From NCBI GenBank assembly GCA_025823825.1, contig GCA_025823825.1_4720.1: DNA of 64,000 nucleotides. One strand, written 5' to 3'. This DNA comes from a phage. The first letter of the stretch is position 1. The number at the start of each line of letters is the position of its first letter. The notes under the pieces were generated by a model. That model was not told the origin of the DNA. It did no database searches and worked only from the letters and a program-made list of their open reading frames with translations. This document shows positions 1 through 64,000 of the stretch, piece by piece. The translations under genes were made by a program, and so were the position numbers.

Positions 1-730
1 CGTTAATAACAGATTCTGGATTGACTAGATCGAAGAACAAGATACCGATTTCCAGCAGTACCCCGTTCTTTTCCAGACTGAGATTCTCCACATCCAGGCA
101 AAACGCAGGTTTCTCTACCGTTGAAAAATCAAAATATTCTTCGAGACGCGGCGTTGGTTCAGCAGCGAGAAACGTCTCATGAATGAACTGGGCGAATGTC
201 TTATTCATTGCTACTAAGTCAATACCCAATTTACTTAGCAGAGGTATAATTGCGGGGTCATTCTGCTGTATTACCACACACTCTTGGTTTTTGATACAAC
301 GACCAAGTGAGTAAAAAAGATGAACGATGTCTAACGGTTTGTACGGGGCCTCAAATGTTGTTCCCTGGAACGACTGAGCTAGCACTTTATGTGTTTCTTC
401 ACGATGATCTATCAGTTGGAAAATAGCACAGCGCAGATAATGCCGTAATGTTATCTCGTGAAGGTGTGATGTATCTTCCTGAAATAACGTCATGAAACCG
501 TGATACGTATAATACGCACCTCTTCGAATTTCTTCGAGGAGTTCTTTGTCCCCATTTGTTTCCTCCGATGTTATCGGTTCCATTTGATCGAGGATAGTGC
601 TGAGAAGGTCACTGCCGTGTACCTTAAACAGTTTTTCAACGTCAAGATTAGGTAATGTCGCGATTGCTGCGTACATTAATGTTTCTGCGGGATTAAGTTC
701 TTTATTGTCAATTGTGATGGTTAAAGCCAT
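1..730 (-). CDS. hypothetical protein, 3' end truncated by window edge
   Basis: Open minus-strand frame from ATG at 730..728 with GAGGT RBS, no stop before position 1; distal FCLDVENL...LEIGILFFD resembles a DnaQ-like Exo I motif (weak). Confidence 0.5.
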   Translation of the reverse strand, partial: MALTITIDNKELNPAETLMYAAIATLPNLDVEKLFKVHGSDLLSTILDQMEPITSEETNGDKELLEEIRRGAYYTYHGFMTLFQEDTSHLHEITLRHYLRCAIFQLIDHREETHKVLAQSFQGTTFEAPYKPLDIVHLFYSLGRCIKNQECVVIQQNDPAIIPLLSKLGIDLVAMNKTFAQFIHETFLAAEPTPRLEEYFDFSTVEKPAFCLDVENLSLEKNGVLLEIGILFFDLVNPESVIN

Positions 731-755
731 TTTATTATACCTCATCGAAATCAAA

Positions 756-1097
756 TTAGTTCAGTTCTGGTTTATCAGCAACCAGACCAAGTCCAGTCAA
801 TATCACGTAGTCGTACCAAGCTTTTACTTTTGCTTTCGCTTCACCTAAACTATCTGCGTTGATGTGCGAAAACTCATCGTTGACTGGGAAAGGTAAATCG
901 CAGTCATAGCTGGTATAATCCTTCCAACCTTTCCATTCGATAGTTAGAGAACCAAAAACGGTCTCAGCGACAACATGGTTATAGCGACAGTTTTCACATG
1001 GCGCGCGCTCTTCCGACCAAACAAGCTCGTGTTGCGCTAAAAGTTGTTGTACGACCGATAACGGCTGCTCTTCATTAAGTTCGATACTGTCTATCAT
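756..1097 (-). CDS. hypothetical protein
   Basis: 113-aa ORF, 4-nt overlap with upstream gene (operon-like packing). Confidence 0.5.
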   Translation of the reverse strand: MIDSIELNEEQPLSVVQQLLAQHELVWSEERAPCENCRYNHVVAETVFGSLTIEWKGWKDYTSYDCDLPFPVNDEFSHINADSLGEAKAKVKAWYDYVILTGLGLVADKPELN

Positions 1098-1690
1098 CGA
1101 ATACTCTCCTTTTCCTTATCGTAATCGCTGCAAATATTGACAAACGCCGTATTATCAGACAGCCTGCTGACCATCTGACGGATTGCGTCCAACGGTTCAA
1201 GTTTAGGATTGATTGATTCACCGGTCAACGCGCTTATTGCTCGTGTGATCTCAACCAAATCAACGTTCGGGTCGTTGTCATCAATAATGAGCAGACTCTT
1301 CGCCGGTTTCTGACGACGTTTGATAATTAACAAATACGTGATGAGGTTCTCACGCCAAGCATCAGAATCCAGATTGCGTATCAGGGTTAACGCACGACGC
1401 TCTTCCGCCCATGATGGTTTCTCACGGATAACAGGCATGTAAGATAATTGCTCAGCAAGCCCTTTCAAGCTGACACGGTTGGTGCCGCCAGGATGCTCGC
1501 TAATCCGCAACATCTCGGTTAACAGACGGACATAGGCGGCTGTTGTAGAAACACCCCTCAGCGGCAGGAACACATTATGTCCTGGAACCCCATCGTGACT
1601 CAGCGGTGCGATATACGCCATGAATTGCCGAATATCATCGTCGCTCTGTTCTCCAGCAACGAACTTAAACGCTTCACGTAAAACGCTCAC
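1094..1690 (-). CDS. hypothetical protein
   Basis: 198-aa ORF in same-strand gene array. Confidence 0.55.
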   Translation of the reverse strand: MSVLREAFKFVAGEQSDDDIRQFMAYIAPLSHDGVPGHNVFLPLRGVSTTAAYVRLLTEMLRISEHPGGTNRVSLKGLAEQLSYMPVIREKPSWAEERRALTLIRNLDSDAWRENLITYLLIIKRRQKPAKSLLIIDDNDPNVDLVEITRAISALTGESINPKLEPLDAIRQMVSRLSDNTAFVNICSDYDKEKESIR

Positions 1691-1976
1691 TATGACGTCT
1701 CCTTAATGTTTCTTGCATACGTAGTCTCTCCGGCAGGTACAGACGTTTGTATAGATCAATTAACAGATAACGCATAACGGAAGCAACCACCAGGTATTCA
1801 CCTTCAGCTTCCGAATAACGTATCATGTTAATTGGGTAGTTCAAATAAGAATAAGAAAAGAGATCATCGTTGGTAAGGTGATGATCTTCAAGATACTGAC
1901 GAAACAATTTTGCTAAGGCATCGTACTCCATTCCGTAGTAACACAACGACACCTGTCTTGCAGATAGTCGTTTCAT
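1674..1976 (-). CDS. hypothetical protein
   Basis: 100-aa ORF; start may be internal. Confidence 0.4.
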   Translation of the reverse strand: MKRLSARQVSLCYYGMEYDALAKLFRQYLEDHHLTNDDLFSYSYLNYPINMIRYSEAEGEYLVVASVMRYLLIDLYKRLYLPERLRMQETLRRRHSERFT

Positions 1977-2815
1977 GCTGGGTTACCTTTTAGTTTTCCA
2001 CGTATCATGTCGACAACGCGTGAGGGATCAGAAATAACATTGGCGATAAGATGATCGATAGGTAGGTCGAGAATGATATTCTTCAGCTGGAAAGCCGTAT
2101 CTTTACGACGCACGCCGTAGAACACGCCATCTTTAAACACAACCTCGTACGAAATGGGGAGCTGGCTAATAACCGTGTTAGCGTAATCACCCAACCACAT
2201 CGACCCCGCCATCAGATGCGCACAAACCGCATGACTAATACGCACATCTTTGTTCTTCCGGCTAACGTCTTTGGTTTTCGACATGGTAACCAGAAGCTCA
2301 CCGATCTTACTCAGCATATCGTCGTATACCCCAAAGAACTTAATCAGTTGTCGGGCACCTAACGATATATATGTTTCTCGTGGTAAGACACAACACACCT
2401 GCGGTAACGTTCCAACCCCATAGACACAACTGTGTGGTGATAATGGAAGCAAATCAGCAACCGCGTTCTTGATGTTGTTATACTCAACGATATCGTTGAA
2501 CGGTGAAAGACCTTTCGTAATCGGTTTATCAATCGCCACATCGAACTCCGCGAACGTCCATGCTGCTTTACGTGGTTCCCCTTTCTGGTACGGTGGAGCC
2601 AGTACCGCGACAACACGAAGTCGATGTTCATGGGTATCACGTAGCTTAAGTTGGATACCCTCACCATCACCCTCACGCACAAGTGAGTAGCGGCTTGCGC
2701 AGTCATCACATACCACCGTTGGTTCGTGTTGACCGTATGCTGCAAGCATCGGTTTACTAAGATCTTTATCACAGTGTTTACAGCGATGATCCTGTTCCTG
2801 ATAACTGATTTTCAC
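1973..2815 (-). CDS. hypothetical protein with N-terminal CxxC...CxxC zinc ribbon
   Basis: 280-aa ORF; CKHC...CDDC cysteine pairs near N-terminus. Confidence 0.55.
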   Translation of the reverse strand: MKISYQEQDHRCKHCDKDLSKPMLAAYGQHEPTVVCDDCASRYSLVREGDGEGIQLKLRDTHEHRLRVVAVLAPPYQKGEPRKAAWTFAEFDVAIDKPITKGLSPFNDIVEYNNIKNAVADLLPLSPHSCVYGVGTLPQVCCVLPRETYISLGARQLIKFFGVYDDMLSKIGELLVTMSKTKDVSRKNKDVRISHAVCAHLMAGSMWLGDYANTVISQLPISYEVVFKDGVFYGVRRKDTAFQLKNIILDLPIDHLIANVISDPSRVVDMIRGKLKGNPA

Positions 2816-2830
2816 ACCGAGACCCCTTTG

Positions 2831-3787
2831 TTAATGCAAGACACGATCTGCTGGAATTATCGAGGCATTGCTGTCGGACAGATCCGTCGCTTTACGATCA
2901 GGACTGAATCGACGCGCGTTCTCTTCATGGTGGTTGACGGGATTATCCTGTTTTAGCAGTTCCATTGCCTCATCAAACGTTAGTTCCCGAAATCCTCTTG
3001 GGTAGAGGAACAAGGGTTCATCAACATCCAACCCTTTAACAAACCCGTGCGACAACCAGACGCTGCCATCAGCACTGTAAAGAACCGGCTCAACGTCATA
3101 ATCCAAGACGTATTGATACCAATAATTAAACAGTTGAGCAATCCACCGATTACGTAATAAGTAATCGATCATAACCGCACTACGCACGCTGTGGCACCAG
3201 CCGATCTTACCATCAACTTTCTGCAACAACGTACCCTCATTTGCTTGATGAATAACCGCATTAAATAACCACGCAAGATCGGTTGCGAAAAGTGCTGCTT
3301 CTTGAATATCGCTAATGTAACGCACGGGTATCGTCAGATGCGTGCGGTAATGCGACATCGCCTCTTCGTAGTTGTCTCCTTCGATACAGAGAGTCCCGTT
3401 TGGTGACAGATGCCCCTGATTCAACGACTGACCAATATAAAGATCAGCGATCGCGTTAATATGTTCGACGGTACCCAAGGTTAACTCAGACATAAAACAA
3501 TCGACATCAACAGCCATCGATGTACTGGAAACAAACGGATTGGCTGGGCGAGTTGTATTAGAGAAAATAATCGACCAAATCGCTTCGTGTTTTTCATCCG
3601 ATGGCAAAAACGAAATATGGCGTTCTGCGCTATTATCGACAACAAATACCTTTACGGTTTTCAAACAGCTAGTACAAACATAGCAGGTGTTCGGCAGCGG
3701 CATATCCGAAAACATATCGTAACGAATCGATGCCAGCGAAATGTCATGTCCGCAATGAGGGCATGTCGTATCAATAAGCGTTTTCAT
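2831..3787 (-). CDS. hypothetical protein with N-terminal zinc ribbon
   Basis: 318-aa ORF; CPHC...CYVCTSC motif. Confidence 0.55.
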   Translation of the reverse strand: MKTLIDTTCPHCGHDISLASIRYDMFSDMPLPNTCYVCTSCLKTVKVFVVDNSAERHISFLPSDEKHEAIWSIIFSNTTRPANPFVSSTSMAVDVDCFMSELTLGTVEHINAIADLYIGQSLNQGHLSPNGTLCIEGDNYEEAMSHYRTHLTIPVRYISDIQEAALFATDLAWLFNAVIHQANEGTLLQKVDGKIGWCHSVRSAVMIDYLLRNRWIAQLFNYWYQYVLDYDVEPVLYSADGSVWLSHGFVKGLDVDEPLFLYPRGFRELTFDEAMELLKQDNPVNHHEENARRFSPDRKATDLSDSNASIIPADRVLH

Positions 3788-4017
3788 TATTGAATTCCTT
3801 TTGATAAGAATAACTGAATATCGGTAAACTGTTCTTCAGGAACATCGTCAGCGGCCGTTAGAACCTTAGGACCGTGTTCATTGAGGTAAGCTTCCCGTAG
3901 ACAATGATGACGTCGATTGGCTTCCTGGAACTCAGTGTCCGTCATGTAAACCAGCGTAAACTTCGAACGTTTATTCGGATTATATCTCTTATTACGTTTC
4001 TTTGGTTTCTTCGCCAT
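3787..4017 (-). CDS. small basic protein
   Basis: ORF track starts at 4050; ATG at 4017 (MAKKPKKRNKR...) is the more likely start; Lys/Arg-rich N-terminus. Confidence 0.45.
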   Translation of the reverse strand: MAKKPKKRNKRYNPNKRSKFTLVYMTDTEFQEANRRHHCLREAYLNEHGPKVLTAADDVPEEQFTDIQLFLSKGIQ

Positions 4018-4065
4018 AATAGCCTCGTGAAGGTGGATGGATACACCCATCCACCTTCCTCCATG

Positions 4066-4587
4066 TTAAAGTGTGTTCAATTCTTCAGGCGTACGTACAG
4101 TACGCGTGTTGGGATCAACCATTGCTGGCACGCCCGCTGGGCATTTACGGACATCAATCCGCATCTCCGGTTCGATCGGACGAACGCGATACGTTTTGCC
4201 ATCGTCGGTTAACACCGAAATGGTCAACGCCTGATTCAATTCACTAACGAAGTTCACCAAACGCTGTTGTCCACCCTTCGACCAGAAGTTAAGATCGGTT
4301 TCTCCATTGAAATAACTGATTCCATCAGCGGTTCCAATCGTGATTTTAACGATACCCGGATAGTCACGAAGAAGAGGTGCCTGATAACCTTCATCTTCCG
4401 TATCCAGTTTTACCCACGCGCCTCCCGTAGACAAACAGTTAACTTCCAAGGCGGTTGGTGCGCTGACTTCCGCCGATGACCAGGTATACATCGTGCCTAG
4501 TTTAGCGTGTCCGGTTTCCAGCTCGCTGTAATCCCAAGCATGTGCTGATGCCGTAATAAATAAAGCCGCAAGAAACAACTTTTTCAT
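4066..4587 (-). CDS. secreted or periplasmic protein with signal peptide
   Basis: N-terminus MKKLFLAALFITASAHA is a typical Sec signal peptide. Confidence 0.6.
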   Translation of the reverse strand: MKKLFLAALFITASAHAWDYSELETGHAKLGTMYTWSSAEVSAPTALEVNCLSTGGAWVKLDTEDEGYQAPLLRDYPGIVKITIGTADGISYFNGETDLNFWSKGGQQRLVNFVSELNQALTISVLTDDGKTYRVRPIEPEMRIDVRKCPAGVPAMVDPNTRTVRTPEELNTL

Positions 4588-4642
4588 TCTTTTCGATTCC
4601 TATTAAAAGTGACCGATTTCTGTGGTCGAGATTGCTAATAAA

Positions 4643-5104
4643 TTAATTCCGGTTTTGTTTCCGTATTGCACGGTTACGTTTACGTTCTTGGTCTTTGACT
4701 GCACCAAGAAACTTCTTTAATTCCGACGGTTCGAGCGTACCCTCACGTACCACACCGTTTTGTTCGATATGGTACGACCAATAACCAACTTCAGCCGTTA
4801 AGGATAACGTTGTCGGTTGCTCATCAGGTAACGATCGGGGTGAGAAAATAAAGAGTAATTCAAAAGGCGTTTCTCGGCTGATGGTGGGACGGATACTCAC
4901 GTCAAGCCCCTCCCATCGCTGAGGTTTAAATATTCCTCCAGCGGCGACGATTGTCTCCGAGCGCTGGTCTACAAGCTCGGCTAATTCACGATCGTCATTG
5001 AAATAAATATCGTGAAGGATATCCGTATCGATAAAAAACCCGCGATCCGAATCGTGACGAACAATGGAATTCTTCATTCTAACGCCTTTGTTGTTTGTTT
5101 TCAT
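4643..5104 (-). CDS. hypothetical protein
   Basis: 153-aa ORF. Confidence 0.5.
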   Translation of the reverse strand: MKTNNKGVRMKNSIVRHDSDRGFFIDTDILHDIYFNDDRELAELVDQRSETIVAAGGIFKPQRWEGLDVSIRPTISRETPFELLFIFSPRSLPDEQPTTLSLTAEVGYWSYHIEQNGVVREGTLEPSELKKFLGAVKDQERKRNRAIRKQNRN

Positions 5105-5153
5105 GTCCTATACGAACATGAAAAACCGTTAATTTTTACCATAGCCGCGTGCG

Positions 5154-5429
5154 TTAAAATTCCACACCGCGACCTGTCATCGACGAAGGAACCGCGCGAT
5201 AATAGAAGTAGATGTAATGGTCACGATGGCTAAAATAGTTTTTGCAAGCATAGAACTCTCCAGATCCAATGAATGATTTAATACGTGTAACTTGAGGGTG
5301 TCGTGCGATTAACGCCTGTATAACGATTTCCATTTGGTGTGCGCTCAAGCCTGGTCGAGCTGCAACATGATAATGAAGCTCCTTAAGAAATCGTTTCCAG
5401 GGGTCGTGGTGTGTCGATGATCGAGACAT
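5154..5429 (-). CDS. hypothetical protein
   Basis: 91-aa ORF with AAGGAG RBS upstream. Confidence 0.4.
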   Translation of the reverse strand: MSRSSTHHDPWKRFLKELHYHVAARPGLSAHQMEIVIQALIARHPQVTRIKSFIGSGEFYACKNYFSHRDHYIYFYYRAVPSSMTGRGVEF

Positions 5430-5495
5430 CTTTATCTCCTTAACGGGTGCTGGTAACGCAGCATAAACCCTCCCCGAAGGGAGGGCGGTTAACGT

Positions 5496-6053
5496 TCACT
5501 CCATCCATACTTCTTCGTCGTAATGATTTTCTATCGCATTACGCCAAAAACGTACGGTGTCCAAACTAATCGGTGCATAAAAATGCTGATCAACGCCTAC
5601 ATTAAGTCCGTTGGCTTTCGCTAACATACAGCGATGAATATGACCGAATAAATTAAAGTAGCCTGGGTTTCTTTCGCTGGGCTTATGGCATAGCCAGTAG
5701 GATTCGTCATTGCTAATCGGCAACACCAACGGATGTTCATAAACCGCAGCAAACCCCATACCGAGCAATTTATCACGCCACGCTTCAAAGCTTAATCCTG
5801 TCGCTTTGTATGCGTCCTCGTCCCAATTCCCCAATACCAATTGAACCTGGATATCAGAACGAATGGCTTCCACGAACTCGAACTTACCCCAATCACCTAA
5901 ATGCCACAACACACTGTTCTTTGGAAGCTTGTTGATGGCTTTCAGCATATGCTGGTTCATATCGGCGACGCTTGCGAACGGACGGCGTGAATACGTCCAC
6001 GTACGCTCGCTATCAAAATGGGTATCCGACATAAAGAAGATGGGTGGGGTCAT
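5496..6053 (-). CDS. calcineurin-like metallophosphoesterase
   Basis: Motifs SDTHF (DxH), GDWG (GD), GNWD (GNHD-like), GHIH (GHxH) in canonical order. Confidence 0.65.
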   Translation of the reverse strand: MTPPIFFMSDTHFDSERTWTYSRRPFASVADMNQHMLKAINKLPKNSVLWHLGDWGKFEFVEAIRSDIQVQLVLGNWDEDAYKATGLSFEAWRDKLLGMGFAAVYEHPLVLPISNDESYWLCHKPSERNPGYFNLFGHIHRCMLAKANGLNVGVDQHFYAPISLDTVRFWRNAIENHYDEEVWME

Positions 6054-6532
6054 TGATTTAATTGCTCCAGAAATGCACGACCTGATTTACTTGCTTTTAA
6101 ATGCTGTTCTGCGGAAGTAAGCAGAAGATCGGTTGGTGTGAACGCAGCGCTACCTTTCCACTCTGTTTTCAGTTTACCCTCTTCGATACTGAACTGAATC
6201 AGTTGTTGGGTGCCGAAGTTAAGCGTGTTCGTCGCGGCGCTAAATACACCACCCATCATGCTGTAACCAAAGACTTTCACGTTTTCCGTGTAGAAGTCAT
6301 TGTCGATCAATTTGTTCTGGAGCTCGAGTTGGTCGGACGGTAGCAATCCCCCATCAAAGACGCTTAAAATACCAGCCAGGCGATACATACTCACCTTTCC
6401 TGAAACACCCACCACGTAATTGCCGTACAGGGTTTCTTCCAGTTTAGCAACAACGGTGCGATCGTCGGAGGTTTTCATCGAAACCTCAATACCATCACCA
6501 ATTTCTGTTAACGTTAAATCAACGATGCTCAT
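6050..6532 (-). CDS. hypothetical protein
   Basis: 160-aa ORF, 4-nt overlap with upstream gene. Confidence 0.5.
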   Translation of the reverse strand: MSIVDLTLTEIGDGIEVSMKTSDDRTVVAKLEETLYGNYVVGVSGKVSMYRLAGILSVFDGGLLPSDQLELQNKLIDNDFYTENVKVFGYSMMGGVFSAATNTLNFGTQQLIQFSIEEGKLKTEWKGSAAFTPTDLLLTSAEQHLKASKSGRAFLEQLNQ

Positions 6533-6554
6533 TCATTATTCTCCGCTTTCATGT

Positions 6555-7241
6555 TTAACACATGATTTCACCATGTTTCTTTTCGACATACGTATAAACA
6601 TCATCCAAATAAGCAATGAGTTTATCACGATCCGCACAAAGCGATTTAATCGCCGCAATCTCTTTCATATAAAGCTGCTGACCTAACGCTGGATACGTAA
6701 TCCAAGCGTAGCCGTCAGGCGCAAATTTAGAAATAAGATAATCGGCGGTTTCCTGTAATGCGAACTCTTTGCTCATCTGACCGTAACGATGTTCGATTGC
6801 GCGGATACCAAAACGTTCGCTATCAAGACGACCCATATCCGCCAAACGAAGCACCTGAGAAGCAACCGAACTACGTGGACCAGAGTACGAGGCACGATGT
6901 TCGGCAATAAGTACGCGTATCTCTTCGATGTCTTCCGGTGTGAAAATATGCTGCTCGTTACGAAGCAGGATAACCGACGCACGAATACCCCCGATAAGGT
7001 GGTGGTAGGTTCTGTTTTCATGGCAAGCGATATCATGCATAAAAGCAGCTGTTAATAGACGGCGGCGTTCGGTAGGTCTAATAATCCCGACCACATCAGC
7101 AAGTTCATTTGCCAGTTCAACAACAGCAAGCACATGTTCTTCTTGATGTGCAAGATCGTTCTTCCGAATATTTTCAATTACTTCAGCGCGTGTTTCCTGA
7201 GATAAGAAATTTAAACAATCCAACGAATATAAAGATTTCAT
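6555..7241 (-). CDS. HD-domain phosphohydrolase-like protein
   Basis: HQEEH ... FMHDIACHE resembles the H...HD metal-binding motif; promoter-like motif 42 nt upstream. Confidence 0.5.
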   Translation of the reverse strand: MKSLYSLDCLNFLSQETRAEVIENIRKNDLAHQEEHVLAVVELANELADVVGIIRPTERRRLLTAAFMHDIACHENRTYHHLIGGIRASVILLRNEQHIFTPEDIEEIRVLIAEHRASYSGPRSSVASQVLRLADMGRLDSERFGIRAIEHRYGQMSKEFALQETADYLISKFAPDGYAWITYPALGQQLYMKEIAAIKSLCADRDKLIAYLDDVYTYVEKKHGEIMC

Positions 7242-7282
7242 CGCACGTACCTCTTTGAATCTATTAATAAATTTTCTTTACT

Positions 7283-7306
7283 CACGTAAGTAATATAGCC
7301 GTGAAA
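7283..7306 (-). promoter_or_regulatory. promoter-like motif (TATATTAC-containing), copy 1
   Basis: Plus strand CACGTAAGTAATATAGCCGTGAAA; minus strand TTTCACGGCTATATTACTTACGTG, 42 nt upstream of start codon at 7241. Confidence 0.5.
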
Positions 7307-7385
7307 GGATTTGTGTTGGCCCGTTTCGATGCCCATCGTATTTTATGGATTGTCGAATGACGTCATTTTAAGGGACATCCCCGGC

Positions 7386-7419
7386 CTCCTCCCCAGGAAA
7401 GGTGTGGGGAGGAGTTTTT
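7386..7419 (+). terminator. stem-loop plus T5 (intrinsic terminator-like)
   Basis: CCTCCTCCCC / GGGGAGGAG stem followed by TTTTT, just upstream of helicase start. Confidence 0.45.
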
Positions 7420-7449
7420 ATCATACATTCTATTAAATCGAGCGCGATT

Positions 7450-9531
7450 ATGTTGGATAGAATCAATCGTCTAATGAACCGAATAACGGTTAAAAATCAG
7501 AGTAACAATACCGTGCATATCGGGGGTATCGATGCCTGGCGTCTTTCAGATGACATTCAGCGAATATGGGGTACCTCCCGATTTATGAAACATATGTTTC
7601 GTAATTTCTCTTCTAGTGGACTCAGCCTCCACAACTTTTACCTCCCCGATTTCGTTTATATTCTCGAGACGATCATCGAAGCAAAGAATACCCGCAGTAA
7701 CAAACGCATGCTGAAACACCTTATTGAGGTACTGCTACAGGAAACCTGGTTGCAAAATACCACAATCGAGCAACCTGCAATCCTCGATAAAGCACGCATG
7801 AACAAAATGCTAACGCTCTCTTTGTTCGATTATCAAGATGAGTTTATCGACATCTATAACCGTAACGTACCTAAATACCGACTGAAAGGATACGTGTGTG
7901 CGATGGGTGCTGGTGCGGGTAAAACAATCACCGCACTGGCATTAAGCTCCGCAATGAACGTCGATGTATTTGTGGTCTGCTGTCCTAAGAACACCATGCG
8001 TTCAGCATGGCAATCCGATGTAAACAAAGCCATCGTTGACCCTGCAACAGAAACCGCGTTCTGGTCAGATACGATGCCACCATCACAGCTGCAGAAAAGC
8101 GATAAGTACTATTTTCTGCATTATGAATCGATGGGTTTATTAAACGATGTAATGATCAAGCATAAACGCACAGCGAAGCGCGTGTTGATCGTGGTTGATG
8201 AAAGCCATAACTTCAACGACAAGAACAGTCAACGTTCCCAACGACTGGTTGATCTCGTACAGACGATGCGTCAGACCATGAATGCGGATGTGCACGTCTT
8301 GTTTATGTCAGGTACACCTGTTAAACAAATGGGTTCTGAGATGATCCCATGTTTAGGTTGTATCGACCCGATGTTCCAAGGACAGGTGGTCGATAGCTTC
8401 AAAGCGATTTACGGTTTAACCAGCAGTCGCGCTAACGATATCCTCAGACATCGTCTTGGGTTCATGATGCATGTCGTACCTAAAGAGGCTTACCGTAAAA
8501 CCCGTCCGGAAGTTCAGGATGTTTACGTGAAGCTCCCTAACGGTAGCGATTATACCATCTCAAGTATCCGCGACGACATGGCGATATTTGTACGCGATCG
8601 GGCGAAGTATTACAAGGATAACTGGGGACACTACAGAAAGATTTTTGATGACGCCTTGGACTACTATCGTAAGACTATTCGTACCGACGGAGAACGTAAA
8701 GAGCTATCTCGATACGAATCGATTGTTGCTCGTTTCCAGAAAGGTTACGACCCCGTCAGAGACAAAGAAGATGCGATGTTCTGCAACGCGTTTGAAAAAC
8801 GTTCCATCATGCCGGTTCTTCCTTCTGATTTAAGGATTGCTTTCAAAGACGCTAAGAGTGTCATCAAGTACGTTGGGTTGAAAATTCAGGGTGAGGCGTT
8901 GGCCCGTGTTCTCGGTGCAGCCCGCATTCGGTGTCATGTCGATATGGTGGAGTACATCGACTTCGAAGGGTATATCAACAACGCTGAAGCCAAGGTGTTG
9001 ATCTTCACGTCGTACGTTCAGGTGGTTGAGCGTGTCGACAACATGCTTCGTGATGCGGGTTTCTTACCGGAACCCATTTACGGGAAGACCAACAAAAACA
9101 TCAACCAAATACTTGCTCGTTTACGCGACGATCCCGACAGCGGCCCCGCTATCGCAACATTTGATAGCTTAGCTGAAGGGGTTCCGATGTTGATGTGTAA
9201 CGTGGGTCTCTTCTTGAACAACCCATGGCGTTCATCCGATGAAATCCAAGCCATCAGCCGTCTCGATCGTGTAGGGCAAACGCAACCGGTTCGGATTTAT
9301 CGTTTCATGTTAGATACGGGAAGCGAGGGTAACGTTTCTACACGTAGCCACGAAATCATGGAGTTAAGTCGGCAGCTTGTTGAAGAAATCACGGGTGTCA
9401 AATACGTGGTGAACAAGCAAGACGATGTTAACTTGCAAGAAACGTTGGCGATGGAAGGATACGATCAATACGTTACCGTAAACACCACGGAATACGATAT
9501 TAAACCACGACCTGCGTTCTTGGAATGGTGA
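7450..9531 (+). CDS. SF2 (SNF2/DExH-like) helicase
   Basis: Walker A GAGAGKT and DExH box VVDESHNF; track start 7402 is a GTG inside a terminator hairpin, so ATG 7450 (MLDRINRL) is preferred. Confidence 0.7.
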   Translation: MLDRINRLMNRITVKNQSNNTVHIGGIDAWRLSDDIQRIWGTSRFMKHMFRNFSSSGLSLHNFYLPDFVYILETIIEAKNTRSNKRMLKHLIEVLLQETWLQNTTIEQPAILDKARMNKMLTLSLFDYQDEFIDIYNRNVPKYRLKGYVCAMGAGAGKTITALALSSAMNVDVFVVCCPKNTMRSAWQSDVNKAIVDPATETAFWSDTMPPSQLQKSDKYYFLHYESMGLLNDVMIKHKRTAKRVLIVVDESHNFNDKNSQRSQRLVDLVQTMRQTMNADVHVLFMSGTPVKQMGSEMIPCLGCIDPMFQGQVVDSFKAIYGLTSSRANDILRHRLGFMMHVVPKEAYRKTRPEVQDVYVKLPNGSDYTISSIRDDMAIFVRDRAKYYKDNWGHYRKIFDDALDYYRKTIRTDGERKELSRYESIVARFQKGYDPVRDKEDAMFCNAFEKRSIMPVLPSDLRIAFKDAKSVIKYVGLKIQGEALARVLGAARIRCHVDMVEYIDFEGYINNAEAKVLIFTSYVQVVERVDNMLRDAGFLPEPIYGKTNKNINQILARLRDDPDSGPAIATFDSLAEGVPMLMCNVGLFLNNPWRSSDEIQAISRLDRVGQTQPVRIYRFMLDTGSEGNVSTRSHEIMELSRQLVEEITGVKYVVNKQDDVNLQETLAMEGYDQYVTVNTTEYDIKPRPAFLEW

Positions 9532-9537
9532 TTAAGA

Positions 9538-9575
9538 AGCCCTGCCGTCAAGCAGGGCTTTATGCTGCGTTTGTT
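9538..9575 (+). terminator. intrinsic terminator-like hairpin after helicase gene
   Basis: AGCCCTGC-CGTCAA-GCAGGGCT followed by T-rich run. Confidence 0.5.
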
Positions 9576-9626
9576 GCAAGATCGTATGACGTATATGCGT
9601 TGTACTTATTTAAAAAGGCAGAATAA

Positions 9627-11081
9627 ATGAAACTCAAACAAAGCTGGAAAGACGAACTTCTCGCGTTAGTAAACAACAAAAACAGTTTACAGCTGACATT
9701 AGACGACGTAAAATTTGAACTAACTGAACCGGTAAGCGAAGTGCCCGGAACAGTCGTCGTTACGATCAAACCGAACGATGATAGCCGTTACTTTAACGAG
9801 CAGTCTCTGACCTACATCCGTCGAGACATCGCTAAAAACTTCACCGGGATCCCGTTACGTGTTATCGTTAAAAATGATACCGTCGTAAGGGATATCATCA
9901 ATACGATTGCTGAACGTTACGGATTGGTATTTGACACAACCGTTGACTTCCTCGAATCAGAGCTGAATAAGCAGATTACGTTCGAAGACACCGGTATTAA
10001 AGACATTACGGTTCCGGTTGCAAACACGTCTTATGTTTGGGCTGGTAATCTTCAGTTCAATATCGCTAACGATACGTTAAGCTTGATTACGATCATCAAG
10101 GAAACCAATCTTACGAATCTGGTTTATCTGGATGGCGTTGAAGCTGACACAACCGGATCGTTATTATTAGCAACGGCCTCGATTATCGACGATAACGGAA
10201 ATACCGAAACAACTGAAGGTGTCCTTGATGCCGAGTACTTCCAGAATGTCCTGAATGTCATGGTTCGTTATGGTGATATTACCAGCGAACAAATGCAACA
10301 AGCAATGCAGACAATTAACCAAAACGAAGACGTTCGTGAAGTGGAGGTTAAGTCATACGGCGACTCTGAGCTGTTGGTAACCACAAAGAAAGATTGGGCT
10401 ATCGGTAACCTTAAGGGCGCTATGGCAGTTGTTCGCAACGCTCAACCGAAACCAATTCAGTACATTCTCAAAACGAATGGCGGCTCCGTTACACTAGCAT
10501 TGGACGGTTGGACAAATATTTCCATCGATTGGGGTGATGGGAATAAAGCAACATTACCAGGCGGACAAACTCGCGGATTCCACGAATACAGTGACGGTAC
10601 AGAACGTACGATTGTAGCTACTGGTGTCCTCTCAAACCCTGAAGCACCAACACAGACACAAACCATCAGCGGCGATAACATCACTGAAATCGTTGACTGG
10701 AACAACGGATTACCGCAGGCTGTACAATTAACGGGATTAACCAGTTTGATTAAGGTTCCCGATTATATCCCGTCATACTGGACAACGTTGGAAAGTTTGT
10801 TCGAGAGCTGCTCATCGATAAACGACGTAAACATCACGAAATGGAATACCGGTAACGTCACATCAATGAAGAATTTGTTCTTTGGCTGTAACGTCTTCAA
10901 CCAACCGATCATCGTATGGGATGTTACCCATGTAACAAATATCGACAATATGTTCTCGGGATGTTCGGCGTTCAACCAGGATCTAAGGATGTGGTCATTC
11001 CCAGCGGATACTTCCCGCAACAACTACGATAACGGTGCTACAGCCTGGCGGTCAGAGTATCGTCCAAGCTTCGATTTGTAA
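9627..11081 (+). CDS. DUF285 (BspA-like) repeat protein, possible virion or adhesion protein
   Basis: C-terminal repeats FFGCNVFNQPIIVWDVTHVTNIDNMFSGCSAFNQDLRMW match the DUF285 repeat pattern. Confidence 0.5.
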   Translation: MKLKQSWKDELLALVNNKNSLQLTLDDVKFELTEPVSEVPGTVVVTIKPNDDSRYFNEQSLTYIRRDIAKNFTGIPLRVIVKNDTVVRDIINTIAERYGLVFDTTVDFLESELNKQITFEDTGIKDITVPVANTSYVWAGNLQFNIANDTLSLITIIKETNLTNLVYLDGVEADTTGSLLLATASIIDDNGNTETTEGVLDAEYFQNVLNVMVRYGDITSEQMQQAMQTINQNEDVREVEVKSYGDSELLVTTKKDWAIGNLKGAMAVVRNAQPKPIQYILKTNGGSVTLALDGWTNISIDWGDGNKATLPGGQTRGFHEYSDGTERTIVATGVLSNPEAPTQTQTISGDNITEIVDWNNGLPQAVQLTGLTSLIKVPDYIPSYWTTLESLFESCSSINDVNITKWNTGNVTSMKNLFFGCNVFNQPIIVWDVTHVTNIDNMFSGCSAFNQDLRMWSFPADTSRNNYDNGATAWRSEYRPSFDL

Positions 11082-11096
11082 AAAAAAAAAAAAAAA
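11080..11096. repeat. A17 homopolymer (T17 on minus strand)
   Basis: 17 consecutive A overlapping the TAA stop of the DUF285 gene. Confidence 0.9.
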
Positions 11097-11108
11097 TAGT
11101 TAGCATAT

Positions 11109-11146
11109 CTTCCTCCCTACCCATAACGGGCGGGGAGGAAGGTTTT
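11109..11146. terminator. bidirectional terminator-like hairpin
   Basis: CTTCCTCCCTACCC / GGGCGGGGAGGAAGG stem with TTTT on the plus side and the T17 run on the minus side, between convergent genes. Confidence 0.55.
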
Positions 11147-11159
11147 ATGGCGTTATAGC

Positions 11160-11498
11160 TTAGAACCAGAGTTCTTTCATGAGGTAGGCTTCCATATCGT
11201 AGATAAGCCACGCATCGGGGATTTCTAAAGGATCGTCTTCGGTTAAGGTCAGCATGTGCAGGGCGAACGCACGCTTGATATCTTCCAACAGCTTATCATC
11301 ACCGTAATCCTCGGGTAGTTTACGGTCAACCAGCTGGGTTTGTTTATAGACGTCGCGGAACGCTTCAGGGCTGTGTTTGTCCATCGGGAATTGTTCAGCA
11401 GCCTGAACCATCGTCAACGTCCAGCTTACAACATTGTAACGCTCACCGTTAATTTCACTGAACTGATCATCGATTAAACAGATTTGTTGTACGTTCAT
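11160..11498 (-). CDS. hypothetical acidic protein
   Basis: 112-aa ORF at end of a minus-strand operon. Confidence 0.5.
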   Translation of the reverse strand: MNVQQICLIDDQFSEINGERYNVVSWTLTMVQAAEQFPMDKHSPEAFRDVYKQTQLVDRKLPEDYGDDKLLEDIKRAFALHMLTLTEDDPLEIPDAWLIYDMEAYLMKELWF

Positions 11499-12388
11499 TC
11501 ATTTTCTCCATTCTTATCTTGGTCGCAATCACACTCTTCGACGTCTTTCTTACTTAAACGTAAGACACCTAGTGCAGCATGCTTGAGTTCTTGCAAAGCG
11601 CTTTTCAGCTGACCTTCTTCATCGAAATCAAAATACTTCTCGTTGTAGCTTAATGCCGGAATCATATTTACGAGAGGTTCGATGGCGGGCATCAGCATTT
11701 CAATGACGACCTTAGGATCGACAAAACGTTCAAACCCTTCAGGAAGTTTGCTCGCTACAACCTTATCGTTCTTGATGTAGAATTTGTTCTTGAATAGATC
11801 GTCAAGAATAGCATTCTCTTCATCCGTACGTTTTGCGTGAGGACGATCGATCATCTGCACAAACACACCACTCAACGCTTCAGGCAAAGTCGGATTTTCG
11901 CGAAGATAAGTTCCGGCCGGAATTTCAATGTCGATCTTCGTCCACTCAACAACCTGATGGTCTCGCGTATAGATGACGTCAACTTCCCATGCCAGACCAT
12001 CAGCGCTTTCTACGGTGTAACGTGTTTTCGCCTGGCCTTCAGGAGCCATACGTTCGATCGCATCAAACATCTCGACTGGGATTTCGACTTCGCTTTCCGT
12101 TGCATCGCCTGGACCGCGATACACCTTCGTGGTCATGATGTATTTCGGTTCTTCGTTATCGATCTGTATAGCTCGTGCTCGTACTTGACCTTTCACACCA
12201 CCAACGGCCGTGTTATCAAACAACCATTGATGTTGCACCATATGTTCGATTTTTGATGCGACTTGACGAAGACGTTCAACACCGTCTTCGGCCAGTTTAC
12301 CAAAGAAGACCAGCTCACGTTCCTGCTGTGTCTCACCACTTAACATCATTAAATTGGCGATTTGTTTCACGCCTCTTACTTTTGACAT
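11495..12388 (-). CDS. hypothetical protein
   Basis: 297-aa ORF, 4-nt overlap with downstream gene. Confidence 0.5.
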   Translation of the reverse strand: MSKVRGVKQIANLMMLSGETQQERELVFFGKLAEDGVERLRQVASKIEHMVQHQWLFDNTAVGGVKGQVRARAIQIDNEEPKYIMTTKVYRGPGDATESEVEIPVEMFDAIERMAPEGQAKTRYTVESADGLAWEVDVIYTRDHQVVEWTKIDIEIPAGTYLRENPTLPEALSGVFVQMIDRPHAKRTDEENAILDDLFKNKFYIKNDKVVASKLPEGFERFVDPKVVIEMLMPAIEPLVNMIPALSYNEKYFDFDEEGQLKSALQELKHAALGVLRLSKKDVEECDCDQDKNGENE

Positions 12389-12456
12389 ACATGCTCCGGT
12401 TATAAGGGCCTGCTTCGAGGCCCTTCATTGATTTTTGATTCCACCAAACGCTATCG

Positions 12457-14031
12457 TTACAATTCAAAATCTTCATCGATAACACGCTGGGTAAGCACTT
12501 TGTCGCTGAAGAACTCCACCTTGCGCTGATGGTATTTACGGTGCGCTTCGATAGAAGTACATACCAGATACCAGAACGTTGGCGTCATTCCTTCAAACTT
12601 TCCTTTCAGCTGACGCAGTCGTCCCAACACCTGAATGTTACCGGTTCGTGACCCCATCGCTAATGTCATGAACGTCATCACCAAGTCAGGAAGGTCGATA
12701 CCTGTACCTGCCGATTTCACCGTTGTAACGCTAATATCGTTATCCAGCAAGACCATGAAGTCTTCTTCAGCAGTATAAGGACCGATTTCTAACTCAGGGA
12801 TACGTTCACTGAGATAATGCGACAACGACTTACACATATCGACGGTTGCACAATACACCAGCATCTTCATACCTTCCTGATACTGGTTCATGAAACCCTT
12901 GATAATAACGGTATAGATGAAGTTAAAATACGCGAGTTTGAGTTGCTTGTTCTTCATGATAGACTGTTCGAATATCGTGTGCGAATAAGCTCCACCAAAC
13001 CCTTTGTATCTGACTTTATCTGTACTGCGTAGTCGGTACGTTACCGCATTTACCGCAATGTATTTCTTGTATTCGCCTTTCGCATAACGGGCTTCTTTCG
13101 GATACATCAAATACAGCATCTGTTCGATAAACGGATCATCGGATACCGCTGTTGCCGACAGATAAATGATTTCCGGAATATTGGCGTAACACTTGACCTT
13201 AAACAAGAAATGCAATGCTTCGTGACACTCGTCATGAATCAGCAAACCTATGCCGGTCTTTTCCCAAAACTCAGCGGGATGAAAGGCATATGGCGCAACG
13301 CAGTTATTCTTCTCGTAGTCCGCAATATAACGTTGGAACATGTTCAAGGAGAACAATGCGATTTTGAAGTCGAGTTCACCTTGTTCAACCAAGGTTTGAA
13401 ACTCCAACATACTGTAACGAGGAATGTCGGGATGCGGTGGATCCTCCTTAGCGTTCCCGCGTATCTCGATAACGTCCCCTGGTTCCATCCCGAAGAAGTT
13501 CAGCAGTGAGCTTCGCCAACCTGGCATGTATCTCGGCGACAGAATGATACCCGTCCGTACACCGCGTCGGAAGGTGATCTCCTGCGACATGGCCGTTTTT
13601 CCTGACCCCGTTTGAGCGGTGTTTAGGCTCATTCTGAAGGGGGTATCCTTACCCCCGTCCATGTACTCCAACCATTCTTGCTGATCTTGACGCCATGGAA
13701 ACTTCCATTTCTTTACGAACTCCACTTCTTTACCTGGTACCGGATCGTGATAGACGATTTCCAACCACTCTTTTCGTATCCCTCGGGAAAAGATAAAATC
13801 CAAAAACGATTTCAACTGTTCACGGAGTAAGTATACCTCGCTATAATCGCTTCTTGCCGCGGCATACGTGTTTATGGTATCGGTAACCATTCTCCGTGTA
13901 CGAGGGTCACGCCGTTTCCTCAGATGCAAACAACGGTCTCGAAGGTAATGGCCGATAAGATGGGCAAATCGAAGTCCGTATCCGCTCAGCCTCATGCCGT
14001 GCGAGAAGACGTCGATACGAGCTAACTTCAT
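12457..14031 (-). CDS. SF2 DEAD/DEAH-box helicase-like ATPase
   Basis: Walker A TGSGKT and DEAH-like HDECHE; ATGA start/stop overlap with upstream beta-prime-C gene. Confidence 0.6.
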   Translation of the reverse strand: MKLARIDVFSHGMRLSGYGLRFAHLIGHYLRDRCLHLRKRRDPRTRRMVTDTINTYAAARSDYSEVYLLREQLKSFLDFIFSRGIRKEWLEIVYHDPVPGKEVEFVKKWKFPWRQDQQEWLEYMDGGKDTPFRMSLNTAQTGSGKTAMSQEITFRRGVRTGIILSPRYMPGWRSSLLNFFGMEPGDVIEIRGNAKEDPPHPDIPRYSMLEFQTLVEQGELDFKIALFSLNMFQRYIADYEKNNCVAPYAFHPAEFWEKTGIGLLIHDECHEALHFLFKVKCYANIPEIIYLSATAVSDDPFIEQMLYLMYPKEARYAKGEYKKYIAVNAVTYRLRSTDKVRYKGFGGAYSHTIFEQSIMKNKQLKLAYFNFIYTVIIKGFMNQYQEGMKMLVYCATVDMCKSLSHYLSERIPELEIGPYTAEEDFMVLLDNDISVTTVKSAGTGIDLPDLVMTFMTLAMGSRTGNIQVLGRLRQLKGKFEGMTPTFWYLVCTSIEAHRKYHQRKVEFFSDKVLTQRVIDEDFEL

Positions 14032-16034
14032 AACGTGATTACATCCTCCGGTTTAGGTTCTTTACGCGGTAACAGCATGTAGTCGATCGGATGATCCGGC
14101 TTCATGGTTGGGATATAACTGTTCGGGTTTTGGAACGCATCCAGCTGCTCTTGGTGAGCGAACTTCATACTCAAGGAGCGCATGTTCATGTTCTTCTTGA
14201 AGGTACTGAAGTATCGTGTTGTTCCCTGTTTCGGCATGCGATAATCTTTCGTGTGCGGTGAACGAATCATGCTGGCGTAGAGAATAACATCGAGATGCGA
14301 AAGGTTCATTCGCAGACGCTGGGCACACAGACGATGCCAATAGTACAGCACGTTTGCAACTTCTTCCGGTGTTGCTTCGTCTTCCGAAAGGAATCCGGCA
14401 CTGAAAGAACCTTTCCCGAATTTGAATTCACGTTCGATTTCTTTTGCGTATTCCATCATGTTTTTGTGGATTAACGGCATCTGGAATAACGTACGTGAAT
14501 TGTCCCAATGTTTCAAGTCGAAAATCACAATCCCGTCAGACGTCACTTCCCAGCTATGGCGTTTAAGATAACGGATAAACGCTTTACTCGGTACAACAGG
14601 ACGTCCACAGAAATCGAAATTGACTTTGAGCTTACGATAGCTTTCATCTTTCCTGTCGTAAATCTCCATATCGCAAAGCGTCATGTTAAACAAGCGTTGC
14701 GGTATCAGCGAACTGATTTCTTCCGCTTCGGCTACGTCGTACAACATGTTCGCAAGACCTAACTTCATCTTAATCAGCACGTGTTTACCTTTCAGCTCAC
14801 GTGCGAGTTTGATGTCGTTCATGTTCTGGCTATAGCGAAGGATATGTTGATATTCCGGTGGGATTGGTGCTGTGGATACCGTTGACGAACCATCGTGGTG
14901 TTTGGTAGAAAGAATGTTCTGCGTCACCTGTTGCGAACAGGTACGCGCTGCGCCATCGCCGACATTATCAGTCAATGCGAAGTTATGACTTAATTCACCG
15001 TAACACGTTGTACATACCCCAGCAGGATCGGGATGATGACAATAGTTAACGGAGCGCATGCGTACCGTCGTGCCGATCAATTCTTTCATGTGTGGTTGTA
15101 TCGCTACCAACGAACCGTCATCACGAATAATGAATCGACCATGGAAGCCACGCAGGTCGGTCTCGTCGCGGATTGGCATCGGGATGGTCTCTTTACTACC
15201 ACAATCACCAGGATGGAGTCGTTGTACAACCGCTGTCGCTATCTGAAGTTCACGACCGAAATATTCAGACTTTTTAATCTGCTCTTTGTTGAACAGCAAC
15301 GATTTTGCCGCAGAACGACTTTCTTTCAAGCTGTCGGGAAGAGAGATCAAACCGGCTGCGTATGACCGCATTACTGGATCACGGAATATCTCGGAGTTAA
15401 TATCGGTCAAGAATCCACGCATCCCAATACACTGCAGCACCTGTCCAATCGAAACGTGTTCGGTTCTTACCGCACGTGCGATAGGGTTTGCATGTAACGT
15501 TTTATCGGTGCTCAGTACCTTTGTCAGTTTCTTGTATGCGCTTTCGATACCTTCACGGGTGGGTTCCGCTTCGGCGATGATTTTCTTAACTTCGGGATGT
15601 ACGGTAATCTGATAAAAATCGTCCGCGCAAATCGTTGTTACGTATTCCTCCAACGCATACGTAAAGAAGTTATATACGTTGTTGAACATATCGAACAGTG
15701 CTTTCCAGAGAACCTCACGATTCTCTTGTGGGTAAGCATACATGCATTGACGATACGCTGCGCTTTGCAACGCAACCGACGAACCAGCAGTAAACTTGCG
15801 TTTATCGACCAGGTTCTCTTTTGTCAATGGTGTCTCAGGATACATGCGATGCACAGACCAGTGCATGTAACTAAAGAAAATGCGTCGCGCACGCAATTCA
15901 TGAACGCCATCGTCCATCTCGATATATACACGGTCATTAGGCTGTGCCCACTCGAACACCTCATCAACCGGCCAATGCATAAGCTCGCGTGCCCTCACAC
16001 GACGTTTCGTGGTGGTCGTCTGTGTTATAGTCAT
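14028..16034 (-). CDS. multisubunit RNA polymerase beta-prime subunit, C-terminal piece
   Basis: RMRSVNYCHHPDPAGVCTTCYGELSH aligns with bacterial beta-prime [21 protein letters not shown] downstream of the bridge helix; trigger-loop-like TQNILSTKHHDGS. Confidence 0.6.
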   Translation of the reverse strand: MTITQTTTTKRRVRARELMHWPVDEVFEWAQPNDRVYIEMDDGVHELRARRIFFSYMHWSVHRMYPETPLTKENLVDKRKFTAGSSVALQSAAYRQCMYAYPQENREVLWKALFDMFNNVYNFFTYALEEYVTTICADDFYQITVHPEVKKIIAEAEPTREGIESAYKKLTKVLSTDKTLHANPIARAVRTEHVSIGQVLQCIGMRGFLTDINSEIFRDPVMRSYAAGLISLPDSLKESRSAAKSLLFNKEQIKKSEYFGRELQIATAVVQRLHPGDCGSKETIPMPIRDETDLRGFHGRFIIRDDGSLVAIQPHMKELIGTTVRMRSVNYCHHPDPAGVCTTCYGELSHNFALTDNVGDGAARTCSQQVTQNILSTKHHDGSSTVSTAPIPPEYQHILRYSQNMNDIKLARELKGKHVLIKMKLGLANMLYDVAEAEEISSLIPQRLFNMTLCDMEIYDRKDESYRKLKVNFDFCGRPVVPSKAFIRYLKRHSWEVTSDGIVIFDLKHWDNSRTLFQMPLIHKNMMEYAKEIEREFKFGKGSFSAGFLSEDEATPEEVANVLYYWHRLCAQRLRMNLSHLDVILYASMIRSPHTKDYRMPKQGTTRYFSTFKKNMNMRSLSMKFAHQEQLDAFQNPNSYIPTMKPDHPIDYMLLPRKEPKPEDVITL

Positions 16035-16179
16035 TATTGCTTTCCGATTTAAATGGTTTTATCATACGGTTTACCAAATCCGTTGGACTTTACTATCGTT
16101 GTGATAGCATCGGGAATCCCTTCCCTTAGGTTATGTAGGTGTTAATATATCTCCACTGCTGACCTTTATGTCGGCAGCA

Positions 16180-16665
16180 TTATCCAGCTTTCTGTTGTAA
16201 AGCGTATGGATCCATAGCGTCTGACATATCCGCAAAAACGGTGAGAATAAACCCCTTTATCTGTCTCACCTCGGTTACACGAAGCCCTTTATCATTGCGA
16301 TATACGTTTTCTTCACCGACTAACTTTGGTCGAATAACATAAACTCCATCAACAAGCGGGAATGTCGGATACGGATAAATACCAATACGAATGATGTTTG
16401 GGTGATCGCCTAGAAGGTCACGTCCAAACTTATCGACTCGACCATAAATCGCCCCATCCGCACCTTCCACTTCAATGAGATCATTTCGAATATCCTGAAA
16501 TAGTTGCTCTAACGTGTCGGCGGGATACGCATATGCGACGCCTAACGCCGGATCCTCGACGGTTTTGACACTGAATCCGTTAAGCCAAACAATCCGTTCA
16601 TCCGCCCATGTTTCTTCATATACCGTTAATCCATCGCCGTATATGTTGGCGTGTGCTATCTCCAT
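16180..16665 (-). CDS. hypothetical protein
   Basis: 161-aa ORF with AAGAGGAAA RBS. Confidence 0.5.
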   Translation of the reverse strand: MEIAHANIYGDGLTVYEETWADERIVWLNGFSVKTVEDPALGVAYAYPADTLEQLFQDIRNDLIEVEGADGAIYGRVDKFGRDLLGDHPNIIRIGIYPYPTFPLVDGVYVIRPKLVGEENVYRNDKGLRVTEVRQIKGFILTVFADMSDAMDPYALQQKAG

Positions 16666-16778
16666 AATCTCATTTCCTCTTATACGTTAGGATAGATGAC
16701 ATGTTGGATATACGTTGCCTTTGCATATATTGCTTTATTTCCGTCAGAAATAACGGAAAATAAAAACAACGACATAGT

Positions 16779-16809
16779 TCCCTCCCACCTCCACATGGGA
16801 GAGGGAGGG
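16779..16809 (-). terminator. stem-loop plus T-rich tract
   Basis: CCCTCCCACCTCC / GGGAGAGGGAGGG with T-rich sequence 3' on minus strand. Confidence 0.4.
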
Positions 16810-16822
16810 CTATTCGTGTTTA

Positions 16823-17185
16823 TTACTCTATGCTGTCTTCTTCAGCACAATCCTCTTCTGAACCGTCGAACGTTTTCTGCACTGCAGTGGTATCCCAGTT
16901 GGCAGCGTAATCAGCCATCGCTTCGCGCAGTGCTTCTTCACCAGCATCACCGGCCAGGTCAAGCACAACCAAACCTTGCGCGACGTTTTGAGCGACAGTA
17001 TCAATAACGGTCGCATCTTCTTCAAAACTACGTACCGGTTCAATGGTGCCTACATCAACAGCATAGTTCGTGGTCGCTGTAAGCACGGCGACTTGTAGCG
17101 CGTCGCTATCTTCATCATGCAATGCTGCTTCAATACCGATTGGACGGGCCAGTTCTTGCAGTGTTAATTTGCGAATTAAGTTCAT
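16823..17185 (-). CDS. hypothetical acidic protein
   Basis: 120-aa ORF followed by stem-loop plus T-tract. Confidence 0.45.
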   Translation of the reverse strand: MNLIRKLTLQELARPIGIEAALHDEDSDALQVAVLTATTNYAVDVGTIEPVRSFEEDATVIDTVAQNVAQGLVVLDLAGDAGEEALREAMADYAANWDTTAVQKTFDGSEEDCAEEDSIE

Positions 17186-17206
17186 TATATTTTCCTCAGG
17201 TGAATG

Positions 17207-17635
17207 TTAGCAATCGTTTAAAACTTTTTCGATACGATGGTTGACGAATTCATTGAACGACTCTTCGGCTTGTTCGATAATTTCATCAACGTCGATATCT
17301 AATTGTTGGGGTTGGATAACATGCTCTTTCATGGTTTCTAGCCAGTATTCGGCTTTAACCATAACGTTAGCGACATGTTCGACCTGACTGCGTATGTCGA
17401 CGATCTGGCAGTCAGGATTGTTAATATCGATGATGTGTCCGTGGTGGTTGATAAAACCTAGCTTATTTGATGCCCTTACCGCATCGCGGGTAAGTTCTTG
17501 CAAGATTAAATTATTGACGTAGTTCACTGCTACGGAACGATTTTCGTTATCACTCATACCAGGGATCCTCTTTAAGTCTTCACATTCTAGTGTTAAGCAG
17601 TTAAAATAAACCGTTCCTTTAATCAGCATAAACAT
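17207..17635 (-). CDS. hypothetical protein
   Basis: 142-aa ORF. Confidence 0.45.
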   Translation of the reverse strand: MFMLIKGTVYFNCLTLECEDLKRIPGMSDNENRSVAVNYVNNLILQELTRDAVRASNKLGFINHHGHIIDINNPDCQIVDIRSQVEHVANVMVKAEYWLETMKEHVIQPQQLDIDVDEIIEQAEESFNEFVNHRIEKVLNDC

Positions 17636-17675
17636 CCTCCTCCCACCACATGGGCAGGAGGAGGCGTAATATGCA

Positions 17676-18086
17676 TCAGAAAGGAGGACGATCTTTAAAT
17701 TCTAACAACGTGTCTTCGAAGCAAGCGATGAGTTCAGACTGCAATTCGGTACGGCCTTGTTCACCGAAGAGTTCCAGCAACATTAACCCCCGAGCGGTCT
17801 TCGTAGCAACCTCTTCGCAGATGCGGAGATCGTGAACTTCATCATCGTTGACATCTTTACGCAACTGTGCCGCAATGGGCTTAAGATTGCCGTTTTCATC
17901 GTGTTCGTCACGAAATGCATCATAAGCCGCATCGATGTTCGCGATCCGTGTCAATCCTTCAGAATCCCGCCAGTCTCGATATAATCCAAGCAGACGGTTA
18001 TGATTCTTCGTTTTGACGTTCGGTGCTGGAAGGTTGCGCAACAGATGTGGTGTAATCATTGCTATCACGCTATCCGAATGATCCAT
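17676..18086 (-). CDS. hypothetical protein
   Basis: 136-aa ORF. Confidence 0.45.
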   Translation of the reverse strand: MDHSDSVIAMITPHLLRNLPAPNVKTKNHNRLLGLYRDWRDSEGLTRIANIDAAYDAFRDEHDENGNLKPIAAQLRKDVNDDEVHDLRICEEVATKTARGLMLLELFGEQGRTELQSELIACFEDTLLEFKDRPPF

Positions 18087-18097
18087 CGTATACCTCG

Positions 18098-20268
18098 TTA
18101 GCTTTCGCAGTCATCTGCGTCGATGATTTGTCCGCCAGCAACGTTCAGTTGATGATACAGAATCCTCAACGCACGGTTGCCGCCAATGGGATATTTCTCG
18201 AAGTTGGTTGCAATAGGAATCGCTGACGGTTTATCGGTCGCATAGATGCTTTCGGTGATGCTATCCACCTGTTTTGGATTGTTCGCATAATCCATAAAGA
18301 CGCTTGCGAACCATCCGCCAGCAAAGGCGGTAACCTCACGATGTTCAGATTCGCCACAGTAACGAGTCGGTTGCTCTTTACCCGGAGAACTGTATTTATC
18401 GCTATTACTGAGTTTCGACGGTAATCCGTGCGCTTGCAATTTAGGGATACCCACCGCTGACCAATCGTTCGCCGTCTTCTCCAACATCATGATGTACGTG
18501 TCACCGATCGCAATATCGTTCTTGGTTGTCCGCCATTGCCCGGAACGCCCACGGTATCGTACAGGACCTTTCTTCAACGGGAACTCACGAATCAGATTCT
18601 CCATACGTTCTGAACCTGCTGCGATACTGTCCGTCGGGATATAAACTTCCGTACCGTGGCGTTGTACGTACCGTAAATGATCCCATTTATCCTCATCCGT
18701 GATACAGTATTTTTCAACAACCTGTTCCACGAACTCAGGACTGACGATATAGTAGTAGCGCATCAGTGTGTTCCAAGCGGTCTCCAGATCGCCTGCATCC
18801 ATCACCGGTTTCAGTTCACGCATGATCTGATCACCAACGCCGTTGATGTAAGGTGCGTTAACACGACTTAAACTCATCCTTTTGATTACCGTACTATCGT
18901 CGAACATGAAGTCCGCAACGTTACCCCATTGGTCGACCGGCATTTCATCGTCTTCCATGATGTCGGTTACGACGAATTTATCACCCGCCATACCGGTGAA
19001 TTTAAACCCGATACCTGGAACAACGTCGTACGTGTACGTGATGGTCACACGCCAATCATCGAGATTCTCTTTACGGTAATCGCGGGTTGGTAATACATGA
19101 CGTAGCTGTCCGTTGGGATTGCGGATATCAATACCATGTTCAGCATCAGCCAGGTTCAACCACCACATCACCGTTTGATGATGACGTATCGGCGTACCAA
19201 CGCGTTCACGTTCGTACTTACGAACAGCATCCTGAATTCGGGTGTAAAGCAAACCAATCGCGTTCTCGTATTTCAGGAATTGACGATACGGAGGACGCAT
19301 CTTCTCTTCCATCATAATCGCACGCTCGCGGGCTTGACGTCCAGAACGACGATGTCGGTCGCTGACAACATCGATATCCGTTACACGCGCATTCGGTTCC
19401 GCGTAAGTGAGATCATCGTAAACATAATCCACACGCTGAAGGTTACACGTCATCATGTCAACAACGCTGAGGATAGGATCGATTTCGCGTGTTGCTGCAA
19501 GTAACCCATCCTTACGAATACGCTCACCATTCTCGGGTATTGCTTGGTATACCTCGTCATCGCCGTAGAGATTGATTGGGTATCGTGATTTACCTGATGT
19601 GATCGTCCGCTTCTCAATGCCGGTACTGGTGAAATGCTTCAATACACCACGACGGGCAACACCACCATCCTCGATACACTGATAGAAGCTACCGAAACAC
19701 ACCTTGCAATCGCGACCGTAACCCCACTCGCGTGTTTCTTGATTGATCGCTGGGCTTTCCATCAAACGAGAATATCGCGGTACGATCTGGCCTCGACGGA
19801 GGGAATGGAACAAGTTGGTTGGTCGAAAACGGAAACCGTACTGCTGATGCATGATGTGATGCTCAGGCACTTCAAGCAAGCGTAGTTCGTGGCGGTTACC
19901 ATCCTCTTGGTTTTCGTACAGCACGTAATGCATCGTGTTTGTTTTGATGCTGTTTGCTGTATGCCCCGGTTGGAAACGTGGGATGATATCTATGATGCGA
20001 GATTCAACTGGAAACTCTACTGACCAAGTGTTCTGTCCGTACTGGTATTCGATCCCCGTCGTCAGTCGGGACGGTTTCGCATCTTTGATAACCAACGCTT
20101 GGCTAAGATGTCCGCCAAACATCGCAGCGCGCTGTGCTGAGTTATAATGCAATAGCCCGTTAAGTCCAGTCCCTACGCCAGTATACTCCTGTTTAATGGG
20201 AATGATTTTACCTTCAGCGATTGCCTGCTTCACAGATTCATAAAGAGGTTTTTCTTTATAATGCATAG
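18098..20268 (-). CDS. multisubunit RNA polymerase beta subunit, C-terminal piece
   Basis: AQRAAMFGGHLSQALVIKDAKP ~ beta [23 protein letters not shown]; GDK...DEMPVD...RMS ~ GDKMAGRHGNKG...DMPYD...SRMN; GDTYIMMLEK ~ GYMYMLKLNH. Track start 20431 is probably too long; ATG at 20268 (MHYKEKPLYE) has AGGAAG RBS. Confidence 0.7.
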
Positions 20269-20297
20269 GACTTCCTATTATCGAATTGAGGTACGTC

Positions 20298-20651
20298 ATG
20301 TCTAACACGCCCCTGAACGACTTTCTTAAGACAAACCCCGATGACCTCATCCACGATCTTGATTTCAGGAACGTTGTTGAGATGCATCTGGAATATTTCA
20401 AAAATGCCGGACTGGTCTCTACGATAGACATACCACCCGAACGTGCCTACGAATTCGATGGTAACTTTTATGGATTGTGTCGTGTTCTGCTCGGCGAGGG
20501 TAGCGAACCAATGCACTGGATAACCATGAGACTCAATGGTTATCGTGACCCTACGGAATACACCGCCGATGTTCTAACCATGAAGATTGTCGATACAAGC
20601 GCAATCAACACATTAAAACAACAGTACCGCACAATCCACTACAGCGCTTAA
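20298..20651 (+). CDS. hypothetical protein
   Basis: GAGGT RBS then ATG at 20298 (MSNTPLNDF); divergent from beta-C gene with about 30 nt between the two starts. Confidence 0.5.
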   Translation: MSNTPLNDFLKTNPDDLIHDLDFRNVVEMHLEYFKNAGLVSTIDIPPERAYEFDGNFYGLCRVLLGEGSEPMHWITMRLNGYRDPTEYTADVLTMKIVDTSAINTLKQQYRTIHYSA

Positions 20652-20716
20652 GATAACCCTCCCACAGCGTAAAGCGTAGGGAGGGCATTTATGCCGTCGT
20701 TCGATGACTTAACACA

Positions 20717-21997
20717 TCAGAAACGATTTACAGTACGTCCTGTCCACGCGCTCAGGATGTTGTTACGTTCCATCTCAGCACGACGACGTAAACCGTTTGG
20801 CGACTGCGGTGCTTGCGGCATCCCCCATCCAGCCGGTTGCATACCCATGCCCGGCCAAGCAGCGTTATTGAACATCGTACCGTTACGTTCCGCAACACGG
20901 TTCATCAGCGCATCAAACGTGCTATTACCTGCCGGTTGGTTACCACCACTTTCCCATTGATTAGGTTGGACAGGTGCGGTTTTACCTAACAGGTTATCGA
21001 TCACACTGCCTGTTGCAGCAGGACGCGGTTGCATACCTTCATGTGCGGCTGCCGATGGATTTGGCTTAACCGTCGGCTGTGGACGACTGTTCAGCGTTAC
21101 GCCCATGTTGTATTTCGCTGGCGGAATCTGACCACGATGTTGATTAATCGGTTCAAAATCCTCAACCCAGGTAACATCACAATAACCGTTCTCTTTACCG
21201 TCGTACTTATCACCAAACAGTTTGATGAGATTGTTCAGCGGTTCCATCAGCTTAGCGAAGCTGTGGATAAGACAATCGAAATACGGAGCATGGGGATCGC
21301 TTGACCCAGCGTTGTACGTTTCGCTTACTTCACCCGCGTGCGGGATAACGTACTCAACCAGGTTTCTCAGCATGTTAAGATCTTTCTTGGAAATCTCAAC
21401 ACCACACCAATACGTTTTCTTATCTTTCGTGCTGATGTGTTCTTCTTCCATGAACGGGAAAGTAACGACCGCAACGCGGGTCATCTTCTTACCCATGTAG
21501 GTTGCACCAGTACGACGAAGATAAATTTTGGACAGCGTATACGGCGTATCACGTTTCAGCCAAACGGTGACCAGTTTGCCCAGGGTCGTTAGTGTTTTAT
21601 CGCTGGCGTCCGCAAGGATGTTGAAGAACTCTTTTTGCTTCGGCCCGAAACGTTTTGCTTCTTTAGGATTGATTGCGGTTTCAACCATCCAAATCAGCAT
21701 GGAGCATAGCGTGGCATTAAAACGAACAACCATCGCGCGGCGCAGGAACTGAAGGACTTCCGATTCGCCGTTCATCACGTCTTCACTTAGCGGATGGAAC
21801 AGCACACGTTCAGCCAGCTGATTTCCGGTACGAACTTCAGAAACCGGCATCAGCAACGGCATGCTTTCCACGGTAGCGGCAACTGCAACAACTTTACCAT
21901 CCCCATCCGTAAAACGATATTCTAATTCGTGGGCGTCATTCTCAAAATAGTTAACGCTCTGTAGTGCTTTGCGATAAGCTTCGATAAGCTTCGACAT
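20717..21997 (-). CDS. hypothetical protein with Gln/Pro/Gly-rich low-complexity C-terminus
   Basis: 426-aa ORF with AAGGAAA RBS. Confidence 0.55.
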   Translation of the reverse strand: MSKLIEAYRKALQSVNYFENDAHELEYRFTDGDGKVVAVAATVESMPLLMPVSEVRTGNQLAERVLFHPLSEDVMNGESEVLQFLRRAMVVRFNATLCSMLIWMVETAINPKEAKRFGPKQKEFFNILADASDKTLTTLGKLVTVWLKRDTPYTLSKIYLRRTGATYMGKKMTRVAVVTFPFMEEEHISTKDKKTYWCGVEISKKDLNMLRNLVEYVIPHAGEVSETYNAGSSDPHAPYFDCLIHSFAKLMEPLNNLIKLFGDKYDGKENGYCDVTWVEDFEPINQHRGQIPPAKYNMGVTLNSRPQPTVKPNPSAAAHEGMQPRPAATGSVIDNLLGKTAPVQPNQWESGGNQPAGNSTFDALMNRVAERNGTMFNNAAWPGMGMQPAGWGMPQAPQSPNGLRRRAEMERNNILSAWTGRTVNRF

Positions 21998-22052
21998 ATT
22001 GTATTTCCTTTTCTTTACGTCAACGGTCCCCCTACAACAGGGGACCTATGGA

Positions 22053-23639
22053 TTAGAAGTTGCCTTTGGTAGTTACCGCATCCACCAGGTTAAACAAATC
22101 AACACTCAGCTTATACACCTCCTGCTGGCTACGGTTGAGCAGCGGGCTGTATGCGGATGGGTTGATGTTCGGCATGGTGTACGGAATCGGTGCAGAGCCG
22201 TCAACGCTGATCTTGAACTGGCTGTCCAGGAACAGGTTAATCGCGCCGCTCACCATAACCGCATTCGGGTTGTTACCCAACATGGAGGGTAGGATATTGG
22301 TAATCATGTCAGAACGCATTTGTTCAGCAGCACGGTTACAATCGTATCCTTTAATGAAAGGTACAGCGTCGGTAACCGCAACCGCCCACTGACCAGGCAT
22401 GATACCGAGTTCTGGGTGACCATGGTTGTCAGCAATAAAACGGAACGACTCCAACATGCGGTACGTCATCGCAGCAGGCATCATTGCAGCAAGCGATGAG
22501 CAATACAGCGTTGGATAATCGATCACGTCCCAGCTCTGGCTGTCGGTCGGCATCCAACCAAACTCGGTGGTTGCTGATGTACCGCGACGAGCTTCCACAT
22601 ACGGGAATAACGTTAAGACGTCACGGATATGTTCACCGAACATCCGTTTCATGTCAGCCCAACTCAGGCTACCGCTGAAAGCGAATCCTTCATCACGCAT
22701 AATCGCACCGAATACCGGATGCGCGACCAGCGGTTCTTCACGAACAGCTTGAGCGGCTTCTACGTAAATATCCTCGTTCTCTGCGCTACCTGGATGAGAC
22801 CCGCTTTCGTACGTCTGACGAATAGCCCCAACATTATCGAAGGCTTTTCTCAGATAGATGGTTGGGATGTTCGTATCGGCACTAGCTGGTTTGATTTTCT
22901 CTGTTGCGAAACACATTGCTGCTTCCACACCACGGAAAACCGGTTCCGGTTGCGGTGGGTAGGATGTACGATGAACCACGTCAGCGTAGGCGGGATCGAA
23001 CTGCTGCATTACGTTCTGCATGGCTGGGTCCATGAACTGGTTATCAAAACCACCATTGCCCACCCAACGTGCTGTCGATGCATAAGTCAGTGTATCCTGA
23101 ACACGAGTACTGAACTGAACATCGCGATTAACAGGGTCGTATGCACCGGTCAACAGGTTCGTTGCGTCCATCGGGGTTGCACGAACAATTTGCTTACCGA
23201 ACATATCTGTCGTGGTTGTTTCGGTTACCTGGATTACGTTCGTGAAGAAGAACACCAGTTCATTCGGCAGATCGATAGCACGCGTTGTAAACGCATCGAG
23301 GCTTACAGAATGGTCGGTGTATCCAGAAATGTAATGGACACGCTTGGTTCCTGGTGCAAGGGCCAAGGATTCTTCTACAGCCATCATGAAATGGAAACGA
23401 CGTGTGCCCCAACCATTCGCAATCTCCGAAACCCCCTCAGGTTCTGCAGACTGCTGCAACAAACCGGTTGCAAGCTTGTTGATTGCTGATGGTGTTGTTG
23501 CCGTACCGAACCGCGTCGTGTTAATAAAGTCTTCGATGCTACGCATGCTATCTGCGTGGAATCGTAGTGGACGACGTTGTACGTTGTTGTACGGTGCGGT
23601 TTCAACCATCAGTATTTCACGAACATTCATCGGGATCAT
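22053..23639 (-). CDS. hypothetical protein
   Basis: 528-aa ORF with AAGAGGAAA RBS. Confidence 0.55.
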   Translation of the reverse strand: MIPMNVREILMVETAPYNNVQRRPLRFHADSMRSIEDFINTTRFGTATTPSAINKLATGLLQQSAEPEGVSEIANGWGTRRFHFMMAVEESLALAPGTKRVHYISGYTDHSVSLDAFTTRAIDLPNELVFFFTNVIQVTETTTTDMFGKQIVRATPMDATNLLTGAYDPVNRDVQFSTRVQDTLTYASTARWVGNGGFDNQFMDPAMQNVMQQFDPAYADVVHRTSYPPQPEPVFRGVEAAMCFATEKIKPASADTNIPTIYLRKAFDNVGAIRQTYESGSHPGSAENEDIYVEAAQAVREEPLVAHPVFGAIMRDEGFAFSGSLSWADMKRMFGEHIRDVLTLFPYVEARRGTSATTEFGWMPTDSQSWDVIDYPTLYCSSLAAMMPAAMTYRMLESFRFIADNHGHPELGIMPGQWAVAVTDAVPFIKGYDCNRAAEQMRSDMITNILPSMLGNNPNAVMVSGAINLFLDSQFKISVDGSAPIPYTMPNINPSAYSPLLNRSQQEVYKLSVDLFNLVDAVTTKGNF

Positions 23640-23640
23640 T

Positions 23641-25229
23641 TTATTTTTTTCCTCTTAAATTTACTACGTGTTCATTTAATCGAACAACTAATTGCACAAG
23701 TTGCTGACGGATATCTGCTGGACAAAGCATCAATCCTTTACGATCAGCTGGGACTTTCTCAAGGATTTCCGGGCCTGCTGCTGAAACATCCCAGTCCCAT
23801 TCACAAAACGCATCGGCCACCATGTTAATACCGACAACCGGTAAAGTTGTACGTTCATCTTCATACATGGCGTGTGGATACAATTTATTGACAGTAATGA
23901 TCTCCTGTGGTTTTAATTGGTGGATAATCTGATAAACATCGTCGCGTTTAACCTGGATACCTACGGTCAGCGCTGCCAGTTGAGGAAAACCCCAATGGTC
24001 TAATAAGCAAGCTGCAATCGCTAACGCTTTTGCTTGATGCACGGCTTCAATCGGTGCCAGACTTCTCGCCGGAAGATGGCTATCAAGCAACCATTGTGCC
24101 AGTGCTCGGCATCCACGGTTGATTGGTTTTAACTCAACGCTGTCATCGTGCTTAGCGTACGTGTATCCGTCGTAACGTTTTGCGATACGCGCATACATGT
24201 CTTCAACTTTACCGTAAGGTGCCGTTTCGTCGACGTCGTGTAACACACGTTCCATCTGGGTAAGATACGCGATGTCAAGAATGAGTACACGCGGTGAACG
24301 TTTATCTTTCACCATCAACGCATCAATCACGCCTTGACTGTCTTCATCTTGCGCGTTCCCTCGTGGGGTTTTCTCACGAATCGGTCCGCTGAAACGTCGT
24401 TCCGTACAAAGGTTATTCACATAGCTAAAGATCAGTGTTACCAGATGCGTACAACTCACCAACACCCCATCTTTAACGACAGGCTGTACGGCTTGGTCCA
24501 AGTCGCGTACGGCGAGACGGCGGACGATGGCTTGTGAACGCAACCAGCCGGGCACTTTCTCCGTCGACATGTAATCCACGGTCATCGACAGCGTGATCTT
24601 TTTATCACCCGTCTGTGCGCGGATATAGTCTTCCAGTCGGTCGTAAGCGGCGATATCATGAATGCGTGTTTTATACATCAACGACATAGCCACTTCTTCT
24701 TTACGGACTGTCCCGTACGTTTTCCCTGCGTCAATCAGAAACTCTGCCCAAATCGGCACCATCAGACGGACATAGATCGCTAACGCTGTTAACTCAACGT
24801 AATCATTTCGTAAATAGGTTTTCTCGGGTATATCGTCCTCACCTAATGTTGTTTTCATGTCCGGTGGTAATTTTACCCAACCTGGGGTATTACACAACGC
24901 CAGAATCTCTTCATACACAACCGGTTTGTAAATCTCACCAACAGCGCGACTCAACTCCTCCATTTGTTGTTGTGGAGCAATGTAGTTATCCATCGCTTCA
25001 CGTGCTTTAACGAACCCTTCGAAGATGTCGTCAATTCGACGTGGGTTCTTTTGTTCTATCCAGGCGAGATACTTGTTAATCTCCCGCATCTGATTGCTAG
25101 CCATATCCCCATCAATCTTGATGTAACCCTGGCCTGAAAATTCCACAGTACGTCCATCACGATGTTTGATGAGATAGTGATCCAGCTTTTCTTTTCCTTG
25201 CGTCGTAATGACGGGCACTATGTGCATAA
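23641..25229 (-). CDS. hypothetical protein
   Basis: Track start 25362 lacks an RBS; ATG at 25229 (MHIVPVITT) has AGAGG RBS. Confidence 0.55.
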
Positions 25230-25431
25230 CAACCTCTTTTCGCGGTTCCCTGTTAAAACGTCTTCTGTGACGTCTACCACAAAGGTAATATAAGCGTGAA
25301 TAATTTTGGATTCCGGCTGAGTTATCGCTCAGCATGCAAGGCATCCCGCCGAAGCGAGACACCTTGCACTAACGGAAAATATTCGCGTTACCTTCTGAAT
25401 CGAAGACTCAGAATGCGATGCTAAAGCATTA

Positions 25432-26220
25432 TTAGAACGCTAAGCCATCAAAGGCTACGGACGGATCATCATCGTCATTTGCGCTTGGCGCATCCCAACG
25501 GGTATCAGGGGCCGCTGAAGCCGAACTTGATGCGTTAGAGTTACCGTTGTACTGGCCGTTACCAGCATTACGGTTACCGCCGCCGTTGTTATTGTTACGG
25601 TTATAGCTATTGTTGCCATTACTTACGCTACGGCTTTCACCGTCGAAATTGGTTGCGAGGATGCTCGGCAACACCGCACGATGAATACGTACAAATTCCA
25701 ACGCACAAAGCGGAGAAACAACCCCGATCTGTAAAGGTTGCCCAGACTCATCAACCAGAGCGTGGAAGCGCGGTGGCTTGAATACGAATTGGATGTTCGG
25801 TTTTTGGTACGCTGTTACGGCGATATATACCGAACCATCATCATTCTTACCAACCCATGTTGTACTTTCGGTAATCTGTTTCTTCTTACCTGGGTTATTG
25901 CGATCGTCAATAACCTTTTCGTTCTTCATCGCAAAGCGCTGACCTGGTTTACCCTTAGCAACCTGCTCGAGGATCGCAAGCAGGTTATAGAACGCGTATG
26001 AGCTCATGCGTGCCCAAATGCTTTCAGCGCGACCCTGCTGGTCTTTACGACCGGTGTAAACCGTGATACGCGGTTGATTCTTAGCAACGCTAATTTTCAA
26101 TGAGGGGATTGAATTACCGCCCTCAACCTTTTCGTCCGCCCACAGTTTCCAGTTGTTGTCGTCATACGCTGTAGGAATAATGTTTCCTTGTGGTTTACTG
26201 CCCGAATTCCAATTGCTCAT
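25432..26220 (-). CDS. hypothetical protein with SSB-like Asn/Gly-rich linker and acidic C-terminal tail
   Basis: C-terminus ...NGQYNGNSNASSS...SANDDDDPSVAFDGLAF resembles the disordered linker and acidic tip of single-stranded DNA-binding proteins. Confidence 0.5.
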   Translation of the reverse strand: MSNWNSGSKPQGNIIPTAYDDNNWKLWADEKVEGGNSIPSLKISVAKNQPRITVYTGRKDQQGRAESIWARMSSYAFYNLLAILEQVAKGKPGQRFAMKNEKVIDDRNNPGKKKQITESTTWVGKNDDGSVYIAVTAYQKPNIQFVFKPPRFHALVDESGQPLQIGVVSPLCALEFVRIHRAVLPSILATNFDGESRSVSNGNNSYNRNNNNGGGNRNAGNGQYNGNSNASSSASAAPDTRWDAPSANDDDDPSVAFDGLAF

Positions 26221-26293
26221 TTTCAGCCTCGTTACGTAGTGTGAATCAATTTCTGGTTCAGATGATAGTTAATATTAGTTAAAAATTACAGCC

Positions 26294-27091
26294 TCAGCGG
26301 AACATGTCCAACAGAAAACGTTTTGCGAAGGGGTCACGTAACTGGTTGACGCCAAAGCGCGTACGGTCTTCCGTTGTTAATGGATTCCACTGACTCTGTT
26401 TCGCAAGATCTAACAGCATCCTTTTTATTTTCACCGGCCCACTGTTAAACTGTACGGCTTGGTCACCGAACGTTCCCAATGTCATCTTTGTAAATGGAAG
26501 ATTCGCAACCTCTGGACGATCCCCACCAGTAAGTTTAGTCGACCACTGATGTTTTCGTTTCAAGGTTCCGGTATGGCTCTCCACCAAAATAAGTTCACCA
26601 AAACCGGTTCTTGCCAACAAGTCAGAAACATAGTGCGTGGTGATATACGATGTCTTGGTTATCGTGGGTAATTTACAATCCATCGATTCGATATTAGGGA
26701 GTCGATCTACAGACGCCATCAACCCACGATAAAGTGTAGCGAGTCCTTTTTGTTTTTCGGTGTGTGGCTCCTTATGTATAGCGTGCGGATAAACACGCTT
26801 TATTGACGCATAGGTTGGCGCATATATCCGCAAACGAATATGGGGAACGAGTTCATTCACCAGCTGCCTTAGCTGCAGTAACTCGTTTTGAAAATCCCCT
26901 GTTATCATCGATAACGGTAATTTATGTTGTTCAACGTCTTCAAAGCTTTCAACGAAATTGCGTGCTAAAGTACGCAGGTTGAACAACCAATCCATCGGTG
27001 TTTCTGGCTGTTGCTGCACGGCTGATAATGTTGCTGACGTCCCTACCGATAAAGGATAATCACCTAACGTGCGGGCGTACATATTGCTCAT
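26294..27091 (-). CDS. hypothetical protein
   Basis: ATG at 27091 (MSNMYARTLG) preceded by AAGGAG RBS; track start 27127 overlaps upstream gene. Confidence 0.5.
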   Translation of the reverse strand: MSNMYARTLGDYPLSVGTSATLSAVQQQPETPMDWLFNLRTLARNFVESFEDVEQHKLPLSMITGDFQNELLQLRQLVNELVPHIRLRIYAPTYASIKRVYPHAIHKEPHTEKQKGLATLYRGLMASVDRLPNIESMDCKLPTITKTSYITTHYVSDLLARTGFGELILVESHTGTLKRKHQWSTKLTGGDRPEVANLPFTKMTLGTFGDQAVQFNSGPVKIKRMLLDLAKQSQWNPLTTEDRTRFGVNQLRDPFAKRFLLDMFR

Positions 27092-27110
27092 ACCCCACAA
27101 CTCCTTCTTA

Positions 27111-28253
27111 TCATGGCAACGTATCAAGCCAAGCAGAAACCTTTAAGGCATCAACGTTCGGGTATTTATTACGAATGCGTTCGACCAACAAACGCTTAAC
27201 GTTGTCCTTTGTCAAGTCTCCACCTTTCTCGATAACGTTATTGACAAAACTGTTCTTTAATAGCGACTGGTTGTTCTTGGCATCCGTTTTAATTGACCAG
27301 ACAAAACCTGGATACAAAGAAGGGATAGAACGAAACGTTTTCGCCGCATCGTCTTCCTTATCGCAGCGTATTCGAATATGATCGCCCTTCTTCAATGGAG
27401 CCAATTCCCGTTCCAACACACGGACAATTTCATCTCCAACAAGACCATGCAGTTTTATCGTCTTATAGACATCTGCTTTCTTGTTCTCAACAAATTCCCA
27501 CTGGTCGTTAAACGATTCTGTTAACGTATAACGGAGATACCCCTTTGGACCTTCTTCGCCGTGCGCCAAGCGACCGAACGAACCGCCAACCATGATACGT
27601 CCTTTCTGGGATTGTAAGTGAATATGTCCGCTCACGATCCATCCCTGGGTCTTCTCCACCATTGCGTTATACGCATCGCTGCTATGAACACATGTCGCTT
27701 TTAACGCTTCTGGTGGAAGCTGATATTCGAACGCACCGTGCATCAGAATGAAGTCCGGCGATCCCTTCTCATCAATAAGTCGGTTCACGGCCGACAACGT
27801 CACATCCGGATCGTGGCTGTAGTTATCTGGAAGATAAAGCACTTTTAAACCAAAGTCTTCATCAACCATGCAGAGGTCATCGTAATAACGAACTTTCGCT
27901 CCTATCTCCATGACCTCGTTCTGTTCAACGAACCACTGACTTTGCTTCTGGTCGTGTAAATTGGTACCCTCAAGAAAGATCAACGTAATATCATGTTTTC
28001 TCGCATACCGTAACAACCAGGTACCCCAGGCACGAACAGCAACCACATCACTCGTCACAAATGTCGTAATGCGATCGAAGACATCGCCACTGAACGTAAT
28101 CACATCAAGCAGCGCAGGATCTTCTTTTGTAATGTAATAACGCAGTTGGCTAATCAGGTTTACTGTCGGTGTTTGACGATGGATAAAGTGAATATCCGAC
28201 AAATTGATTCCACGTAATACCCCAGGCGTTTTATTTCGACTGAAGTCTCGCAT
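27111..28253 (-). CDS. metallophosphoesterase, possibly SbcD/Mre11-like nuclease
   Basis: Ordered motifs SGDVFD, GTNLHD (GNHD-like), MHGAFEY, SGHIHL (GHxH). Confidence 0.6.
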   Translation of the reverse strand: MRDFSRNKTPGVLRGINLSDIHFIHRQTPTVNLISQLRYYITKEDPALLDVITFSGDVFDRITTFVTSDVVAVRAWGTWLLRYARKHDITLIFLEGTNLHDQKQSQWFVEQNEVMEIGAKVRYYDDLCMVDEDFGLKVLYLPDNYSHDPDVTLSAVNRLIDEKGSPDFILMHGAFEYQLPPEALKATCVHSSDAYNAMVEKTQGWIVSGHIHLQSQKGRIMVGGSFGRLAHGEEGPKGYLRYTLTESFNDQWEFVENKKADVYKTIKLHGLVGDEIVRVLERELAPLKKGDHIRIRCDKEDDAAKTFRSIPSLYPGFVWSIKTDAKNNQSLLKNSFVNNVIEKGGDLTKDNVKRLLVERIRNKYPNVDALKVSAWLDTLP

Positions 28254-29035
28254 CAGAATTCCTCTAGGTTGCTGCTGCTAATAGTCCCCGTCGTAGACGG
28301 CATGTTTCTACTGCTCGCCGACGCTGTTGTTGAAGAAGTTCTGGCTAGATTCAATCCGTTTAATAACCCACGCTCTTTTACCGTACGACGTGAACCATCA
28401 CGAACGTCGTAAAGGGGTACGTTATAATGGTCAAAAATCCGAAGCCATTGCACGTAATCAGCAACAACATGGTCTTTGCTTTCATTCGGGGCAAAGCGAT
28501 CAAGCTGATGGTCGACGTAAGCTTTAGCGCTTTCAGGATTGAAGTTATACTGTCGACGTGCTTTGTCCACCATCGCGAGGAAACATGTGTTGGGGTCACG
28601 ATTGATGTATGAACGTGTCCGGATAAAGATAGCCGGTACCGTAAACAGAACCTTGTTGTTATTCCCATCAGCAACGATGTTAACCGCACGATGTGGTTGG
28701 CCTGCTATCTTGCACCAATCGTGAACAATGGTGCTATTACTCAGCATCTCCGCGTATTCAGGATCCTGCGAAAACATTCCTGCGAACGGATACAAGAAAT
28801 GTTTAACAAACAGCGACTCAGGCAGGATGTTGGGACGCGTCATCTCCTGTAAACCTTTTCGTAGAAGCTCGCTGTTGTCTACCAGCTCCTGCCACATGTC
28901 CGGTCGTGTTTTCGGGATGGACGGATCCTGAGCGCGGCGAATGCGCTCTTCCTCATTTACAACCACTACCCCAGCCGGATACCCCAATAAATCCGTTCCT
29001 TCGCTAACGTTGCTGTTAGTTTGGCGCGCCTTCAT
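28253..29035 (-). CDS. hypothetical protein
   Basis: 260-aa ORF. Confidence 0.5.
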   Translation of the reverse strand: MKARQTNSNVSEGTDLLGYPAGVVVVNEEERIRRAQDPSIPKTRPDMWQELVDNSELLRKGLQEMTRPNILPESLFVKHFLYPFAGMFSQDPEYAEMLSNSTIVHDWCKIAGQPHRAVNIVADGNNNKVLFTVPAIFIRTRSYINRDPNTCFLAMVDKARRQYNFNPESAKAYVDHQLDRFAPNESKDHVVADYVQWLRIFDHYNVPLYDVRDGSRRTVKERGLLNGLNLARTSSTTASASSRNMPSTTGTISSSNLEEF

Positions 29036-29423
29036 TTACTTCCTCCTGCCACTTGATAAAATTACCACGCTCGGATCGCAGAACACCGCCCAAATCGTAC
29101 GATATACCTTTCTCTGTGACAATCCCACCAATCTGGAGATCAACACGTTCCGTCGTCGGATCGATATACTTGACACGGACTTTCAATTCCACGCGATCGT
29201 AATAACGCATTAAATAATCATACAACATCCGGTATGTCGCATCTTCCAATTTGGGTGCGCTATACTGCGATGTTGCAATGAGGTACGGTAGTGAAACGAT
29301 GGAACCTTGATAGCAATACGACTGGGAATAATTCGATATTGCAAAATTGGTCATTAACCCATCCAGCTTTTTTCCCGACGCGGTTAAAAAGCTCGACAGT
29401 CCCGGTAACGGATTCGATGCCAT
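29016..29423 (-). CDS. hypothetical protein
   Basis: 135-aa ORF with strong AAAGAGGAG RBS. Confidence 0.5.
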   Translation of the reverse strand: MASNPLPGLSSFLTASGKKLDGLMTNFAISNYSQSYCYQGSIVSLPYLIATSQYSAPKLEDATYRMLYDYLMRYYDRVELKVRVKYIDPTTERVDLQIGGIVTEKGISYDLGGVLRSERGNFIKWQEEVNEGAPN

Positions 29424-29436
29424 GAGGAACTCCTCT

Positions 29437-29910
29437 TTAAGCGTAATTCATTCCAACCAATCTATCGTAGTTAGGCATATGCCCTAACTCCAGTTCGACA
29501 GGCATGGATACATTGGTGCGCGGCGCGTAAAATGTTCGCGTATGCATATCGATATACCCGCAGTCCAAATAAACAATATCGGACAACTCCACCGGATGTT
29601 TAGGTGCGGGAATCTTTAGTCGGTTATAACACTCAAGCTGCCACCAGGCATGAAAAAAGTTATTGTAAGCGTACGATTTACTGTTAGCAATTTTAAGACC
29701 GTAGATCACCCATAACGCCGCCATGAAGTTGGTCGCGTTAATTCGCATCGGTTGTTCATTATTGAGCATGTACGTGTAGGTAAACAACGGTGTGTTACCA
29801 TCACCGAAACGTCCAACCAAGGTATTGTTTGTGCGTTCGACCTCAAAGGAAAAATGCTGGCTGCTATTGCCATCAAAATGGATCATTCCGTTCTCCTCAA
29901 GCTTTTTCAT
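29437..29910 (-). CDS. hypothetical protein
   Basis: Track start 29976 lies in a GC-rich hairpin; internal ATG near 29910 (MKKLEENGM) more plausible. Confidence 0.45.
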   Translation of the reverse strand: MKKLEENGMIHFDGNSSQHFSFEVERTNNTLVGRFGDGNTPLFTYTYMLNNEQPMRINATNFMAALWVIYGLKIANSKSYAYNNFFHAWWQLECYNRLKIPAPKHPVELSDIVYLDCGYIDMHTRTFYAPRTNVSMPVELELGHMPNYDRLVGMNYA

Positions 29911-30005
29911 TTCATAGAGTGGTGGAAATTCGTAGAAAGTTACAAAAATAAAAAAGAATGGGCAGCCCCTCCCCACCCGAAGGTAGGGAGAGACCGCAAA
30001 TATAC

Positions 30006-30491
30006 TTAAACCAATGCTGCGATAACGTCGTTAACATTACGGCCTCGCAACTCTGCCGCTAAACGAATAACTTCATCCAGGGAACGGGTTGTACGAATCT
30101 TGGCCACTTTCCAATTTTCAGGATACTGTTCGAAGTTAAGCAACCAAGTCATTACCTTTGCTTGTTCCATACCGTTGAGTTTGATTGTCGTGCGCGGATT
30201 GGCTTTGAACCACTTCTTGCTCAGCTGCGCCATACGGCGAACAGGGTAAGCGTAAGCGCGAGTCCAGTCTTTGGACAGATTGTCGAGTAATTCACAGTAG
30301 CTGTTGTCGTAGTCTTTGTTGATACGACGTAATAACCAGTTGGCGGTCATCTGATAAAGTTTATCATCTTCACGTAACCGCATACCCGCTACTGCTAAAT
30401 AAATGATAAGACCTGCGCCCAGGATGAGAGACAGGATAAACAGGATTTGGGTTTCTTGTGCTAAAGTCATTTTACTATCCTCGGATTTCAT
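30006..30491 (-). CDS. membrane protein
   Basis: Hydrophobic segment ILFILSLILGAGLIIYLAVAG near N-terminus; promoter-like motif 66 nt upstream. Confidence 0.55.
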   Translation of the reverse strand: MKSEDSKMTLAQETQILFILSLILGAGLIIYLAVAGMRLREDDKLYQMTANWLLRRINKDYDNSYCELLDNLSKDWTRAYAYPVRRMAQLSKKWFKANPRTTIKLNGMEQAKVMTWLLNFEQYPENWKVAKIRTTRSLDEVIRLAAELRGRNVNDVIAALV

Positions 30492-30556
30492 TAGGATTTA
30501 ATTTCCAATATAAGGGCAATGTGATATGCCTTATACAGTCGATTGATGTTGTACAT

Positions 30557-30580
30557 CACCTAAGTAATATAGCCGTGAAA
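30557..30580 (-). promoter_or_regulatory. promoter-like motif, copy 2
   Basis: Plus strand CACCTAAGTAATATAGCCGTGAAA; 66 nt upstream of minus-strand start at 30491. Confidence 0.5.
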
Positions 30581-30589
30581 AATGTTGGA

Positions 30590-31387
30590 TTAACGTGTTC
30601 TCCTATCACGATGCGTATACGACTGAAGACCGATGTCCATATGCGGTAACGTCAGCGTCTGCCAGATCTGTCGTGCATAGCGATCGAGCGTATGATCGTC
30701 AGTAACACAATCGACGGGTTCGATGAGGTGAGTCGTATACTGGCTTTTCTCAGAGAAAGGTTCGATGTTAGCTGTATCTCCTAATCCGCTTTTCACCGTG
30801 AAGACAAGACGTGTGACTATCATCGCCTTATGTTGCTGTTCGTTATAACGAAGGCTGCGGTATACGGCATAGCTTCCTCCTTTTAGGCTTCGGGTATAAC
30901 GAAGGTCGGAGGTCGTCTCGGAAATCTGATACAGCATCCAGTCCAACGTATCGCGCCAGTACGCATCATCCACATCAGGAACTGTAATACCATATCGCGT
31001 AGGCAGCAGTTCTAAAAGCAATTTATAAAGTCCGCGACGCAAGCCATGCTCTTCTGTTTCCGATAAACCGTTTCCAACATAACGTGAAATACGCGTACGT
31101 AAATACGTACGGATGAACATATTCGCCATCAGTGTTTTCACTCTGCTACTTGTATCCTCAAAGCGATCAACGCTGAAACTCGTTTCAATCAGCCGTCCAT
31201 TAAAATACAATGCGGCAACATACATCGCATTACTGCTATCACGTTCAATGTTTAAACGACCGCAGATATTGGCTGCGTCGTTCATGGTAAATTCTAATTT
31301 ATCGTGTTCGATACGATAGATAATATCCTCTTGGGTTGCTAGGCTCGCAATACGACGATAGCCCGGAGAAGTACGTTTTACACTCAT
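30590..31387 (-). CDS. hypothetical protein
   Basis: ATG at 31387 (MSVKRTSPGYRR) with GAGGA RBS preferred over track start 31426. Confidence 0.5.
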   Translation of the reverse strand: MSVKRTSPGYRRIASLATQEDIIYRIEHDKLEFTMNDAANICGRLNIERDSSNAMYVAALYFNGRLIETSFSVDRFEDTSSRVKTLMANMFIRTYLRTRISRYVGNGLSETEEHGLRRGLYKLLLELLPTRYGITVPDVDDAYWRDTLDWMLYQISETTSDLRYTRSLKGGSYAVYRSLRYNEQQHKAMIVTRLVFTVKSGLGDTANIEPFSEKSQYTTHLIEPVDCVTDDHTLDRYARQIWQTLTLPHMDIGLQSYTHRDRRTR

Positions 31388-31469
31388 GATTGTCCTCGTT
31401 TTCAATTTTAAGATTGCATGCGGCATAAACCCTCCCCGCCTTGTGCAGGGAGGGTAGCCATTAAATGGA

Positions 31470-32108
31470 TTAACCTAATTTACCACCGGCGATGTTGGTG
31501 AAGTCTTCGCCGTCAGGAACTTGCAGTAGGATACGTGCCATGTCCCAGTTAGTTAATGTGATTGCTTTATCATCGATACTCAGTTCTGGTAGGTCGAGTT
31601 CATGATCATCAAACTCGTAGGAAATACTCCACGTTTCGTCTGTTTTAGGATCGGTTATCAACACACCGTCTGTTACACGCATGTAGTCCGGATGCAGTTC
31701 ATTACTGAATGTGCTGAACGGATCGGTGTAACATTCAGCATACCCCTCGATCTGCTGACGCTGTGCCTTCGTACGTAAATCAGGGCACGCCATGATCAGT
31801 TGTCGAGATATGCCGTTTGCAGCTCGGAAATCCTCCACGGTGTTACATGGCATAACCACATCGTCGTGGAAGATGTTCTCCGATTGTCTCAACAGCGTCT
31901 TACGGAGTTCAGCATAGTTTATCTGATTGAATGCATCAAACGTTGCTAACGATTCAGCGTAAAAATGCTTTACGTGTTCGCTTGCGCCGCCGAGACTATT
32001 CATCAACTTGTGCCCGTACTCCATGAAACTTTTATCGAGACCGGAGGACATTTCTCCGAACCTCAGTGCACGATAACTGTCTCGTCCACCTGTAAATATT
32101 TGCGCCAT
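31470..32108 (-). CDS. hypothetical protein
   Basis: 212-aa ORF with AAGGAGG RBS immediately after the beta-prime-N stop; N-terminal RFGEM-like string noted but not relied on. Confidence 0.5.
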   Translation of the reverse strand: MAQIFTGGRDSYRALRFGEMSSGLDKSFMEYGHKLMNSLGGASEHVKHFYAESLATFDAFNQINYAELRKTLLRQSENIFHDDVVMPCNTVEDFRAANGISRQLIMACPDLRTKAQRQQIEGYAECYTDPFSTFSNELHPDYMRVTDGVLITDPKTDETWSISYEFDDHELDLPELSIDDKAITLTNWDMARILLQVPDGEDFTNIAGGKLG

Positions 32109-32123
32109 TACAGGCGTCCTCCT

Positions 32124-32348
32124 TTAGCAATGGTTGTTAGTTGCTTCTATTTCGTCAAGATAAGGTTCTACGTCATCGCCCTCCACGAATTCGTTGAACC
32201 AGCAGTCAATGGTAGAAATAACCGGTGACTGGTGTTCACATTTCTTAGATACCTTAAAAGGTACGTTATTATCCATCATACCGAGTTCGGGTCGAAAACG
32301 CCCGAAATGTTTCGCAGTCCAAATGTCTGGGACGATATGGTTGTTCAT
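32124..32348 (-). CDS. beta-prime-N exon 4
   Basis: Begins AUG AAC AAC CAU AUC GUC CCA (MNNHIVP, ~ MAVHVP / MNLHVP after DFDGD); a stop 3 codons upstream of the track start 32363 rules out a simple upstream extension. Confidence 0.5.
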   Translation of the reverse strand: [74 protein letters not shown]

Positions 32349-34714
32349 CGTAGCGTTCAGCATGAGTCGCTACCTCATGCCCGCAGCTTTACCTGCAGCT
32401 TCCGGTGTTACCGGAATGTCCAGAATACATCTTATCCATATTCCAAATGGAACGTAGGACTTCCGCGCTGGATCTCGCTTGAGACCACGTATTCGTTGAA
32501 CGTTCTCCTGAACGGAGCTTCGCTGCTGATCGAACATTGTCATGTACGGTAGGCGTCCCCGAAGGGATTGTCATTGAAGCCGCGTACATCCGCTACCTTG
32601 TTTCTACCTTATCGGTTCCTCTTACGAGGCGTAGCGGCCTTAGCCCTTCCCAGCAATTCACGGAATCCAAGCTCTTCCTTTCGGAAGGCAGGGCCTATGA
32701 TTAAGCATCCCCGTCGCTGTTATCGACTATATCTTCATCCTCGTTGCGAGGAGTCTCCCGTTTTGGTCTGTGTTTAACAGAGCCTACTCTACTCGACATC
32801 GCGTCTTTCGATAGTCTGTGAGCACACATCTTAACGAACATTCGTGGATTCCTAAACAGGTGAACGTTCTTGTTGAGATGCTTCGCTGCGGATTATTCCC
32901 GTCCTACCTCTTTTACCCTACCCAGTTCATTACGCTGGCCCTCATCTGTGTCACCACGATGAGTTGGTGTGTAGTCCGATTACAGAAACTTCCCGTCAAT
33001 TAGAGAGTTTTAACTACGTTCCTGTTACCAGAAACCAGATCCCGACGGTATCAATAAATCAACGTAAGTTATTGATTTAATTGAAAAAACTGAAATCTGC
33101 ATTATCTTAATCTTCAGTATGGTTCGCTACTCCATACCCGTACGTCATGTACTGCTTACGTCTTTCACGTAAGAAGAGACTATATCTTTCACCCTCAGCA
33201 TTATCTGGTCGGGGCTCCCATTTCGGCGGTCAGATGACCGGTGGTTTCCCACGCCGCTTGGCCCTAACGCCCGTAAGCGATAGTCGTTGAGCGCATCTCC
33301 GTTCTGGAGACTTCGCTGCGGATTCCCCAATCCTTGCCGCTTTTACCATACCTGAATGATTAGTTCAGCCCCACGCTCTGTTCCCAGGCGTGGTTGGTGG
33401 ACAAGGCTCTAAGTAGGTTCCCGCATTAGAGAGTTCTGCGTGACAACATTTCTGCGTTACTGGGCCTAACGACCCTTTCAAGATCATCACGCTTAACCCG
33501 ATGGTGTTATCCTGCGGATCGCGTTTAACCTTGGTGATTTCAAGACATTGGTTACTGCTTCGGTCAAGTGATGGGTTTCGAACAAAGCCACACACAATCC
33601 CATCGAACGGTGTATCAGCAATAAGCTCATCGTGCAGCTCGCTCATCATTGGATGATAATTACGGACATGTTCCGCAACGAACGCACGTGCTGCTCTCGG
33701 TGAATAACCACGATGGAATAACTTGGATTGGATATGTTCTTTATTGGTTAAAGTAAATGGTGCGTATGGGAAATGCAGATGATAATAACGATGGTTCGCT
33801 GTTATCGAACTGATTACGGTACGCGTGGTGAATGGATGTAATGTACCTAATATGTTTTTACGTGTGATACCTTTCTTCTTACCAATGAACTCATCGAAAA
33901 TTGCTGCGTGGTATTGCAGTAGCTTCAATTGCACTTTCGCCATCCAGTTTTCTTTCTTTCTGGCGCTCAAAGGTGTTGTTGGGTGATAGATACTGTTCAA
34001 CGTACCAATAGCATCGATCGCACCTTCCATTTTGCTATCTGCATAACGACCGGTTGGCGTATTCTCGATAACGAACATCATGGCCGCAGGAAAGCTGATA
34101 TACTGGCTGAAGAACTTATCACGATGGATACGGATGAATTCTCGTAGCGTGTCAACTTTCTCCGTGTTCTTCGGTCCACGTAACGTAGGTCCTTTATACA
34201 AGATCTCCATTATGCGATCGAAGTTCTGTATAAAGCTATTTACGCCGCGACGTATCCCGAATACATCGAATTGCTGCTCCAGATAGTTCTTGAGTTCGAT
34301 GGGTCGTTTTACATTTGGACGGTAACTGGCATCAATGAGCCACGTCATCGTTTCAAAGCTTTTGATATTCAACTCGCTTGCCAGCACGAGATGGACCAAC
34401 GGGTTAATGAACGCATCAATTCCTTCAGGAACACGCGCCCAAACCGTCGAACGAATCTCCTGTTCTGCCGGGTAGGTCACGACCGTTTTACAGTTTGGAC
34501 ACACCGTGCCGAGTAGCTCACCACGATTGTAGAAACCACAACCACATTGTGGTGTGATATCCAACGTATCGCTGGAGTAAACACGGGTGATAAAACTGTT
34601 TAATTTCTTCTTCTCTTCGACGACTTTTGTATCGTAATCATTCAACAAAATCGGCGTAAAAGGAAGTTCTGCGAGCTGTCTATCGAAACTCACGATATCG
34701 AGCATGATGGCCAT
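32124..34714 (-). CDS. RNA polymerase beta-prime subunit, N-terminal piece, interrupted by three group I introns; predicted mRNA join 34714..33472, 33105..33093, 32716..32704, 32348..32124
   Basis: Zinc finger CGCGFYNRGELLGTVCPNC (CxC-x13-CxxC), RNPSLDR ~ [15 protein letters not shown] ~ IQLHPLVC. Unspliced ORF ends in junk without the catalytic motif; the join restores [21 protein letters not shown] in frame (1494 nt, 497 aa). Confidence 0.6.
32349..32703 (-). ncRNA. group I intron 3 (ORF-less, 355 nt, divergent P7)
   Basis: Third copy: GGUAGAAACAAGGUAGCGG, CAGCAGCGAAG, P7 5' strand GAAUA (32494..32490) with complementary 3' strand UAUUC (32427..32423), two P9-like hairpins, terminal G at 32349. 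Confidence 0.45.
32704..32716 (-). CDS. beta-prime-N micro-exon 3 (13 nt, CGACGGGGAUGCU)
   Basis: Completes F then encodes D-G-D-A; ends in U; a UAA follows in frame if unspliced. Confidence 0.45.
32717..33092 (-). ncRNA. group I intron 2 (ORF-less, 376 nt)
   Basis: Second copy of the same core: GGGUAGGGUAAAAGAGG...AAUCCGCAGCGAAG (32923..32881), CACAGACUAUCG with GACUA at 32816..32812, GAAGAUAUAGUCG (32736..32724), terminal G at 32717. Confidence 0.5.
33093..33105 (-). CDS. beta-prime-N micro-exon 2 (13 nt, AUAAUGCAGAUUU)
   Basis: With the preceding U encodes Y-N-A-D and first two bases of F; ends in U. Confidence 0.5.
33106..33471 (-). ncRNA. group I intron 1 (ORF-less, 366 nt)
   Basis: Tetrahymena-type core elements on the minus strand: GGUAUGGUAAAAGCGG...AAUCCGCAGCGAAGUC (33352..33311), P7 5' strand GACUA (33285..33281), J8/7-P7 3' strand AGAUAUAGUC (33187..33178), P9-like hairpins, terminal G at 33106. 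Confidence 0.6.
33472..34714 (-). CDS. beta-prime-N exon 1
   Basis: AGGAG RBS and ATG at 34714; exon ends ...AAA GGG U with U at 33472 as first base of the Tyr codon. Confidence 0.55.
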
Positions 34715-34756
34715 GGGGTATCTCCTACAAATGAAAAAGAACGTTAGGACGTATAA

Positions 34757-34780
34757 GGGAGGGAGGTTGCCCTCCCTCCC
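34757..34780 (-). terminator. GC-rich stem-loop between chimallin candidate and beta-prime-N
   Basis: GGGAGGGAGG-TTGC-CCTCCCTCCC perfect 10-bp stem; T-rich sequence follows after a short gap on the minus strand. Confidence 0.4.
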
Positions 34781-34806
34781 GTCAGATTACATCGAACGTT
34801 CTTCCA

Positions 34807-36702
34807 TTAGAACAGGTTGAATGCCCCACCCATGTTGTTAACGCCAACATTCGGACGATCGCTACGTGCGTAGATGTTACCGGAGATGTTACCCAGACCA
34901 CGAGCACGTGCTGCCATGTTACCACGAACAGCGGTACCTGCCAGATGCTGGATGTTCTCAGGACGGATGGTGAAGCCAGCATCAGCAGCAGCTTCGATCA
35001 GCGCCTGCAGTGCTAACGGATCGAAGTCGTAACGCATTGCCCAGCCGGTTTGTTCCCAGCTACCAGACAGAACACGATCGATGATTTCGTGACGAGCGAC
35101 AACACGCTGAGACATCGTCATATCGGTACGGTCGAAGCTGTCTTCCCAAGCTTCTACGGTATCCGGGTTAGTGATGTTCATCATGTACAGATCGTCCATA
35201 TCACGAATATCGTGACGGTGACCATCCTGGTGGTTGTAGTGACCCAGCGGGATACGGTTACCGGTAGCGTAGACCAGCGGTAAGCCGTATTGATATTTCT
35301 TGCTGAAGCAACCCAGGGTAACATCATCGAAGGCACGGTAGAGTGCTTTGTAACCTTCAGAGACTTCCCGAACATCAGCCTCAACATTACCCGTATAGAT
35401 CTTCTCAGCCGCCGGGATCATACGCAGCAGCCAGCTGTATTCGCCTTCTTCCGGTACGTCGATAGAAATCAGCAGGGACGGATACAGTACCTGTTGCAGG
35501 AACTTGTAAATCTGCTCATTGGTTTGAGTAGACAGATCCAGCGGTGCGGTAACTTCCGGATCCAGCACCATCGCCAGAGCACCCGGGTTATGCGGACCGA
35601 TACCACGAGCAGCGTTGCTGATTAAAGACTGCGCCCATGCCATGCCGCTGTTCAGCGTAGCGATGGTGCCAATCAGACCCAACACGAAAGTGTTCGGTGT
35701 GAACGCATCCAGCTCCAGCGGGTAAGCGCTGGTCATCACGTAACGCGGCTGGTATTGTACAGTCGGCGGTACCGGATAACCGTTAACCAGAACAGGGCCT
35801 TGGTTGAAGGTCGGGTTCTGCGGGCTGTAAGTCAGGTCAATGTAACCGGTGGTGGCGACCAGACGCTGTTGACTATCGTAATCGCTCATCGCTTGACGGA
35901 TGCGGTTAGAGATAGTTACAGTGATGTCAGAACGCACAGGGTTACCAACAATATCGCTGTCCTGCATACCGCTGGTGTTGTACTGAACGCTGCTGATTGG
36001 CTGATCGCTTGCCATCATGCCCAGGTTGAACTGCGGCAGACCCAGTTTATCACCGAGACGGATTTCGATTGCGGTCTGGATTGCGTTATCTGCAGCAGAC
36101 AGCAGGGTGGTCGCCAGATGCGCAGATTCAGCGGTGATTTCATTGGTCACCACAGCCAGACCAGCGATACGAGCAGTACCATTAGACTTACCGCCAATAG
36201 CTGCATACATTGCCGCCATGACTTCGTTGATGAACGTACCGTTCAGGTTATCAACCCAGGTACGCGGTACCAGAATGTTACCATGCGGACCTTGTTCTTC
36301 ACGACGCGGCAGCGGAGCCAAACCGGCAACCAGCGGAAGCACATAACCGAAGAAGTGGTTATGATCACCAACTTTTGCACCACTCATAACGACCAGGGTC
36401 GGATACGGTACGCTGTACTGGTTCGGGTCAACCGCAACAAAGATGAAGTCGTCTTTGAACTGGGTATCTTCCAGATATTTCTCCATCAGACGACGGAGAT
36501 TCAGTACCTGCTCGGAGCCGGTATTACGGCTGATACGACGGCTCAGTGTACGGTTGATCGTACGCATCGTATGAGTTACTTTAGGACGGTCGGCAAAATC
36601 TGCAGCGGTTTCCAGCGCCTCATCAGCACGTTGTGCGGTGCGGGTTTCAGCTGCACGAATTTCTACATTATCGTTACCGTTATTACGTACGTCTAAGCCC
36701 AT
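34807..36702 (-). CDS. chmA: candidate chimallin (phage-nucleus shell protein)
   Basis: 631-aa ORF with AAGAGGAA RBS directly upstream of beta-prime-N, as I recall for phiKZ gp54-gp55; size matches described chimallins; promoter-like motif 66 nt upstream. No sequence comparison possible here. Confidence 0.45.
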   Translation of the reverse strand: MGLDVRNNGNDNVEIRAAETRTAQRADEALETAADFADRPKVTHTMRTINRTLSRRISRNTGSEQVLNLRRLMEKYLEDTQFKDDFIFVAVDPNQYSVPYPTLVVMSGAKVGDHNHFFGYVLPLVAGLAPLPRREEQGPHGNILVPRTWVDNLNGTFINEVMAAMYAAIGGKSNGTARIAGLAVVTNEITAESAHLATTLLSAADNAIQTAIEIRLGDKLGLPQFNLGMMASDQPISSVQYNTSGMQDSDIVGNPVRSDITVTISNRIRQAMSDYDSQQRLVATTGYIDLTYSPQNPTFNQGPVLVNGYPVPPTVQYQPRYVMTSAYPLELDAFTPNTFVLGLIGTIATLNSGMAWAQSLISNAARGIGPHNPGALAMVLDPEVTAPLDLSTQTNEQIYKFLQQVLYPSLLISIDVPEEGEYSWLLRMIPAAEKIYTGNVEADVREVSEGYKALYRAFDDVTLGCFSKKYQYGLPLVYATGNRIPLGHYNHQDGHRHDIRDMDDLYMMNITNPDTVEAWEDSFDRTDMTMSQRVVARHEIIDRVLSGSWEQTGWAMRYDFDPLALQALIEAAADAGFTIRPENIQHLAGTAVRGNMAARARGLGNISGNIYARSDRPNVGVNNMGGAFNLF

Positions 36703-36767
36703 TTGGGATTCCTCTTTTCTTAAACTTTATTAAATGACGTCATTGAATCAGCTTCTACTCGCTCATT

Positions 36768-36791
36768 CACCTAGGTAATATAACCCTGAAA
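36768..36791 (-). promoter_or_regulatory. promoter-like motif, copy 3 (upstream of chimallin candidate)
   Basis: Plus strand CACCTAGGTAATATAACCCTGAAA; 66 nt upstream of minus-strand start at 36702. Confidence 0.5.
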
Positions 36792-36956
36792 TTTTTTTCA
36801 ATATTGGTGTAACCACATTGAACGATATAAACCCCTAGGCGAACGCTGCCGAGAAGCAACATTCTTTCTACATATAATCAGGATATGTCTGTAAACTTTT
36901 ACTTCTCTTATTGAGAGTAATGTCATATCCGTTTACTACCTTCTTACGGAGTTCGT

Positions 36957-38051
36957 ATGTTTCGTGTTTTAAATAACCTCCCGCGAACATCATCGGGTGT
37001 GCAACCCGTCCCTCAGAAAGACTATCTAATACGCGAAGTTCAAAGAAACCTACAGACAATCCAGAACCACTATCAAGGTTTTACCTTCGCGGTTCAGAGC
37101 GATCACATCCTTGCGTTGCTGCTCGCACAGCTCCCTATGAGATACGACATCTCAGTACAAACTTACTACGACATGATTCTCGATCTTACGCCAGAATTGG
37201 GTAATCGTGTTAAGTTGACAACATCAAGATACGCGGGTAAGTTATTCGACGGTGCTTTCTATCCGGGATTGCACGAAGCTATTATCGCAACCGGTGAAAG
37301 TCGTCTTATTTCACGTGACGTTCTTGACAACTGGCGTAATTGGTCGCCGGTTAGAATCGTGACGCACCCATACGCAAATCTTCGTTACATTCCTCTTCAC
37401 CAAAAGCAGGTTGAAGAAGGACGAGGTTTTGCGGTCATTATGGTTGATGTACCTTTATTAGCATTACAGTATCGAATGTGGTCTTTGGTCATGGGTCATA
37501 ACGTCGACGGTAAATGGGTGGTTAAAGAACCGGTTACAAGCTTCCTTGCGAGTTTTCCGTTGGTTAACGCATTATACTCACACAACGATGTTGTTATACG
37601 CAATCGTTGTTTGTGGGTATCTCCGGCTAAGAATCCACTCAAATCACCCATTTACGTTAACGACCTTGATAACGTATTCAGCCAAGTCGTTCTGTCCGTA
37701 CAGCATCATTTATTACGAAGAAGACGAAGCTACACCGACATGCTTAAACAGATACCGAGTTTATACGGAGATCAGTACCAAGCAACCCGAATGGGTTACA
37801 CCGTCGATCTTCGACAAACCCGATGGGCAAGGGATCTGGGCTGTCTGTCGTTATGGCAACAACTCGTCACACTACAAAACGTATCTGAAAGCGTCGGGTT
37901 CAGCAGCCAAATCGATAACGACCTGTATCGTGCCGCCGACCGTAGTCTAAAAGAAGGTAACTGGGAGTCCTCTCCATTACCTGGCGATTTAAGACGTGAA
38001 GTTATTGCACAGGTTGCCGACCTCTTAAAAATTCTTCCCGCCGGTGCATAA
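36957..38051 (+). CDS. hypothetical protein
   Basis: 364-aa plus-strand ORF divergent from the chimallin candidate. Confidence 0.55.
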   Translation: MFRVLNNLPRTSSGVQPVPQKDYLIREVQRNLQTIQNHYQGFTFAVQSDHILALLLAQLPMRYDISVQTYYDMILDLTPELGNRVKLTTSRYAGKLFDGAFYPGLHEAIIATGESRLISRDVLDNWRNWSPVRIVTHPYANLRYIPLHQKQVEEGRGFAVIMVDVPLLALQYRMWSLVMGHNVDGKWVVKEPVTSFLASFPLVNALYSHNDVVIRNRCLWVSPAKNPLKSPIYVNDLDNVFSQVVLSVQHHLLRRRRSYTDMLKQIPSLYGDQYQATRMGYTVDLRQTRWARDLGCLSLWQQLVTLQNVSESVGFSSQIDNDLYRAADRSLKEGNWESSPLPGDLRREVIAQVADLLKILPAGA

Positions 38052-38117
38052 TCACCTCCCTCTTCCCTTGCATCCTCCCAACCCGTAAGGGAAGGGAGGA
38101 TGGGGTGGCGGGTTATG

Positions 38118-40271
38118 TTATTCTGCGGTTTCTTGCTTCGGTAAATAACTTGCTGCAATGTCTTGGGCTAACAATGTATTGTTTTTATTCGAGATGAAAA
38201 TACCGTAACTTTCCATTAACGCGTAATACGAACGAACGAGCGTAGAGATCAATCGACGAATATCCATACCTTGAATAAAGATATCAGGAAGCCCGGAGGC
38301 TTCGATCACCGGTAATGGTATCGTTAAGTTGCTTATCGTTTTCTTATCGTTACGTACAATCCAATCACGGAAACGTTGTTGTAACCCTTTATCCTCCCAT
38401 GAATCAATCCAATCGTTAAGAAGCGTTTTGTTCTTCGTCGCCAACGGCACACGCACCCCAACATAGGGCGGTTCGGGGCAATGACCGTACGATTGAGCAA
38501 ACACCTCTTCCCACATATCGTAAGACTGTTTCGTTACTGCAACATGCGGCTTCACTTTAACACGCGTTAAGAAATCGGGATCACCACGTTTCATTGACTC
38601 AACGATTTCGTTTTCTAACGAGATAATATCATCAAGAACCAATCGAATGCTGATCTTCTCATTACGTAACAGCTTATCCATGATACCACACATCATGCGT
38701 TCAACACGTTTGACGATCATTTTTGGTGCTGACGCGTCACGCATAACCGGACCTTTCAATTCCAGCTTCGGTGGATTGATAGGAACCCCTTCACGCATGG
38801 TCATGTACCCGTAATAGTTTTTACCCATCGAGGTTAACGACAGAATCAAGAACATATATTCGTTCTTCATTTCCATTACGTACATATGCTCTTTCGCTAC
38901 ACCGATATTACCAGAACACATCGCCATCAGATGAACCGTAATCTGCGTAACCAGATAGATAAGCGTATTTGCTAAGCGCGTCGAAATTGGATTGATCTCC
39001 ATATTTCCAAATCGCCACTGAACCCACTCCTGGCAGGTAAACACCGTCGAGTCGGTATCAGACAACACACCCACTTCACGGATTGCTGATGGGAAAGCAT
39101 AAACGCCAGCCGGTTGGTTCTCGGTACGCCAGAACGCCATAATCAAATCTGCGTAGCTTTGAATACGCTGTAACATCAATTTTGTCGTTGCTGCAGTAAG
39201 ACGATAACCAAGTTCATTTCCTTTTTCTAGCGCTACGTAAATCGCTTCCCCGTTCAAGAACTCCGTGCATTGTGCTGTAATCCAAGCGACCGTGTTGTTA
39301 TCCATGGAAGCAATAATGGCTTTAGCCTCTTCCATCGTTTCAACAGGTTCGGCTGCCAGTTCACATAACGAGTCAAGAAAATCTCGAACAAATTCAGGAT
39401 TAAGCTCACGTAACGAGTACAGGTTATTGCTGTACATGTAGCAGGCGCGTTCCAGTGGGGTTAAACCGGTAATTAACTCCCGGATAGTCAGTTCTTTCTC
39501 CGGGTCGAAAGTATATCGATGCAAACATTTCGATACGTTAGCCCAAACCTCTTCCGGCGTAGGGTAATGCAGTTTGTATTTTACCATTACCTGTTCAATG
39601 GCGTTACGATCGCTGTTGCGGACAATACTTACGATGTTTTCAATTGCAATATCACAATCGTAATAATGGAAATTGCCCGCAAGGAAACGTTCGTTGTTCG
39701 CATTGGCTGAACCTGAGGCACAGCGACACGTTGTCGTTAAACTTGGATGCGCGATCGGATTATAAAAAGGGTTAAACTTGGACGCCTGGGTTCCTGACAA
39801 ACTGTTATTATCTAACTTGGTGTTGGTCTGTCGTTTATCGTGTAACTCAGCTTCATCTTTACGTCCGTGTGCTTGTGCTATCGACATTTGTTTCTTTTGT
39901 TTCTTACGCAACTTACCGTTTTCAACCGCAAAGTCGCTTAGCACACTGGAACGTGTTTCACGTGGATAACAGTTAGCCCATACCGGCGTGATAATTAAAT
40001 TATTTTCTTTAATATCATTGAAGTATTGGCTGAACTTGATGACTTCTTTTTCTCGATTTCCTTCGGTACGCTGTGTTAATACAAGACAGTCGGGATCAAC
40101 CATCCCGTATTTTCCACCGGGACGAACCGTATCAAGGACAAACTGCAACGCTTCCTGCTGTGATATCCCACGCATGCGCATTAAGAACAGGGTATAATCC
40201 TGTACCGCTTCTTTGGTCATATCCAACGTACGACCATATCCGTTTTCATCGTAAAAGAACGGATTTTCCAT
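38118..40271 (-). CDS. possible RNA polymerase beta subunit N-terminal piece
   Basis: 717-aa ORF; QSYGHCPEPPYVGV near C-terminus resembles beta fork-loop HYGRVCPIETPEGPNIG; also contains a DTDS string. Assignment is weak. Confidence 0.4.
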   Translation of the reverse strand: MENPFFYDENGYGRTLDMTKEAVQDYTLFLMRMRGISQQEALQFVLDTVRPGGKYGMVDPDCLVLTQRTEGNREKEVIKFSQYFNDIKENNLIITPVWANCYPRETRSSVLSDFAVENGKLRKKQKKQMSIAQAHGRKDEAELHDKRQTNTKLDNNSLSGTQASKFNPFYNPIAHPSLTTTCRCASGSANANNERFLAGNFHYYDCDIAIENIVSIVRNSDRNAIEQVMVKYKLHYPTPEEVWANVSKCLHRYTFDPEKELTIRELITGLTPLERACYMYSNNLYSLRELNPEFVRDFLDSLCELAAEPVETMEEAKAIIASMDNNTVAWITAQCTEFLNGEAIYVALEKGNELGYRLTAATTKLMLQRIQSYADLIMAFWRTENQPAGVYAFPSAIREVGVLSDTDSTVFTCQEWVQWRFGNMEINPISTRLANTLIYLVTQITVHLMAMCSGNIGVAKEHMYVMEMKNEYMFLILSLTSMGKNYYGYMTMREGVPINPPKLELKGPVMRDASAPKMIVKRVERMMCGIMDKLLRNEKISIRLVLDDIISLENEIVESMKRGDPDFLTRVKVKPHVAVTKQSYDMWEEVFAQSYGHCPEPPYVGVRVPLATKNKTLLNDWIDSWEDKGLQQRFRDWIVRNDKKTISNLTIPLPVIEASGLPDIFIQGMDIRRLISTLVRSYYALMESYGIFISNKNNTLLAQDIAASYLPKQETAE

Positions 40272-40338
40272 AAATCCTCCAAAAGTTATTTAGTCTGTCT
40301 ACATCATCTCGTATATCTGTTAAAAAAGAAGGACGGCA

Positions 40339-40374
40339 TAAAAAAGAACCGATCCAGCCGAAGCCAGATCGGTT
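40339..40374 (-). terminator. intrinsic terminator-like hairpin
   Basis: AACCGATC / GATCGGTT 8-bp stem directly followed by T6 on minus strand. Confidence 0.5.
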
Positions 40375-40569
40375 AAAAAGGATAATAACTGACAGAAAGA
40401 TATCGATGATGTTCGTGAAACAAGATCTTCTCTCGTGTACAATGATGCTAGATCAGAGGGAGGTTGTAACACGAGAGGTGGTCCGCCAAAGAAGGAATAA
40501 AAACACGAACCTATCTTATTTCACTGATGGCACTAACCACTCAAAATATATAGTACTGTATGTAAAAGT

Positions 40570-40983
40570 TTACTGATTAATCAAGTCGTTAGCAACAATC
40601 TTGGTGTAGCCTGCCTGATTAAGAATTTGATTAATTTTCGTCACGTCGGTCGCATCCTCAATAACGATGCTGGGTTTATAGATCAGCGTCTTGGTAACGA
40701 CGATTGTACTCTCCTTAATCCAAGGAATCCCTAGAATCACATACTCACCATCGGCTGTAATGACCTCGACGTAATTGTATTTCGTCGGATCGTTCGGTAC
40801 ACTAGACGGGAGCCGGGAATAAATCTGTTGGTGAATGGCGTCTACATCACGACCGTTACGTACAGCTGTGCGATAATTGTACACAGCGCTAATTTCTACT
40901 CCGTTGAAGTTAACCCCAAGTTCTGGGGCGTACACATCAAAACTCACAACAGAGCCAATCTTTTCTAAATCAGAAGCTGGCAT
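40570..40983 (-). CDS. hypothetical protein
   Basis: 137-aa ORF followed by stem-loop plus T-tract. Confidence 0.5.
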   Translation of the reverse strand: MPASDLEKIGSVVSFDVYAPELGVNFNGVEISAVYNYRTAVRNGRDVDAIHQQIYSRLPSSVPNDPTKYNYVEVITADGEYVILGIPWIKESTIVVTKTLIYKPSIVIEDATDVTKINQILNQAGYTKIVANDLINQ

Positions 40984-40994
40984 AATAGCATCCT

Positions 40995-41396
40995 TTATTT
41001 AAAAATGTATTCATATCCGAAAGTCGTCGCTGACCAGACCCGGATAGATGATAGTGTTCCGCCACGATAAAACGTTTTTGTAAACTCCATATCCTGGACA
41101 ACACGATAATAAACACGTCCGATAATACGCACGATAAGGTTTCGTGATAACGATCTCTCCTCGCAGTATTCATCGATAAAGTCATCGTCGATATCCGATA
41201 AGACAACATCCGCAATTTCTTGCAGTAGATTCCTCATCAGCATCTGCCTTCCTTCGGTACCCCACCCAGACAAACAGTAATCGTCTTCTGCCTGACTATA
41301 GATGTCGTTAACCGCCTGTTCGAGCAGTTGCTCAAGATAGTAGTCATCGCGTTTTATAACGTGGCGACGGCGCTCAGTGGCGTATTTTTCCATCCT
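40995..41396 (-). CDS. hypothetical protein
   Basis: Track ORF 40995..41516 overlaps upstream gene; internal start near 41396 (MEKYATERRR) assumed. Confidence 0.4.
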   Translation of the reverse strand, partial: RMEKYATERRRHVIKRDDYYLEQLLEQAVNDIYSQAEDDYCLSGWGTEGRQMLMRNLLQEIADVVLSDIDDDFIDEYCEERSLSRNLIVRIIGRVYYRVVQDMEFTKTFYRGGTLSSIRVWSATTFGYEYIFK

Positions 41397-41842
41397 GTGT
41401 TTCTCTTGTTCGGCGTATGTATTAACGACGCCACAGTCTTTTCTGGATCGTCCCACAATGCGCGACGAAAACTGGATACTACCATAACGGTAGGATAGAT
41501 TTGTACAACCTCCCATCCGTAACGATGTGCGTTAGTCGTACGTCCGACATTGAACAGACATAACTGATTTAAGAAACAGAGCTGCATCTTCGTAAACAAC
41601 ACCATGTCTTCACGTTTAACGTATCCGAGGATATACGCATTCTCGAACGCCTCGCGTGACAAGACGGGACGATTAAGATACCGCAACGACAGTACCAACA
41701 ACGTTGTTATGCGCAACGGATCTTCTGGGTCATTCATGGTGCTCAGCTCTGCTTGTAACCAGTCAGGGATAGTAACCGTCAGACGATAGGTATCTGTTCC
41801 ACGATCAACCACATTCAATGTTGAAAAAGGCAACATATCCAT
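41354..41842 (-). CDS. hypothetical protein
   Basis: 162-aa ORF. Confidence 0.45.
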   Translation of the reverse strand: MDMLPFSTLNVVDRGTDTYRLTVTIPDWLQAELSTMNDPEDPLRITTLLVLSLRYLNRPVLSREAFENAYILGYVKREDMVLFTKMQLCFLNQLCLFNVGRTTNAHRYGWEVVQIYPTVMVVSSFRRALWDDPEKTVASLIHTPNKRNTGWKNTPLSAVATL

Positions 41843-42299
41843 GAATTCCTTCTAGCTCGAGGTTGTTCTCGCCGGTCTTCGGTAATAACCCACTGGCCGT
41901 TAACATCTGTGTCATCGAGTAGTCAAAGCACGGAAATATCAGGTTAACGGTTTCCTGGATCGCGTCAACATAACTATAAATGGCTTCATAATACTCACCG
42001 TCATGATCCACGCTAACCAGTTCCTGACACAGTTCTTCGCTTATCATTTCATATACCGGCGGATACCACGATTGAAATGGTCGCTGCATACGTAACGACC
42101 AGTACTCGTACGTCGTATACTGAAGCACGTCATAAGCCGATACATTAATGCGGTCGAAGAAAGCATACTTGTCCATATGCTGATACAACATCGCCAGTAC
42201 GGTTTCCAAGCACACCGATATCCGCACGCCATCATCTTTCCCGTTAAGAAAATTAGGTTTCTGCCGATAACGCACAAATGCCGACGGCTTTGATTGCAT
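41805..42299 (-). CDS. hypothetical protein
   Basis: ATG at 42299 (MQSKPSAF) overlaps the upstream stop as TAATG. Confidence 0.45.
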   Translation of the reverse strand: MQSKPSAFVRYRQKPNFLNGKDDGVRISVCLETVLAMLYQHMDKYAFFDRINVSAYDVLQYTTYEYWSLRMQRPFQSWYPPVYEMISEELCQELVSVDHDGEYYEAIYSYVDAIQETVNLIFPCFDYSMTQMLTASGLLPKTGENNLELEGIHGYVAFFNIECG

Positions 42300-42784
42300 T
42301 ATTCCACCACCAACCATAACGTCATACTCGTATCTAACGTAAAATTGAAATGCCACCAATCTTCTACACGTGGAATCCACGTACGAAGGATTTGGTTAAC
42401 TTCGCTTCGCATCACCGATAAACGACAACGAAAGTCGAACTTCTCATCATGGCCATAGTCTTCATGCATGAAAACTTCATCCAAAACGAACTCAAGTTGC
42501 ATGTCGACATCACGGCCAGAGATATTCCGTTTGTACAAATACAACTCAATCGTGTCGTAAAGCAACGTGTGAATATCATAATTTCCGTTCGGTGAGAAAT
42601 AAGGTAATCGCTCATCGAGCATCGTAAACAGATATTCGCTGTAGTTTAATAACGGGATGATGTACCGACGCCCTGTCTGTGGTGTGCGAATATGTATCGA
42701 AACCTGACTTGGGCGCGGAATAACCGACGGCTTAGAATCGTCTCTCTGAAATTGCTCTAAAGATCGCAACAAAGGTGGCCGCAT
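42299..42784 (-). CDS. hypothetical protein
   Basis: N-terminal about 65 aa of track ORF 42299..42982 look non-protein-like; internal start near 42784 assumed. Confidence 0.4.
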   Translation of the reverse strand: MRPPLLRSLEQFQRDDSKPSVIPRPSQVSIHIRTPQTGRRYIIPLLNYSEYLFTMLDERLPYFSPNGNYDIHTLLYDTIELYLYKRNISGRDVDMQLEFVLDEVFMHEDYGHDEKFDFRCRLSVMRSEVNQILRTWIPRVEDWWHFNFTLDTSMTLWLVVE

Positions 42785-43361
42785 TGTAACTCTCCAACGC
42801 CCAATTGTAAGGCCCTTCCAACATGTGTTCCCATACGTGAATAAACTCACTACCGAAGACAGGCTCCAGCGCCATGGTGAGATTCGTAAGTTCTGACGCA
42901 GCCGCATGGTAAGCATCAACATGTCTTTCCATTGACGGATCGTCTTCATTGAAAATACGTTCTGTGTCGCCAGCCCGTTCAATAAGTTCGGTAATGAGAT
43001 CTGTCCATGTCTCGTGACACGTCATCATTTCCTGTTCTCGACTTAGTATGCCGATGTCTGCGTGGACGCTGGACTCGAACCGGTCTAAAAGGACCCGAAG
43101 AACGTGCACCTTGTCGATGTATTTCACCGTTATCCAAGAAAGCGGTTGCCATCGACTCAGCATCCATCCGGTACTCGGGAACCCCAAACTCATATAGTAC
43201 GGGTTGCACGGGACCGAAGACGGAGCGGCGTTGTTTAAATCGTTCCTTAAGGGCAAGGCCTTGTTTAATGTAAATGGGTTCATTGGCGAGTTGTTTCGCT
43301 TTTCGTTTCGCGTGAGCCAATCGAAGTTCTTCCAATTGCCCAAGCCATTCAAATTGTTCAT
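42732..43361 (-). CDS. hypothetical protein, possibly the 3' part of a frameshifted gene
   Basis: First about 80 aa look non-protein-like, remainder protein-like; see finding. Confidence 0.4.
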   Translation of the reverse strand: MNNLNGLGNWKNFDWLTRNEKRNNSPMNPFTLNKALPLRNDLNNAAPSSVPCNPYYMSLGFPSTGWMLSRWQPLSWITVKYIDKVHVLRVLLDRFESSVHADIGILSREQEMMTCHETWTDLITELIERAGDTERIFNEDDPSMERHVDAYHAAASELTNLTMALEPVFGSEFIHVWEHMLEGPYNWALESYNAATFVAIFRAISERRF

Positions 43362-43956
43362 CTGTTAGCTCCTGGGGACGTTCAACAATCGCGCCAGATG
43401 GGCAGACATTGATCGTGATGTTAATTGATGGCATCGCCATCACTTGAGGGTTACTATTACGTACGCGGACAACATGTTCGGTTGCTGACTTACGATCAAC
43501 GCAATACTCTGTTTCTTGGAACTCAAATGCTTTTAACGGCGTTGGTTTTGTTTGACGTTTAGGAACGCGGCCAAGATCAACAATATAGGCATAATCGCAC
43601 ACACGTTCTATTCCGTAAATACGGTTATCCGACCAGTTCTTACCAAACAGCTTGTTGTGATGATAAGACAGATATTCGGTTACCATACCCTGGACAACAT
43701 CGAAGTCTTCTCGAAATTCAGGTTGGTACCAAATCGGGCCGAGAATATCTGCGAACGATTCATGGCGATATCGAGGATCATGTCGAGTCCATGTCATTCT
43801 CTGATTAAGATCGAAATCCACCAACAACTCGGTTAATTGCAATTTTTCCTTCGGAGAAAGCTGGCGTTGATGATGCAAACTCAGACAATCGATAAGCGGT
43901 AATGAAACCCACGATGCTAATGTGTACAAATCGATCCTGGCTAATCTCTTGGTCAT
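42979..43956 (-). CDS. hypothetical protein, possibly the 5' part of a frameshifted gene
   Basis: Protein-like for about 280 aa, then Arg/Pro-rich junk in the overlap with the next ORF. Confidence 0.4.
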   Translation of the reverse strand: MTKRLARIDLYTLASWVSLPLIDCLSLHHQRQLSPKEKLQLTELLVDFDLNQRMTWTRHDPRYRHESFADILGPIWYQPEFREDFDVVQGMVTEYLSYHHNKLFGKNWSDNRIYGIERVCDYAYIVDLGRVPKRQTKPTPLKAFEFQETEYCVDRKSATEHVVRVRNSNPQVMAMPSINITINVCPSGAIVERPQELTDEQFEWLGQLEELRLAHAKRKAKQLANEPIYIKQGLALKERFKQRRSVFGPVQPVLYEFGVPEYRMDAESMATAFLDNGEIHRQGARSSGPFRPVRVQRPRRHRHTKSRTGNDDVSRDMDRSHYRTY

Positions 43957-44047
43957 ACTCTTTTCCTAAGTCCCCATTGTTTATACACACGATATCTGGG
44001 AATAGTTAAAATATACGGCGTAAAACGAAGCAGGAGAGTTTCTGACG

Positions 44048-44368
44048 TCATTTTCTCCCTCTTCGAATACCACCGATACCTCTTTCGTCTAAGACGTCCC
44101 AAGCACGCTTTATTTCATCCTCCGTTGCTCTGGTATCTGAAGGGACAACCATAACACAGTCGTGGAATGGCCAATGTGTAGGTCTGGGGTCAGCGAACAA
44201 ATCATCCCATTCAAATGTCCATTCTTTCTTTGAGCGGTTGTAGTAGAGCGTAAGATACGTATTGGTGTATGCTGGATAACCGTGCATAACCTCAATATTC
44301 TTACGATCCAGCCGTTCCTGATTCCAATCGTTAAACCGCTTTCTTATTTTCTCCCACCATTTTCCCAT
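44048..44368 (-). CDS. hypothetical protein
   Basis: 106-aa ORF. Confidence 0.5.
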   Translation of the reverse strand: MGKWWEKIRKRFNDWNQERLDRKNIEVMHGYPAYTNTYLTLYYNRSKKEWTFEWDDLFADPRPTHWPFHDCVMVVPSDTRATEDEIKRAWDVLDERGIGGIRRGRK

Positions 44369-44421
44369 GCTTTCTCCTACGCGGCATAAAAGCCTGCCCC
44401 GAAGGACAGGCTCGATAGAAC

Positions 44422-44622
44422 TTAATAACCATCCAATTTCAATGAAGGATGGTTGACGATATGTGCGTGTTTTGCTGGGTCATATAGCTGATATGGAAAA
44501 TAGCCATGCCATTGACGACCTTGGCATTTCGTACACAAGAACTGACCAACACCTTGTCGATTCTCGTAAGCGAGTTCGGTACTATCAACATGACCGCAAC
44601 GTTCGCAAATAAACAGCGACAT
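44422..44622 (-). CDS. small zinc-ribbon protein
   Basis: 66-aa ORF with CERCGH...CTKC. Confidence 0.45.
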   Translation of the reverse strand: MSLFICERCGHVDSTELAYENRQGVGQFLCTKCQGRQWHGYFPYQLYDPAKHAHIVNHPSLKLDGY

Positions 44623-44660
44623 AGCGCATCCCCATTCACTTGAACTTTTTTGGTTCGGTG

Positions 44661-45641
44661 TTAGAAAAGCAAGAAACCGCTGTTCTTCGCTTCTGCTACA
44701 GTTTCATCACCAACTTTCGGTGCTTGTTGACGTGCGTTACGATGTTCGATGTAACGTTTCGCTTCGTCAGCGATTTGTTTGATAATACCCCCTAAACGAT
44801 CGGTACTTAAAACAAACGACGTCGCTTCACGAATCGGACTGCTTTCAGGCACAAAACCATCACAGCTGTAAATAGCGCTAACACCCATGACTTTTGTCGC
44901 GTCTTTCGGATAAAGCGTACAGAAAGCAATCGGGCTATCGTTCTCTTTCGTCCAATCGTATCCCATGAACGTATTCAGTTCGGTAATCGTTGGTTCCAAA
45001 CCGGTAACACGTGGATGGTTTAAGAAGTTTTCCAGGTCGGCGCTGTCAAGACGGCGGTTCTCGCCAGAAAACAGAACACAAAGCTGGCTAATAACAACCT
45101 GGACGTCCAGGTTGACATCCTGCTCCGATTTCCCATTTTCGCCATTCATGTGATAGCTAACAATCACCGGACGTTTCAATCCTTCTGCAGCTGCCATCAG
45201 TCCTTTAAAGGTACGATCGGCGTTGATCGTTTGACGCTCATCATCGAACGAGGCAACGATGCAACATACCACACGTTCACCACGTTCCAGCAGGTTAGCA
45301 ACCAACGCAGGACCGGCAACAGAACCTGAACCACCGCTCAAACTAAAGACCACGATATTAAATTTACCTGGCGTATGCTTATTGAGAATACCTGGGATTT
45401 GCGAGCAGATCAGTTCAGCGTTCTCGTCGCGCTTCTTACCAGAACCGTCTAACTCACGACCGGCCGCATCTTTAAAGATGTAAATATGATCGTCGTCCAG
45501 TGTGCTATCGCGTAGGTTAGCGCGGCTGGTATCAACATACGTCATGCTGTGTAATCCTTTCGCGACTTCGCCTTCAAATGCTGAGCCGATTTCGCCACCA
45601 CAACCACCGACAGCCCAAATATGTACTTGGTTCTCTTGCAT
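44661..45641 (-). CDS. phuZ: tubulin/FtsZ-like GTPase PhuZ
   Basis: AVGGCGGEIG near N-terminus and tubulin signature FSLSGGSGSVAGP (~ PhuZ GGGSGSVLGP); 326 aa with C-terminal tail; AGGAG RBS. Confidence 0.8.
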   Translation of the reverse strand: MQENQVHIWAVGGCGGEIGSAFEGEVAKGLHSMTYVDTSRANLRDSTLDDDHIYIFKDAAGRELDGSGKKRDENAELICSQIPGILNKHTPGKFNIVVFSLSGGSGSVAGPALVANLLERGERVVCCIVASFDDERQTINADRTFKGLMAAAEGLKRPVIVSYHMNGENGKSEQDVNLDVQVVISQLCVLFSGENRRLDSADLENFLNHPRVTGLEPTITELNTFMGYDWTKENDSPIAFCTLYPKDATKVMGVSAIYSCDGFVPESSPIREATSFVLSTDRLGGIIKQIADEAKRYIEHRNARQQAPKVGDETVAEAKNSGFLLF

Positions 45642-45705
45642 GTGAACTCCTAACTTAATATGTATTTAACGCACAATGAATCTTTCTTTGCTAAAGGGGT
45701 GACCC

Positions 45706-46548
45706 ATGGGTGCTATTGACTACAGTGTAGATCGTATCTGTCGTACAATACCGGCAGATATCCTACAGTATTGCTATATCGATCGTTACGACTGGCGTAA
45801 TCGCTATCCTCGTTCCGTAGAAGACATCATTACCGATTGGGTAATCCGTAAACGGGTTATCGGTGACATCGATATCTACGGGGGACTACAAACCGTTATT
45901 CCCCTTGACGATGCAGGTGTCACTATCGAAGAAGTCACCATTAACTGTTATGTTTTCCATATTCCGTTGGAAGCCACGCAGGGACGTTACATCACGTCCG
46001 CATTATCCATTATCTCAGGAAGCGTGAACAACTACGGAATAAACTATAACGGTCAATGGGGCGCTTTCAACCAAACCCAGTTTCAACGTCAGCTTTGTGG
46101 GTGGAACCCTGCAAGCAACACGTTACAGCAAGGGATGAACGCGTTCGGTCCCATGAACGTTCTTAGTACAGCCAACGTCGACATCATCGCCCCTAACACC
46201 ATCATGGTGAACAACGTCACGCCTGTACAATTTCCCCTGAGCCTACGCTGTTTCCTTGCCCACGATCCAGAACTCACCAACCTCAGCATGGAGGTTTGGA
46301 ACGACTTCTACAAACTCTGTTTATACGCCACACAAAGTGACATCTACAACAGAACCGTTATCCGTCTCGATAGAGGTGTTACAGCACAAGGACAAGAAGT
46401 CGGTGCATTCAAGGAATACATCGATCGCTTTGCTGATGCTGAAAACACGTACCAAGAATTCCTGAACGAAACGTGGGCGGGCGTTGCTGCCTGGAACGAT
46501 CCACAAACTAAACGTCGTGCTATTCGACTACAAACCGGTTACTTCTGA
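45706..46548 (+). CDS. hypothetical protein
   Basis: 280-aa plus-strand ORF followed by a stem-loop terminator. Confidence 0.55.
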   Translation: MGAIDYSVDRICRTIPADILQYCYIDRYDWRNRYPRSVEDIITDWVIRKRVIGDIDIYGGLQTVIPLDDAGVTIEEVTINCYVFHIPLEATQGRYITSALSIISGSVNNYGINYNGQWGAFNQTQFQRQLCGWNPASNTLQQGMNAFGPMNVLSTANVDIIAPNTIMVNNVTPVQFPLSLRCFLAHDPELTNLSMEVWNDFYKLCLYATQSDIYNRTVIRLDRGVTAQGQEVGAFKEYIDRFADAENTYQEFLNETWAGVAAWNDPQTKRRAIRLQTGYF

Positions 46549-47075
46549 TTAACGACAGCTTCCTCCCTCGGTGTTTTCGAGGGAGGTATTTGCCGTTTGA
46601 AGACTTTCAGTACGTTCGCAAATTCAGCAGCAATAATACAGGCCGAGGTTGATAGCTTATTACTGAAAATGAGATCGTCCGGTAAACAATCGAACTGAAT
46701 ACCGTATTGCGTCTTTGTCTCATCAACGATCAATGACGGTGTCGATCTTGTCTTCGCGATGTCGGTGATATACAAACGTAAAAATAATTCACCGTCTTCG
46801 CTATCCATAAAACGATAGGCGTTACCAGAAAACGCAACACATGGCGTAACGATAAATTGAACACGATCGTCGGTCGGATGGATATTTAACCAACGTTCGA
46901 TATCACTGCTACTCACATTTTGCATATTTACTACGGTAAAAGCAAATAGCGTATCATGATGTTTGGAATAATGCAGCACATACGCCGCACCTTTCTTTTT
47001 GTGAATCCCTTCAATGTATTCTATTGTCGTATAGCCGGATTTATATAGCTTTGCTTTCGGTTTCTCACTCATCAT
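46539..47075 (-). CDS. hypothetical protein
   Basis: Start near 47075 (MMSEKPK) assumed; 3' end converges on the plus gene and runs through the shared hairpin. Confidence 0.45.
   Translation of the reverse strand: MMSEKPKAKLYKSGYTTIEYIEGIHKKKGAAYVLHYSKHHDTLFAFTVVNMQNVSSSDIERWLNIHPTDDRVQFIVTPCVAFSGNAYRFMDSEDGELFLRLYITDIAKTRSTPSLIVDETKTQYGIQFDCLPDDLIFSNKLSTSACIIAAEFANVLKVFKRQIPPSKTPREEAVVNQK
46562..46598 (+). terminator. terminator-like hairpin at convergent gene junction
   Basis: CCTCCCTCG-GTGTTT-CGAGGGAGG followed by T-rich TATTTGCCGTTT. Confidence 0.5.
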
Positions 47076-47371
47076 AACAACCCTTCCCGTTTCATCGCAG
47101 CACGCATACTTGCGTAAAGCGCATTCTTCATTGCACCTGGACGCAACGGATAACAAATCTCATATCGACGTCCTTGTTTTACAGCAATTTTCCTTCCGTT
47201 CAGAAACAACGTGCCATTATCTAGCAACAACTCACCTTGTAGTACCATGAGTCCTGCTTTAACATGACGTCCTTCTTCTTTCGTTAAGACCTTATAGCCG
47301 TGTTTATCCAATAACCACAATTCGTAGATACCACGCGCAGCCTTCGGCATTACTTTCTTCTTCGTCGTCAT
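47072..47371 (-). CDS. hypothetical protein
   Basis: 99-aa ORF. Confidence 0.45.
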   Translation of the reverse strand: MTTKKKVMPKAARGIYELWLLDKHGYKVLTKEEGRHVKAGLMVLQGELLLDNGTLFLNGRKIAVKQGRRYEICYPLRPGAMKNALYASMRAAMKREGLL

Positions 47372-47383
47372 GGAAGATCCTCC

Positions 47384-47758
47384 TTAAACTCCTTGTCGGA
47401 TCATCACCAACCGGAGCATGTTGTATTCCAATGTAGCGCTTTCTAATTCGAATTCATATCGATACCAGAAATTCGGCTCTAATTGACCTACAACACATTT
47501 ACGAACATCTGTCTGCACCTTCCTCGACAGCACCTGTAACAGTTGTGTTATCTCCGGCTTGAAGTAATGCGCCAAACCTAACTGATCAGAATAAAACAGG
47601 CCACAATCAAAGATGGCCTGTAAAATAACATATTCAACCATCAGGTGACGCGCATCGGGGTCAGGGAATGGCGAACGTAAAGCGAGGTCTAACACATCGA
47701 CAATTGGGCCGACATAAATGGCGGCACGGTACTCACGAATAACGCTGATGTTATCCAT
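47384..47758 (-). CDS. hypothetical protein
   Basis: 124-aa ORF. Confidence 0.5.
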   Translation of the reverse strand: MDNISVIREYRAAIYVGPIVDVLDLALRSPFPDPDARHLMVEYVILQAIFDCGLFYSDQLGLAHYFKPEITQLLQVLSRKVQTDVRKCVVGQLEPNFWYRYEFELESATLEYNMLRLVMIRQGV

Positions 47759-47771
47759 GATAACCTATTCG

Positions 47772-48596
47772 TTAACTATCGCTTTCTGATGTATCGACGT
47801 AGTTGAAAATACGATCCCGTAAGCACTCGTAACGAGGCAATGCGCTAAGAATGATCATCTTCAACTGCATCGCGATCGATACGCGTTCTTCATCCGATGC
47901 ATCGTCTCCCCATTTACCAGGCTTAACCTGAATGGGTTCGTGCGGATCCTGCGGGAATATAAAACTTAACAACAGATAATCCGTACGGAACTCCCATACT
48001 TCTCGACCGTCGTTATCGGTTTCTTTACGCAACGTGAAGAGTTGACGTTCGGTGGTTGGATCCAGCATCAGCGGTCGACCACGAACAATCTCCAGTTTAC
48101 GTGGACTGACGAACGTCGTACGTTCAGGAAGGTATTTTTCAACATCATCCGTATCCAACAAGAACAAAATGATGTCGTCGAAATACTTCGGTGCGTACGT
48201 GTGTATCGGTTCACCGTCGCTATACGAAGAGATCTCTTGAAGTATTGGTGTCTTACACGAAAAGTTCTGGCACGAACCACGGGTGATCGGTAAGGTGGTC
48301 CATTGATGTTCTGTAGACAATTCAACAGGCACCAACGGATAATCATCGATGAAGACCACACACGTTGTACTAATGGGTATTCTTCCATCATTACCTGGCT
48401 CAAAAACCAAACGTATCTTACCAGTAATCAACGCCATCTCATCTGGCATTAAATGGCTTGCTGAACGAGCAAGTCTGAAACCGCTCGCCTGTTTATAAGG
48501 TTCGGGTTTATAGCCACGGACAATAAGAGAGACATCCGCAAGTTCAACGCTCACAAATACATCTTTGGTGTCTTCATTGTTCGTCGTTAACGTCAT
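47772..48596 (-). CDS. hypothetical protein
   Basis: 274-aa ORF. Confidence 0.5.
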   Translation of the reverse strand: MTLTTNNEDTKDVFVSVELADVSLIVRGYKPEPYKQASGFRLARSASHLMPDEMALITGKIRLVFEPGNDGRIPISTTCVVFIDDYPLVPVELSTEHQWTTLPITRGSCQNFSCKTPILQEISSYSDGEPIHTYAPKYFDDIILFLLDTDDVEKYLPERTTFVSPRKLEIVRGRPLMLDPTTERQLFTLRKETDNDGREVWEFRTDYLLLSFIFPQDPHEPIQVKPGKWGDDASDEERVSIAMQLKMIILSALPRYECLRDRIFNYVDTSESDS

Positions 48597-49611
48597 TGTT
48601 CATTTTCTCCATTGCAACAAATCGTTCAAGCTCGCGTAATAAACGCTCTTTTAACGCAGGATCAACTTCCGGAGCATGTTTATCACGATACCACTCTGTC
48701 CCGTTGTATTGCAGGCTAACGTGCCATGTTCCTAAAGGGCTTTCCTCTGCAGCAGCAATGAAATTCTTAACGCCGGTTTTGGTAGGATACTCCATGATAG
48801 GAACAGCCTGCTTCAGATCCATCACGGTAAGATCCTGGAAGTTATAATCCAGGAGCGTTAACGCACGTTTGTCACGTAGCAGTAACCCGCAATCCAAAAT
48901 GGTGAAATCGATACCCCAAAATTGTAGCTTACCGCCCGTACTGATAGGAATATGACCGCGATAGACCGCGAGATAGATCTCCCCCTTATCGGTTTCTTTA
49001 TTGTATCCTGCGATGAATGCTGCGGTAATTAACGGCTGATCACCTTTCGCAAAGAAAACAGGATGCGTACGATAAAGCCAATCATTACGGATTAAATCTG
49101 ATACCTGGCCTAAACGTGCCGTGGGCACCATTGTCGAGCCTAAGTCACTATTACTAACTTCGAATTGGTAATATTCAAACAGAACACCGTCGACTTCTTC
49201 TTTAGCGTATGGCTCACGAGCCGGATTAGCGAGTAGGTAACGTAACTTGTTATCGATTTCGGCTACGCGTTCCTCATGGGTATCCATACGACTAGCGATG
49301 ACGAAAGCAGCCAGATTACGTACGCTAAGGAACACGTCATCTTTCTCTTGGTCACTTAGTCCTTCTTCATCTGCTAGCGTTGTCCAATGCAGTGGCCCCT
49401 CCACCATCTTTAACCATTTGTCTTCACGCTCTGGGTAAACAAAGGGTTTATGCACAGGAACATTGGTATGCTGAACGCGCAATAGTAACGAACAAGGGGA
49501 TTGCATTATCGACTCCCATGGCACTATACCACTCGTGACAGCGATGACGTGACGATTAAGAACAAGAGAAGCTGAATAGGTGATGTTATCTAATCCTGGT
49601 AATTGATCCAT
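48574..49611 (-). CDS. hypothetical protein
   Basis: 345-aa ORF preceded by a 300-nt AT-rich intergenic region. Confidence 0.5.
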   Translation of the reverse strand: MDQLPGLDNITYSASLVLNRHVIAVTSGIVPWESIMQSPCSLLLRVQHTNVPVHKPFVYPEREDKWLKMVEGPLHWTTLADEEGLSDQEKDDVFLSVRNLAAFVIASRMDTHEERVAEIDNKLRYLLANPAREPYAKEEVDGVLFEYYQFEVSNSDLGSTMVPTARLGQVSDLIRNDWLYRTHPVFFAKGDQPLITAAFIAGYNKETDKGEIYLAVYRGHIPISTGGKLQFWGIDFTILDCGLLLRDKRALTLLDYNFQDLTVMDLKQAVPIMEYPTKTGVKNFIAAAEESPLGTWHVSLQYNGTEWYRDKHAPEVDPALKERLLRELERFVAMEKMNNDVNDEQ

Positions 49612-49866
49612 GATAGGAATCCTTAGTATGTTTGATATGTTGTTTAATTGACATATTAAGTTTAAAAGAGGTTATGTTTTACGTAATGTTAATAACGTAT
49701 TCTTATCTCTATTAAGTTATGTTCTATCTAAAGATAGTAAACAGATATAATGCTCCCCACCTCCCCATTCTCCCAAGTAATACTGGCCTACCGGCCCTCT
49801 CCTTTTTAAGGGAGAGAGTAAGCATTCAGTATTGCTCAAATGAATAAGCAAAACAGTATAAACTTA

Positions 49867-49890
49867 CCGTCTCGAGACAACTCGAGACGG
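49867..49890 (-). terminator. perfect palindrome hairpin
   Basis: CCGTCTCGAG-ACAA-CTCGAGACGG, 30 nt downstream of minus-strand gene end. Confidence 0.45.
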
Positions 49891-49919
49891 CGTAGTAGTA
49901 TCTGTTTATCTCTTTTATG

Positions 49920-50357
49920 TTAACAGCCTATTTCTGCATGAACCTTTAACGATTCGAATACATCTTCCTTCTTTATCATCGTCTTGTATAAACGTGATTG
50001 AGCGATGATCTTTATCCATTGTTGCGGATCGTGTAAGTTCACATTTTCAAAACAGGGTGGGGTATTATCTCCGTCGAGTCGGATATACCCCAAGAGCAAT
50101 CCTTCATGATCTCCTCGACGGATTTCGATATGCGGTTTGAAAAAGATGCGGTTATCTGGTGGATACCAGCTTACGGTGTAGTAATGGTTTCCTGAAACAA
50201 CGATTTCGTGAACGGTTTTTGTCTCATCATCGATAACCGCGTTTACGCTGGGAATCATTAATTTTTGAAGCACGGGACATAAACCTCCATCAACATCGCA
50301 TAAAGCGCACCAAGCCCGTGCAGGACTAGGTCGGGTGCAAAGGTCGGTGTGTAACAT
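49920..50357 (-). CDS. hypothetical protein
   Basis: 145-aa ORF followed by perfect palindrome hairpin. Confidence 0.5.
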   Translation of the reverse strand: MLHTDLCTRPSPARAWCALCDVDGGLCPVLQKLMIPSVNAVIDDETKTVHEIVVSGNHYYTVSWYPPDNRIFFKPHIEIRRGDHEGLLLGYIRLDGDNTPPCFENVNLHDPQQWIKIIAQSRLYKTMIKKEDVFESLKVHAEIGC

Positions 50358-50857
50358 ACTTGTTCGGTTGGTGCTTGTTGACGTAAGTCTAACGGATCTC
50401 CGTTGATAAGCATCTGCAGGAGATCAGCGTCATCTTGCAATGTGTCTTCATCGATATACGCATCGACACAAAGCAGTCGGTGTAACTGTTCTGGTTTAAT
50501 TGAAATACCTACAACCATGCAGTTGTTGTAGGTGGCGTTATCCAGAAAGAAGTGAATGACGCCCGCTTGAGGATCGCCACCGTAGTGGAGCCAGCGCGTA
50601 AAACCAGCCGACATCATCCATAGCGGATTGTGTTGTAACGCACTGACGACGCGGGTCTCGAAATCCAAACCGAACTTCTGGAAGATTGCGCCCATCTGGA
50701 AACGATCTTCATCGAGACGGTAACGGAATATACAAGCATCCGATCCCGTTGAGTTATCATACACCGAAAGATACCCGCGATGGATTTCCACGGTAACATT
50801 GTTGTCGTCAAGCGTAGCGCTCGCAACGCCGTTAGAAAAGGTTGGAACAAAGCTCAT
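50258..50857 (-). CDS. hypothetical protein
   Basis: 199-aa ORF; overlaps the downstream ORF, start uncertain. Confidence 0.45.
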   Translation of the reverse strand: MSFVPTFSNGVASATLDDNNVTVEIHRGYLSVYDNSTGSDACIFRYRLDEDRFQMGAIFQKFGLDFETRVVSALQHNPLWMMSAGFTRWLHYGGDPQAGVIHFFLDNATYNNCMVVGISIKPEQLHRLLCVDAYIDEDTLQDDADLLQMLINGDPLDLRQQAPTEQVCYTPTFAPDLVLHGLGALYAMLMEVYVPCFKN

Positions 50858-51405
50858 CTTGTAATCCTTAATTTACCTGAATGAATTATCGTTGACGGGT
50901 CCACGACGCGACCGTATTTCGCGTTACGTAATACACGATGCCCGAAGAAGTCGGCGGTTTCCAAAACAACTGTATAACAACCCAGCTGATGTTGGTGTCC
51001 CCAAAACCGTTCAATGGGGATCCAGCATGGCGACATGCCTTTGTGTCGCCAATCCGTAACACAGCCGAATTCAGCAAACTGTTCAGTAAACCACTCGTCA
51101 ATGTCGGTATCCGTAAAGAGAAATACATGGTTTTTAACCAGATAAGCGAACCCAGGATAAAAAAGCTGGGGGTCATCTGGGTCACGAAGATAAACGCGAA
51201 GTTTGTCGAGGGTACCCTCGACAACGATCGTGTCGGGTAATCCCGGTGGCGTGAAACGAAGTTGAAAGTTATCCTCGTTTGCCGAGGCGTTAACCAAATA
51301 CCCCAATTGAAGGGGCCGATGTAATTCGAAAAGGTTGAACGTTAATGCATATTCGATATACTCTAATCCTATATTCATGTCTGACCTATGTGGTATGGAC
51401 GGCAT
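50854..51405 (-). CDS. hypothetical protein
   Basis: 183-aa ORF. Confidence 0.5.
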   Translation of the reverse strand: MPSIPHRSDMNIGLEYIEYALTFNLFELHRPLQLGYLVNASANEDNFQLRFTPPGLPDTIVVEGTLDKLRVYLRDPDDPQLFYPGFAYLVKNHVFLFTDTDIDEWFTEQFAEFGCVTDWRHKGMSPCWIPIERFWGHQHQLGCYTVVLETADFFGHRVLRNAKYGRVVDPSTIIHSGKLRITR

Positions 51406-51510
51406 TGCATTGCCTTCCGCGAGTGCAATCAGGAAGGTAATGTAGGTTTATTTTAATCTCCATTTCGCGATGATATGACAGTCTTTATTACGTTTACCAT
51501 CTGAGGGAGC

Positions 51511-52755
51511 ATGCTCATGTCTTCTATTTTACAGGTGTTTAATGCGCATGCGGAAGGCATTGACATCGACGAGTATTTTGTTAATCAGGTTATCCGTTAC
51601 GCGACACGCTTCCGTACGCAAGACCAAGAACACATGCGTTTTTTCGGTGGGGTTCTGTTAGGCGTACAGAAAATCCGATTCACAACAAGACATAACGATA
51701 TGTGGTTTTCCGACGTCTTGATGATGGATGAAGAAAGCTTACGTCGCGATTTGAGTAAACTACCCTTTTACAATACGCAGACCAACCGTGTCGCCTCAAA
51801 CGCATTTAACCTAAGTTGCTGTTGGTTGCTTTATGCGATATTCCATAGCAAACAAATCAAAAAAGAAAAGGTTCGTGAGGCCGGGATGCTTGCTGCAATG
51901 CAAGTCCTTCATTATAAATTCATTTGCGGTCTGGTAGCACGACGTTATCCTTATAACGCTGATCCGGCTATCGCCATTAAGGCGTACGATGAGTTAACCC
52001 TCAAATCAGGCATCAAGCGCATGAACAGCTGGAATGAGTACATCGACGAACGCTGTAATGCCATCATTGCGCGTAATAGTACACATTTCAGTCGCTGGTC
52101 AACCCTGGAACCTGATAGCGTCGCCGAACGTTTTGTGCGTGATGTGAATACCGGAATCCGTAAGGTTATCAACCGTATCACCGATACGTACTACGCGATG
52201 TACGAAGAAGGTAAGAAGATAGGCACGTCTTCTCAAACTGTAGAGTTAGACGATGGTCTCGCTGTCCGCGATATTAAACGCAACGAAACCACTTATCGTC
52301 AATATCTGTTCGAAATCGCTTATGACCGAACGAGTTTCGTTAAACGTGAACTCATGGTCGTCATCCTTGACGTGCATCATACTACCAATCTTTTATCCCT
52401 TGAGCGAGCGTTAAGCTATATCAGCGCTAACGTAGAACGACCGACAAGAGACGGAAAACAGGTCTCTCAGATGTTGCGGCTTGTAATGGAGCATGCTATC
52501 GAGTATATCATCTTGAATAAGGTCGATATGCGCGATCTTACGTTCTTATTCTACATGCGTAACGTGTACACGTCTAACCGCACTAGCAACCCGAAACTGT
52601 TAGAACTGCGTAAAATTGGCTCTGAAGTCATTAAGAAAGCAACCAATGCGAGAAACGACGCTGAGGCTGCAGCGACACGCACCGGTGTCTTTCTGTATAT
52701 CCTGCTTCGTGTGTTTAGCCGTAACTATTACGTTCGACGTGCGATGTCACGTTAA
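51511..52755 (+). CDS. hypothetical protein
   Basis: 414-aa plus-strand ORF. Confidence 0.55.
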   Translation: MLMSSILQVFNAHAEGIDIDEYFVNQVIRYATRFRTQDQEHMRFFGGVLLGVQKIRFTTRHNDMWFSDVLMMDEESLRRDLSKLPFYNTQTNRVASNAFNLSCCWLLYAIFHSKQIKKEKVREAGMLAAMQVLHYKFICGLVARRYPYNADPAIAIKAYDELTLKSGIKRMNSWNEYIDERCNAIIARNSTHFSRWSTLEPDSVAERFVRDVNTGIRKVINRITDTYYAMYEEGKKIGTSSQTVELDDGLAVRDIKRNETTYRQYLFEIAYDRTSFVKRELMVVILDVHHTTNLLSLERALSYISANVERPTRDGKQVSQMLRLVMEHAIEYIILNKVDMRDLTFLFYMRNVYTSNRTSNPKLLELRKIGSEVIKKATNARNDAEAAATRTGVFLYILLRVFSRNYYVRRAMSR

Positions 52756-52948
52756 CAATGTGGCGGTAAAACTTTACTGACGTTGGTTATTATTTGAAGC
52801 ATAGGGCTTCACCCAGGAGTACCATCCCTTTAAGTCGTTTGTCCTCTCCTGGTTAACTGTCGTTCTCTCACAGTGCTCGACAGACCAAAAATGCTCAGGC
52901 CTCATAGCCTCCTCTGGGAATGGAACCCAGAGGAGGACTATGTTTGCC

Positions 52949-53269
52949 TTAAAATTCAATGCGACCTTTTGTCGTAAACAATACACCTCTTTGCCAACAG
53001 AAAAGATCCTCCGATTGAGCGCAAACACGAATACCCGCATCGAATAGATGTTTTGTTCTAGCGCTTAAACAATCAGGATCTTCTACATACAACAGAAGAC
53101 GTTGGCATTTATTTTGAATGCGTTCGACAAGGATGTTCTTATCGCTTAAAATAAAATGCGCGTTATCTGTTAAGTTATCGTCGGTTTCCAGCTGACCGAC
53201 AAGTTTGATTAAAATACGTAATTGCTCAAGTGTGTCATGATCAAGTGAATCGCCCATGGCGTACCTCAA
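52949..53269 (-). CDS. hypothetical protein
   Basis: 106-aa ORF followed by an 11-bp stem hairpin. Confidence 0.4.
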   Translation of the reverse strand: MRYAMGDSLDHDTLEQLRILIKLVGQLETDDNLTDNAHFILSDKNILVERIQNKCQRLLLYVEDPDCLSARTKHLFDAGIRVCAQSEDLFCWQRGVLFTTKGRIEF

Positions 53270-53342
53270 CGTTATACGTCGTTTGTATTATAATACGCTA
53301 TCGTCTCCCCGCCTGTATTAACGGGGAGTCTGCAAACTACTC

Positions 53343-55574
53343 TTAGAAAAAACCGCCCGGACGGTATTGACCCATCGTCATCCACGCATTACGAGAAATA
53401 TTCCGTTCATTCGAAGAGCGGCTTATTTGACGATAAGTATTCGCTCGTTCCTCCCTTGCTTTCGTGATCATCGCATCAATAGAAACAGCCGCTGAATCTT
53501 CCCCACGTATTTTTCCTTTATACGTAAGAAGCTCTGCCTCCAATCGATCCAAGATAAGGCCGTTGGTTTCGGTCTTAAGCAACTCATAGATTTCAGCAAC
53601 GCGTTGACGAAGCTTCGCCTGCTGTTGGTTAAGATAAGCTTCATACGGATCGATTTCACCCGTCACAGATGCCGGTAAACGACTCATGACTTTAAGTGGA
53701 TCGATACCGTAATGAATCTGTTTCTTAGCGCGCTTGATGAACCACATCGCTAACATCCAGGCGAACGTCATGTCGTCGTGCATTCCATCCTGGTGGTCGA
53801 CACGCCCATCTTTGATAACCAATCCAAGGATCTCGGAACACAACATCTTATCACGTAATTGCCCGCGGGTTTCTACAATACCTTCCATCAAGATGTCGGA
53901 ATACAACTCCATGCGTTTGCGTGCATCCGTTGTGAAGCCCAAATGCCGTTTACGTTGAGCGTACCAACTTTCATCACGCATGCTCAATGGTAATTTCAGG
54001 TCTTCGAACATCGCTGGGTTATCAGCATGTCTGTCCACAATGGTGTTGTATACACGTTTGAACACGTCGATGCCTGCTTGTCTCAGGAACTCTTCAATTG
54101 CGTCTAACAACATGATTGCGCTGCTTTTACGTTCAGGAATCAACGTAACGTTCTTAAAACGCATCATGAAGTTGGCCATCCAACGAGCAAAAGAAAGCAG
54201 GCTCAGTTTATTAAAACGTCCTGTCGCAACAACTTCTGCTGTTTCTACATCCACCATCACCAAACCGATAGCGTCACGACCTATCGCATCGCTGGTGTCT
54301 AAACCAGCAACCACCTTATTGTTCTGCATGTATGTCTCGATTTTACCTCGAGGTATATACCAGTTAATGCAGTAGCCTTCAGGTGAGATCTCGATATGGT
54401 CGATTTCACGTTGTCCTGCCATGATCATCTCAACCATCTCAGCGGTTAACGGGCTTTCTGCTGAACCGTTGGTCCAGATGTTCATGTAGTCGCGGTCTTT
54501 CTGAAGTTTATCACCTTCCGTTTCGTTCATGGTTTTTGCTAACCATTCATCACTGAATCCCAACTGAGCATGGTTCCATTGTGCCCCGATCCTGACGGTC
54601 GCCTTGCTAAGTTCACACGGTACGTTGTTCAATACCGTCTGATGGAGATGCTTTTCGTTACGGCAGTCAAAGAAACTTTCAGAGAACGGCGCTGAACGCA
54701 TGAAAACTTCATAGGCCCATTTGCCTTCACGTTTATCCAATTCACCTGCTGTTGTCGTATAGATGATACTTGTCAGGTCGCCGTTGCTTAATGCTTCATC
54801 GCGTGCCGCACCCATCGCACCGATACCAGCAGGAACAATAATTTCGATGTATTTCGTAAACGCGGTTTCGTCGCTATGGAATAGCGGGGTTGTTAGACCA
54901 CGACCGATGTTCGTTGCTTGTTTCTTATCCGAACGTGGAATCTTTACCGATAACTTGTTCTTGAAACGCGTGTAGGTTACGTTCTCTTTGTTCGATGAAT
55001 CCCGACTATCCAGCGTCCAGAGATACGCAGGTAACAGATCGCGTATACTACGCACGTCTTCTACCGTTTTCGTACGGGCGTCACCGTCTTTTGTTAACTG
55101 AATAACCTCGGTGTTTCGACTACGAACATAGGTTAGATAACAAAACAATCCTAACATGGTCATGGATTTACCGGTCTGACGTATCTGTATCTGATACCAG
55201 TTCGTTCGGGTAAATATCCCCCAGAGCATCGGAATGTTACCGCGGTTAGCACGGAATGAAATTTTGTTATCACCCGCTTTAGCCGGAACACGCATCACTT
55301 CACGGAAGAAGTACCATGGATTAAGATAGCATTCCGCACTGATCATCTGAATCTGTTCTGACGTCAAATTCGGTGCGTGAGGATCAACACCAATCAGTCT
55401 TGGGTTTAATAACGCCATGAAAAACGCAGAGTTCCGGACACCGAATTCACGACGATACAAGATCGCTAAATCACGCCAACTTGTGTTTGTTGTTTCCCAG
55501 TGTGGAACAGCCTGAGGAAAATAATCCCAATCTTCCTCAAACAGGATGATTTTCTTCGGATCGACAATCGACAT
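53343..55574 (-). CDS. terL: terminase large subunit (ATPase-nuclease)
   Basis: Deviant Walker A QIRQTGKS resembles T4 gp17 SRQLGKT; HSDETAF as Walker B candidate; Asp-rich C-terminal half consistent with RNase H-like nuclease; GGAGGAG RBS. Confidence 0.6.
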   Translation of the reverse strand: MSIVDPKKIILFEEDWDYFPQAVPHWETTNTSWRDLAILYRREFGVRNSAFFMALLNPRLIGVDPHAPNLTSEQIQMISAECYLNPWYFFREVMRVPAKAGDNKISFRANRGNIPMLWGIFTRTNWYQIQIRQTGKSMTMLGLFCYLTYVRSRNTEVIQLTKDGDARTKTVEDVRSIRDLLPAYLWTLDSRDSSNKENVTYTRFKNKLSVKIPRSDKKQATNIGRGLTTPLFHSDETAFTKYIEIIVPAGIGAMGAARDEALSNGDLTSIIYTTTAGELDKREGKWAYEVFMRSAPFSESFFDCRNEKHLHQTVLNNVPCELSKATVRIGAQWNHAQLGFSDEWLAKTMNETEGDKLQKDRDYMNIWTNGSAESPLTAEMVEMIMAGQREIDHIEISPEGYCINWYIPRGKIETYMQNNKVVAGLDTSDAIGRDAIGLVMVDVETAEVVATGRFNKLSLLSFARWMANFMMRFKNVTLIPERKSSAIMLLDAIEEFLRQAGIDVFKRVYNTIVDRHADNPAMFEDLKLPLSMRDESWYAQRKRHLGFTTDARKRMELYSDILMEGIVETRGQLRDKMLCSEILGLVIKDGRVDHQDGMHDDMTFAWMLAMWFIKRAKKQIHYGIDPLKVMSRLPASVTGEIDPYEAYLNQQQAKLRQRVAEIYELLKTETNGLILDRLEAELLTYKGKIRGEDSAAVSIDAMITKAREERANTYRQISRSSNERNISRNAWMTMGQYRPGGFF

Positions 55575-55624
55575 ATAAACTCCTCCGATGGAGGGTGCCG
55601 AGCACCCTCCATCGTTGTATTACT

Positions 55625-57364
55625 TTATGCGACTTTACTAATAACGACTGCGGTGATACCGAGATGTAGGTCGACGCCATTCTGTACTTTAATCCAGCGG
55701 ATATACAGGTTAGCGTTATCCTGTCCCGTACCACCTGGGACGTTATTGTTCCTATTCCATTGCGAGATTTCGAAACGTTTCTGCACGTTAGGACCAATCA
55801 TGATTTCAAAGTGGGTCGGTTCTGGTGCTTTCGATTCCGTCTTCTCAAGATAGAGCGGATGCGTCGGGTAGTAAAGCTGCTTCAACCATTCACCCAGATC
55901 TGAGTGTTTGTTCGTCAAGTCAACATACGCGTTACCAGCAACATCGTAAGTAAACAACGCTTTCGTGTTACGACCGTACACATCCGTTGTCGTCGGCGTT
56001 GTTTGCGAACTGAACGTTACTGTCCAGTAATCACCGGATGTTGCCGAACCTGCTTGCAATAGCGTCATTCGAATAGTCTGCGTATGACGTACGCGTTTGT
56101 AAACGGTAGGATCGACTTCATCTAACCAGATGTTGTACGCAAATTCCTGAGGTTGTCCGTATTTCTTCGGATTAAACTCAGGGCTGTTCAGTGCCAATTG
56201 TACTTTATCGGTTACGTTGTAGTAACGTTCACGGTCGACGTTGTACAACCAGAACACCAGCTCGTAACCCACAGCATCAGATACCCATTGTGGATAGCAG
56301 AACAGTTTAACACTGTAAGCCCCTTTCGCTTCTTTAGAAACGACGGTATAAGGCACACTGATGTGTTTCACTGCTCCAGGTAACGCATAGGACGTGTCCT
56401 CATCGTCGTCCAGGTAGTAGTGTAATGCCAGCGGGTGTTTGCTGTTGATGACCTGGGACGTGAAGACGTTAAGGCCATCCAACACAACCTTGTTACCAGT
56501 AACCGGCCATTGTTTAATGGAGCCATCACTGTAGGTGACTTCAGCTTGAAGGTCAACGGAATCCAGGTTGACGTTGATCGGCAACTCAAGCAGTTTGGTA
56601 TCGCTGCTGTTCAGCCACGTTGATTTCAGTCGTACCCCGTCTTCCAGAATATATTTAATACCCTGGTCTGGTGTGCGTACATAGTCGGTGATACGAACGA
56701 TCATACGTTTCATGGATAGCGGCTGTGGACCATCACCATAACCTACCACCATCACCTGCTCAAAATCTTCGACAGGCTTAATGCAGTAACCTTCGCGGGG
56801 TGCCCAGATGGCTTTATTCGTTCCGTCTTTGTAAGCGATAAGCTGACATGGAATGAAATCACTGATCTTATTCCCACTGTTGTCATACATCGCACTGATG
56901 ATTTCGCCTTTGGCGCTGATATCAGAACCGCGGAACACAGCGATACGTCGAATATCCGAGCCGTGCAGATGGAAACGACGATCGATGTTCATTGTAGCAG
57001 GGATCGTGTTCGTATTAATCAATACGCGCCATGTATCGTACGACCACGTCGGATCAATACCCTCAAAGGTTGTCGTCCCATCACCCTGGCCATCGAACGG
57101 AGCAGAAAGCTGACCGATAAGTTTAAGGGTACTTAGTTTTGTGCGATCGTCTACGGCGATAACACGGTACACCGCATTCGTATCCCAGTCTTCAACTTTA
57201 TCATCCACGTTGGGAACGTAAAGTTTCCAGTCTTCTTCAACGCCATTATAGATCTCTTTATACGCATAGGTGGTATAGCGTCTGTCGAGATCCTGAATAG
57301 CGAGTTTATCCGGATGCTGTTGTGCATAAAGCACCGGATTGGTAATCTCTCTTCCCATTATCAC
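55625..57364 (-). CDS. hypothetical protein, possibly virion structural
   Basis: 579-aa ORF in operon with the 864-aa and 315-aa ORFs, divergent from the candidate sheath gene. Confidence 0.45.
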   Translation of the reverse strand: MIMGREITNPVLYAQQHPDKLAIQDLDRRYTTYAYKEIYNGVEEDWKLYVPNVDDKVEDWDTNAVYRVIAVDDRTKLSTLKLIGQLSAPFDGQGDGTTTFEGIDPTWSYDTWRVLINTNTIPATMNIDRRFHLHGSDIRRIAVFRGSDISAKGEIISAMYDNSGNKISDFIPCQLIAYKDGTNKAIWAPREGYCIKPVEDFEQVMVVGYGDGPQPLSMKRMIVRITDYVRTPDQGIKYILEDGVRLKSTWLNSSDTKLLELPINVNLDSVDLQAEVTYSDGSIKQWPVTGNKVVLDGLNVFTSQVINSKHPLALHYYLDDDEDTSYALPGAVKHISVPYTVVSKEAKGAYSVKLFCYPQWVSDAVGYELVFWLYNVDRERYYNVTDKVQLALNSPEFNPKKYGQPQEFAYNIWLDEVDPTVYKRVRHTQTIRMTLLQAGSATSGDYWTVTFSSQTTPTTTDVYGRNTKALFTYDVAGNAYVDLTNKHSDLGEWLKQLYYPTHPLYLEKTESKAPEPTHFEIMIGPNVQKRFEISQWNRNNNVPGGTGQDNANLYIRWIKVQNGVDLHLGITAVVISKVA

Positions 57365-59955
57365 TCACCTTTGATTGTGTAAAACTTCGTGAAGTCCACG
57401 CGATCTTTCAAGAACTCACGACTGACACGTTCTAAGAACCGCAGTTGTTTAACCGTAACTTCAAGCGGCGTCCAACTGTCGTGTGGATGAATAGAGACCA
57501 TCCGCCAATCGTAATTACGTAACGCAGGATCGTAATCATAGAACCATTTATACGGCTCCATGAAATCCATCAGTTTAACATCCTGCATATCGGGATCGGG
57601 ATCGATAACACCATTGATAAGATCGTACGTTACAGCCATCAACGTTGGGCTGATAAGCTGGTATTTGTTTTCAATCGTTACCGGCGTATCGTACTTCACA
57701 CGAGGGAAATACAAGGACATATAGTCTTCAACGCGTTTATCGGTTTCAAGACTCTTGTCGCGCAGATAATACGTGTCCGTGTTAACGAGACCACGGATAG
57801 GAGCAATAACGTGGTAGATCGCATAAGGCACCCCATCGTTGACTTTGATGTCGGCAGGGTATTGCGTGTCCTCAGCTGTAACCACTTCGCTACGATCGTA
57901 AATGCGTCCACCAACCACAATACGAACAACATGATCGTCACGAACATTGAACACATCGTCGTAAGAAAGCTGATTATGCATCGTCCAACCGGTATCGTAA
58001 ACGGTTTCACCGGTTAAGTCCGTGCGTGGAAAACCAGTACATCTCACGGTAACCGTGTGCGTGTTCCCCTCACCGAAATAACGTTTCGCGTTGATCACGA
58101 TCGTTGGCCATTTTACGATATAATCGATATCGCGTACCAAGCTGTAGCTTTTGGTTGCTTGCTCGTCACCTAACCATACTTCGATTTGACCGGGTTCGAA
58201 AGGCAGCGGATATTCAACATCAATACCCGTCGTAACATCCAACCACACGGTGTGATTACGATGTTGTATCGTGGTCTTATACGCTAAGAAGTAGGTGTCG
58301 AACAACACTAAACCGGTTTGCTTTCTTCCATCCAGCGACCATTTTATTACCCCGTTCTCTTCCGTTACCACAGAAGCATCGTCGGTAACATCCTTCCAGG
58401 TGTTCGCAACAGGTTGTCCGTTACGAAGGTTTACGCTATAACAGCGGTAACTCGCCCATTCACGGATTGGGACGTCGGCAACACCCATTACGTAATCAAG
58501 CGTTCTCCCACCAACACCCGATCGACCCTCAACGTAAGACGTTGTTTCATATTGCGGATAAAAAAGTCTACCCGCTGGATGTTGCGTGATGCCCAATAAT
58601 AGACCGTTACTGTCGTACTCGAAGAACGTCGCATTCGCACGCAAACCCCATGGTACTTCAGCAGTAGGTGTACCCATATCGTCAGTAACGCGTTGTGGGC
58701 TATCTGCAACCAGTTTTGCCATCGCGTTATACCCGTAAGCGGAGGTCACCATGTCGATCGTGATATTGCTTTCCTTATTACGCATGATGCGTGTATAATC
58801 ACTGGCTTCAAGGGTACGTGCAAAGAACTCAGGTATATTAGCGTTCTGTTCTAACATTGCACCGACGATGACGTCGTCTGGAAGTTTATACAATTCGTGG
58901 ATGCGGTTATGTTCGAAGGTTAACTGCGTTTTCAAACCGCTATCACGGACAACCACTTCCAGGGTTAAATCACGAAGCGATTCTGCTCCATCAACCCGTT
59001 CGACGAAGTAACTGACATAATCAACAGGAATCCCGTAATCACGATGCGTGAGCATGCGGATACTATTTTCCTGGTTGGTGTGGTAATAACGCCCTTTTCC
59101 GTTAGGCCCTTTCACGTAGATATCAACGTCATCACGATACCGGATTTTAGTATCCGCTTCATCTTTCGGTGGATGAATAAGATACTTCACTTTTTTGTCC
59201 AGATCGCTGTTGTACGTTTTAAGATCTTCTACACGGAAGCTGTACCGATGAACAACTGTGCCATCATAGATGACCTGAATGCTATCGCCGATCTTAAAAC
59301 TTGACGGTGGAATATCTTCAACCGCTTCACCATTGATACTGCAGTGCGTCCAGCCGATTCCGGTTTCCTGGATCTTTTTACGCCATGCGTATAGCTGACG
59401 CTGCCACTGCAGAACCTGTGTCGAGCTGGTTACGATCCCACCAAGGACATGCACCTCACGTCCCGTCGGTTTCGTGTATGACGGATACCCTTCCGCGAAG
59501 TCAGCATTGAGATAGGTGCGCCAGTAATAATCGCCAACGCCAAGGTCGGCGATATTCGGTTGGTCTAGCACACAGACCAGCATCGTTTCGTTTTCCAGAT
59601 TACCCGTCCACGTTAATGTCAACGGGAATTCTTTACCGTCCTCGGTGTAGATGTTGTAATACGATCCCTTCACCTCACAGAACTTGCTGAGTTCTCGCCA
59701 CCACAACCGACCAGCCCCGACATTAAAATCCTCTCCCATATGTCGTCCAATAACAAACACATGGAACGTATTCGTATCGTCAGGAAGATTGAATGTACGA
59801 TGCCAAGCCGTAAAGTTTTTTACTGCGCCGGTCTTTCCGGTAATACGACGCATCTTGATACGATGCTGGTTGTCCATTAATGGACGGCAGTTCACATTCA
59901 GCGCAGCATGATTTATCAAGTATTGCGCTGTAGGATTAGAAGCGTTCAACACCAC
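57361..59955 (-). CDS. hypothetical large protein, possibly virion structural
   Basis: 864-aa ORF, ATGA overlap with downstream gene. Confidence 0.5.
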   Translation of the reverse strand: MVLNASNPTAQYLINHAALNVNCRPLMDNQHRIKMRRITGKTGAVKNFTAWHRTFNLPDDTNTFHVFVIGRHMGEDFNVGAGRLWWRELSKFCEVKGSYYNIYTEDGKEFPLTLTWTGNLENETMLVCVLDQPNIADLGVGDYYWRTYLNADFAEGYPSYTKPTGREVHVLGGIVTSSTQVLQWQRQLYAWRKKIQETGIGWTHCSINGEAVEDIPPSSFKIGDSIQVIYDGTVVHRYSFRVEDLKTYNSDLDKKVKYLIHPPKDEADTKIRYRDDVDIYVKGPNGKGRYYHTNQENSIRMLTHRDYGIPVDYVSYFVERVDGAESLRDLTLEVVVRDSGLKTQLTFEHNRIHELYKLPDDVIVGAMLEQNANIPEFFARTLEASDYTRIMRNKESNITIDMVTSAYGYNAMAKLVADSPQRVTDDMGTPTAEVPWGLRANATFFEYDSNGLLLGITQHPAGRLFYPQYETTSYVEGRSGVGGRTLDYVMGVADVPIREWASYRCYSVNLRNGQPVANTWKDVTDDASVVTEENGVIKWSLDGRKQTGLVLFDTYFLAYKTTIQHRNHTVWLDVTTGIDVEYPLPFEPGQIEVWLGDEQATKSYSLVRDIDYIVKWPTIVINAKRYFGEGNTHTVTVRCTGFPRTDLTGETVYDTGWTMHNQLSYDDVFNVRDDHVVRIVVGGRIYDRSEVVTAEDTQYPADIKVNDGVPYAIYHVIAPIRGLVNTDTYYLRDKSLETDKRVEDYMSLYFPRVKYDTPVTIENKYQLISPTLMAVTYDLINGVIDPDPDMQDVKLMDFMEPYKWFYDYDPALRNYDWRMVSIHPHDSWTPLEVTVKQLRFLERVSREFLKDRVDFTKFYTIKGE

Positions 59956-60883
59956 GGCATGCCTCCAGGAGGTATTTCATGTTGGCTTGGAAATCATTGA
60001 CGTCACGCGCCATACGACGCTGATCTGCCATGAGACGAGCCAACACGGTATCACGGTAACCACGATCGTGGTCGGCAGCAGAGCATAAAAGAATAAATGT
60101 TGGTGGATGCTCTAAAGCAATCCCGGCAACTTCTTTACTATAACCCCCAACCCAGCTGTAAGCGGTGATTTCAAACAACAACGCCTGGGTTAACGTGTTC
60201 AAACGGGGACTAATATTACTTTCTTTTAACGCTGTTACGAAAGCTGCCATGTTAGGGATATAACCCAGGTTTTCGGTTACGATACCGATGCTCGCAAAAT
60301 CATAACGAAGCGTTGTCTGGATGGTGCGCACCATAGTTAGTCTTTCATTATTTGTAAGGCTATCTTTAAACAAGCAAAGATAATACCATGCTGTTATGAT
60401 GGCAACATCACGACGTTGTTGAAGGTCCAGCCCTAAACGCTGTGTGATTTGTCCGCTAATCCAATCACAAAAGACACGCATCGGGATAGGGCCAAGACGT
60501 TCAAAAGGGCGTGTGCCCAAGGATTCCCATCCTACCTGAAGATACGCACGTGATTGAAGAAAGTTATATTCACGTTCGTTAACAACGGTAGTACGCGATC
60601 CTGGGCGTGAAGTATCTGTTGGGGTGCGCGCGTAAGCGCGTTGGTCGATAACAACGCGCTGTCCGTCCATCACTGTTTTAATGACCAACGGATGACCAAA
60701 AGAAGGTATATCGTCCAACGTATTTTTGTTGCCGATGACTTCGAGAACGGGAGTGTTTACGCCACTTTCTTCACCGGGTGCACTTAACAATCCGCCGACG
60801 TAAGCAACTTCGATAGCGGTTCGGATACGGTCAATGCCTTTTAGTTTTGTTCCAACAGTTGTGTCGTAAGGAGAGATGAACAT
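59936..60883 (-). CDS. hypothetical protein
   Basis: 315-aa ORF. Confidence 0.5.
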   Translation of the reverse strand: MFISPYDTTVGTKLKGIDRIRTAIEVAYVGGLLSAPGEESGVNTPVLEVIGNKNTLDDIPSFGHPLVIKTVMDGQRVVIDQRAYARTPTDTSRPGSRTTVVNEREYNFLQSRAYLQVGWESLGTRPFERLGPIPMRVFCDWISGQITQRLGLDLQQRRDVAIITAWYYLCLFKDSLTNNERLTMVRTIQTTLRYDFASIGIVTENLGYIPNMAAFVTALKESNISPRLNTLTQALLFEITAYSWVGGYSKEVAGIALEHPPTFILLCSAADHDRGYRDTVLARLMADQRRMARDVNDFQANMKYLLEACRGVERF

Positions 60884-61026
60884 ATGTAATTCCTTTATTA
60901 CGGCATATAAGAAAACGGGTTAAGCACACAGATTTACGCATAATTGTAATATTTTACGTTATGCCTATGACATTGTGTCACGTGTGCAATTATGTCATAC
61001 AATTTCCTTAAATTAAGGAGAGTTCC

Positions 61027-63099
61027 ATGAGGCTTAAGAATAGCACGCCTCGCGCGATTTTTACGGGCTTTAAAGAGGGTCTTACCACGGATCCGGTTAC
61101 AGCCCCAGAGATCACGCCCATTCACCTCCCGTATGTTTTCATTCAGGGTGGTCGTGGTAAAGAGGACACCTTGCTGTTAACAGGGGACGCCCTGTCTACA
61201 GTCTACGGTGAAGATATGCTGAACTACCGCAGTAAGTACGCTTCTCCAGCAACACTGATTGCTCGCCAGGCTGCTTCTACAGGTAGCGCGATCTTCACAA
61301 AACGTTTGGTTGCGCCGGATGCAACGGCAGCACGCATCCGTATCGGTGTTGAAGTGGTCGCCGATAAACTGGTCGTTTACCAGCGTAACGCTGACGGGTC
61401 TTTCAAAAAGGACACCGACGGCAACAAAATCCCTGACGGCGATAAAACCGTTGACGGGTTGAAAATGCGTTGGGTTGTTAACCACGACAAAGATGCCGAA
61501 ACACCTAATGCTTTCGGTAAAGATGAAGTGGTTCTCGGACAACTGACTGCAACAGGTGGTGCCCAGAGCAACTACTATCCTATTCTGGATGGATTGGTGA
61601 GCTGGCGTGGTGCTGACGGGGACAACATCGGCTTACGTCTGGAAGCACCGACCGCGCTGAGCAGTAACCCTACCCGTACCGATATTATCGAACGCATCGG
61701 TGCTTTCCTGTACCGCATTCAGTTCGTGGAACGCAAGTCTTCACGTACTGCGCCGACGGTCATTCGTACGATCAGCGGTATGGAACAAGAAACCTTCGCG
61801 TTGCAGGAAGGTGTTATCCAGCCTGATGACGAAACCGATCTGTCCTTCGGTAAAGTGGTCGTTGATGCCTACGAGTATAATGAAACGGGTAACACCCCAA
61901 TCTTTGCTCCAATGGATCAGATGCATCTTTATCAGAAGAACATCGATGACGTCGTCAAGATGCTGTACGAATCTGAAAGCAAAGTTAACAACGATCTGTT
62001 AACCGACGTCGAATTCGTCGAAGGTCAGATGAACATCTTCACCGGTGTCGATTACAACGGCATTCCGTATCAAACCATCGAAGTTCTCGATGCGGATCAG
62101 GGCGGTGCTATCTTCGACGGTACCAGCACCTTCTACGCGATCGATGGTAGCGACGGCGACGTCAGCTGGGATACCTTCGATGCGTTAGCGAAGCAGCAGT
62201 TCGAATCGTTCGGCAACATGGGCGAAGATCTGGAAGACATGGCTTTCTATCCGTTCTCTATCGTGTATGACATTGGTTACAAAGTCGACACGAAGAAAGC
62301 GATGGCAAACGTCTTGTCTCTGCGTCCGGATGTCATGATCATTGCGTCAACCCATACCTGGAAGGGTGTGGAACTGAATGTCGATGAAGAAAGCTCCATG
62401 GGCGCGATGCTGCGTAACTACTACCGTCTGCATCCAGAAAGCGTGCTTTACAATACCCCAGCCTGTCGTGCTGCCGTATTCATGCAATACGGGGAGAGCA
62501 TCGAAGCGCCAAGCCTGGGTAAAGTTCCGTTGACGCTGGAAGTTGCTAATAAACTCGCAACTTACATGGGTGCTTCGGATGGTGTTATCCGTGGTACTCG
62601 CATCGATAACAACCCTGGTAACGTTGTCACAACGATGCGTAAAATCAACAAAACGTATCGTAACGCAACGGTCCGCGATCGTGATTGGGAAAACGGCTTG
62701 AACTATGTTCAGACCTACAACCGTAATTCCAACTTCTTCCCGGCTTGGGGCACGATCTACAATAACGACCGTTCGGTATGGCGTTCGTTGATCAACGTGA
62801 TCATCGGTTGCGATCTGACTCGCGTGTGCTATCGTCTCTGGGCAGAAACCACCGGTACTACAGGAATGGATGAAACCCTGTTCCTGAAACTGATGGGCGA
62901 ACGCTTCCTGGAATACACCACGGGCCGTTACAACGACCATGTGACTGTTAAGGGACGTTTCTACCTGGATAAAGAAGACGGTTATAACGGCTTCAGCTAT
63001 CACGGCGATATCAGCCTGATCGGCGATCCGGGCATGACCGTGGGTACGTTTACCATCACCGGGCTGCGTCGTAACACCGAAGCAGCAGAAGCGGCGTAA
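61027..63099 (+). CDS. candidate tail sheath protein
   Basis: 690 aa (close to the about 695 aa I recall for phiKZ sheath gp29), AAGGAGAG RBS, strongly biased codon usage, upstream of PhuZ in phiKZ-like order. Confidence 0.45.
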   Translation: MRLKNSTPRAIFTGFKEGLTTDPVTAPEITPIHLPYVFIQGGRGKEDTLLLTGDALSTVYGEDMLNYRSKYASPATLIARQAASTGSAIFTKRLVAPDATAARIRIGVEVVADKLVVYQRNADGSFKKDTDGNKIPDGDKTVDGLKMRWVVNHDKDAETPNAFGKDEVVLGQLTATGGAQSNYYPILDGLVSWRGADGDNIGLRLEAPTALSSNPTRTDIIERIGAFLYRIQFVERKSSRTAPTVIRTISGMEQETFALQEGVIQPDDETDLSFGKVVVDAYEYNETGNTPIFAPMDQMHLYQKNIDDVVKMLYESESKVNNDLLTDVEFVEGQMNIFTGVDYNGIPYQTIEVLDADQGGAIFDGTSTFYAIDGSDGDVSWDTFDALAKQQFESFGNMGEDLEDMAFYPFSIVYDIGYKVDTKKAMANVLSLRPDVMIIASTHTWKGVELNVDEESSMGAMLRNYYRLHPESVLYNTPACRAAVFMQYGESIEAPSLGKVPLTLEVANKLATYMGASDGVIRGTRIDNNPGNVVTTMRKINKTYRNATVRDRDWENGLNYVQTYNRNSNFFPAWGTIYNNDRSVWRSLINVIIGCDLTRVCYRLWAETTGTTGMDETLFLKLMGERFLEYTTGRYNDHVTVKGRFYLDKEDGYNGFSYHGDISLIGDPGMTVGTFTITGLRRNTEAAEAA

Positions 63100-63115
63100 T
63101 GAGAGGAGTCCATAA

Positions 63116-64000
63116 TGCGTCCTGATAATACCCTACTCGGTGAACAGGGTGTTGGTGCTCTTAGCAACGCGGCTATGGTCGATATTCGTGCAGGTGCCCA
63201 AAACGGGTACATCAGCAATATCGGTACGTACGTTGCTAACGCCAACTACATTCCGAACCAAATGTTCTGTCTCCTGCTGGAGGCACCGCGTGGTTTCAAC
63301 TATCTACCTAACCCGGATGTACAGATTGGTTATCTGAAGGCGCTGGTAGAAGAGGTTGCGCATTCGATTACCGGTCTGCAACGCGGATTGGAAGTTGAAT
63401 TCGTTAGCGTCCCGGTTTCTGGTTCCGGTGAAATCCAGGAAGAAGTTTCTGACGTTAAACGTCCTCGCTCTAACCCGACTTTCGGGATCTATGAGAAAGA
63501 AGGTCGTTCCGTTAGTTACTTCCTGGAACAATGGATCACGTATCTGTTGATGGATCCGGATGCCAAATACCCGATGTTGTCGTCTATCGTATCCACTGGT
63601 GGTCCAACCGACCTGCTGGCGGATTATCGTAGCGCAACGATGCTGTTCGTTGAGCCAGACCGTCAACACAAGAAAGTGGTTAACGCCTGGCTGTGCACGA
63701 ACATGATGCCTCACGGTACCGGTGACTGGACATCACGTCGTAACAAGAACGATGCGCCAAATGTGGTAGAATTGAGCATTCAGTTCACAGCGTTAACACA
63801 GACCAACTACGGTGTGCGTGCTTTTGCACAACGTCTGCTGGATAAGATGAACCTGCTCAAAGTGAACCCGGATTTCCGCCCGGCTTATCTGAGCGACATC
63901 GATCCGGCTGTGGCAGCGCAGAAGGTTGGCTATACCTTCGACTTTGATAACAACGATACCTTTGAGGTACCGAATACTTATCAAAACGTAACACCTCGCG
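63116..64000 (+). CDS. hypothetical virion-associated protein, 3' end truncated by window edge
   Basis: GAGAGGAG RBS and ATG at 63116 (MRPDNTLLGE); open frame to window end. Confidence 0.5.

Follow-up and report, generated by a model that had tools for sequence, protein, structure and literature searches.

Intergenic hairpins of a Goslar-like jumbo phage as probable relatives of the phiKZ and 201phi2-1 transcription terminators

What is the role of the GC-rich hairpins that recur between the genes of a large phage genome? The stretch of DNA analyzed (64,000 nt; hereafter the window) matches Escherichia phage Goslar at about 98% identity (98.1% across the 12 kb compared), with gene-by-gene identities of 84–99.6%. 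Judged by these similarities, the source phage is a Goslar-like, nucleus-forming jumbo phage of E. coli (Chimalliviridae, genus Goslarvirus). Genes for chimallin, a divergent DNA polymerase, and subunits of phage RNA polymerase are present. Non-coding DNA makes up 8.6% of the window and holds almost all of the 22 hairpins found. The evidence below suggests that these hairpins are probably transcription terminators of this Goslar-type phage, as judged by homology to terminators mapped in its relatives.

Hairpin inventory

A preliminary description of this DNA had listed at least 14 intergenic stem-loops with CCCTCCC/GGGAGGG arms. All 14 are present and stable according to the sequence, compact-hairpin energies, and RNAfold, and eight additional intergenic hairpins of the same strength had been missed (4029, 9537, 12404, 25334, 38074, 40347, 49866, and 52908). 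The resulting 22 hairpins have energies of -16 to -31 kcal/mol (Table 1). All of the 20 that were examined with RNAfold fold within this same range (z -2.3 to -7.4 relative to shuffles; 0–6 of 200 shuffles per hairpin equally stable). Stems span 7–16 bp and loops 3–13 nt, and UUCG tetraloops occur five times in the sense orientation and never in antisense. The intergenic location holds for nearly all sites, the exception being the hairpin at 46562. The earlier coordinates refer to the + strand, and most of the genes concerned are on the - strand.

The pattern CCTCC-N3-24-GGAGG has 14 matches at about 11 loci, compared with 0.25 +/- 0.52 expected (0/100 shuffles equal). The reported arm sequences apply to about 10 loci, where a C-rich arm is 5' and a G-rich arm is 3' (5467, 7386, 11109, 16779, 17636, 20655, 31429, and 46562, together with the additional 38074 and 52908). 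The other listed hairpins include CTCCC-like variants (29962 and 53305), copies with reversed polarity (34757 and 55586), and unrelated stems (22025 and 44390).

Table 1. Stable hairpins in the window. Positions are those of the whole window; RNA 3' ends are predictions; E values are matches to the covariance model.
Position	Strand	Location	Hairpin	3' flank	Predicted 3' end	Energy (kcal/mol)	Further observations
4029–4058	-	gp154-gp153 gap	GAAGGTGGATGG/CCATCCACCTTC, non-CCYCC stem	ACGAGGCTATTATGGCG		-21 to -23	In-frame ATG at 4017
5458–5486	-	After gp157	Canonical module, GCCCTCCC-UUCG-GGGAGGGU	TTATGCTGC	5460	-16.6	E 2.6e-5; motif ATG opens a 10-codon ORF; gp156's own AAGGAGA site 30 nt further along
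7386–7414	+	Divergent gp159/gp160 gap, 35 nt 5' of gp160	CTCCTCCCCA/TGGGGAGGAG	TTTTTATC (+ strand)		-20.6	Sole divergent junction occupied; putative terminator in Goslar record
9537–9568	+	After helicase gp160	Canonical module, AAGCCCTGC/GCAGGGCTT, no CCYCC arm	TATGCTGCG	9566	-18	E 4.6e-5; putative terminator in Goslar record; stem differs in Goslar by a compensatory C-G to T-A change
11109–11141	both	Convergent gp161/gp162 junction	Bidirectional	TATG each side (+: GTTTTATGGCG; -: ATATGCTAAC)		-25	Weak covariance-model matches, both strands
12404–12425	-	After helicase gp164	AAGGGCCT/AGGCCCTT	No conserved flank			Changes from Goslar confined to loop; hairpin also 3' of gp164 homologue in distant relatives
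16767–16809	-		CCCTCCCTCTCC.../...GGAGGTGGGAGGG	ACTATGTCGT	16771	-21.7	Motif ATG is the annotated start of gp167 (31 aa)
17621–17664	-		CCTCCTCCTGCC/GGTGGGAGGAGG	ATGTTTATGCTGA	17625	-23.6	
20655–20697	+	Convergent gp172/gp173 junction	CCCTCCC...GGGAGGG	+: canonical TTTATGCCGT; -: TTATC	20695	-17.9	E 0.11
22025–22046	-	gp174-gp173 gap	GGTCCCCT/AGGGGACC	No conserved flank		-17.5	Unchanged in Goslar
25316–25369	-	204-nt gp176/gp175 gap	16 bp, UUCG loop (25334–25369), then small hairpin GCTGAG/CTCAGC			-27 (z -7.4)	Unchanged in Goslar
29962–29997	-	After gp182	16 bp, UUCG loop	CCATTCTTTTTTATTTTTG (classical T-run)		-31.3	
31420–31455	-	After gp184	Canonical module, ACCCTCCCUGC/GCGGGGAGGGU	TTATGCCGC	31422	-22.5	E 2.5e-3; motif ATG is the annotated gp183 start; alternative start with own GAGGA site 13 codons downstream
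34757–34780	-	After chimallin gene	Reverse polarity, GGGAGGGAGG/CCTCCCTCCC	TTATACGT		-23.8	
38066–38108	both	Convergent gp245/DNA-polymerase junction	Bidirectional, CATCCTCCC.../...GGGAGGATG	TTATG each side			Hairpin also at this junction in relatives with 25-35% protein identity
40333–40374	-	75 nt upstream of DNA polymerase gene	AACCGATCTGGC-UUCG-GCTGGATCGGTT	CTTTTTTATGCCGT	40335	-18.3 (z -6.6)	Putative terminator in Goslar record
44381–44413	-	After gp235	Canonical module, GAGCCTGTCC-UUCG-GGGCAGGCTT, no CCYCC arm	TTATGCCGC	44383	-18	E 2.3e-4; putative terminator in Goslar record; gp236 has own AGGAGA site in another frame
46562–46586	+	13 nt after gp233 (+); inside annotated last 16 codons of convergent gp232 (3' end overlap)	CCTCCCTCG/CGAGGGAGG	TATTTGCCGT		-18.8	
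49855–49891	-	After gp227	GCCGTCTCGAG/CTCGAGACGGT	AAGTTTATACTGT	49855	-20.5	Flank similar to mapped 201phi2-1 terminator at 230,027 (TTTATACCGC)
52908–52936	both	Convergent gp224/gp223 junction	Bidirectional, CCTCCTCTGGG/CCCAGAGGAGG	CTATG each side		-24.3	
53305–53328	-	After large terminase gene	CTCCCCG.../...CGGGGAG	No conserved flank		-16	Hairpin also 3' of terminase gene in relatives
55570–55614	-	gp221-terminase gap	Reverse polarity, 13 bp	GAGGAGTTTATATGTCG		-26.6 (z -7.2)	Terminase RBS GAGGAG and start ATG both outside stem; hairpin also at this junction in one relative (L092)

Placement and the conserved 3' flank

The hairpins have an uneven distribution among gene junctions. They occupy all five convergent junctions, one of the six divergent junctions, and 16 of the 57 co-directional junctions, these 16 all being among the 25 co-directional gaps of at least 15 nt. 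A pattern scan of IMG/VR identified at least 120 related stretches (84 on contigs of at least 190 kb), which carry syntenic homologs of the window core genes with 25–40% identity and hairpins at the same junctions. Among 120 related loci, CCYCC hairpins are found at 60 convergent and nine divergent junctions. The UUCG tetraloops of relatives are in the sense orientation in 32 cases and antisense in one. The hairpin at 7386 is a counterpoint to the terminator reading, as it precedes a gene in a divergent gap; possibly, it is an attenuator-type terminator in the 5'-UTR.

The most informative feature common to the hairpins is a conserved flank in the direction of transcription, TTATGYYG, which the preliminary description overlooked. 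Ten of the 22 hairpins have the motif TAT(G/A)YYG no more than 16 nt beyond their 3' side (0.5 expected), always in sense to the upstream gene. In the related loci, 43 of the 60 convergent sites have the flank on each side; where genes are co-directional, 14 sites have it solely downstream and four solely upstream. All six TTATGCYGY sites in the window lie directly 3' of a hairpin, and a strong hairpin precedes 40% of TTATGYYG sites compared with 1.3% of random positions. By comparison, only four or five of the 22 hairpins have at least five T among the first 8 nt past the stem, and a generic terminator scan of the first 20 kb found no enrichment (15 found, 18.5 expected). The earlier suggestion that some copies are terminators thus extends to the whole family on the basis of position, orientation, and homology to mapped terminators, whereas the proposed division by T-tract is not the one that matters. 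About half of the 22 hairpins are without the conserved flank. Among these, 12404, 22025, 25334, and 53305 also have no T-run, such that position and stability are what point to termination there.

The flank also bears on a second suggestion, namely that the downstream gene uses the GGGAGG arm as its Shine-Dalgarno sequence, masked by the CCCTCC arm until melting or processing. GGGAGG is a perfect Shine-Dalgarno core, and at 16779, 31429, and 17636 the G-rich arm is 4–6 nt before an ATG in frame with an annotated or possible start. However, most other co-directional sites have 15–254 nt between the arm and the annotated start, and AGGAG-like sites belonging to the downstream genes themselves lie outside the stem. 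The ATG behind GGGAGGG belongs to the conserved motif itself, and at 11 of 16 flanks it leads to an ORF of only 3–43 codons or one antisense to the next gene. The motif also occurs with no gene behind it that could be translated, as it does on both sides of convergent junctions. Furthermore, 9537, 40347, and 44390 retain the flank with unrelated stems that have no Shine-Dalgarno-like arm, and the hairpins cluster at gene ends. Translational control is accordingly very improbable, having already been largely refuted by position.

Homology to mapped terminators and competing readings

Two related phages have mapped terminators with a similar layout, namely phiKZ with 61 that share the motif BCCYCCCCHWWDGGGRRGGBYTTATKYYGT (Putzeys et al. 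2024, PMC10914365) and 201phi2-1 with 59 copies of motif A (Poppeliers et al. 2024, PMC11512511). Equivalent hairpin and flank modules were read directly in phiKZ DNA. The exact phiKZ string has no ungapped match in the window at up to three mismatches because the loop and spacer lengths differ. A covariance model trained solely on other jumbo phages (phiKZ modules included) nevertheless matched four window copies at E <0.01 (2.6e-5, 4.6e-5, 2.3e-4, and 2.5e-3), two of which have no CCYCC arms. In an alignment of 147 distinct copies, pairing holds in 99.7% of cells, and double changes occur at all eight pairs. The folding and covariation check proposed earlier gave stable folds and 193 double-change cells, compared with 45.6 in shuffles (0/500 equal) and at most 15 in slid controls, although the model had guided the alignment and some of this signal comes from the T shifting register within CCCTCCC. 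Taken together, these findings indicate that the hairpins are probably the terminators of this Goslar-type phage, about half of them being copies of the module already known from phiKZ and 201phi2-1. Their structure, flank, orientation, placement, and homology to the known family are direct observations, and termination of the Goslar-type copies at the predicted bases would be expected.

These predictions derive from the 201phi2-1 transcript ends listed in PMC11512511; 8/8 map to the YY in TTATGY[Y]G, at a distance of about 8 nt from the stem (stated precision of ONT-cappable-seq, about 2 nt). Such end positions suggest that the flank-bearing modules may be intrinsic-type terminators, in which a short UUUAUGYY tract replaces a long U-run. 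The module would consist of a GC-rich stem (typically with a CCYCCC 5' arm and a GGGRGG 3' arm, and often a C(UUCG)G loop) followed directly by (T)TTAT-G/A-Y-Y-G-T. As the multisubunit phage RNA polymerase passes the palindrome, the nascent RNA hairpin would fold over a weak U/A-rich UUUAUGYY hybrid, and the RNA would be released at the second Y, directly before the conserved G and about 8 nt past the stem. The geometry would be that of an intrinsic terminator, except that the long U-run gives way to a short U/A tract plus a Y(-1)/G(+1) junction, the latter presumably acting as a pause signal. Because a palindrome is identical on both strands, a copy with a flank on each side could terminate convergent transcription in both directions. 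The hairpins that have a T-run or are without the flank are most simply explained as ordinary terminators or 3'-end-stabilizing stem-loops of the same transcription units.

Alternatively, the elements may act after transcription, as processing sites or exonuclease blocks that set or stabilize mRNA 3' ends following read-through. The very stable hairpins, many with sense UUCG tetraloops, are as expected for 3'-end protection, and 12404, 22025, 25334, and 53305 are without any U-rich tract. Moreover, 3'-end sequencing in relatives alone cannot separate release from trimming, and the mapped ends could in principle reflect exonucleolytic trimming rather than polymerase release. However, exonuclease trimming normally ends nearer the stem, whereas the 201phi2-1 ends lie about 8 nt beyond it at one fixed motif position (8/8), and conservation of YYGT is not expected from trimming. 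In addition, the same eight 201phi2-1 terminators were active in Pseudomonas chlororaphis reporter constructs (PMC11512511), lowering downstream expression in uninfected cells. A purely post-transcriptional role is thus unlikely. The two roles are compatible, as a terminator hairpin also stabilizes RNA.

Another possibility is that the modules are terminator-promoter cassettes, with the TATG behind the hairpin serving as a phiKZ-type late promoter core (T-3 A T G+1) for the non-virion RNA polymerase; each module would then end one transcript and start the next. Late promoters of phiKZ share the consensus TATG, with transcription starting at the G; these bases are necessary but not sufficient, and a further specificity determinant is missing (PMC4666361, PMC7598289, PMC12809450). 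Distances of 17–110 nt from TATG to the start codon, RBS included, would be plausible leaders. However, at convergent junctions the flank is on both sides (43/60 in relatives; 11109, 38074, and 52908 in the window), where a promoter would give only antisense RNA, and divergent junctions are rarely occupied. The phiKZ model late promoter P119L is a TATG without an upstream hairpin, the late-promoter logos have no upstream conservation (PMC7598289, PMC4666361), and the mapped 3' end accounts for the conserved YYGT. These patterns make the cassettes highly unlikely.

Finally, the palindromes are repeated and intergenic, and extended symmetric forms (ACGGCATAAAG-stem-loop-stem-CTTTATGCCGT) are common among relatives, as might be expected of REP- or MITE-like repeats, or of recombination or protein-binding sites, that work at the level of double-stranded DNA. 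However, with loops of 3–13 nt the half-site spacing on the duplex would vary, and whole stems are swapped with full compensation while the flank is retained. The UUCG sense bias (32 to 1) and the flank orientation track transcription, and copies at orthologous gene ends in phages with 25–40% protein identity are unlike mobile insertions. A role at the DNA level is thus extremely improbable.

Comparison with known systems

Phage T4 reportedly has intergenic C(UUCG)G hairpins and promoter/stem-loop cassettes. Like the window, this large lytic phage has repeated, very stable UUCG-loop hairpins between genes, with stem-loops punctuating small transcription units. Unlike the window phage, T4 uses the host RNA polymerase, and its hairpins are not known to have CCYCC/GGRGG arms or a TTATGYYGT flank. 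The modules share TATG with the phiKZ late promoter (PMC4666361, PMC12809450), here directly 3' of a hairpin, but they lie where genes end and, at convergent junctions, on either side, their conservation extends to YYGT, and the 201phi2-1 RNA end is 2–3 nt beyond the G.

The modules resemble bacterial Rho-independent terminators in having a GC-rich hairpin, a 3' end about 7–9 nt after the stem, and a hybrid that is weak and rich in U/A. Further likenesses are that one palindrome serves both directions between convergent genes and that the relatives show factor-independent reporter activity. In contrast to bacterial intrinsic terminators, the U-tract extends no further than UUUAU before G/A-Y-Y, the threshold of 5 T in 8 nt is missed by most copies, and the TTATGYYGT sequence is kept, together with arm polarity and sequence, across phages with 25–40% protein identity.

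In the phiKZ terminators, too, a C-rich 5' arm and a G-rich 3' arm enclose a short loop, and TTAT-K-YY-G-T follows directly. They are likewise found in intergenic regions and at convergent junctions of a Chimalliviridae genome with its own virion and non-virion RNA polymerases. The window phage differs in its host (E. coli; genus Goslarvirus) and in its more variable loops (3–13 nt) and stems (7–16 bp); only about half of its hairpins have the flank, and its 3' ends are predicted whereas those of phiKZ are mapped. Compared with 201phi2-1, two-sided flanks in the window are found only at convergent junctions, and activity is predicted. Nonetheless, motifs A and A/B of 201phi2-1 share with the window a hairpin followed by TTTATGYYGT and positions conserved relative to orthologous genes, and the elongated A/B stem has its counterpart in the symmetric CATAAAG...CTTTATG form that many relatives show.

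Intergenic hairpins and their genomic setting

The genes in the window include those for chimallin, a divergent family B DNA polymerase, the PhuZ tubulin, the large terminase, and the tail sheath, and several RNA polymerase beta/beta' fragments are also encoded. A 12-kb piece has 98.1% identity with Escherichia phage vB_EcoM_Goslar, and the Goslar genes of the region map to the window in unchanged order (84–99.6% identity per gene). Therefore, gene content and identity with Goslar indicate a strain of nucleus-forming Chimalliviridae jumbo phage whose genome is transcribed by phage-encoded multisubunit RNA polymerases of the virion and non-virion types. Coding sequences account for 91.4% of the window, and the - strand carries most genes.

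Several genes differ from their Goslar counterparts (gp numbers are Goslar gene names). The most divergent is gp161 (9627-11081), which encodes a leucine-rich-repeat protein and has 83.8% identity and a 3' end that cannot be aligned with Goslar. Just past this gene is an A17 homopolymer (11083-11099; about A11 in Goslar). For gp164, gp162, and gp148, the identity is only 91–93%, compared with 96–99.6% for most other genes. These sequence comparisons suggest that mosaic exchange may be behind the lower identity of these four genes. The RNA polymerase beta' gene (32364-33500, - strand) also differs from Goslar, and the HNH endonuclease ORF (about 1065 nt) of the Goslar group I intron is missing from it. 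The segment 32720-33105 has a 98% match to the Goslar intron RNA, and 33106-33473 has no Goslar counterpart. An Rfam scan of the window at the gathering score gave no match, and the window has no tRNAs. Below that threshold, Intron_gpI matched 32717-33083 (46.9 bits, gathering score 50, E 2.4e-10) and 33156-33492 (32 bits, E 6.9e-6), with about 72 nt between the two matches. The beta' gene may contain two ORF-less group I introns, in which case the ORF at 33365-34714 would run into intron sequence.

A compact-hairpin scan (-12 kcal/mol or better) combined with a CCTCC/GGAGG word-pair search identified 22 hairpins, all but one within the 8.6% of the window that is non-coding. The compact-hairpin scan replaced a sliding-window fold scan, which was too permissive (448 matches per strand). 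All 14 sites listed in the preliminary description are real stem-loops, and eight more were found (4029, 9537, 12404, 25334, 38074, 40347, 49866, and 52908). When 20 hairpins were folded as RNA on the sense strand, each formed a single hairpin of -16 to -31 kcal/mol (z -2.3 to -7.4). The pattern CCTCC-N3-24-GGAGG has 14 matches at about 11 loci, whereas 0.25 are expected. The CCCTCCC/GGGAGGG arms described previously are present at about 10 loci, in the order C-rich (5') to G-rich (3'), and do not extend to all 22 hairpins. Those at 9537, 40347, and 44390 have other stems without a CCYCC arm, as do some copies in the phages phiKZ and 201phi2-1. Eight window hairpins have loops of 4 nt, five of which are UUCG, all in sense orientation; the others have loops of 3–13 nt or an inner stem. 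The published phiKZ consensus loop is 4 nt (HWWD). The fixed-length phiKZ IUPAC motif, with up to three mismatches, has no match in the window. Because loop and spacer lengths differ and ungapped matching cannot absorb them, gapped patterns and a covariance model were used. The Goslar record has a putative terminator label at 4 of the 22 sites.

Hairpins are found at all five convergent junctions, at one of six divergent junctions, and at 16 of 57 co-directional junctions in the window. The occupied co-directional gaps are all among the 25 that are at least 15 nt long, and no hairpin occurs between co-directional genes that overlap or abut tightly. Placement and orientation match transcript-ending signals, not promoters or translational operators. 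The sole hairpin in a divergent gap (7386-7414) is located 35 nt upstream of the helicase gene gp160. On the + strand, it is followed by a T-run, and it contains the GTG start (7402) of an ORF. This hairpin could be a 5'-UTR attenuator. Three long non-coding gaps, 25228-25431 (204 nt), 40272-40569 (298 nt), and 49612-49919 (308 nt), each have a strong hairpin. The first contains a 16-bp UUCG hairpin followed by a second small hairpin (25316-25369), and about 150 nt around it are 100% identical to Goslar. These gaps are candidate small RNAs or promoter regions, and may be likened to the short terminated 5'-UTR RNAs reported in phiKZ (PMC10914365).

The conserved 3' flank and the position of RNA ends

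In the reading direction of the upstream gene, the window hairpins have a conserved 3' flank, which was overlooked in the preliminary description. All six TTATGCYGY sites in the window are directly 3' of a hairpin. Of the 22 hairpins, 10 have the more relaxed TAT(G/A)YYG no more than 16 nt to their 3' side (0.5 expected), in every case in the same orientation as the gene ending at that point, and a strong hairpin precedes 40% of TTATGYYG sites versus 1.3% of random positions. The hairpins at 9537, 40347, and 44390 keep the flank with their different stems; the requirement is therefore for structure in the stem and for sequence in the flank. Among the 22 hairpins, five or more T in the 8 nt after the stem were found only at 7386 (+), 11109 (+), 17636, and 40347, and with an offset at 29962. 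A generic T-run terminator scan of window positions 1-20000 gave 15 candidates versus 18.5 expected, and a generic sigma-70 promoter scan gave no enrichment either.

Modules of this type have been mapped in two other phages. In phiKZ, ONT-cappable-seq mapped 133 terminators, 61 of which share BCCYCCCCHWWDGGGRRGGBYTTATKYYGT, a stem-loop followed by TTAT (Putzeys et al., 2024; PMC10914365). The same motif is present in 201phi2-1 as motif A (59 copies), with an elongated version that includes motif B and with 15 bidirectional terminators; eight 201phi2-1 terminators were active in Pseudomonas chlororaphis reporter constructs (Poppeliers et al., 2024; PMC11512511). The modules can also be read directly in phiKZ DNA, e.g., GGCCCTCCC-TTCG-GGGAGGGCT-TTATGTTGT 3' of the major head gene. 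No published transcript-end map of Goslar was found.

The eight 201phi2-1 end coordinates printed in PMC11512511 were placed on the genome. All eight are at one motif position, the YY before the conserved G; therefore, the RNA ends at YY, about 8 nt past the GC stem. This position explains why the flank is conserved along its full length, and homology provides the 3' ends predicted for the window.

For bacterial RNA polymerase, a consensus elemental pause is known. The pyrimidine at -1, the G at +1, and the Gs of the 3' arm near -10 would act in the module like this consensus.

Hairpin features in the window and RNA ends in 201phi2-1 (end base in brackets)
Feature	Window position	Strand	Sequence or score
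Stem end-flank	5467		GGGAGGGT-TTATGCTGCG
Stem end-flank	9537		GCAGGGCTT-TATGCTGCG
Stem end-flank	20655		GGGAGGGCA-TTTATGCCGT
Stem end-flank	31429		GGGAGGGT-TTATGCCGC
Stem end-flank	40347		GGTT-CTTTTTTATGCCGT
Stem end-flank	44390		GGCAGGCTT-TTATGCCGC
CTCCC-like variant stems	two loci		
Opposite arm polarity	34757, 55586		
Remaining hairpins			unrelated GC-rich stems
R1 match	5456-5492	-	E 2.6e-5 to 2.5e-3 (range of the four R1 matches)
R1 match	9533-9570	+	
R1 match	44379-44417	-	
R1 match	31418-31460	-	
Predicted 3' ends (homology)	5460, 16771, 17625, 31422, 40335, 44383, 49855	-	
Predicted 3' end (homology, more loosely)	55570	-	
Predicted 3' ends (homology)	9566, 20695	+	
201phi2-1 end			ggctgggc-TTTATGC[T]GT
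201phi2-1 end			ggactggc-TTTATGT[T]GT
201phi2-1 end			ggctgggc-TTTATGC[C]GC
201phi2-1 end			gggaggc-TTTATGA[C]GT
201phi2-1 end			gggagg-TTATATG[C]CGC
201phi2-1 end			ggttggc-TTTATGC[C]GT
201phi2-1 end			ctcaggc-TTTATAC[C]GC
201phi2-1 end			ggaggggc-AATATGT[T]GT

Conservation among jumbo phages

The window hairpins are conserved in Goslar, where the few changes affect loops. At 9537, the stems differ, with a compensatory C-G to T-A change. Scanning IMG/VR with CCCTCCC-N3-9-GGGAGGG-N0-3-TTATG matched at least 120 stretches, and at least 84 are on contigs of at least 190 kb, often with many copies per contig; 201phi2-1 (316,674 bp) is included. These loci have homologs of the window terminase, sheath, chimallin, DNA polymerase, PhuZ, and RNA polymerase genes at 25–40% identity, with synteny. 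Orthologous junctions with hairpins in relatives include DNA polymerase/gp245, 3' of the terminase, gp221-terminase, 3' of the helicase gp164, and gp233/gp232. The bases that follow TTATG, which are outside the search pattern, correspond to YYGT among the matches listed (C+T 88%, C+T 90%, G 61%, and T 58%, respectively).

Among the matches listed, CCYCC hairpins are at 60 convergent versus nine divergent junctions, and the flank is two-sided at 43 of the 60 convergent sites. At co-directional junctions in this set, the flank is downstream only in 14 cases and upstream only in four. UUCG tetraloops are sense in 32 cases and antisense in one among these matches. Many copies in relatives are symmetric and form a long perfect palindrome, ACGGCATAAAG-CCCCTCCC-loop-GGGAGGGG-CTTTATGCCGT (among the matches listed, from IMG/VR loci L003-L122). 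In addition, 23 of 52 co-directional junctions among the matches listed have two-sided copies, which a one-way terminator does not require.

The covariance model R1 was built from 42 copies from other phages and none from the window. A MAFFT alignment of variable-loop copies was out of register, and a fixed-geometry seed was used instead. In addition to the four matches in the table, R1 has four further, weaker matches in the window, and 231 were found in 879 kb of related loci (among the matches listed). In the R1-derived alignment, 99.7% of cells are paired and all eight pairs have double changes. The double-change cells number 193, compared with 45.6 in shuffles and at most 15 with the partner slid, in an alignment that is fitted to the model.

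Alternative readings and comparison with known terminators

The preliminary description had interpreted the hairpins as terminators or as sequestered Shine-Dalgarno-like elements, and of these two interpretations, the former is supported. At most sites, the annotated starts are 15–254 nt away and have their own AGGAG-like sites outside the stem. At 55586, GAGGAG and the terminase start are located between hairpin and gene, outside the stem. Only three hairpins (16779, 17636, and 31429) have an in-frame ATG within ribosome-binding distance of the G-rich arm, and this ATG belongs to the motif itself. Shine-Dalgarno sequestration was rejected, given that the motif ATG opens only 3–43 codons at 11 of 16 flanks, or leads antisense into the next gene. 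GGGAGGG-TTTATG thus mimics a ribosome-binding site and start codon. Two genes, gp167 (31 aa) and gp183, are annotated as starting at the motif ATG (16775 and 31426, respectively), and this mimicry has probably influenced these annotations. Alternative in-frame starts of gp169 and gp153 are found beside hairpins (17629-17635 and 4017-4050, respectively). Annotation artifacts may include the tiny gp167 as well as some gene starts; the modules account for some doubtful starts to which gene callers were seemingly attracted, as in gp167 and gp183.

REP-like DNA repeats and a dimeric duplex-DNA binding site were also considered and rejected. The ChmC eCLIP paper has no reported binding motif that links ChmC to hairpins.

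The hairpin-adjacent TATG may call to mind a late promoter. The late promoter core of the phiKZ non-virion polymerase is TATG with +1 at G, which is necessary but not sufficient (PMC4666361, PMC7598289, PMC12809450), and the beta-like lobe of this polymerase binds non-template TATG at late promoters (PMC12809450). However, a promoter role is unlikely here because TATG flanks hairpins on both sides of convergent junctions (11109, 38074, and 52908 in the window), divergent junctions are avoided, the phiKZ model promoter P119L has TATG without a hairpin, and the 201phi2-1 RNA end maps past the G of TATG. A more specific proposal, which we consider rather improbable, is that the flank, beyond forming a weak hybrid, is a dedicated stop word for the phage's own non-canonical RNA polymerases, in which the non-template TATG bound by the beta-like lobe would, after a nascent hairpin, halt the elongating enzyme at the Y/G junction and thereby cause release. 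If true, one four-base word would both start and stop transcription, and the G-rich 3' arm (G near -10) and the Y(-1)/G(+1) conservation across Chimalliviridae would be explained. A terminate-and-restart variant may operate at co-directional junctions.

As probable terminators, the modules provide a first map of transcription-unit ends for one quarter of the genome, with base-level predicted 3' ends; Goslar is the E. coli model of phage-nucleus biology. The terminator grammar (hairpin and UUUAUGYY, then G) persists in jumbo phages with only 25–40% protein identity and different hosts, and it bears on how the unusual RNA polymerases of these phages terminate. Such compact, strong, and often bidirectional terminators may also serve as engineering parts. 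Taken together, the likeness to the published modules indicates that the window hairpins are probably terminators of the family already known from phiKZ and 201phi2-1. They do not represent a new kind of element; the useful additions are the occurrence of the family in a Goslarvirus that infects E. coli, its conservation among Chimalliviridae, and the place in the motif, to the base, at which the RNA ends. Compared with canonical intrinsic termination, the module has the same geometry, but UUUAUGYY replaces the long U-run.

Follow-up and report, generated by a model that had tools for sequence, protein, structure and literature searches.

The conserved 24-base motif that recurs on the minus strand of the window (the whole 64,000-nt stretch of phage DNA analysed here) very probably marks early promoters of a Goslar-like chimallivirus, both in the window itself and in Escherichia phage Goslar (Chimalliviridae), with which the window shares 96–98% identity. 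The annotation is correct and useful, and the motif belongs to a kind of promoter already mapped in phiKZ rather than to a new kind of element. The sequence-only reading, which had taken the motif for an early promoter recognised by the virion RNA polymerase (vRNAP), is supported, its polymerase part by analogy with related phages.

The motif occurs exactly where that reading had placed it on the minus strand, as TTTCACGGCTATATTACTTACGTG at 7283–7306, TTTCACGGCTATATTACTTAGGTG at 30557–30580 and TTTCAGGGTTATATTACCTAGGTG at 36768–36791, and, counted from its 3′ end, the first in-frame ATG lies 42, 66 and 66 nt away, within the 42–66 nt claimed. A degenerate 24-mer allowed up to three mismatches matches the window at these three places only, and none of 100 dinucleotide shuffles of the window contains any match. 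The bare 8-mer TATATTAC, by comparison, is seen four times in the window against 2.4 expected and is not enriched there, and permitting one mismatch likewise gives no enrichment; the signal therefore sits in the extended motif. A motif-based weight matrix (PWM) returns five confident window sites: the three above and two that the sequence-only reading did not contain, at 25277–25301 and 51429–51453. The core reads TATATTAC in four of the five and TACATTAC in the fifth, and the general form of the motif is TAYATTAC-N5-TG.

A genome-wide scan of Goslar, in which positions 185001–187307 were covered through the window sequence, recovered 13 sites, all on the minus strand, all upstream of minus-strand genes, and all with TAYATTAC. 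Twelve are strong, scoring 27.6–37.8 (next-best score 15.4; shuffle maximum 18.8), and the thirteenth appears with the core matrix. Although non-coding DNA makes up 7.06% of the genome, 12 of the 13 cores lie within it; the remaining site falls inside the small annotated ORF gp047. The TG at the same spacing is invariant (13/13), and TTTCA(C/G)G stands about 2–3 nt upstream of the core in 12/13 sites, with the TTTCA pentamer 4 nt upstream. The chimallin, gp214 and gp200 sites carry TTGAAAAAAA, while the core variant TACATTAC is found at five of the 13: the strong gp021, gp040, gp046/047 and gp075 sites, and the core-only gp225 site.

The published Goslar RNA-seq of Armbruster et al. allows these sites to be set against expression. 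It compares chimallin-knockdown cells, arrested at the injection-vesicle (EPI-vesicle) stage, with control cells; the values are knockdown/control ratios at 30 min in Goslar, from libraries whose strandedness is not stated. In the knockdown, the Goslar genome remains in the vesicle with vRNAP, and this vesicle-arrested genome is transcribed. Goslar genes in the published table split cleanly into 145 early (log2FC ≥ −1.14) and 102 late (log2FC ≤ −3.0). Nine contiguous runs make up the early set, and the genome-wide motif search that had been proposed as a check on the sequence-only reading, carried out on Goslar, places a site at the head of all nine (hypergeometric P = 8.8e-14). The other four sites lie within runs, at points where early read density goes up, and none of the 13 Goslar sites stands ahead of a late gene. 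Mean log2FC is 1.03 for the gene right after a site versus 0.44 for other early genes (P = 2.7e-5). Additional promoters at gp183 and gp236, where log2FC steps without a motif, were considered and rejected, as knockdown read density shows no rise there; these steps arise because the control sample varies, and no extra promoter is needed to account for them.

An RNA-seq ratio cannot reveal which enzyme made the RNA, and the non-virion RNA polymerase (nvRNAP) could read the sites, alone or additionally, as middle promoters. Its subunits are early gene products and so possibly present in chimallin-knockdown cells, and phiKZ chimallin has a middle promoter too, according to the literature. We nevertheless regard this as very unlikely. 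The highest knockdown/control ratios occur in genes right after the motif, where dependence on nvRNAP would predict the reverse, and the knockdown genome stays in the vesicle together with vRNAP. The phiKZ middle motif, in which an A-rich repeat precedes a TACT centred at −22, also differs, as does the late motif TATG, whereas the window motif fits the class validated as early in phiKZ.

As early promoters, the five window sites would drive, respectively, an HD-domain operon, an operon from gp175 to nvRNAP, gp182, chimallin with the downstream nvRNAP beta′ gene, and a run from gp225 through PhuZ and DNA polymerase; the nvRNAP genes are present in the window downstream of the motif, and the vRNAP subunit genes lie outside it. 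All sites and genes described below are on the minus strand. The promoter predicted at 7282–7306 (PWM 37.8; predicted start G7283) is the first of a ~34.5-kb early run and lies upstream of an HD-domain phosphohydrolase gene (6555–7241), a gp159 homologue and the first gene after the site. At the Goslar counterpart, knockdown raw reads go from 12 over the 2082 nt of gp160 to 321 over the 687 nt of gp159, a ~80-fold rise in density. Between the homologues of ChmC (gp176) and gp175, the promoter predicted at 25277–25301 (ATTCACGCTTATATTACCTTTGTGG; PWM 27.9) has its predicted start at G25278, giving a 51-nt leader before the ATG at 25227 of the gp175 homologue (23641–25227), the first gene downstream. 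Across its Goslar counterpart there is a ~2-fold rise in knockdown read density, and log2FC moves from −0.48 (gp176) to +0.92 (gp175).

The gp182 homologue (30006–30491) has a predicted promoter at 30556–30580 (PWM 37.8; predicted start G30557), and gp182 shows the region's highest log2FC in the Goslar RNA-seq, +1.26. The likely true start of this gene is its second ATG, at 30470. This is the ATG annotated in Goslar; it lies 21 nt beyond the first, is served by a better Shine-Dalgarno sequence (GAGGA) and brings the motif distance to 87 nt. Directly after the gene stands a strong intrinsic terminator (29962–29997), a 16-bp stem followed by a T-run, by virtue of which the gp182 homologue would be a largely monocistronic early unit; in Goslar, knockdown read density drops ~7-fold from gp182 to gp181. 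For chmA (34807–36702), the chimallin candidate of the sequence-only reading, the identification holds: its product and the nuclear shell protein of Goslar (gp246) share 98.9% identity. The predicted chmA promoter at 36767–36803 (PWM 35.8) includes an upstream A-tract, TTGAAAAAAAT; transcription is predicted to start at G36768, which leaves a 66-nt leader, and at the Goslar counterpart knockdown read density rises ~7-fold from gp244/gp245 to gp246.

The promoter predicted at 51429–51453 has a conserved core, CTACATTACCTTCCTGA, and a divergent upstream half; it scores 22.4 with the core matrix versus a shuffle maximum of 19.7, and its predicted start is G51430. It is the first promoter of a ~41-kb early run that holds the PhuZ, DNA polymerase, chimallin and nvRNAP genes, beginning with the gp225 homologue (50854–51405). 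In Goslar, gp224 is late (log2FC −5.3; 6 knockdown raw reads over 1239 nt), and gp225, the next gene, has a log2FC of +0.97 and 428 reads over 525 nt—a ~170-fold rise in density. A possible degenerate sixth site, ATTAACACCTACATAACCTAAGGGA at 16122–16146, lies in intergenic DNA ahead of the gene for the nvRNAP beta subunit (gp165 homologue); its PWM scores of 15.4 and 16.2 fall inside the shuffled-sequence range, and at the Goslar counterpart knockdown read density rises ~1.7-fold from gp166 to gp165.

The link drawn in that reading between the core and phiKZ-like phages is borne out by the literature, which lists TATATTAC as the phiKZ early-promoter element, and by reviews that assign such promoters to the virion RNA polymerase. 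The 28–32 early promoters of phiKZ have been mapped via primer extension, dRNA-seq and ONT-cappable-seq. Their transcription start is a G; in phiKZ and phiR1-37, transcription starts 6 nt after the consensus, and PHIKZ054 carries the early motif at its primary start. Goslar-type sites have in common with these promoters the core, the N5-T-G+1 spacing, an upstream T-rich block and the A-tract. In both phages the sites precede early operons, the chimallin gene included, and the two chimallin promoters align over ~40 nt. The phiKZ chimallin promoter, P028, has been experimentally mapped as early; its sequence is near-identical and its start lies at the homologous G/A. When the Goslar matrix is applied to phiKZ promoters, six of seven early ones score above all 38 non-early ones, and the motif-end G falls 0–1 nt from the mapped start in all seven. 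The same element is found by alignment at the same position before the chimallin genes of phiKZ, PhiPA3, RAY and Eowyn, whose chimallin proteins are only 21–25% identical to the window's. There are also differences: phiKZ has an A-tract and TTGAGAT where most Goslar-type sites have TTTCACG(G/A)C instead, and Goslar has only 13 sites, on one strand, for 145 genes in runs of up to 41 kb, with starts that are here predicted ones.

The motif always lies upstream of a gene and on the coding strand, as would also be the case if it worked at the level of RNA and not as a DNA promoter, for example by serving in the mRNA leader for export, stability or translation. This has next to no chance of being correct. 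The start mapped in phiKZ is at the 3′ end of the motif, and nearly the whole motif is therefore untranscribed from its own promoter. Moreover, the distance from site to start codon ranges from 25 to 205 nt, and folding of the five window sites yields no stable or common structure (z-scores −1.0 to +1.3).

Promoters of similar shape are known more widely. The early consensus published for 201phi2-1, TTTRARR_BTATATTACDWHDGTG, is matched by the window motif in length, spacing and core, though two to four flanking positions, varying by site, do not fit its degenerate codes. A consensus of the same shape has been published for OBP and for Klebsiella phage N1M2; both share with the window motif the spacing TTTCA + 5 nt + ATATTA, but their core ends in T (ATATTAT) and that of the window phage in C. 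The early promoters of 201phi2-1, OBP, EL and N1M2 are predicted ones, and these phages differ from the window phage in host and genus. In AR9 and PBS2 the element is AAATATATATTAT-(6N)-G+1, which is alike in its AT-rich, −10-like ATATTA(T/C), its six intervening bases, its G start and its use by an injected multisubunit polymerase; AR9 differs in its uracil-containing DNA, its lack of a phage nucleus and its other flanking conservation. Coliphage N4 is alike in concept, with an injected virion polymerase and phage-specific early promoters. The N4 virion polymerase is, however, a single-subunit enzyme that recognises a DNA hairpin, and the window sites are without such a hairpin.

With TATATT as a −10 box, the sites could instead be host sigma-70 promoters, transcribed by E. 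coli RNA polymerase right after injection; TATATT is one base off TATAAT, and TTGAAA lies upstream at some sites. We consider this extremely unlikely. A scan for the sigma-70 consensus (−35/−10 hexamers, 16–18 bp apart) called none of the five window sites, TTGAAA lies ~13 nt from the −10-like box and not 16–18 nt, and sigma-70-like sites are depleted across the window. Sigma-70 promoters do not feature the conserved C at the end of the core, the upstream TTTCACG block or the invariant TG 5 nt downstream. Further, the same motif serves Pseudomonas, Erwinia and Klebsiella phages, and infection of the phiKZ type is reported in the literature to resist rifampicin.

For transcription by the virion polymerase, the following course may be proposed. 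A multisubunit vRNAP would enter the early-infection vesicle along with the injected DNA, a step that the literature has established for Goslar and phiKZ; the Goslar vRNAP subunits gp78, gp196, gp205, gp207 and gp210 have been detected in virions by mass spectrometry. Judging from conservation, this polymerase would bind double-stranded promoter DNA through a −10-like TAYATTAC at about −14 to −7 and a TTTCA(C/G)G block that spans roughly −23 to −17; some promoters would add an A-tract, near −33 to −25. By homology to the mapped phiKZ starts, RNA would begin at the invariant G 7 nt after the core (T−1 G+1), and minus-strand units of ~1 to 41 kb would then be transcribed, as the published Goslar RNA-seq indirectly shows. 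Transcription independent of both host RNA polymerase and new protein synthesis has been shown in phiKZ and AR9, and it is by analogy, from the arguments of timing and host independence made for these phages, that the virion polymerase is taken to recognise the motif.

No Goslar early-promoter consensus was found in the literature searched, and promoters are not mentioned in the RNA-seq paper of Armbruster et al. The legend of its Extended Data Fig. 4, which gives sequence from 91 nt upstream of the chimallin ATG, was considered and set aside: it describes a display window and holds no usable start coordinate. Goslar serves as the E. coli model in work on nucleus-forming phages and on the early-infection vesicle, and the motif explains the block structure of its published early transcriptome. 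The single-base predicted starts provide defined templates for in vitro tests of the injected polymerase, the motif helps to correct gene starts such as those of gp182 and gp047, and the sites are compact, phage-specific promoters for engineering. The chimallin promoter is kept across genera whose chimallin proteins share about a quarter of their residues, which also shows how tightly the polymerase–promoter pair is constrained.

More tentatively, and with doubt outweighing confidence, just 13 one-strand promoters may drive the 145 genes of the Goslar-type early programme, and they fall into two subclasses: an ancestral, family-wide type with an A-tract and TT(C/G)AG, and a lineage-specific type with TTTCACGRC. 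Of the five genera examined, at least four would have retained the former in front of chimallin, although at the Eowyn site the A-tract is missing. Early runs of 35–41 kb would also mean that internal terminator-like hairpins do not stop the virion polymerase. If the subclasses differ in timing or strength, or need different injected factors, the chimallin-type promoter would represent an immediate-early tier that secures synthesis of the shell.

Three near-identical minus-strand copies of an early-promoter-like motif had been recognized in the sequence-only reading at 7283-7306 (TTTCACGGCTATATTACTTACGTG), 30557-30580 (TTTCACGGCTATATTACTTAGGTG) and 36768-36791 (TTTCAGGGTTATATTACCTAGGTG), and all are present as described. 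A degenerate 24-mer allowing up to three mismatches recovers only these three places in the window and matches none of 100 dinucleotide-preserving shuffles. The 8-mer TATATTAC alone is not enriched in the window, either exactly (4 found versus 2.4 expected) or with one mismatch (53 versus 57); the informative unit is therefore the extended motif. A fourth exact 8-mer, at 25285-25292, also has matching flanks (ATTCACGCTTATATTACCTTTGTG) and an ATG 51 nt downstream. Matrix scanning returned confident minus-strand sites at 7282-7306, 25277-25301, 30556-30580, 36767-36791 and 51429-51453, with a doubtful one at 16122-16146. The consensus reads TTTCA(C/G)G-N2-TAYATTAC-YT-N3-TG-A, and what precedes it on the 5' side either resembles AATCCAACATT or is an A-tract (TTGAAAAAAA). 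The motif is non-random and specific in strand and position.

It is unlikely that these sites are host sigma-70 promoters, because a consensus scan calls none of the five in the window, the hexamer-like blocks upstream do not have the right spacing, and the bases conserved in the motif are not at sigma-70 positions. Across window positions 1-60000, each of three 20-kb scans gives fewer sigma-70-like matches than shuffled sequence does (26 versus 35.9±7.4, 18 versus 31.4±5.0 and 22 versus 37.1±6.7), which suggests that the window avoids host-type promoters.

The window is 96-98% identical to, and collinear with, 135.5-200.2 kb of Escherichia phage vB_EcoM_Goslar (Goslar), a nucleus-forming jumbo phage of the Chimalliviridae. 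Downstream of the 7283-7306, 30557-30580 and 36768-36791 copies lie homologues of gp159 (an HD-domain protein), gp182 (hypothetical) and gp246 (the nuclear shell protein chimallin; 98.9% identical), respectively. For the gp182 homologue, the ATG that opens the longest ORF (30491) has a poor ribosome-binding site; ATG 30470, the start annotated in Goslar, follows GAGGA and is more likely.

The sites were turned into a 25-nt weight matrix, which identified 12 sites scoring 27.6-37.8 in the assembled Goslar genome, against a next-best score of 15.4 and a top score of 18.8 across 20 Markov-shuffled genomes. A 17-nt core matrix (YTAYATTACYTNNNTGA) brings in a 13th, at Goslar 187624, whose score of 22.4 compares with at most 19.7 in shuffles. 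Every one of the 13 is a minus-strand site, and 12 of the 13 cores fall outside annotated coding sequence, in DNA that makes up 7.06% of the genome. One strong site beyond the window (Goslar NC_048170.1 49717-49741) lies within the annotated 62-codon gp047; its predicted start is 3' of the gp047 ATG, and this gene may therefore be mis-annotated, or its true reading frame shorter.

In the work of Armbruster et al. (bioRxiv 10.1101/2023.09.20.558163), a block of chimallin translation keeps the infecting Goslar genome in the early-infection vesicle, alongside the injected virion RNA polymerase, and RNA-seq counts at 30 min are given gene by gene for knockdown and control cells. We paired mean log2 fold changes (knockdown/control) from these Goslar data with RefSeq gene coordinates. 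The genes form two separate classes: 145 early genes that are still transcribed (log2 fold change ≥ -1.14), 141 of them on the minus strand, and 102 at or below -3.0. The early genes fall into nine contiguous runs, and the upstream edge of each is at a motif site (9/9; hypergeometric P = 8.8e-14), these sites being at gp004, gp021, gp040, gp046/047, gp075, gp159, gp225, gp214 and gp200. The genome-wide enrichment check proposed in the sequence-only reading, when run on Goslar, thus bears the motif out: every early run has it at its head. The other four sites, at gp105, gp175, gp182 and gp246 (chimallin), are internal to long runs, and knockdown read density rises there by about 1.4- to 7-fold; at the run-initial window sites it rises about 80-fold (gp160 to gp159) and 170-fold (gp224 to gp225). 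Mean log2 fold change is 1.03 for genes directly behind a site versus 0.44 for other early genes (P = 2.7e-5). Apparent motif-less step-ups at gp183 and gp236 vanished on direct inspection of the knockdown counts. Taken alone, the RNA-seq is compatible with recognition by the non-virion polymerase, which may read the motif; however, published middle and late motifs are unlike this one, and the genes behind it are those least dependent on nucleus formation.

Reviews and primary papers assign the phiKZ-type early class to the virion polymerase, and describe its conserved element as AT-rich, with its centre near -10 and a T-rich part further upstream. The match of TATATTAC to a phiKZ early element, proposed in the sequence-only reading, agrees with the literature, where early-promoter strings are given for 201phi2-1 (TTTRARR_BTATATTACDWHDGTG) and for OBP and N1M2 (TTTYARRYAKATATTAT-type); the window motif shares the spacing of the phiKZ, 201phi2-1, OBP and N1M2 elements. 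The AR9 paper places the start six bases past the element in phiKZ and phiR1-37, and gives the AR9 promoter as AAATATATATTAT-(6N)-G+1. The available portion of the ONT-cappable-seq table of Putzeys et al. includes at least seven phiKZ early promoters, each TATAT(T/C)A(C/T)-N5-TG ending at the mapped start, among them P028 before the chimallin gene PHIKZ054 (start mapped to 45583). Among the promoters in that portion, the Goslar-derived matrix gives six of seven early promoters scores of 2.7-19.9, higher than any of the 38 middle, late or unassigned ones (maximum -0.7), and the motif-end G falls 0-1 nt from the mapped start in all seven. At the sequence level, then, the motif has the architecture of mapped phiKZ early promoters, and homology predicts starts at G7283, G25278, G30557, G36768 and G51430; the three copies first noted terminate precisely on predicted start bases. 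An RNA-level element is unlikely, because folding of the sites gives neither a stable nor a common structure, leader lengths vary from 25 to 205 nt, and the phiKZ motif sits upstream of the transcription start. We infer instead a promoter recognized by the injected multisubunit polymerase; five subunits of the virion enzyme are present in Goslar virions.

Chimallin genes in phiKZ, PhiPA3, RAY and Eowyn are preceded by the same element, about as far from their start codons, and in the alignment with the window the invariant columns are TATAT-AC and the TG start, along with most of the A-tract. At the protein level, chimallin in these phages shares only 21-25% identity with that of the window. 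The predicted chimallin leader is 66 nt in both the window and phiKZ; in the window it contains a perfect 12-nt palindrome (AATGACGTCATT, 36733-36744, minus) about 30 nt 5' of the start codon.

A strong intrinsic-terminator-like hairpin at 29962-29997 (minus), just past the gp182 homologue, agrees with a 7-fold density drop from gp182 to gp181 in the Goslar knockdown. A second lies at 40347-40374 (minus), ahead of the DNA polymerase gene (gp244 homologue). Both are within a long early run and at knockdown density drops, after which the downstream genes still keep about 15-50% of the read level seen upstream. A GC-rich hairpin without a T-run (GCAAGGTGTCTCGCTTCGGCGGGATGCCTTGC, 25330-25365, minus) separates the ChmC homologue from the 25277-25301 promoter and may serve in transcription termination or RNA processing.

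At 7402-11081 (plus), two late genes, encoding a DEAD/DEAH helicase and a leucine-rich-repeat protein (gp160 and gp161 homologues; log2 fold change about -5.4 in Goslar), are flanked by two minus-strand early runs, so that an early and a late promoter must be placed back to back within the 160-nt divergent region 7242-7401. Elsewhere, the window lacks 1065 bp of Goslar containing the HNH homing endonuclease gene gp186 (junction 32718/32720), and a window-only 368-bp insertion (33106-33473) adjoins the annotated group I intron of the non-virion RNA polymerase beta' gene. Rfam returns a tandem pair of full-length Intron_gpI matches at 32717-33083 and 33156-33492 (minus), both below the gathering score of 50 (46.9 bits, E = 2.7e-10; 32 bits, E = 7.6e-6). 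Where Goslar has a single intron and an endonuclease, this phage may therefore carry two group I introns, neither of them with an ORF. A 449-aa ORF (33365-34714) probably extends into intron sequence.

The promoter class itself is known, being well described in phiKZ, where chimallin is already recognized as an early-promoter gene, and predicted in several relatives; our literature search found no published Goslar consensus or site list. The result is no surprise; as an annotation it is sound and of practical use in the E. coli model system.

Follow-up and report, generated by a model that had tools for sequence, protein, structure and literature searches.

The window analyzed here, a 64,000-nt stretch of phage DNA, corresponds to positions 135504-200195 of Escherichia phage vB_EcoM_Goslar, a nucleus-forming jumbo phage to which window positions 9500-12500 are 88.5% identical. 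Around position 11,100, a plus-strand gene converges on a block of minus-strand genes. The features of the locus, in window coordinates, are as follows:

9627..11081, plus strand: open reading frame of the 484-aa DUF7941/DUF285 gene, a homologue of Goslar gp161
11079..11081, plus strand: TAA stop codon, made of T11079 and the first two A's of the A17 run; the same T + A-run stop is found in 18 of 18 related assemblies
11080..11096, either strand: A17 (plus) or T17 (minus), which is proposed to give minus-strand transcripts a distal U-rich tract; uninterrupted and 9-17 nt long among the assemblies compared
11097..11108, minus strand: 12-nt spacer, ATATGCTAACTA on the minus strand, a TATG-type tail as in the hairpin family described below, with TATG at 11107-11104
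11109..11141, either strand: putative terminator hairpin with pyrimidine arm CTTCCTCCCTACCC, loop ATAAC, and purine arm GGGCGGGGAGGAAG
11143..11153, plus strand: tail TTTTATGGCGT, agreeing at 10 of 11 positions with the phiKZ terminator tail BYTTATKYYGT (motif from PMC10914365)
11160..11498, minus strand: open reading frame of a 112-aa gene, a homologue of Goslar gp162, convergent with the DUF285 gene and ending at 11160
11495-12388, minus strand: 297-aa gene (gp163 in Goslar), same minus-strand block
12457-14031, minus strand: helicase gene, same minus-strand block
14028-16034, minus strand: RNA polymerase beta-like subunit gene, same minus-strand block, annotated in the syntenic Goslar region

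The 484-aa protein has an N-terminal DUF7941 domain (Pfam, 1.6e-23) and C-terminal DUF285/BspA-type leucine-rich repeats (Pfam DUF285, 4.3e-21). A role in host recognition has been proposed for it (bioRxiv 10.64898/2026.04.21.720040). The C-terminal half of this gene, from ~10150 to 11080, is the most variable segment of the locus in a conservation profile. The 112-aa protein has no Pfam match, and the phage collection searched holds no wider homologues of it beyond Goslar-like phages. Its gene is the final one of the minus-strand block, and transcripts of the block therefore meet the hairpin. The RefSeq annotation of Goslar marks no terminator at the gp161/gp162 junction.

The plus-strand sequence at the start of the run reads ...GAT TTG TAA, with the T at 11079 leading directly into A17. 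This is the sole homopolymer of at least 8 nt within the 64-kb window, where the next longest measures 7 nt, and base composition predicts only ~2e-5 runs of such length in 64 kb. The first-pass annotation described the A-run as overlapping the stop codon of the DUF285 gene, and this is correct, since the TAA shares the first two A's of the run. It counted 16 further A's after the stop codon; there are 15, the total of 17 being accurate. The same annotation raised the possibility that changes in run length alter the DUF285 C-terminus. They do not: the stop codon lies at the 5′ edge of the run and is identical from A9 to A17, so the protein is unaffected by run length. We thus rejected the idea that the DUF285 gene is extended at its C-terminus or frameshifted; in-frame TAG/TAG stops also lie downstream.

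The 14-bp GC-rich hairpin that had been noted beside the run is indeed present. Its two 14-nt arms (11109-11122 and 11128-11141) form 12 Watson-Crick pairs, one T·G pair, and one A/C mismatch, and on plus-strand RNA the structure reaches from 11107 to 11143. RNA folding assigns both strands −25 to −29 kcal/mol (z = −3.3 and −3.6). Flanked by the convergent stops at 11081 (plus) and 11160 (minus), the element occupies the location expected of a bidirectional terminator. This setting and the strong fold on both strands agree with the earlier proposal that the hairpin terminates transcription in both directions.

What follows the stem differs from a classical intrinsic terminator. On the plus strand, the stem is followed by TTTTATGG, with UUUU as the only U-tract. 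On the minus strand, it is followed by the 12 nt AUAUGCUAACUA and then by U17, so that stem and run are not in contact; AUAUGCUA, the initial 8 nt of this stretch, has three U's, and U17 begins at +13. A canonical Rho-independent U-tract, 0-2 nt after the stem, is absent on both strands, and a simple consensus terminator scan calls the site on neither strand. No Rfam family reaches the gathering threshold in the window, and 11000-11250 has no match even at E ≤ 1. Because T17 starts 12 nt past the stem, it is not a canonical U-tract. The suggestion that the run serves as the U-run of the convergent minus-strand operon can thus be kept in part: the comparative evidence presented below favors an action on minus-strand transcripts, but the run is not a hairpin-adjacent U-run of the canonical kind, as a 12-nt TATG-type tail intervenes.

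The closest known counterparts are the terminators of phiKZ. ONT-cappable-seq has identified 61 terminators in this phage, with the motif 5′-BCCYCCCCHWWDGGGRRGGBYTTATKYYGT-3′ (Putzeys et al. 2024, PMC10914365). That motif was derived from 3′-end mapping, and six of the cases are bidirectional and located between convergent genes (PMC10914365). Motif A of 201phi2-1 resembles the phiKZ motif, and eight 201phi2-1 terminators have been found to work in vivo in a terminator trap (PMC11512511). For Goslar, RNA-seq has been published (bioRxiv 10.1101/2023.09.20.558163).

The element in the window resembles the phiKZ terminator in its pyrimidine 5′ arm, its purine 3′ arm, its TTAT(G) tail, its many intergenic copies, and its bidirectional placement between convergent genes. 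In the GC-rich stem-loop, CTTCCTCCC...GGGAGGAAG, the 5′ arm is CCYCCCC-like and the 3′ arm GGGRRGG-like, a design shared by the phiKZ copies that the published motif retrieves. The minus-strand tail, ATATGCTAAC, is a partial match to BYTTATKYYGT, like other Goslar copies with (A/T)TATGCTGT. The phages are also alike: the Goslar-type host phage of the element and phiKZ are both jumbo phages that form a nucleus and encode multisubunit RNA polymerases of their own. There are two differences. Stems in the Goslar lineage are longer (~10 + 3-4 bp, with an inner CCCG/GGG mini-stem), and the published phiKZ motif ends at the tail, a distal T homopolymer not being described in it. Judged by the close match of its plus-strand tail and by the design it shares with the phiKZ motif, we assign the 11109-11141 hairpin to the phiKZ-type conserved terminator family.

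Hairpins of this kind are numerous in the genome. A scan for hairpins whose pyrimidine arm precedes a purine arm yielded ~30 family-like elements from Goslar and 10 from the window (at 7385, 11107, 16780, 17633, 29969, 31429, 38060/38071, 46560, 51410, and 52907). They share a recurring layout of CATA(a), ACCCTCCTCC, AACCCGTAAGGGAA, GGAGGAGGG, and (A/T)TATG(CTGTTAT); that is, CATA, pyrimidine arm, loop, purine arm, and TATG. An alignment of 22 paralogous copies reveals structural covariation, with compensatory double changes at 8 of the 11 consensus stem pairs. On both strands, nearly every family hairpin has a TATG no more than ~10 nt away.

We compared 19 assemblies: the window, ten related genomes or contigs, and eight assemblies that encode an identical 112-aa protein. 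The run measures 9-17 nt among them, a range to be read with the caution that long homopolymers may be mis-sized in metagenome assemblies; it is never interrupted and never shorter than 9 nt. All ten related genomes or contigs have the T + A-run stop, a spacer of equal length (with three variable positions), and an identical hairpin, with runs of 10, 11, or 12 nt. In the eight assemblies with the identical 112-aa protein, the run measures 9, 10, 11, 11, 11, 12, at least 12, and 15 nt. Over 3.3 kb, the closest of these eight reach 98.1-98.5% identity to the window, and the single gap in these alignments is the run. One of them is 99.8% identical to the window over 1.9 kb. The first-pass annotation had predicted length variation from the slippage-prone nature of so long a homopolymer, and the comparison of relatives bears this out, the run being the only indel at 98% identity. 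Other run sites of Goslar also vary between relatives (A9/A10, A12/A10, and A6/A8).

The hairpin, in turn, is well conserved. Pairwise identity is 97-98% in the hairpin, 55-80% in the adjacent C-terminal half of the DUF285 gene, and ~92% elsewhere, and the sole hairpin change among orthologues falls at an unpaired bulge. The run persists in all 19 assemblies, uninterrupted and at least 9 nt long, despite ~10% divergence and a variable neighboring gene. In one assembly, L037, a right flank of the window type is joined to a DUF285 C-terminus of the Goslar type. This mosaic indicates allele exchange, with the conserved element as the boundary. The site is missing from one IMG/VR relative, UViG_3300045988_173921. 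Two contigs terminate at or beside the A-run.

The succession of a variable C-terminus and a hairpin also brought to mind the target of a diversity-generating retroelement. We rejected this idea: there is no template repeat in the window, the variable region spans ~900 nt, and residues other than adenine differ as well. A blastn search (word size 7) found no second copy of 10150-11100 within the window, and a separate repeat search there found nothing beyond chance.

We find that long runs are distributed with a strict strand bias in Goslar. The complete genome has nine A-runs of at least 9 nt on the plus strand and no T-run of that length. As the plus strand is the minority coding strand, these A-runs are T-runs on the main coding strand, each 7-14 nt downstream of a hairpin. 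They represent seven places when duplicated record ends are counted once. Four of the seven proceed from a plus-gene stop through the A-run, 10-14 nt, a hairpin, and (T)TTATG to a convergent minus gene; these follow gp36 (portal), gp43 (DnaB-like), gp161 (the orthologous site), and gp217 (tail tube). At gp187/gp001, there are two hairpins with A17 between them. At 108101, a co-directional junction between two minus genes, T10CGT11 is found 9 nt past a hairpin. One place is a canonical hairpin followed by T8. Common to all places is a minus-strand hairpin with a T-run 0-14 nt later, and not a stop codon followed by an A-run. In four of the five convergent cases, the run lies 0-8 nt after the stop of the plus gene.

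Runs are also biased toward one type of junction. Those of at least 9 nt occur at 5 of 20 convergent Goslar junctions and at 1 of ~206 others (Fisher P = 1.9e-5; junctions by our own count from the annotation). A weaker form of the same signal extends to the rest of the family. Among 26 other Goslar hairpins, with homopolymer sites excluded, the minus-strand T fraction at +11..+20 is 0.47-0.56, relative to a background of 0.26 (P = 1.6e-8). T17 is thus the extreme form of a general distal T-rich zone. Part of the T-rich bias could be due to composition or mutation rather than function. Most family hairpins, and 15 of the 20 hairpins at convergent junctions, have no long run, and a long run thus appears to be dispensable for basic termination. 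Inspection of six Goslar sites for an early-promoter-like motif beside the runs found no common sequence on either side.

The same arrangement recurs in phiKZ. In its first 100 kb, all nine T-runs of at least 8 nt are on the main coding strand, ~5-22 nt from a hairpin, and a single A8 run (57967) is off this pattern. At the convergent junction PHIKZ041.3/042, a hairpin at 34918 is followed by ATTATGTC and by T9AT8 at 34946-34963; at PHIKZ076.3/076.4, also convergent, a hairpin is followed by 10 nt and by T9 at 71435-71443. At both junctions, the tail is 7-10 nt long, and the opposing gene takes its TAA from the far edge of the T-run, as in the window. The co-directional junction 075/076 has a hairpin, ATTATGC, and T9. 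Co-directional T-runs such as this one suggest that the run serves the strand on which it reads as T, and not the opposing gene. The phiKZ runs differ from that of the window in being shorter (8-9 nt) and, in a genome of 63% A+T, less improbable. The sequences are unrelated save for the motif.

We compared the element with systems in which a T-run takes part in termination. Ju et al. reportedly described, in 2019, bidirectional Rho-independent terminators of E. coli that consist of an A-tract, a hairpin, and a U-tract. The element is similar in that a single hairpin separates convergent genes, flanked by an A-run and, on its opposite side, by T's. In those terminators both tracts abut the stem, whereas here 12 nt intervene before the run and T4 is all that is found on the opposite side; the polymerases are presumably the phage's own. 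Since the run begins too far past the stem, the classical hairpin-plus-U-tract mechanism is unlikely to apply. Archaeal RNA polymerase and eukaryotic Pol III terminate at oligo-T. By analogy, a long T-run in the non-template strand could destabilize the RNA:DNA hybrid, so that the polymerase is released with no hairpin beside the run.

We conclude that the element is probably a bidirectional intrinsic terminator of the chimallivirus (phiKZ) type, in which the distal T17 reinforces termination on the minus strand and drifts in length by slippage. The hairpin and its short TTAT/TATG tail would form the core stop signal on both strands, and we infer from family membership that RNA 3′ ends form at the element. 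T17 is the homopolymer extreme of a second, distal T-rich zone that is general past family hairpins on the main coding strand. There, the U-run may destabilize or stall minus-strand polymerases that escape the hairpin, through termination or through pausing and release, and would thereby prevent antisense transcription into the plus-strand DUF285 gene, as well as collisions. A contribution of the run to termination is suggested by its strand bias, its junction bias, its persistence, and its recurrence in phiKZ. As expected of a long homopolymer, the run would gain and lose units by replication slippage, without coding consequence.

The hairpin is a terminator of a known kind; the sole feature without an earlier description is the distal T-run at convergent junctions. 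The layout provides a rule for annotating terminators across Goslar-like genomes. Long homopolymers in these genomes are found only as sense-strand T-runs immediately past terminator hairpins, with enrichment at convergent junctions, which yields a hypothesis on the termination signals of the unusual phage polymerases. More speculatively, and we regard this as doubtful, long T-runs 7-14 nt past a hairpin might act as a hairpin-independent second stop signal for the non-canonical chimallivirus polymerases, comparable to oligo-T termination by archaeal polymerase and Pol III. They would be used mainly where an operon faces an opposing gene, in so compact an arrangement that the run's edge provides the TAA of that gene. 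In a related version, they might neutralize the outward TATG start site present in every palindromic terminator. If true, either reading gives a testable rule for how convergent genes are insulated inside the phage nucleus.

Several alternatives to a reinforced bidirectional terminator can be considered. The run might be a homopolymer without function, having arisen in an A/T-rich spacer and, once past ~8 nt, having changed in length by a neutral random walk. Its variability even between strains of 98% identity, the similar drift at other run sites, and the lack of a long run at most family hairpins would all be expected under neutral slippage. It would not readily account for the lack of in-run substitutions and of lengths below 9 nt in 19 assemblies, for nine A-runs against no T-run in Goslar, for the enrichment at convergent junctions, or for the recurrence of the layout in the distantly related phiKZ, and we thus consider it unlikely that slippage is the whole explanation. 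It is also conceivable, with a lower probability, that the run is a silencer of stray initiation. TATG, with G as +1, is the late-promoter consensus of the phiKZ non-virion RNA polymerase (PMC4666361; PMC12809450), and the minus-strand TATG at 11107-11104 would start antisense RNA into the DUF285 gene, with the T-run at +9..+25 causing slippage or abortion. TATG is essential for initiation by this polymerase (PMC4666361, PMC12809450), it flanks nearly all family hairpins, and runs are enriched at convergent junctions. However, TATG alone is insufficient for promoter activity (PMC4666361), no such run accompanies the plus-strand TATG (11146-11149) that faces the minus gene, and co-directional junctions, whose downstream gene needs to be expressed, have runs as well (Goslar 108101 and phiKZ 70301). 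Silencing therefore seems improbable.

Other roles would place the function in the plus-strand mRNA or in the DNA itself. The A-run could act as a 3′-UTR poly(A), through Hfq or another RNA-binding protein, mRNA stability, or stop-codon context, or it could be a rigid dA:dT mark of a recombination boundary. The closeness of runs to plus-gene stops in the convergent Goslar cases fits the former, and the joining of a different DUF285 C-terminal allele at the run in L037 fits the latter. We consider both very unlikely, as the run at gp187/gp001 comes after the hairpin of the plus gene, those at Goslar 108101, phiKZ 70301, and phiKZ 32945 lack any opposing gene, and the conserved hairpin alone would provide homology for recombination. 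Least probable, and contradicted by the sequence, is a phase-variable locus, in which run length would switch the DUF285 C-terminus or a small minus-strand ORF. Like the contingency loci of bacteria and phages, the site is a slippage-prone homopolymer that is polymorphic between close strains, with lengths of 9, 10, 11, 12, 15, and 17 beside an identical 112-aa neighbor, and this polymorphism is the only general feature in favor of switching. Unlike those loci, the run is part of neither the coding frame nor any recognized promoter spacer, a consensus scan having found no sigma-70-like promoter spanning it, and it switches nothing visible in the sequence. The stop codon precedes the variable part, and all alleles with a given flank have the same C-terminus. 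A minus-strand ATG at 11106, with a GGAGG-like arm upstream, does open a 22-codon frame through the run; we rejected this mini-ORF as phase-variable, as it is short and unconserved and its frame shifts with every allele that is not a multiple of three. Runs of this kind are hypervariable and break assemblies, and they should not be taken for frameshift or phase-variation sites.

The site under study belongs to a family of palindromic intergenic hairpins in which a pyrimidine arm and then a purine arm enclose a AACCCGTAAGGGAA-like loop, with CATA before the first arm and TATG after the second. Compensatory changes are found in the stems of these hairpins. Family members occur at about 30 sites in the related jumbo phage Goslar, the majority of which carry no terminator annotation in the Goslar record. 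Further members lie in the window at the following positions:

7385-7415, family hairpin
16780-16809, family hairpin
17633-17664, family hairpin
29969-29990, family hairpin
31429-31455, family hairpin
38060-38102, family hairpin
46560-46588, family hairpin
51410-51440, family hairpin
52907-52937, family hairpin

At the A17 site, TATG is present on both strands:

11104-11107, minus strand, TATG flanking the terminator hairpin
11146-11149, plus strand, TATG flanking the terminator hairpin

Most family hairpins have TATG on the same two flanks, on both strands. In late promoters of the phiKZ non-virion RNA polymerase, TATG is essential and its G is position +1 (PMC4666361; PMC12809450); the published phiKZ terminator motif likewise has TTATK at its end (PMC10914365). 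Because TATG flanks the hairpins and the phiKZ motif ends in this way, the sequences suggest that terminators and transcription start sites may be coupled.

Several annotated Goslar ORFs take the ATG of the TATG tail as their start codon; the hairpin's purine arm then looks like their Shine-Dalgarno sequence:

49584-49772, gp047, starting at the TATG-tail ATG
152177-152272, gp167, starting at the TATG-tail ATG
166088-166924, gp183, starting at the TATG-tail ATG

Their window equivalents are near 16780 and 31429. Two of these ORFs are tiny, at 62 and 31 aa, and may be artefacts that the terminator motif has produced in the annotation.

Hairpin interiors can be inverted between close relatives. 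At the position of window 11116-11135, a contig from SRR36325783 has CCCCGCCCGTTATGGGTAGGG versus CCCTACCCATAACGGGCGGGG, and at the Goslar gp043 junction two compared sequences (L025 and L028) have TTCCCTTACGGGTT versus AACCCGTAAGGGAA. The inverted part comprises the inner stem and loop; in both comparisons, the inner palindrome is flipped and the outer stem is unchanged.

Divergence within the locus peaks over window 10150-11080, the half of the DUF7941/DUF285 gene that encodes the leucine-rich repeats: pairwise identity there is 55-80%, versus ~92% elsewhere. One compared sequence, L037, joins a Goslar-type C-terminus to a window-type right flank. This pattern is compatible with the exchange of a module for host recognition whose boundary is the conserved terminator.

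The same 41 nt, a ttggaggagggttatgccgtcaagc segment plus an A-run, occur at both ends of the Goslar record (NC_048170, 1-56 and 237252-237307), terminating in A17 and A16. Apparently the linear RefSeq sequence was cut open at a homopolymer and retains a short assembly overlap.

Compared with Goslar, the window is missing gp186, an HNH endonuclease gene (Goslar ~168217-169281), at 32718-33474. It retains the segment that carries a group I intron annotation (32720-33105), and the following ~368 nt (33106-33473) have no match in that stretch of Goslar. Across the entire window, Rfam gave no match at gathering score. The window end, 64000, corresponds to Goslar 200195 and falls 9 nt before a Goslar A12 (200204-200215) 3' of the tail-tube gene; a second copy of the A-run and hairpin architecture therefore lies just outside the window.

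Follow-up and report, generated by a model that had tools for sequence, protein, structure and literature searches.

DUF285 repeats are known from bacterial proteins that are secreted or lipoproteins, and a DUF285 protein encoded in a phage genome raises the question of what it does there and whether it serves host recognition. The gene considered here lies at 9627..11081 on the + strand of a 64,000-nt stretch of phage DNA (the window). It is complete from its ATG start to its TAA stop at 11079-11081 and encodes 484 aa, exactly as given in a first-pass annotation made from the sequence alone. The source phage is a Goslar-like nucleus-forming jumbo phage (chimallivirus), as seen from 88% nucleotide identity and synteny with Goslarvirus goslar and from the multisubunit RNA polymerase beta subunit genes near the locus, as in Goslarvirus goslar. 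The locus is syntenic with Goslar gp159-gp164 at 88.3% nucleotide identity and has the same neighbours, i.e., an HD protein and an SNF2-type helicase upstream and gp162, gp163 and a helicase downstream. The gene is the positional ortholog and counterpart of Goslar gp161 (HOV27_gp161, YP_009820846.1; 78.6% amino acid identity), an identity already found in the RefSeq annotation and in a 2026 preprint. The two proteins have equal length and share a DUF7941 plus DUF285 architecture, but the head that follows the N-terminal part is another allele, and the A-run behind the gene counts 11 A in Goslar and 17 here.

The neighbourhood consists of replication and transcription genes and holds no tail-gene cluster. 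The gene is a separate transcription unit between terminators, convergent with its 3' neighbour, and a tblastn search found no further copy in the window. The features of the locus are:

9536..9561, + strand: hairpin terminator 3' of the SNF2-type helicase gene (stem AAGCCCTGC/GCAGGGCTT, loop CGTCAA, then TTTAT)
9581..9600, + strand: largely conserved block ATCGTATGACGTATATGCGT, 27-46 nt 5' of the start codon
9627..10076, + strand: globular N-terminal DUF7941 domain, aa 1-150, proposed anchor and acceptor module (Pfam, PHROG, Foldseek)
10077..10175, + strand: linker, aa 151-183, ending in the GSLLLAT junction motif, the 5' recombination boundary (pLDDT, conservation)
10176..10337, + strand: helical connector, aa 184-237, first part of the variable cassette (predicted helices, entropy 0.90)
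10338..10706, + strand: putative beta-sandwich region, aa 238-360, PKD-like or CBM-like, the most variable segment (predicted strands)
10707..11078, + strand: solenoid, aa 361-484, with an 'L..VP..IP' entry coil, three DUF285/PARCEL units and a C-terminal cap (Pfam, model)
11080..11096, + strand: 17-A run that shares bases with the TAA stop and bounds the variable cassette on its 3' side
11107..11143, no strand assigned: strong hairpin between the convergent genes (RNA fold)

The upstream hairpin folds with -18 kcal/mol (z -2.9), Goslar has a terminator annotated at the corresponding position, and the loop of the hairpin is present as the exact reverse complement in the relative L008. The downstream hairpin folds on both strands (+ strand -29.3 kcal/mol, z -5.45; - strand -25 kcal/mol, z -4.8) and occurs in either orientation among relatives, with the exact reverse complement in L004 and L007; it is likely a bidirectional terminator. 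The intrinsic terminator scan missed both hairpins, which were confirmed by RNA folding. In the sigma-70 promoter and intrinsic terminator scans the number of sites was no higher than in shuffled sequence, and the promoter scan found no sigma-70-like site 5' of the start codon. The conserved block at 9581..9600 is exact in the window, Goslar and L008 and has 1-3 mismatches in L004, L005, L006 and L007, and it might be a phage promoter or regulatory element. It was rejected as a repeated promoter motif, as it is unique in the window at ≤3 mismatches. The A-run has 11-12 A in most relatives and is interrupted by G in L005.

The DUF285 identity proposed in the first-pass annotation, which a missing DUF285 profile match was to refute, was borne out by the Pfam search. 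DUF285 (PF03382) matches aa 386-467 with an E value of 4.3e-21; its 75.3 bits lie far above the gathering score of 25, and the match covers profile positions 26-106 of 120. The tandem FxGCxxFNQ...WDV..VTN..MF repeats are present as well (F418-F-G-C421-N-V-F424-N-Q426 ... W431-D-V433 .. V436-T-N438 .. M442-F443), though they fill the last fifth of the protein (~80-100 aa, three units) and not its C-terminal third. The units lie at approximately aa 386-411, 412-437 and 438-463 (nt 10782-11015) and are followed by a cap at aa 464-484. Their period of 25-26 residues can be followed from F392/F418/F443, C395/C421/C446 and W406/W431/W456, with N also recurring; the first unit is degenerate, which leaves two canonical ones. 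The NCBIfam single-repeat model TIGR02167 narrowly missed its cutoff (27.1 bits vs 30, one unit at aa 391-416), and a second NCBIfam PARCEL model stayed below its own (53.5 vs 500). The Pfam evidence outweighs the narrow TIGR02167 miss.

The model of the C-terminal part is confident and compact (pLDDT 94.4, pTM 0.88), and Foldseek gave no significant PDB fold match for it. Sequence searches of the PDB with the whole 484-aa protein, and with a protein carrying five DUF285 stretches, returned no match, and the family profile found only noise-level matches to transketolase and TLR3 (TLR3 N-terminal LRR, E 0.4). A weak LRR hint came from 4gt6, a 'cell surface protein' (E 0.0065, with no single stretch significant). 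DUF285 is a confidently modelled fold without a solved relative.

The repeat of ~26 residues (F..C..FNQ...W) with variable hydrophilic positions is the same as in the bacterial DUF285/PARCEL (TIGR02167) surface proteins of Mycoplasma, Listeria and others, a family with a patchy distribution shaped by horizontal transfer. However, the bacterial members often carry long arrays, whereas the phage protein has three units, a phage anchor and no export signal. Reading by eye, the N-terminus MKLKQSWKDELLALVNNKN lacks a signal peptide, lipobox or hydrophobic segment, and MKLKQSWKDELLALVNNKNSLQ lacks a hydrophobic core and a lipobox cysteine. The designation 'BspA-like' is an NCBI product name only, and neither LRR_5 (PF13306) nor any other LRR family in Pfam matched the protein at E ≤ 1. 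Horizontal acquisition of the domain is not supported if a recent transfer from bacteria is meant, as the architecture and the HD/SNF2-helicase neighbourhood recur in a relative with just 40% identity in the anchor, and a 584-aa paralog (~48% identity to the 484-aa protein) shares the architecture. In the more distant chimallivirus Serratia phage PCH45, the nearest homolog lacks DUF285 and is located within a DUF7941 paralog cluster; the DUF7941-DUF285 fusion is therefore specific to the Goslar clade. It is the head cassette that is passed on horizontally, among related phages.

The first-pass annotation overlooked the N-terminal DUF7941 domain. Pfam DUF7941 (PF25613) matches aa 4-182 with an E value of 1.6e-23 and 84 bits against a gathering score of 27. 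The match spans profile positions 5-188 of 276 only, and the C-terminal subdomain is missing from the 484-aa protein. The N-terminal region also matches phrog_1037, 'virion structural protein' (E 1.3e-19), and is strongly conserved, with a mean column entropy of 0.11 over aa 1-150 in 20 orthologs. The model of the domain matches PDB 9xqd_0, PHIKZ127, which is itself a DUF7941 member (Foldseek E 1.3e-5, probability 1.00; target-normalised TM 0.59 over 149 columns); the gp127 chain of 9XQD was itself obtained by docking an AlphaFold3 model into a ~4.4 Å map, so the match is partly one of prediction against prediction. phiKZ gp127 is a chimallivirus virion protein that shares the N-terminal DUF7941 fold, although the sequence similarity is near noise (BLASTP E 0.06). 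It differs in having 290 aa, a full DUF7941 C-terminal subdomain and no DUF285 head, and its one copy per star lobe gives six per virion vs ~110 estimated copies of gp161.

The linker has a pLDDT below 50 at aa 152-174 in the monomer model, and L153, T155, I156, I157, L165, Y167 and S178 are invariant even when paralogs are included. Low confidence of the monomer together with invariant residues is what would be expected of a segment that folds on a partner. For Goslar gp22 and gp23 a head-to-tail assembly has been proposed in which the linker docks onto the N-terminal domain of the next subunit, and we infer that gp161-type proteins may assemble into similar filaments. Unlike gp161, gp22 and gp23 carry no extra domains of a binding type, and their abundance is 5-20 times higher.

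Between linker and solenoid, the connector is modelled as helices at aa 202-215, 220-232 and 234-237 (pLDDT 83-95). The region behind it contains the IDWGDGN motif (aa 300-306) and a WGDG...H.Y...Y.I motif, and column entropy reaches 1.37 at aa 283-345. The family profile matched ColH PKD domains with E 0.0036; Pfam PKD (PF00801/PF18911) gave no match to the 484-aa protein at E ≤ 1, and the paralog P0066 gave a match under threshold (E 0.012). These motifs and profile matches suggest a PKD-like beta-sandwich, short of membership in the PKD family. A Foldseek search of the PDB with the head only returned nothing below E 0.1, and none of the solved fibre structures was significantly similar. We do not claim a carbohydrate-binding fold, as the matches to CBM86, CBM32, fucose lectins and cupins were weak and non-significant (E ≥ 0.1).

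DUF7941 is reported to be limited to chimalliviruses, where its members are abundant virion proteins. It is the domain by which the 484-aa protein is assigned to the virion. Goslar gp161 was found in CsCl-purified virions with 27 peptides and 53.8% coverage (2026 preprint), at an estimated ~111 copies per virion (74-174, error ~±50%; 2026 preprint), in a preparation that also held nucleus-shell and PhuZ contaminants (2026 preprint). Virion membership is thereby well supported through the Goslar ortholog. The location of the protein is approached more indirectly. Ten DUF7941 proteins, gp161 included, have been put forward as components of a "fibre cloud" of baseplate-anchored filaments that would serve long-range host recognition (2026 preprint), and gp22 filaments are visible in negative stain (2026 preprint). 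No density in the Goslar cryo-EM maps corresponds to a DUF7941 protein (2026 preprint), and location therefore rests on phiKZ and on predictions. In phiKZ, gp126-gp127 were fitted into peripheral baseplate density (2026 preprint), and gp127, the only DUF7941 member placed in a map, is found where the gp139 band ends, in the outer peripheral baseplate (PDB 9XQD). The first-pass suggestion of a fibre component thus gains indirect support from gp161 in virions, the DUF7941 filament proposal and the gp127 match, and its host-recognition part would follow from the domain types and from the mosaic of conserved anchor and swapped head.

A new observation is how unevenly the gene has diverged. Among 56 orthologs the anchor (aa 1-183) is 86-100% identical (median 96%), and the head after GSLLLAT falls to 36%. 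Compared with Goslar, the adjoining proteins are 92-99% identical and the 484-aa protein ~78%, i.e., 96% at aa 1-182, 56% at aa 283-345, 70% in the DUF285 units and 29% at aa 468-484. Nucleotide identity to Goslar is 50-76% over 10300-11100 and ~95% in the flanks. Against L008, identity drops from 99.9% to ~50% at a sharp breakpoint at nt 10175, and from nt 11100, past the A-run, identity to both Goslar and L008 is back at 92-98%. For L008, dS in the anchor is 0.008, and in the head it has reached saturation; the consecutive segments compared with L004 give 0.05, 0.24, 1.9 and 0.09. Wherever dN/dS was calculable, it lies at 0.02-0.41. Since dN/dS stays low while dS shifts by 1-2 orders of magnitude between adjacent segments, the divergence of the head points to recombination, and positive selection was rejected as its cause. 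The nearest relative also changes segment by segment (P0053, P0001, P0002). Single-linkage clustering of the heads at 75% identity chained 51 of the 56 into one group without discrete classes, which is consistent with mosaic intermediates. Gene conversion from the 584-aa paralog was rejected, with paralog heads 34-51% identical and no closer than distant orthologs. Use of the head allele as a host-genus marker was likewise ruled out on the assembly labels available, as heads 99% identical carry a Salmonella label in one case and a Shigella label in another, and heads of 39% identity share the E. coli label; this counts against a host-binding head. By these alignments the gene is a mosaic with a fixed anchor and a head exchanged as a block among related phages. 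This family member with the DUF285 head is the single hot spot of allele exchange among neighbours otherwise conserved at 92-99%.

In T-even and P2-like phages the genes for tail fibres and receptor-binding proteins are mosaics, in which a conserved N-terminal attachment part precedes a C-terminal specificity part that recombination at conserved junctions moves between phages. The 484-aa protein has an unrelated fold with neither a trimeric shaft nor an adjacent chaperone gene, and the rigid fibre of those phages would be replaced by a predicted filament of DUF7941 subunits as display platform. The pattern of conserved anchor and swapped head is nevertheless typical of receptor-binding proteins, and by analogy it points to host recognition.

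We consider it reasonably probable that the gene encodes a two-part virion protein, with a DUF7941 anchor docked at the baseplate or its filaments and an exchangeable host-binding head. Observed here are the domains of the protein, the fold match between its anchor and gp127, and the mosaic with its breakpoints; virion incorporation has been observed for the Goslar ortholog. The anchor (aa 1-150 with linker 151-183) is a module shared with phiKZ gp127 and with Goslar gp22 and gp23. It would dock in head-to-tail fashion onto further DUF7941 subunits, either at the outer peripheral baseplate or beyond it. The head, with its connector, PKD/CBM-like beta-sandwich and short DUF285/PARCEL solenoid, would then face outward and may attach to a structure on the host surface, probably a glycan, so that first contact would become more likely. 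Related phages would swap the head, or only the DUF285 repeats, by homologous recombination between the GSLLLAT junction motif and the downstream conserved A-run and terminator. More tentatively, and with rather less than even confidence, the solenoid and beta-sandwich could form a ligand-binding head present in many copies per virion on a flexible DUF7941 filament network, so that cassette swaps at the fixed GSLLLAT junction would retarget or broaden the adsorption of Goslar-like phages across Enterobacteriaceae.

The missing DUF7941 C-terminal subdomain might instead make the protein a structural regulator or cap without a ligand, which ends or branches the filaments and sets their length, with the head as a passive drifting spacer. 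Such a role is compatible with a DUF7941 match made up of N-terminal domain and linker (profile positions 5-188 of 276), and with ~111 copies vs ~2,700 of gp22 plus gp23, a ratio of roughly 1 in 25 that suits a length-setting minor subunit. We regard it as unlikely, because head alleles under purifying selection (dN/dS 0.02-0.41) with a compact model (pLDDT 94) are not expected of a drifting spacer, whole-cassette exchange on a fixed anchor is the pattern of a receptor-binding protein, and gp23, which of all filament subunits is the most abundant, is itself without the C-terminal subdomain.

The location of the gene among replication and transcription genes, outside any tail-gene cluster, could also indicate a capsid or neck decoration or a packaged, injected protein in place of a baseplate fibre. 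The estimate of 74-174 copies leaves room for this, as ~110 would fit 10 per vertex at 11 vertices, and the Goslar maps have no assignable density. It is an improbable explanation all the same: the only mapped DUF7941 member, gp127, is in the outer peripheral baseplate and is matched by the anchor model, the Goslar capsid was modelled at 3-4 Å without gp161, and a mosaic head is atypical for internal proteins. We find it very hard to believe that the protein works in or on the infected cell, as a surface-exposed BspA-like adhesin, a superinfection exclusion factor or an LRR-type protein that binds a host defence protein, and that its proteomic signal is contamination. The Goslar preparation did carry non-virion assemblies, and the gene is its own transcription unit between terminators, but the N-terminus has none of the export features searched for, the protein matches neither an LRR family nor the PADLOC defence-system library, and its N-terminal half belongs to a chimallivirus-restricted family of abundant virion proteins. 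The two-part virion protein, with a putative host-binding head, is our preferred reading.

Nucleus-forming jumbo phages evade many DNA-targeting defences, and their host recognition is poorly understood. New in our analysis are the mosaic structure of this gene and an exchange with defined boundaries. These boundaries are circumstantial evidence of a host-interface role and provide a precise junction for swaps. If the head does bind a ligand, DUF285, a widespread fold without a solved structure, would gain its first assigned function, and GSLLLAT would be a ready engineering joint for the host range of jumbo phages.

The open reading frame that the first-pass annotation placed at 9627-11081 is present. 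It is the ortholog of Goslar gp161, lies on the plus strand, starts with ATG, encodes 484 aa and ends in a TAA stop at 11079-11081. Its assignment to the DUF285 (BspA-like) repeat family is also correct: Pfam PF03382 matches aa 386-467 (E 4.3e-21; score 75.3 bits, gathering threshold 25), and the repeat motif quoted in the annotation is found literally at aa 418-443. The repeats are tandem as claimed, but they take up the last fifth or so of the protein and not its C-terminal third. The landmark residues F, C, N and W return at intervals of 25-26 residues. NCBIfam TIGR02167 ("PARCEL repeat", a single-repeat model) scores 27.1 bits, slightly under its cutoff of 30; this 26-residue repeat was named PARCEL in 2010 and described as patchily distributed, horizontally mobile and of no known function (PMC2996958).

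A second domain had been overlooked. DUF7941 (Pfam PF25613) matches aa 4-182 with an E-value of 1.6e-23 (84 bits against 27), and the same residues match PHROG 1037, annotated "virion structural protein" (E 1.3e-19). As the match covers positions 5-188 of the 276 in the DUF7941 profile, the protein comprises the globular N-terminal portion of DUF7941 together with its linker, and lacks the C-terminal subdomain. We refer to aa 1-183, up to and including the GSLLLAT motif, as the anchor, and to everything after it as the head. An AlphaFold2 model of the whole protein, with 35 homologs as input (mean pLDDT 83), and the repeat register divide the protein as follows:

aa 1-150, alpha/beta domain in the model
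aa 152-174, low-confidence stretch (pLDDT <50)
aa ~179-237, helices in the model
aa ~238-360, beta-strands in the model
aa 361-484, very short strands in the model, typical of a solenoid
aa 386-411, 412-437 and 438-463, three DUF285 units in register, the first degenerate
aa 464-484, C-terminal cap after the DUF285 units

Escherichia phage vB_EcoM_Goslar belongs to the genus Goslarvirus and is a jumbo phage that forms a nucleus; it shares 88.3% DNA identity with the region 9000-12000, and its gp161 is 78.6% identical to the protein encoded here. Gene order is common to both: an HD-domain protein (-), an SNF2-type helicase and the gp161 ortholog (+), and downstream, all on the minus strand, gp162, gp163, an SF2 helicase and RNA polymerase beta subunit genes. 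The helicase and the gp161 ortholog (7402-11081) form a small plus-strand island among long open reading frames that are nearly all on the minus strand. The mechanical helicase frame (7402-9531) begins at GTG 7402 and gives 709 aa; the product is annotated as 693 aa in Goslar and related contigs, which places the start near 7450. No second copy of the gene was found within the window, and no tRNA genes were found across the 64 kb. The gp161 ortholog forms its own small unit between two hairpins:

9536-9561, hairpin terminator closing the helicase gene (-18 kcal/mol)
9581-9600, 20-nt upstream block ATCGTATGACGTATATGCGT, with two TATG motifs inside
11107-11143, strong hairpin between the gene and the convergent gp162 (-29.3 kcal/mol, z -5.45)

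The upstream block occurs once in the window. Goslar and the related locus L008 carry it unchanged, and the four further relatives that were compared differ from it at 1-3 positions. The block may be a candidate phage promoter or regulatory site, the promoter role being only a guess. Among the relatives, both hairpins also occur flipped. In L008 the upstream loop reads TTGACG, the reverse complement of CGTCAA, and the exact reverse complement of the whole imperfect downstream hairpin is found in the related loci L004 and L007. These forms look like inverted palindromic terminators.

Conservation within the gene is strongly uneven. Five neighbouring proteins are 92-99% identical to their Goslar counterparts, compared with 78% for the gp161 ortholog, and DNA identity to Goslar is about 95% in the flanks, 50-76% at ~10300-11100 and 92% again at 11101. 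Among 56 orthologs, anchor identity is at least 86% (median 96%), and that of the rest of the protein goes down to 36% (median 73%); column entropy is 0.11 in aa 1-150 and 0.9-1.4 beyond aa 183. Identity to gp161 and the nearest relative change along the protein:

aa 1-182, 96% to Goslar gp161; nearest relative P0053 (the homolog in L008), 100%
aa 183-282, 80% to Goslar gp161
aa 183-385, nearest relative the homolog P0001, 97-98%
aa 283-345, 56% to Goslar gp161
aa 386-467, 70% to Goslar gp161; nearest relative the homolog P0002, 92.7%
aa 468-484, 29% to Goslar gp161

The comparison with L008 locates the boundaries. Over the 2.7 kb before the gene and its first 548 nt the two sequences are practically the same, with a single difference within the gene. 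Divergence sets in sharply at nt 10175, in codon 183 for the last residue of GSLLLAT; from there identity is 34-70% as far as the A-run at the stop codon, and it is back at 98% from nt 11100. By the Nei-Gojobori method, dS against L008 is 0.008 in the anchor and saturated in the head; against L004 the segments that follow one another from aa 183 have dS values of 0.05, 0.24, 1.9 and 0.09. Every dN/dS ratio that could be computed lies at 0.02-0.41, no ratio being defined at saturated dS. Together, these values indicate the insertion of deeply diverged alleles, with purifying selection acting on each. Judged from these alignments, recombination has made the gene a mosaic whose boundaries are defined; this is new in this analysis. 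Local positive selection as the cause of the head divergence is rejected on the low dN/dS, where a ratio is defined, and the jumps in dS. The variable cassette has its 3' edge at the 17-A run of 11080-11096, which overlaps the TAA stop and is a T-run in the convergent transcript; most relatives have 11-12 A, and in the related locus L005 the run is broken by a G.

In the PDB, the full model significantly matches one chain only, 9xqd_0 (E 1.3e-5, probability 1.00, TM 0.59, 149 columns), which is PHIKZ127, also a DUF7941 protein; this match to the anchor is to be read with the caveat that gp127 in 9XQD is an AlphaFold3 model docked in a ~4.4 A map (PMC13250141). The anchor is thus structurally akin to a protein of the baseplate periphery: phiKZ gp127 lies at the end of the gp139-dimer band, in each star lobe of the outer peripheral baseplate, which the phiKZ atlas terms a fibre attachment platform (PMC13250141). 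BFVD matches include a Goslar "tail protein" paralog, virion structural proteins of PhiPA3, RAY, EL and Eowyn, and 26-residue-repeat proteins from other phages. A separate model of aa 265-484, within the head, reached pLDDT 94.4 and pTM 0.88 and had no significant PDB neighbour (best E 0.11), the weak matches being CBM86, CBM32, fucose lectins and cupins. The family profile reaches ColH PKD domains over the IDWGDG...H.Y region (E 0.0036) and the JCSG "cell surface protein" 4gt6 (E 0.0065). Because these structure and profile matches are weak or non-significant, we describe the modelled head only as a PKD-like or CBM-like sandwich followed by a DUF285 solenoid, and do not assign it to PKD, CBM or LRR_5.

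The same architecture, again beside HD and helicase genes, is found in a contig whose anchor is 40% identical (P0111, 844 aa, more repeats), and a 584-aa paralog of about 48% identity with more DUF285 units is encoded elsewhere in the same genomes. This makes the DUF7941-DUF285 fusion an old one in the clade. In Serratia phage PCH45 the closest homolog lies among other DUF7941 paralogs and is without DUF285. PCH45 has three DUF7941 paralogs within 8 kb (locus 46640-55170), beside a DUF7208 protein and a RuvC-like gene; as none of the three carries DUF285, other chimalliviruses have the anchor joined to different C-termini. Assemblies labelled Shigella, Salmonella, E. coli and Enterobacter contain, as contigs, Goslar-like genomes of 235-247 kb that are nearly complete (proteins P0010, P0025, P0029, P0036 and P0044 are examples), which suggests that lytic Goslar-like jumbo phages often accompany bacterial cultures, as carrier state or contamination.

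The one substantive treatment of DUF7941 found in our literature search is a bioRxiv preprint of April 2026 on Goslar virion structure and quantitative proteomics (10.64898/2026.04.21.720040). It reports DUF7941 in ten Goslar proteins, gp161 included, with gp22 (~580 copies) and gp23 (~2,140 copies) among the most abundant in the virion. AlphaFold predicted head-to-tail oligomers in which the linker docks on the next subunit's N-terminal domain, purified gp22 formed filaments, and a phiKZ gp126-gp127 dimer fits otherwise unexplained peripheral-baseplate density; the authors propose a "DUF7941 fibre cloud" serving initial host recognition (10.64898/2026.04.21.720040). Virion proteomics, a check named in the first-pass annotation, thus exists for the ortholog: gp161 was detected through 27 peptides that cover 53.8% of it, and its copy number per virion was estimated at 111, within a range of 74-174 (Table S4; 10.64898/2026.04.21.720040). 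The annotation's cautious guess of a fibre or host-recognition component agrees with the current literature.

We consider it reasonably probable that the protein is a DUF7941-anchored filament subunit with a host-binding head. Its N-terminal domain would accept, and its linker (aa 151-183) donate, head-to-tail contacts with other DUF7941 subunits, so that the protein would become part of, or be attached to, filaments that are anchored at the peripheral baseplate. Linker residues L153, T155, I156, I157, L165, Y167 and S178 are invariant even in paralogs, and this, with the low confidence of the monomer model there, is as expected for a segment that folds on a partner. With ~110 copies compared with ~2,700 of gp22 and gp23 together, a gp161-type protein would be an interspersed or terminal minor subunit presenting its head outward, where it may bind a putative ligand on the host surface.

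The case for membership of the virion is much stronger than that for host binding. Two observations call for caution on this model: the head alleles show no correspondence to host genus labels, and Goslar maps show no density for DUF7941 proteins (10.64898/2026.04.21.720040). A filament cap or length regulator without a ligand is an unlikely alternative. Decoration of the capsid or neck, or an injected protein, seems less likely still. That the protein acts outside the virion as a BspA-like cell-surface or defence-binding protein has little support and is highly improbable, as its sequence has no export signal, no LRR family match in Pfam and no match in PADLOC.

The gene adds a new allele to a kind of protein described only recently; it does not represent a new kind of system. 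What the analysis adds is a DUF285 head that models confidently without a solved structural relative, and a head cassette that is sharply bounded.
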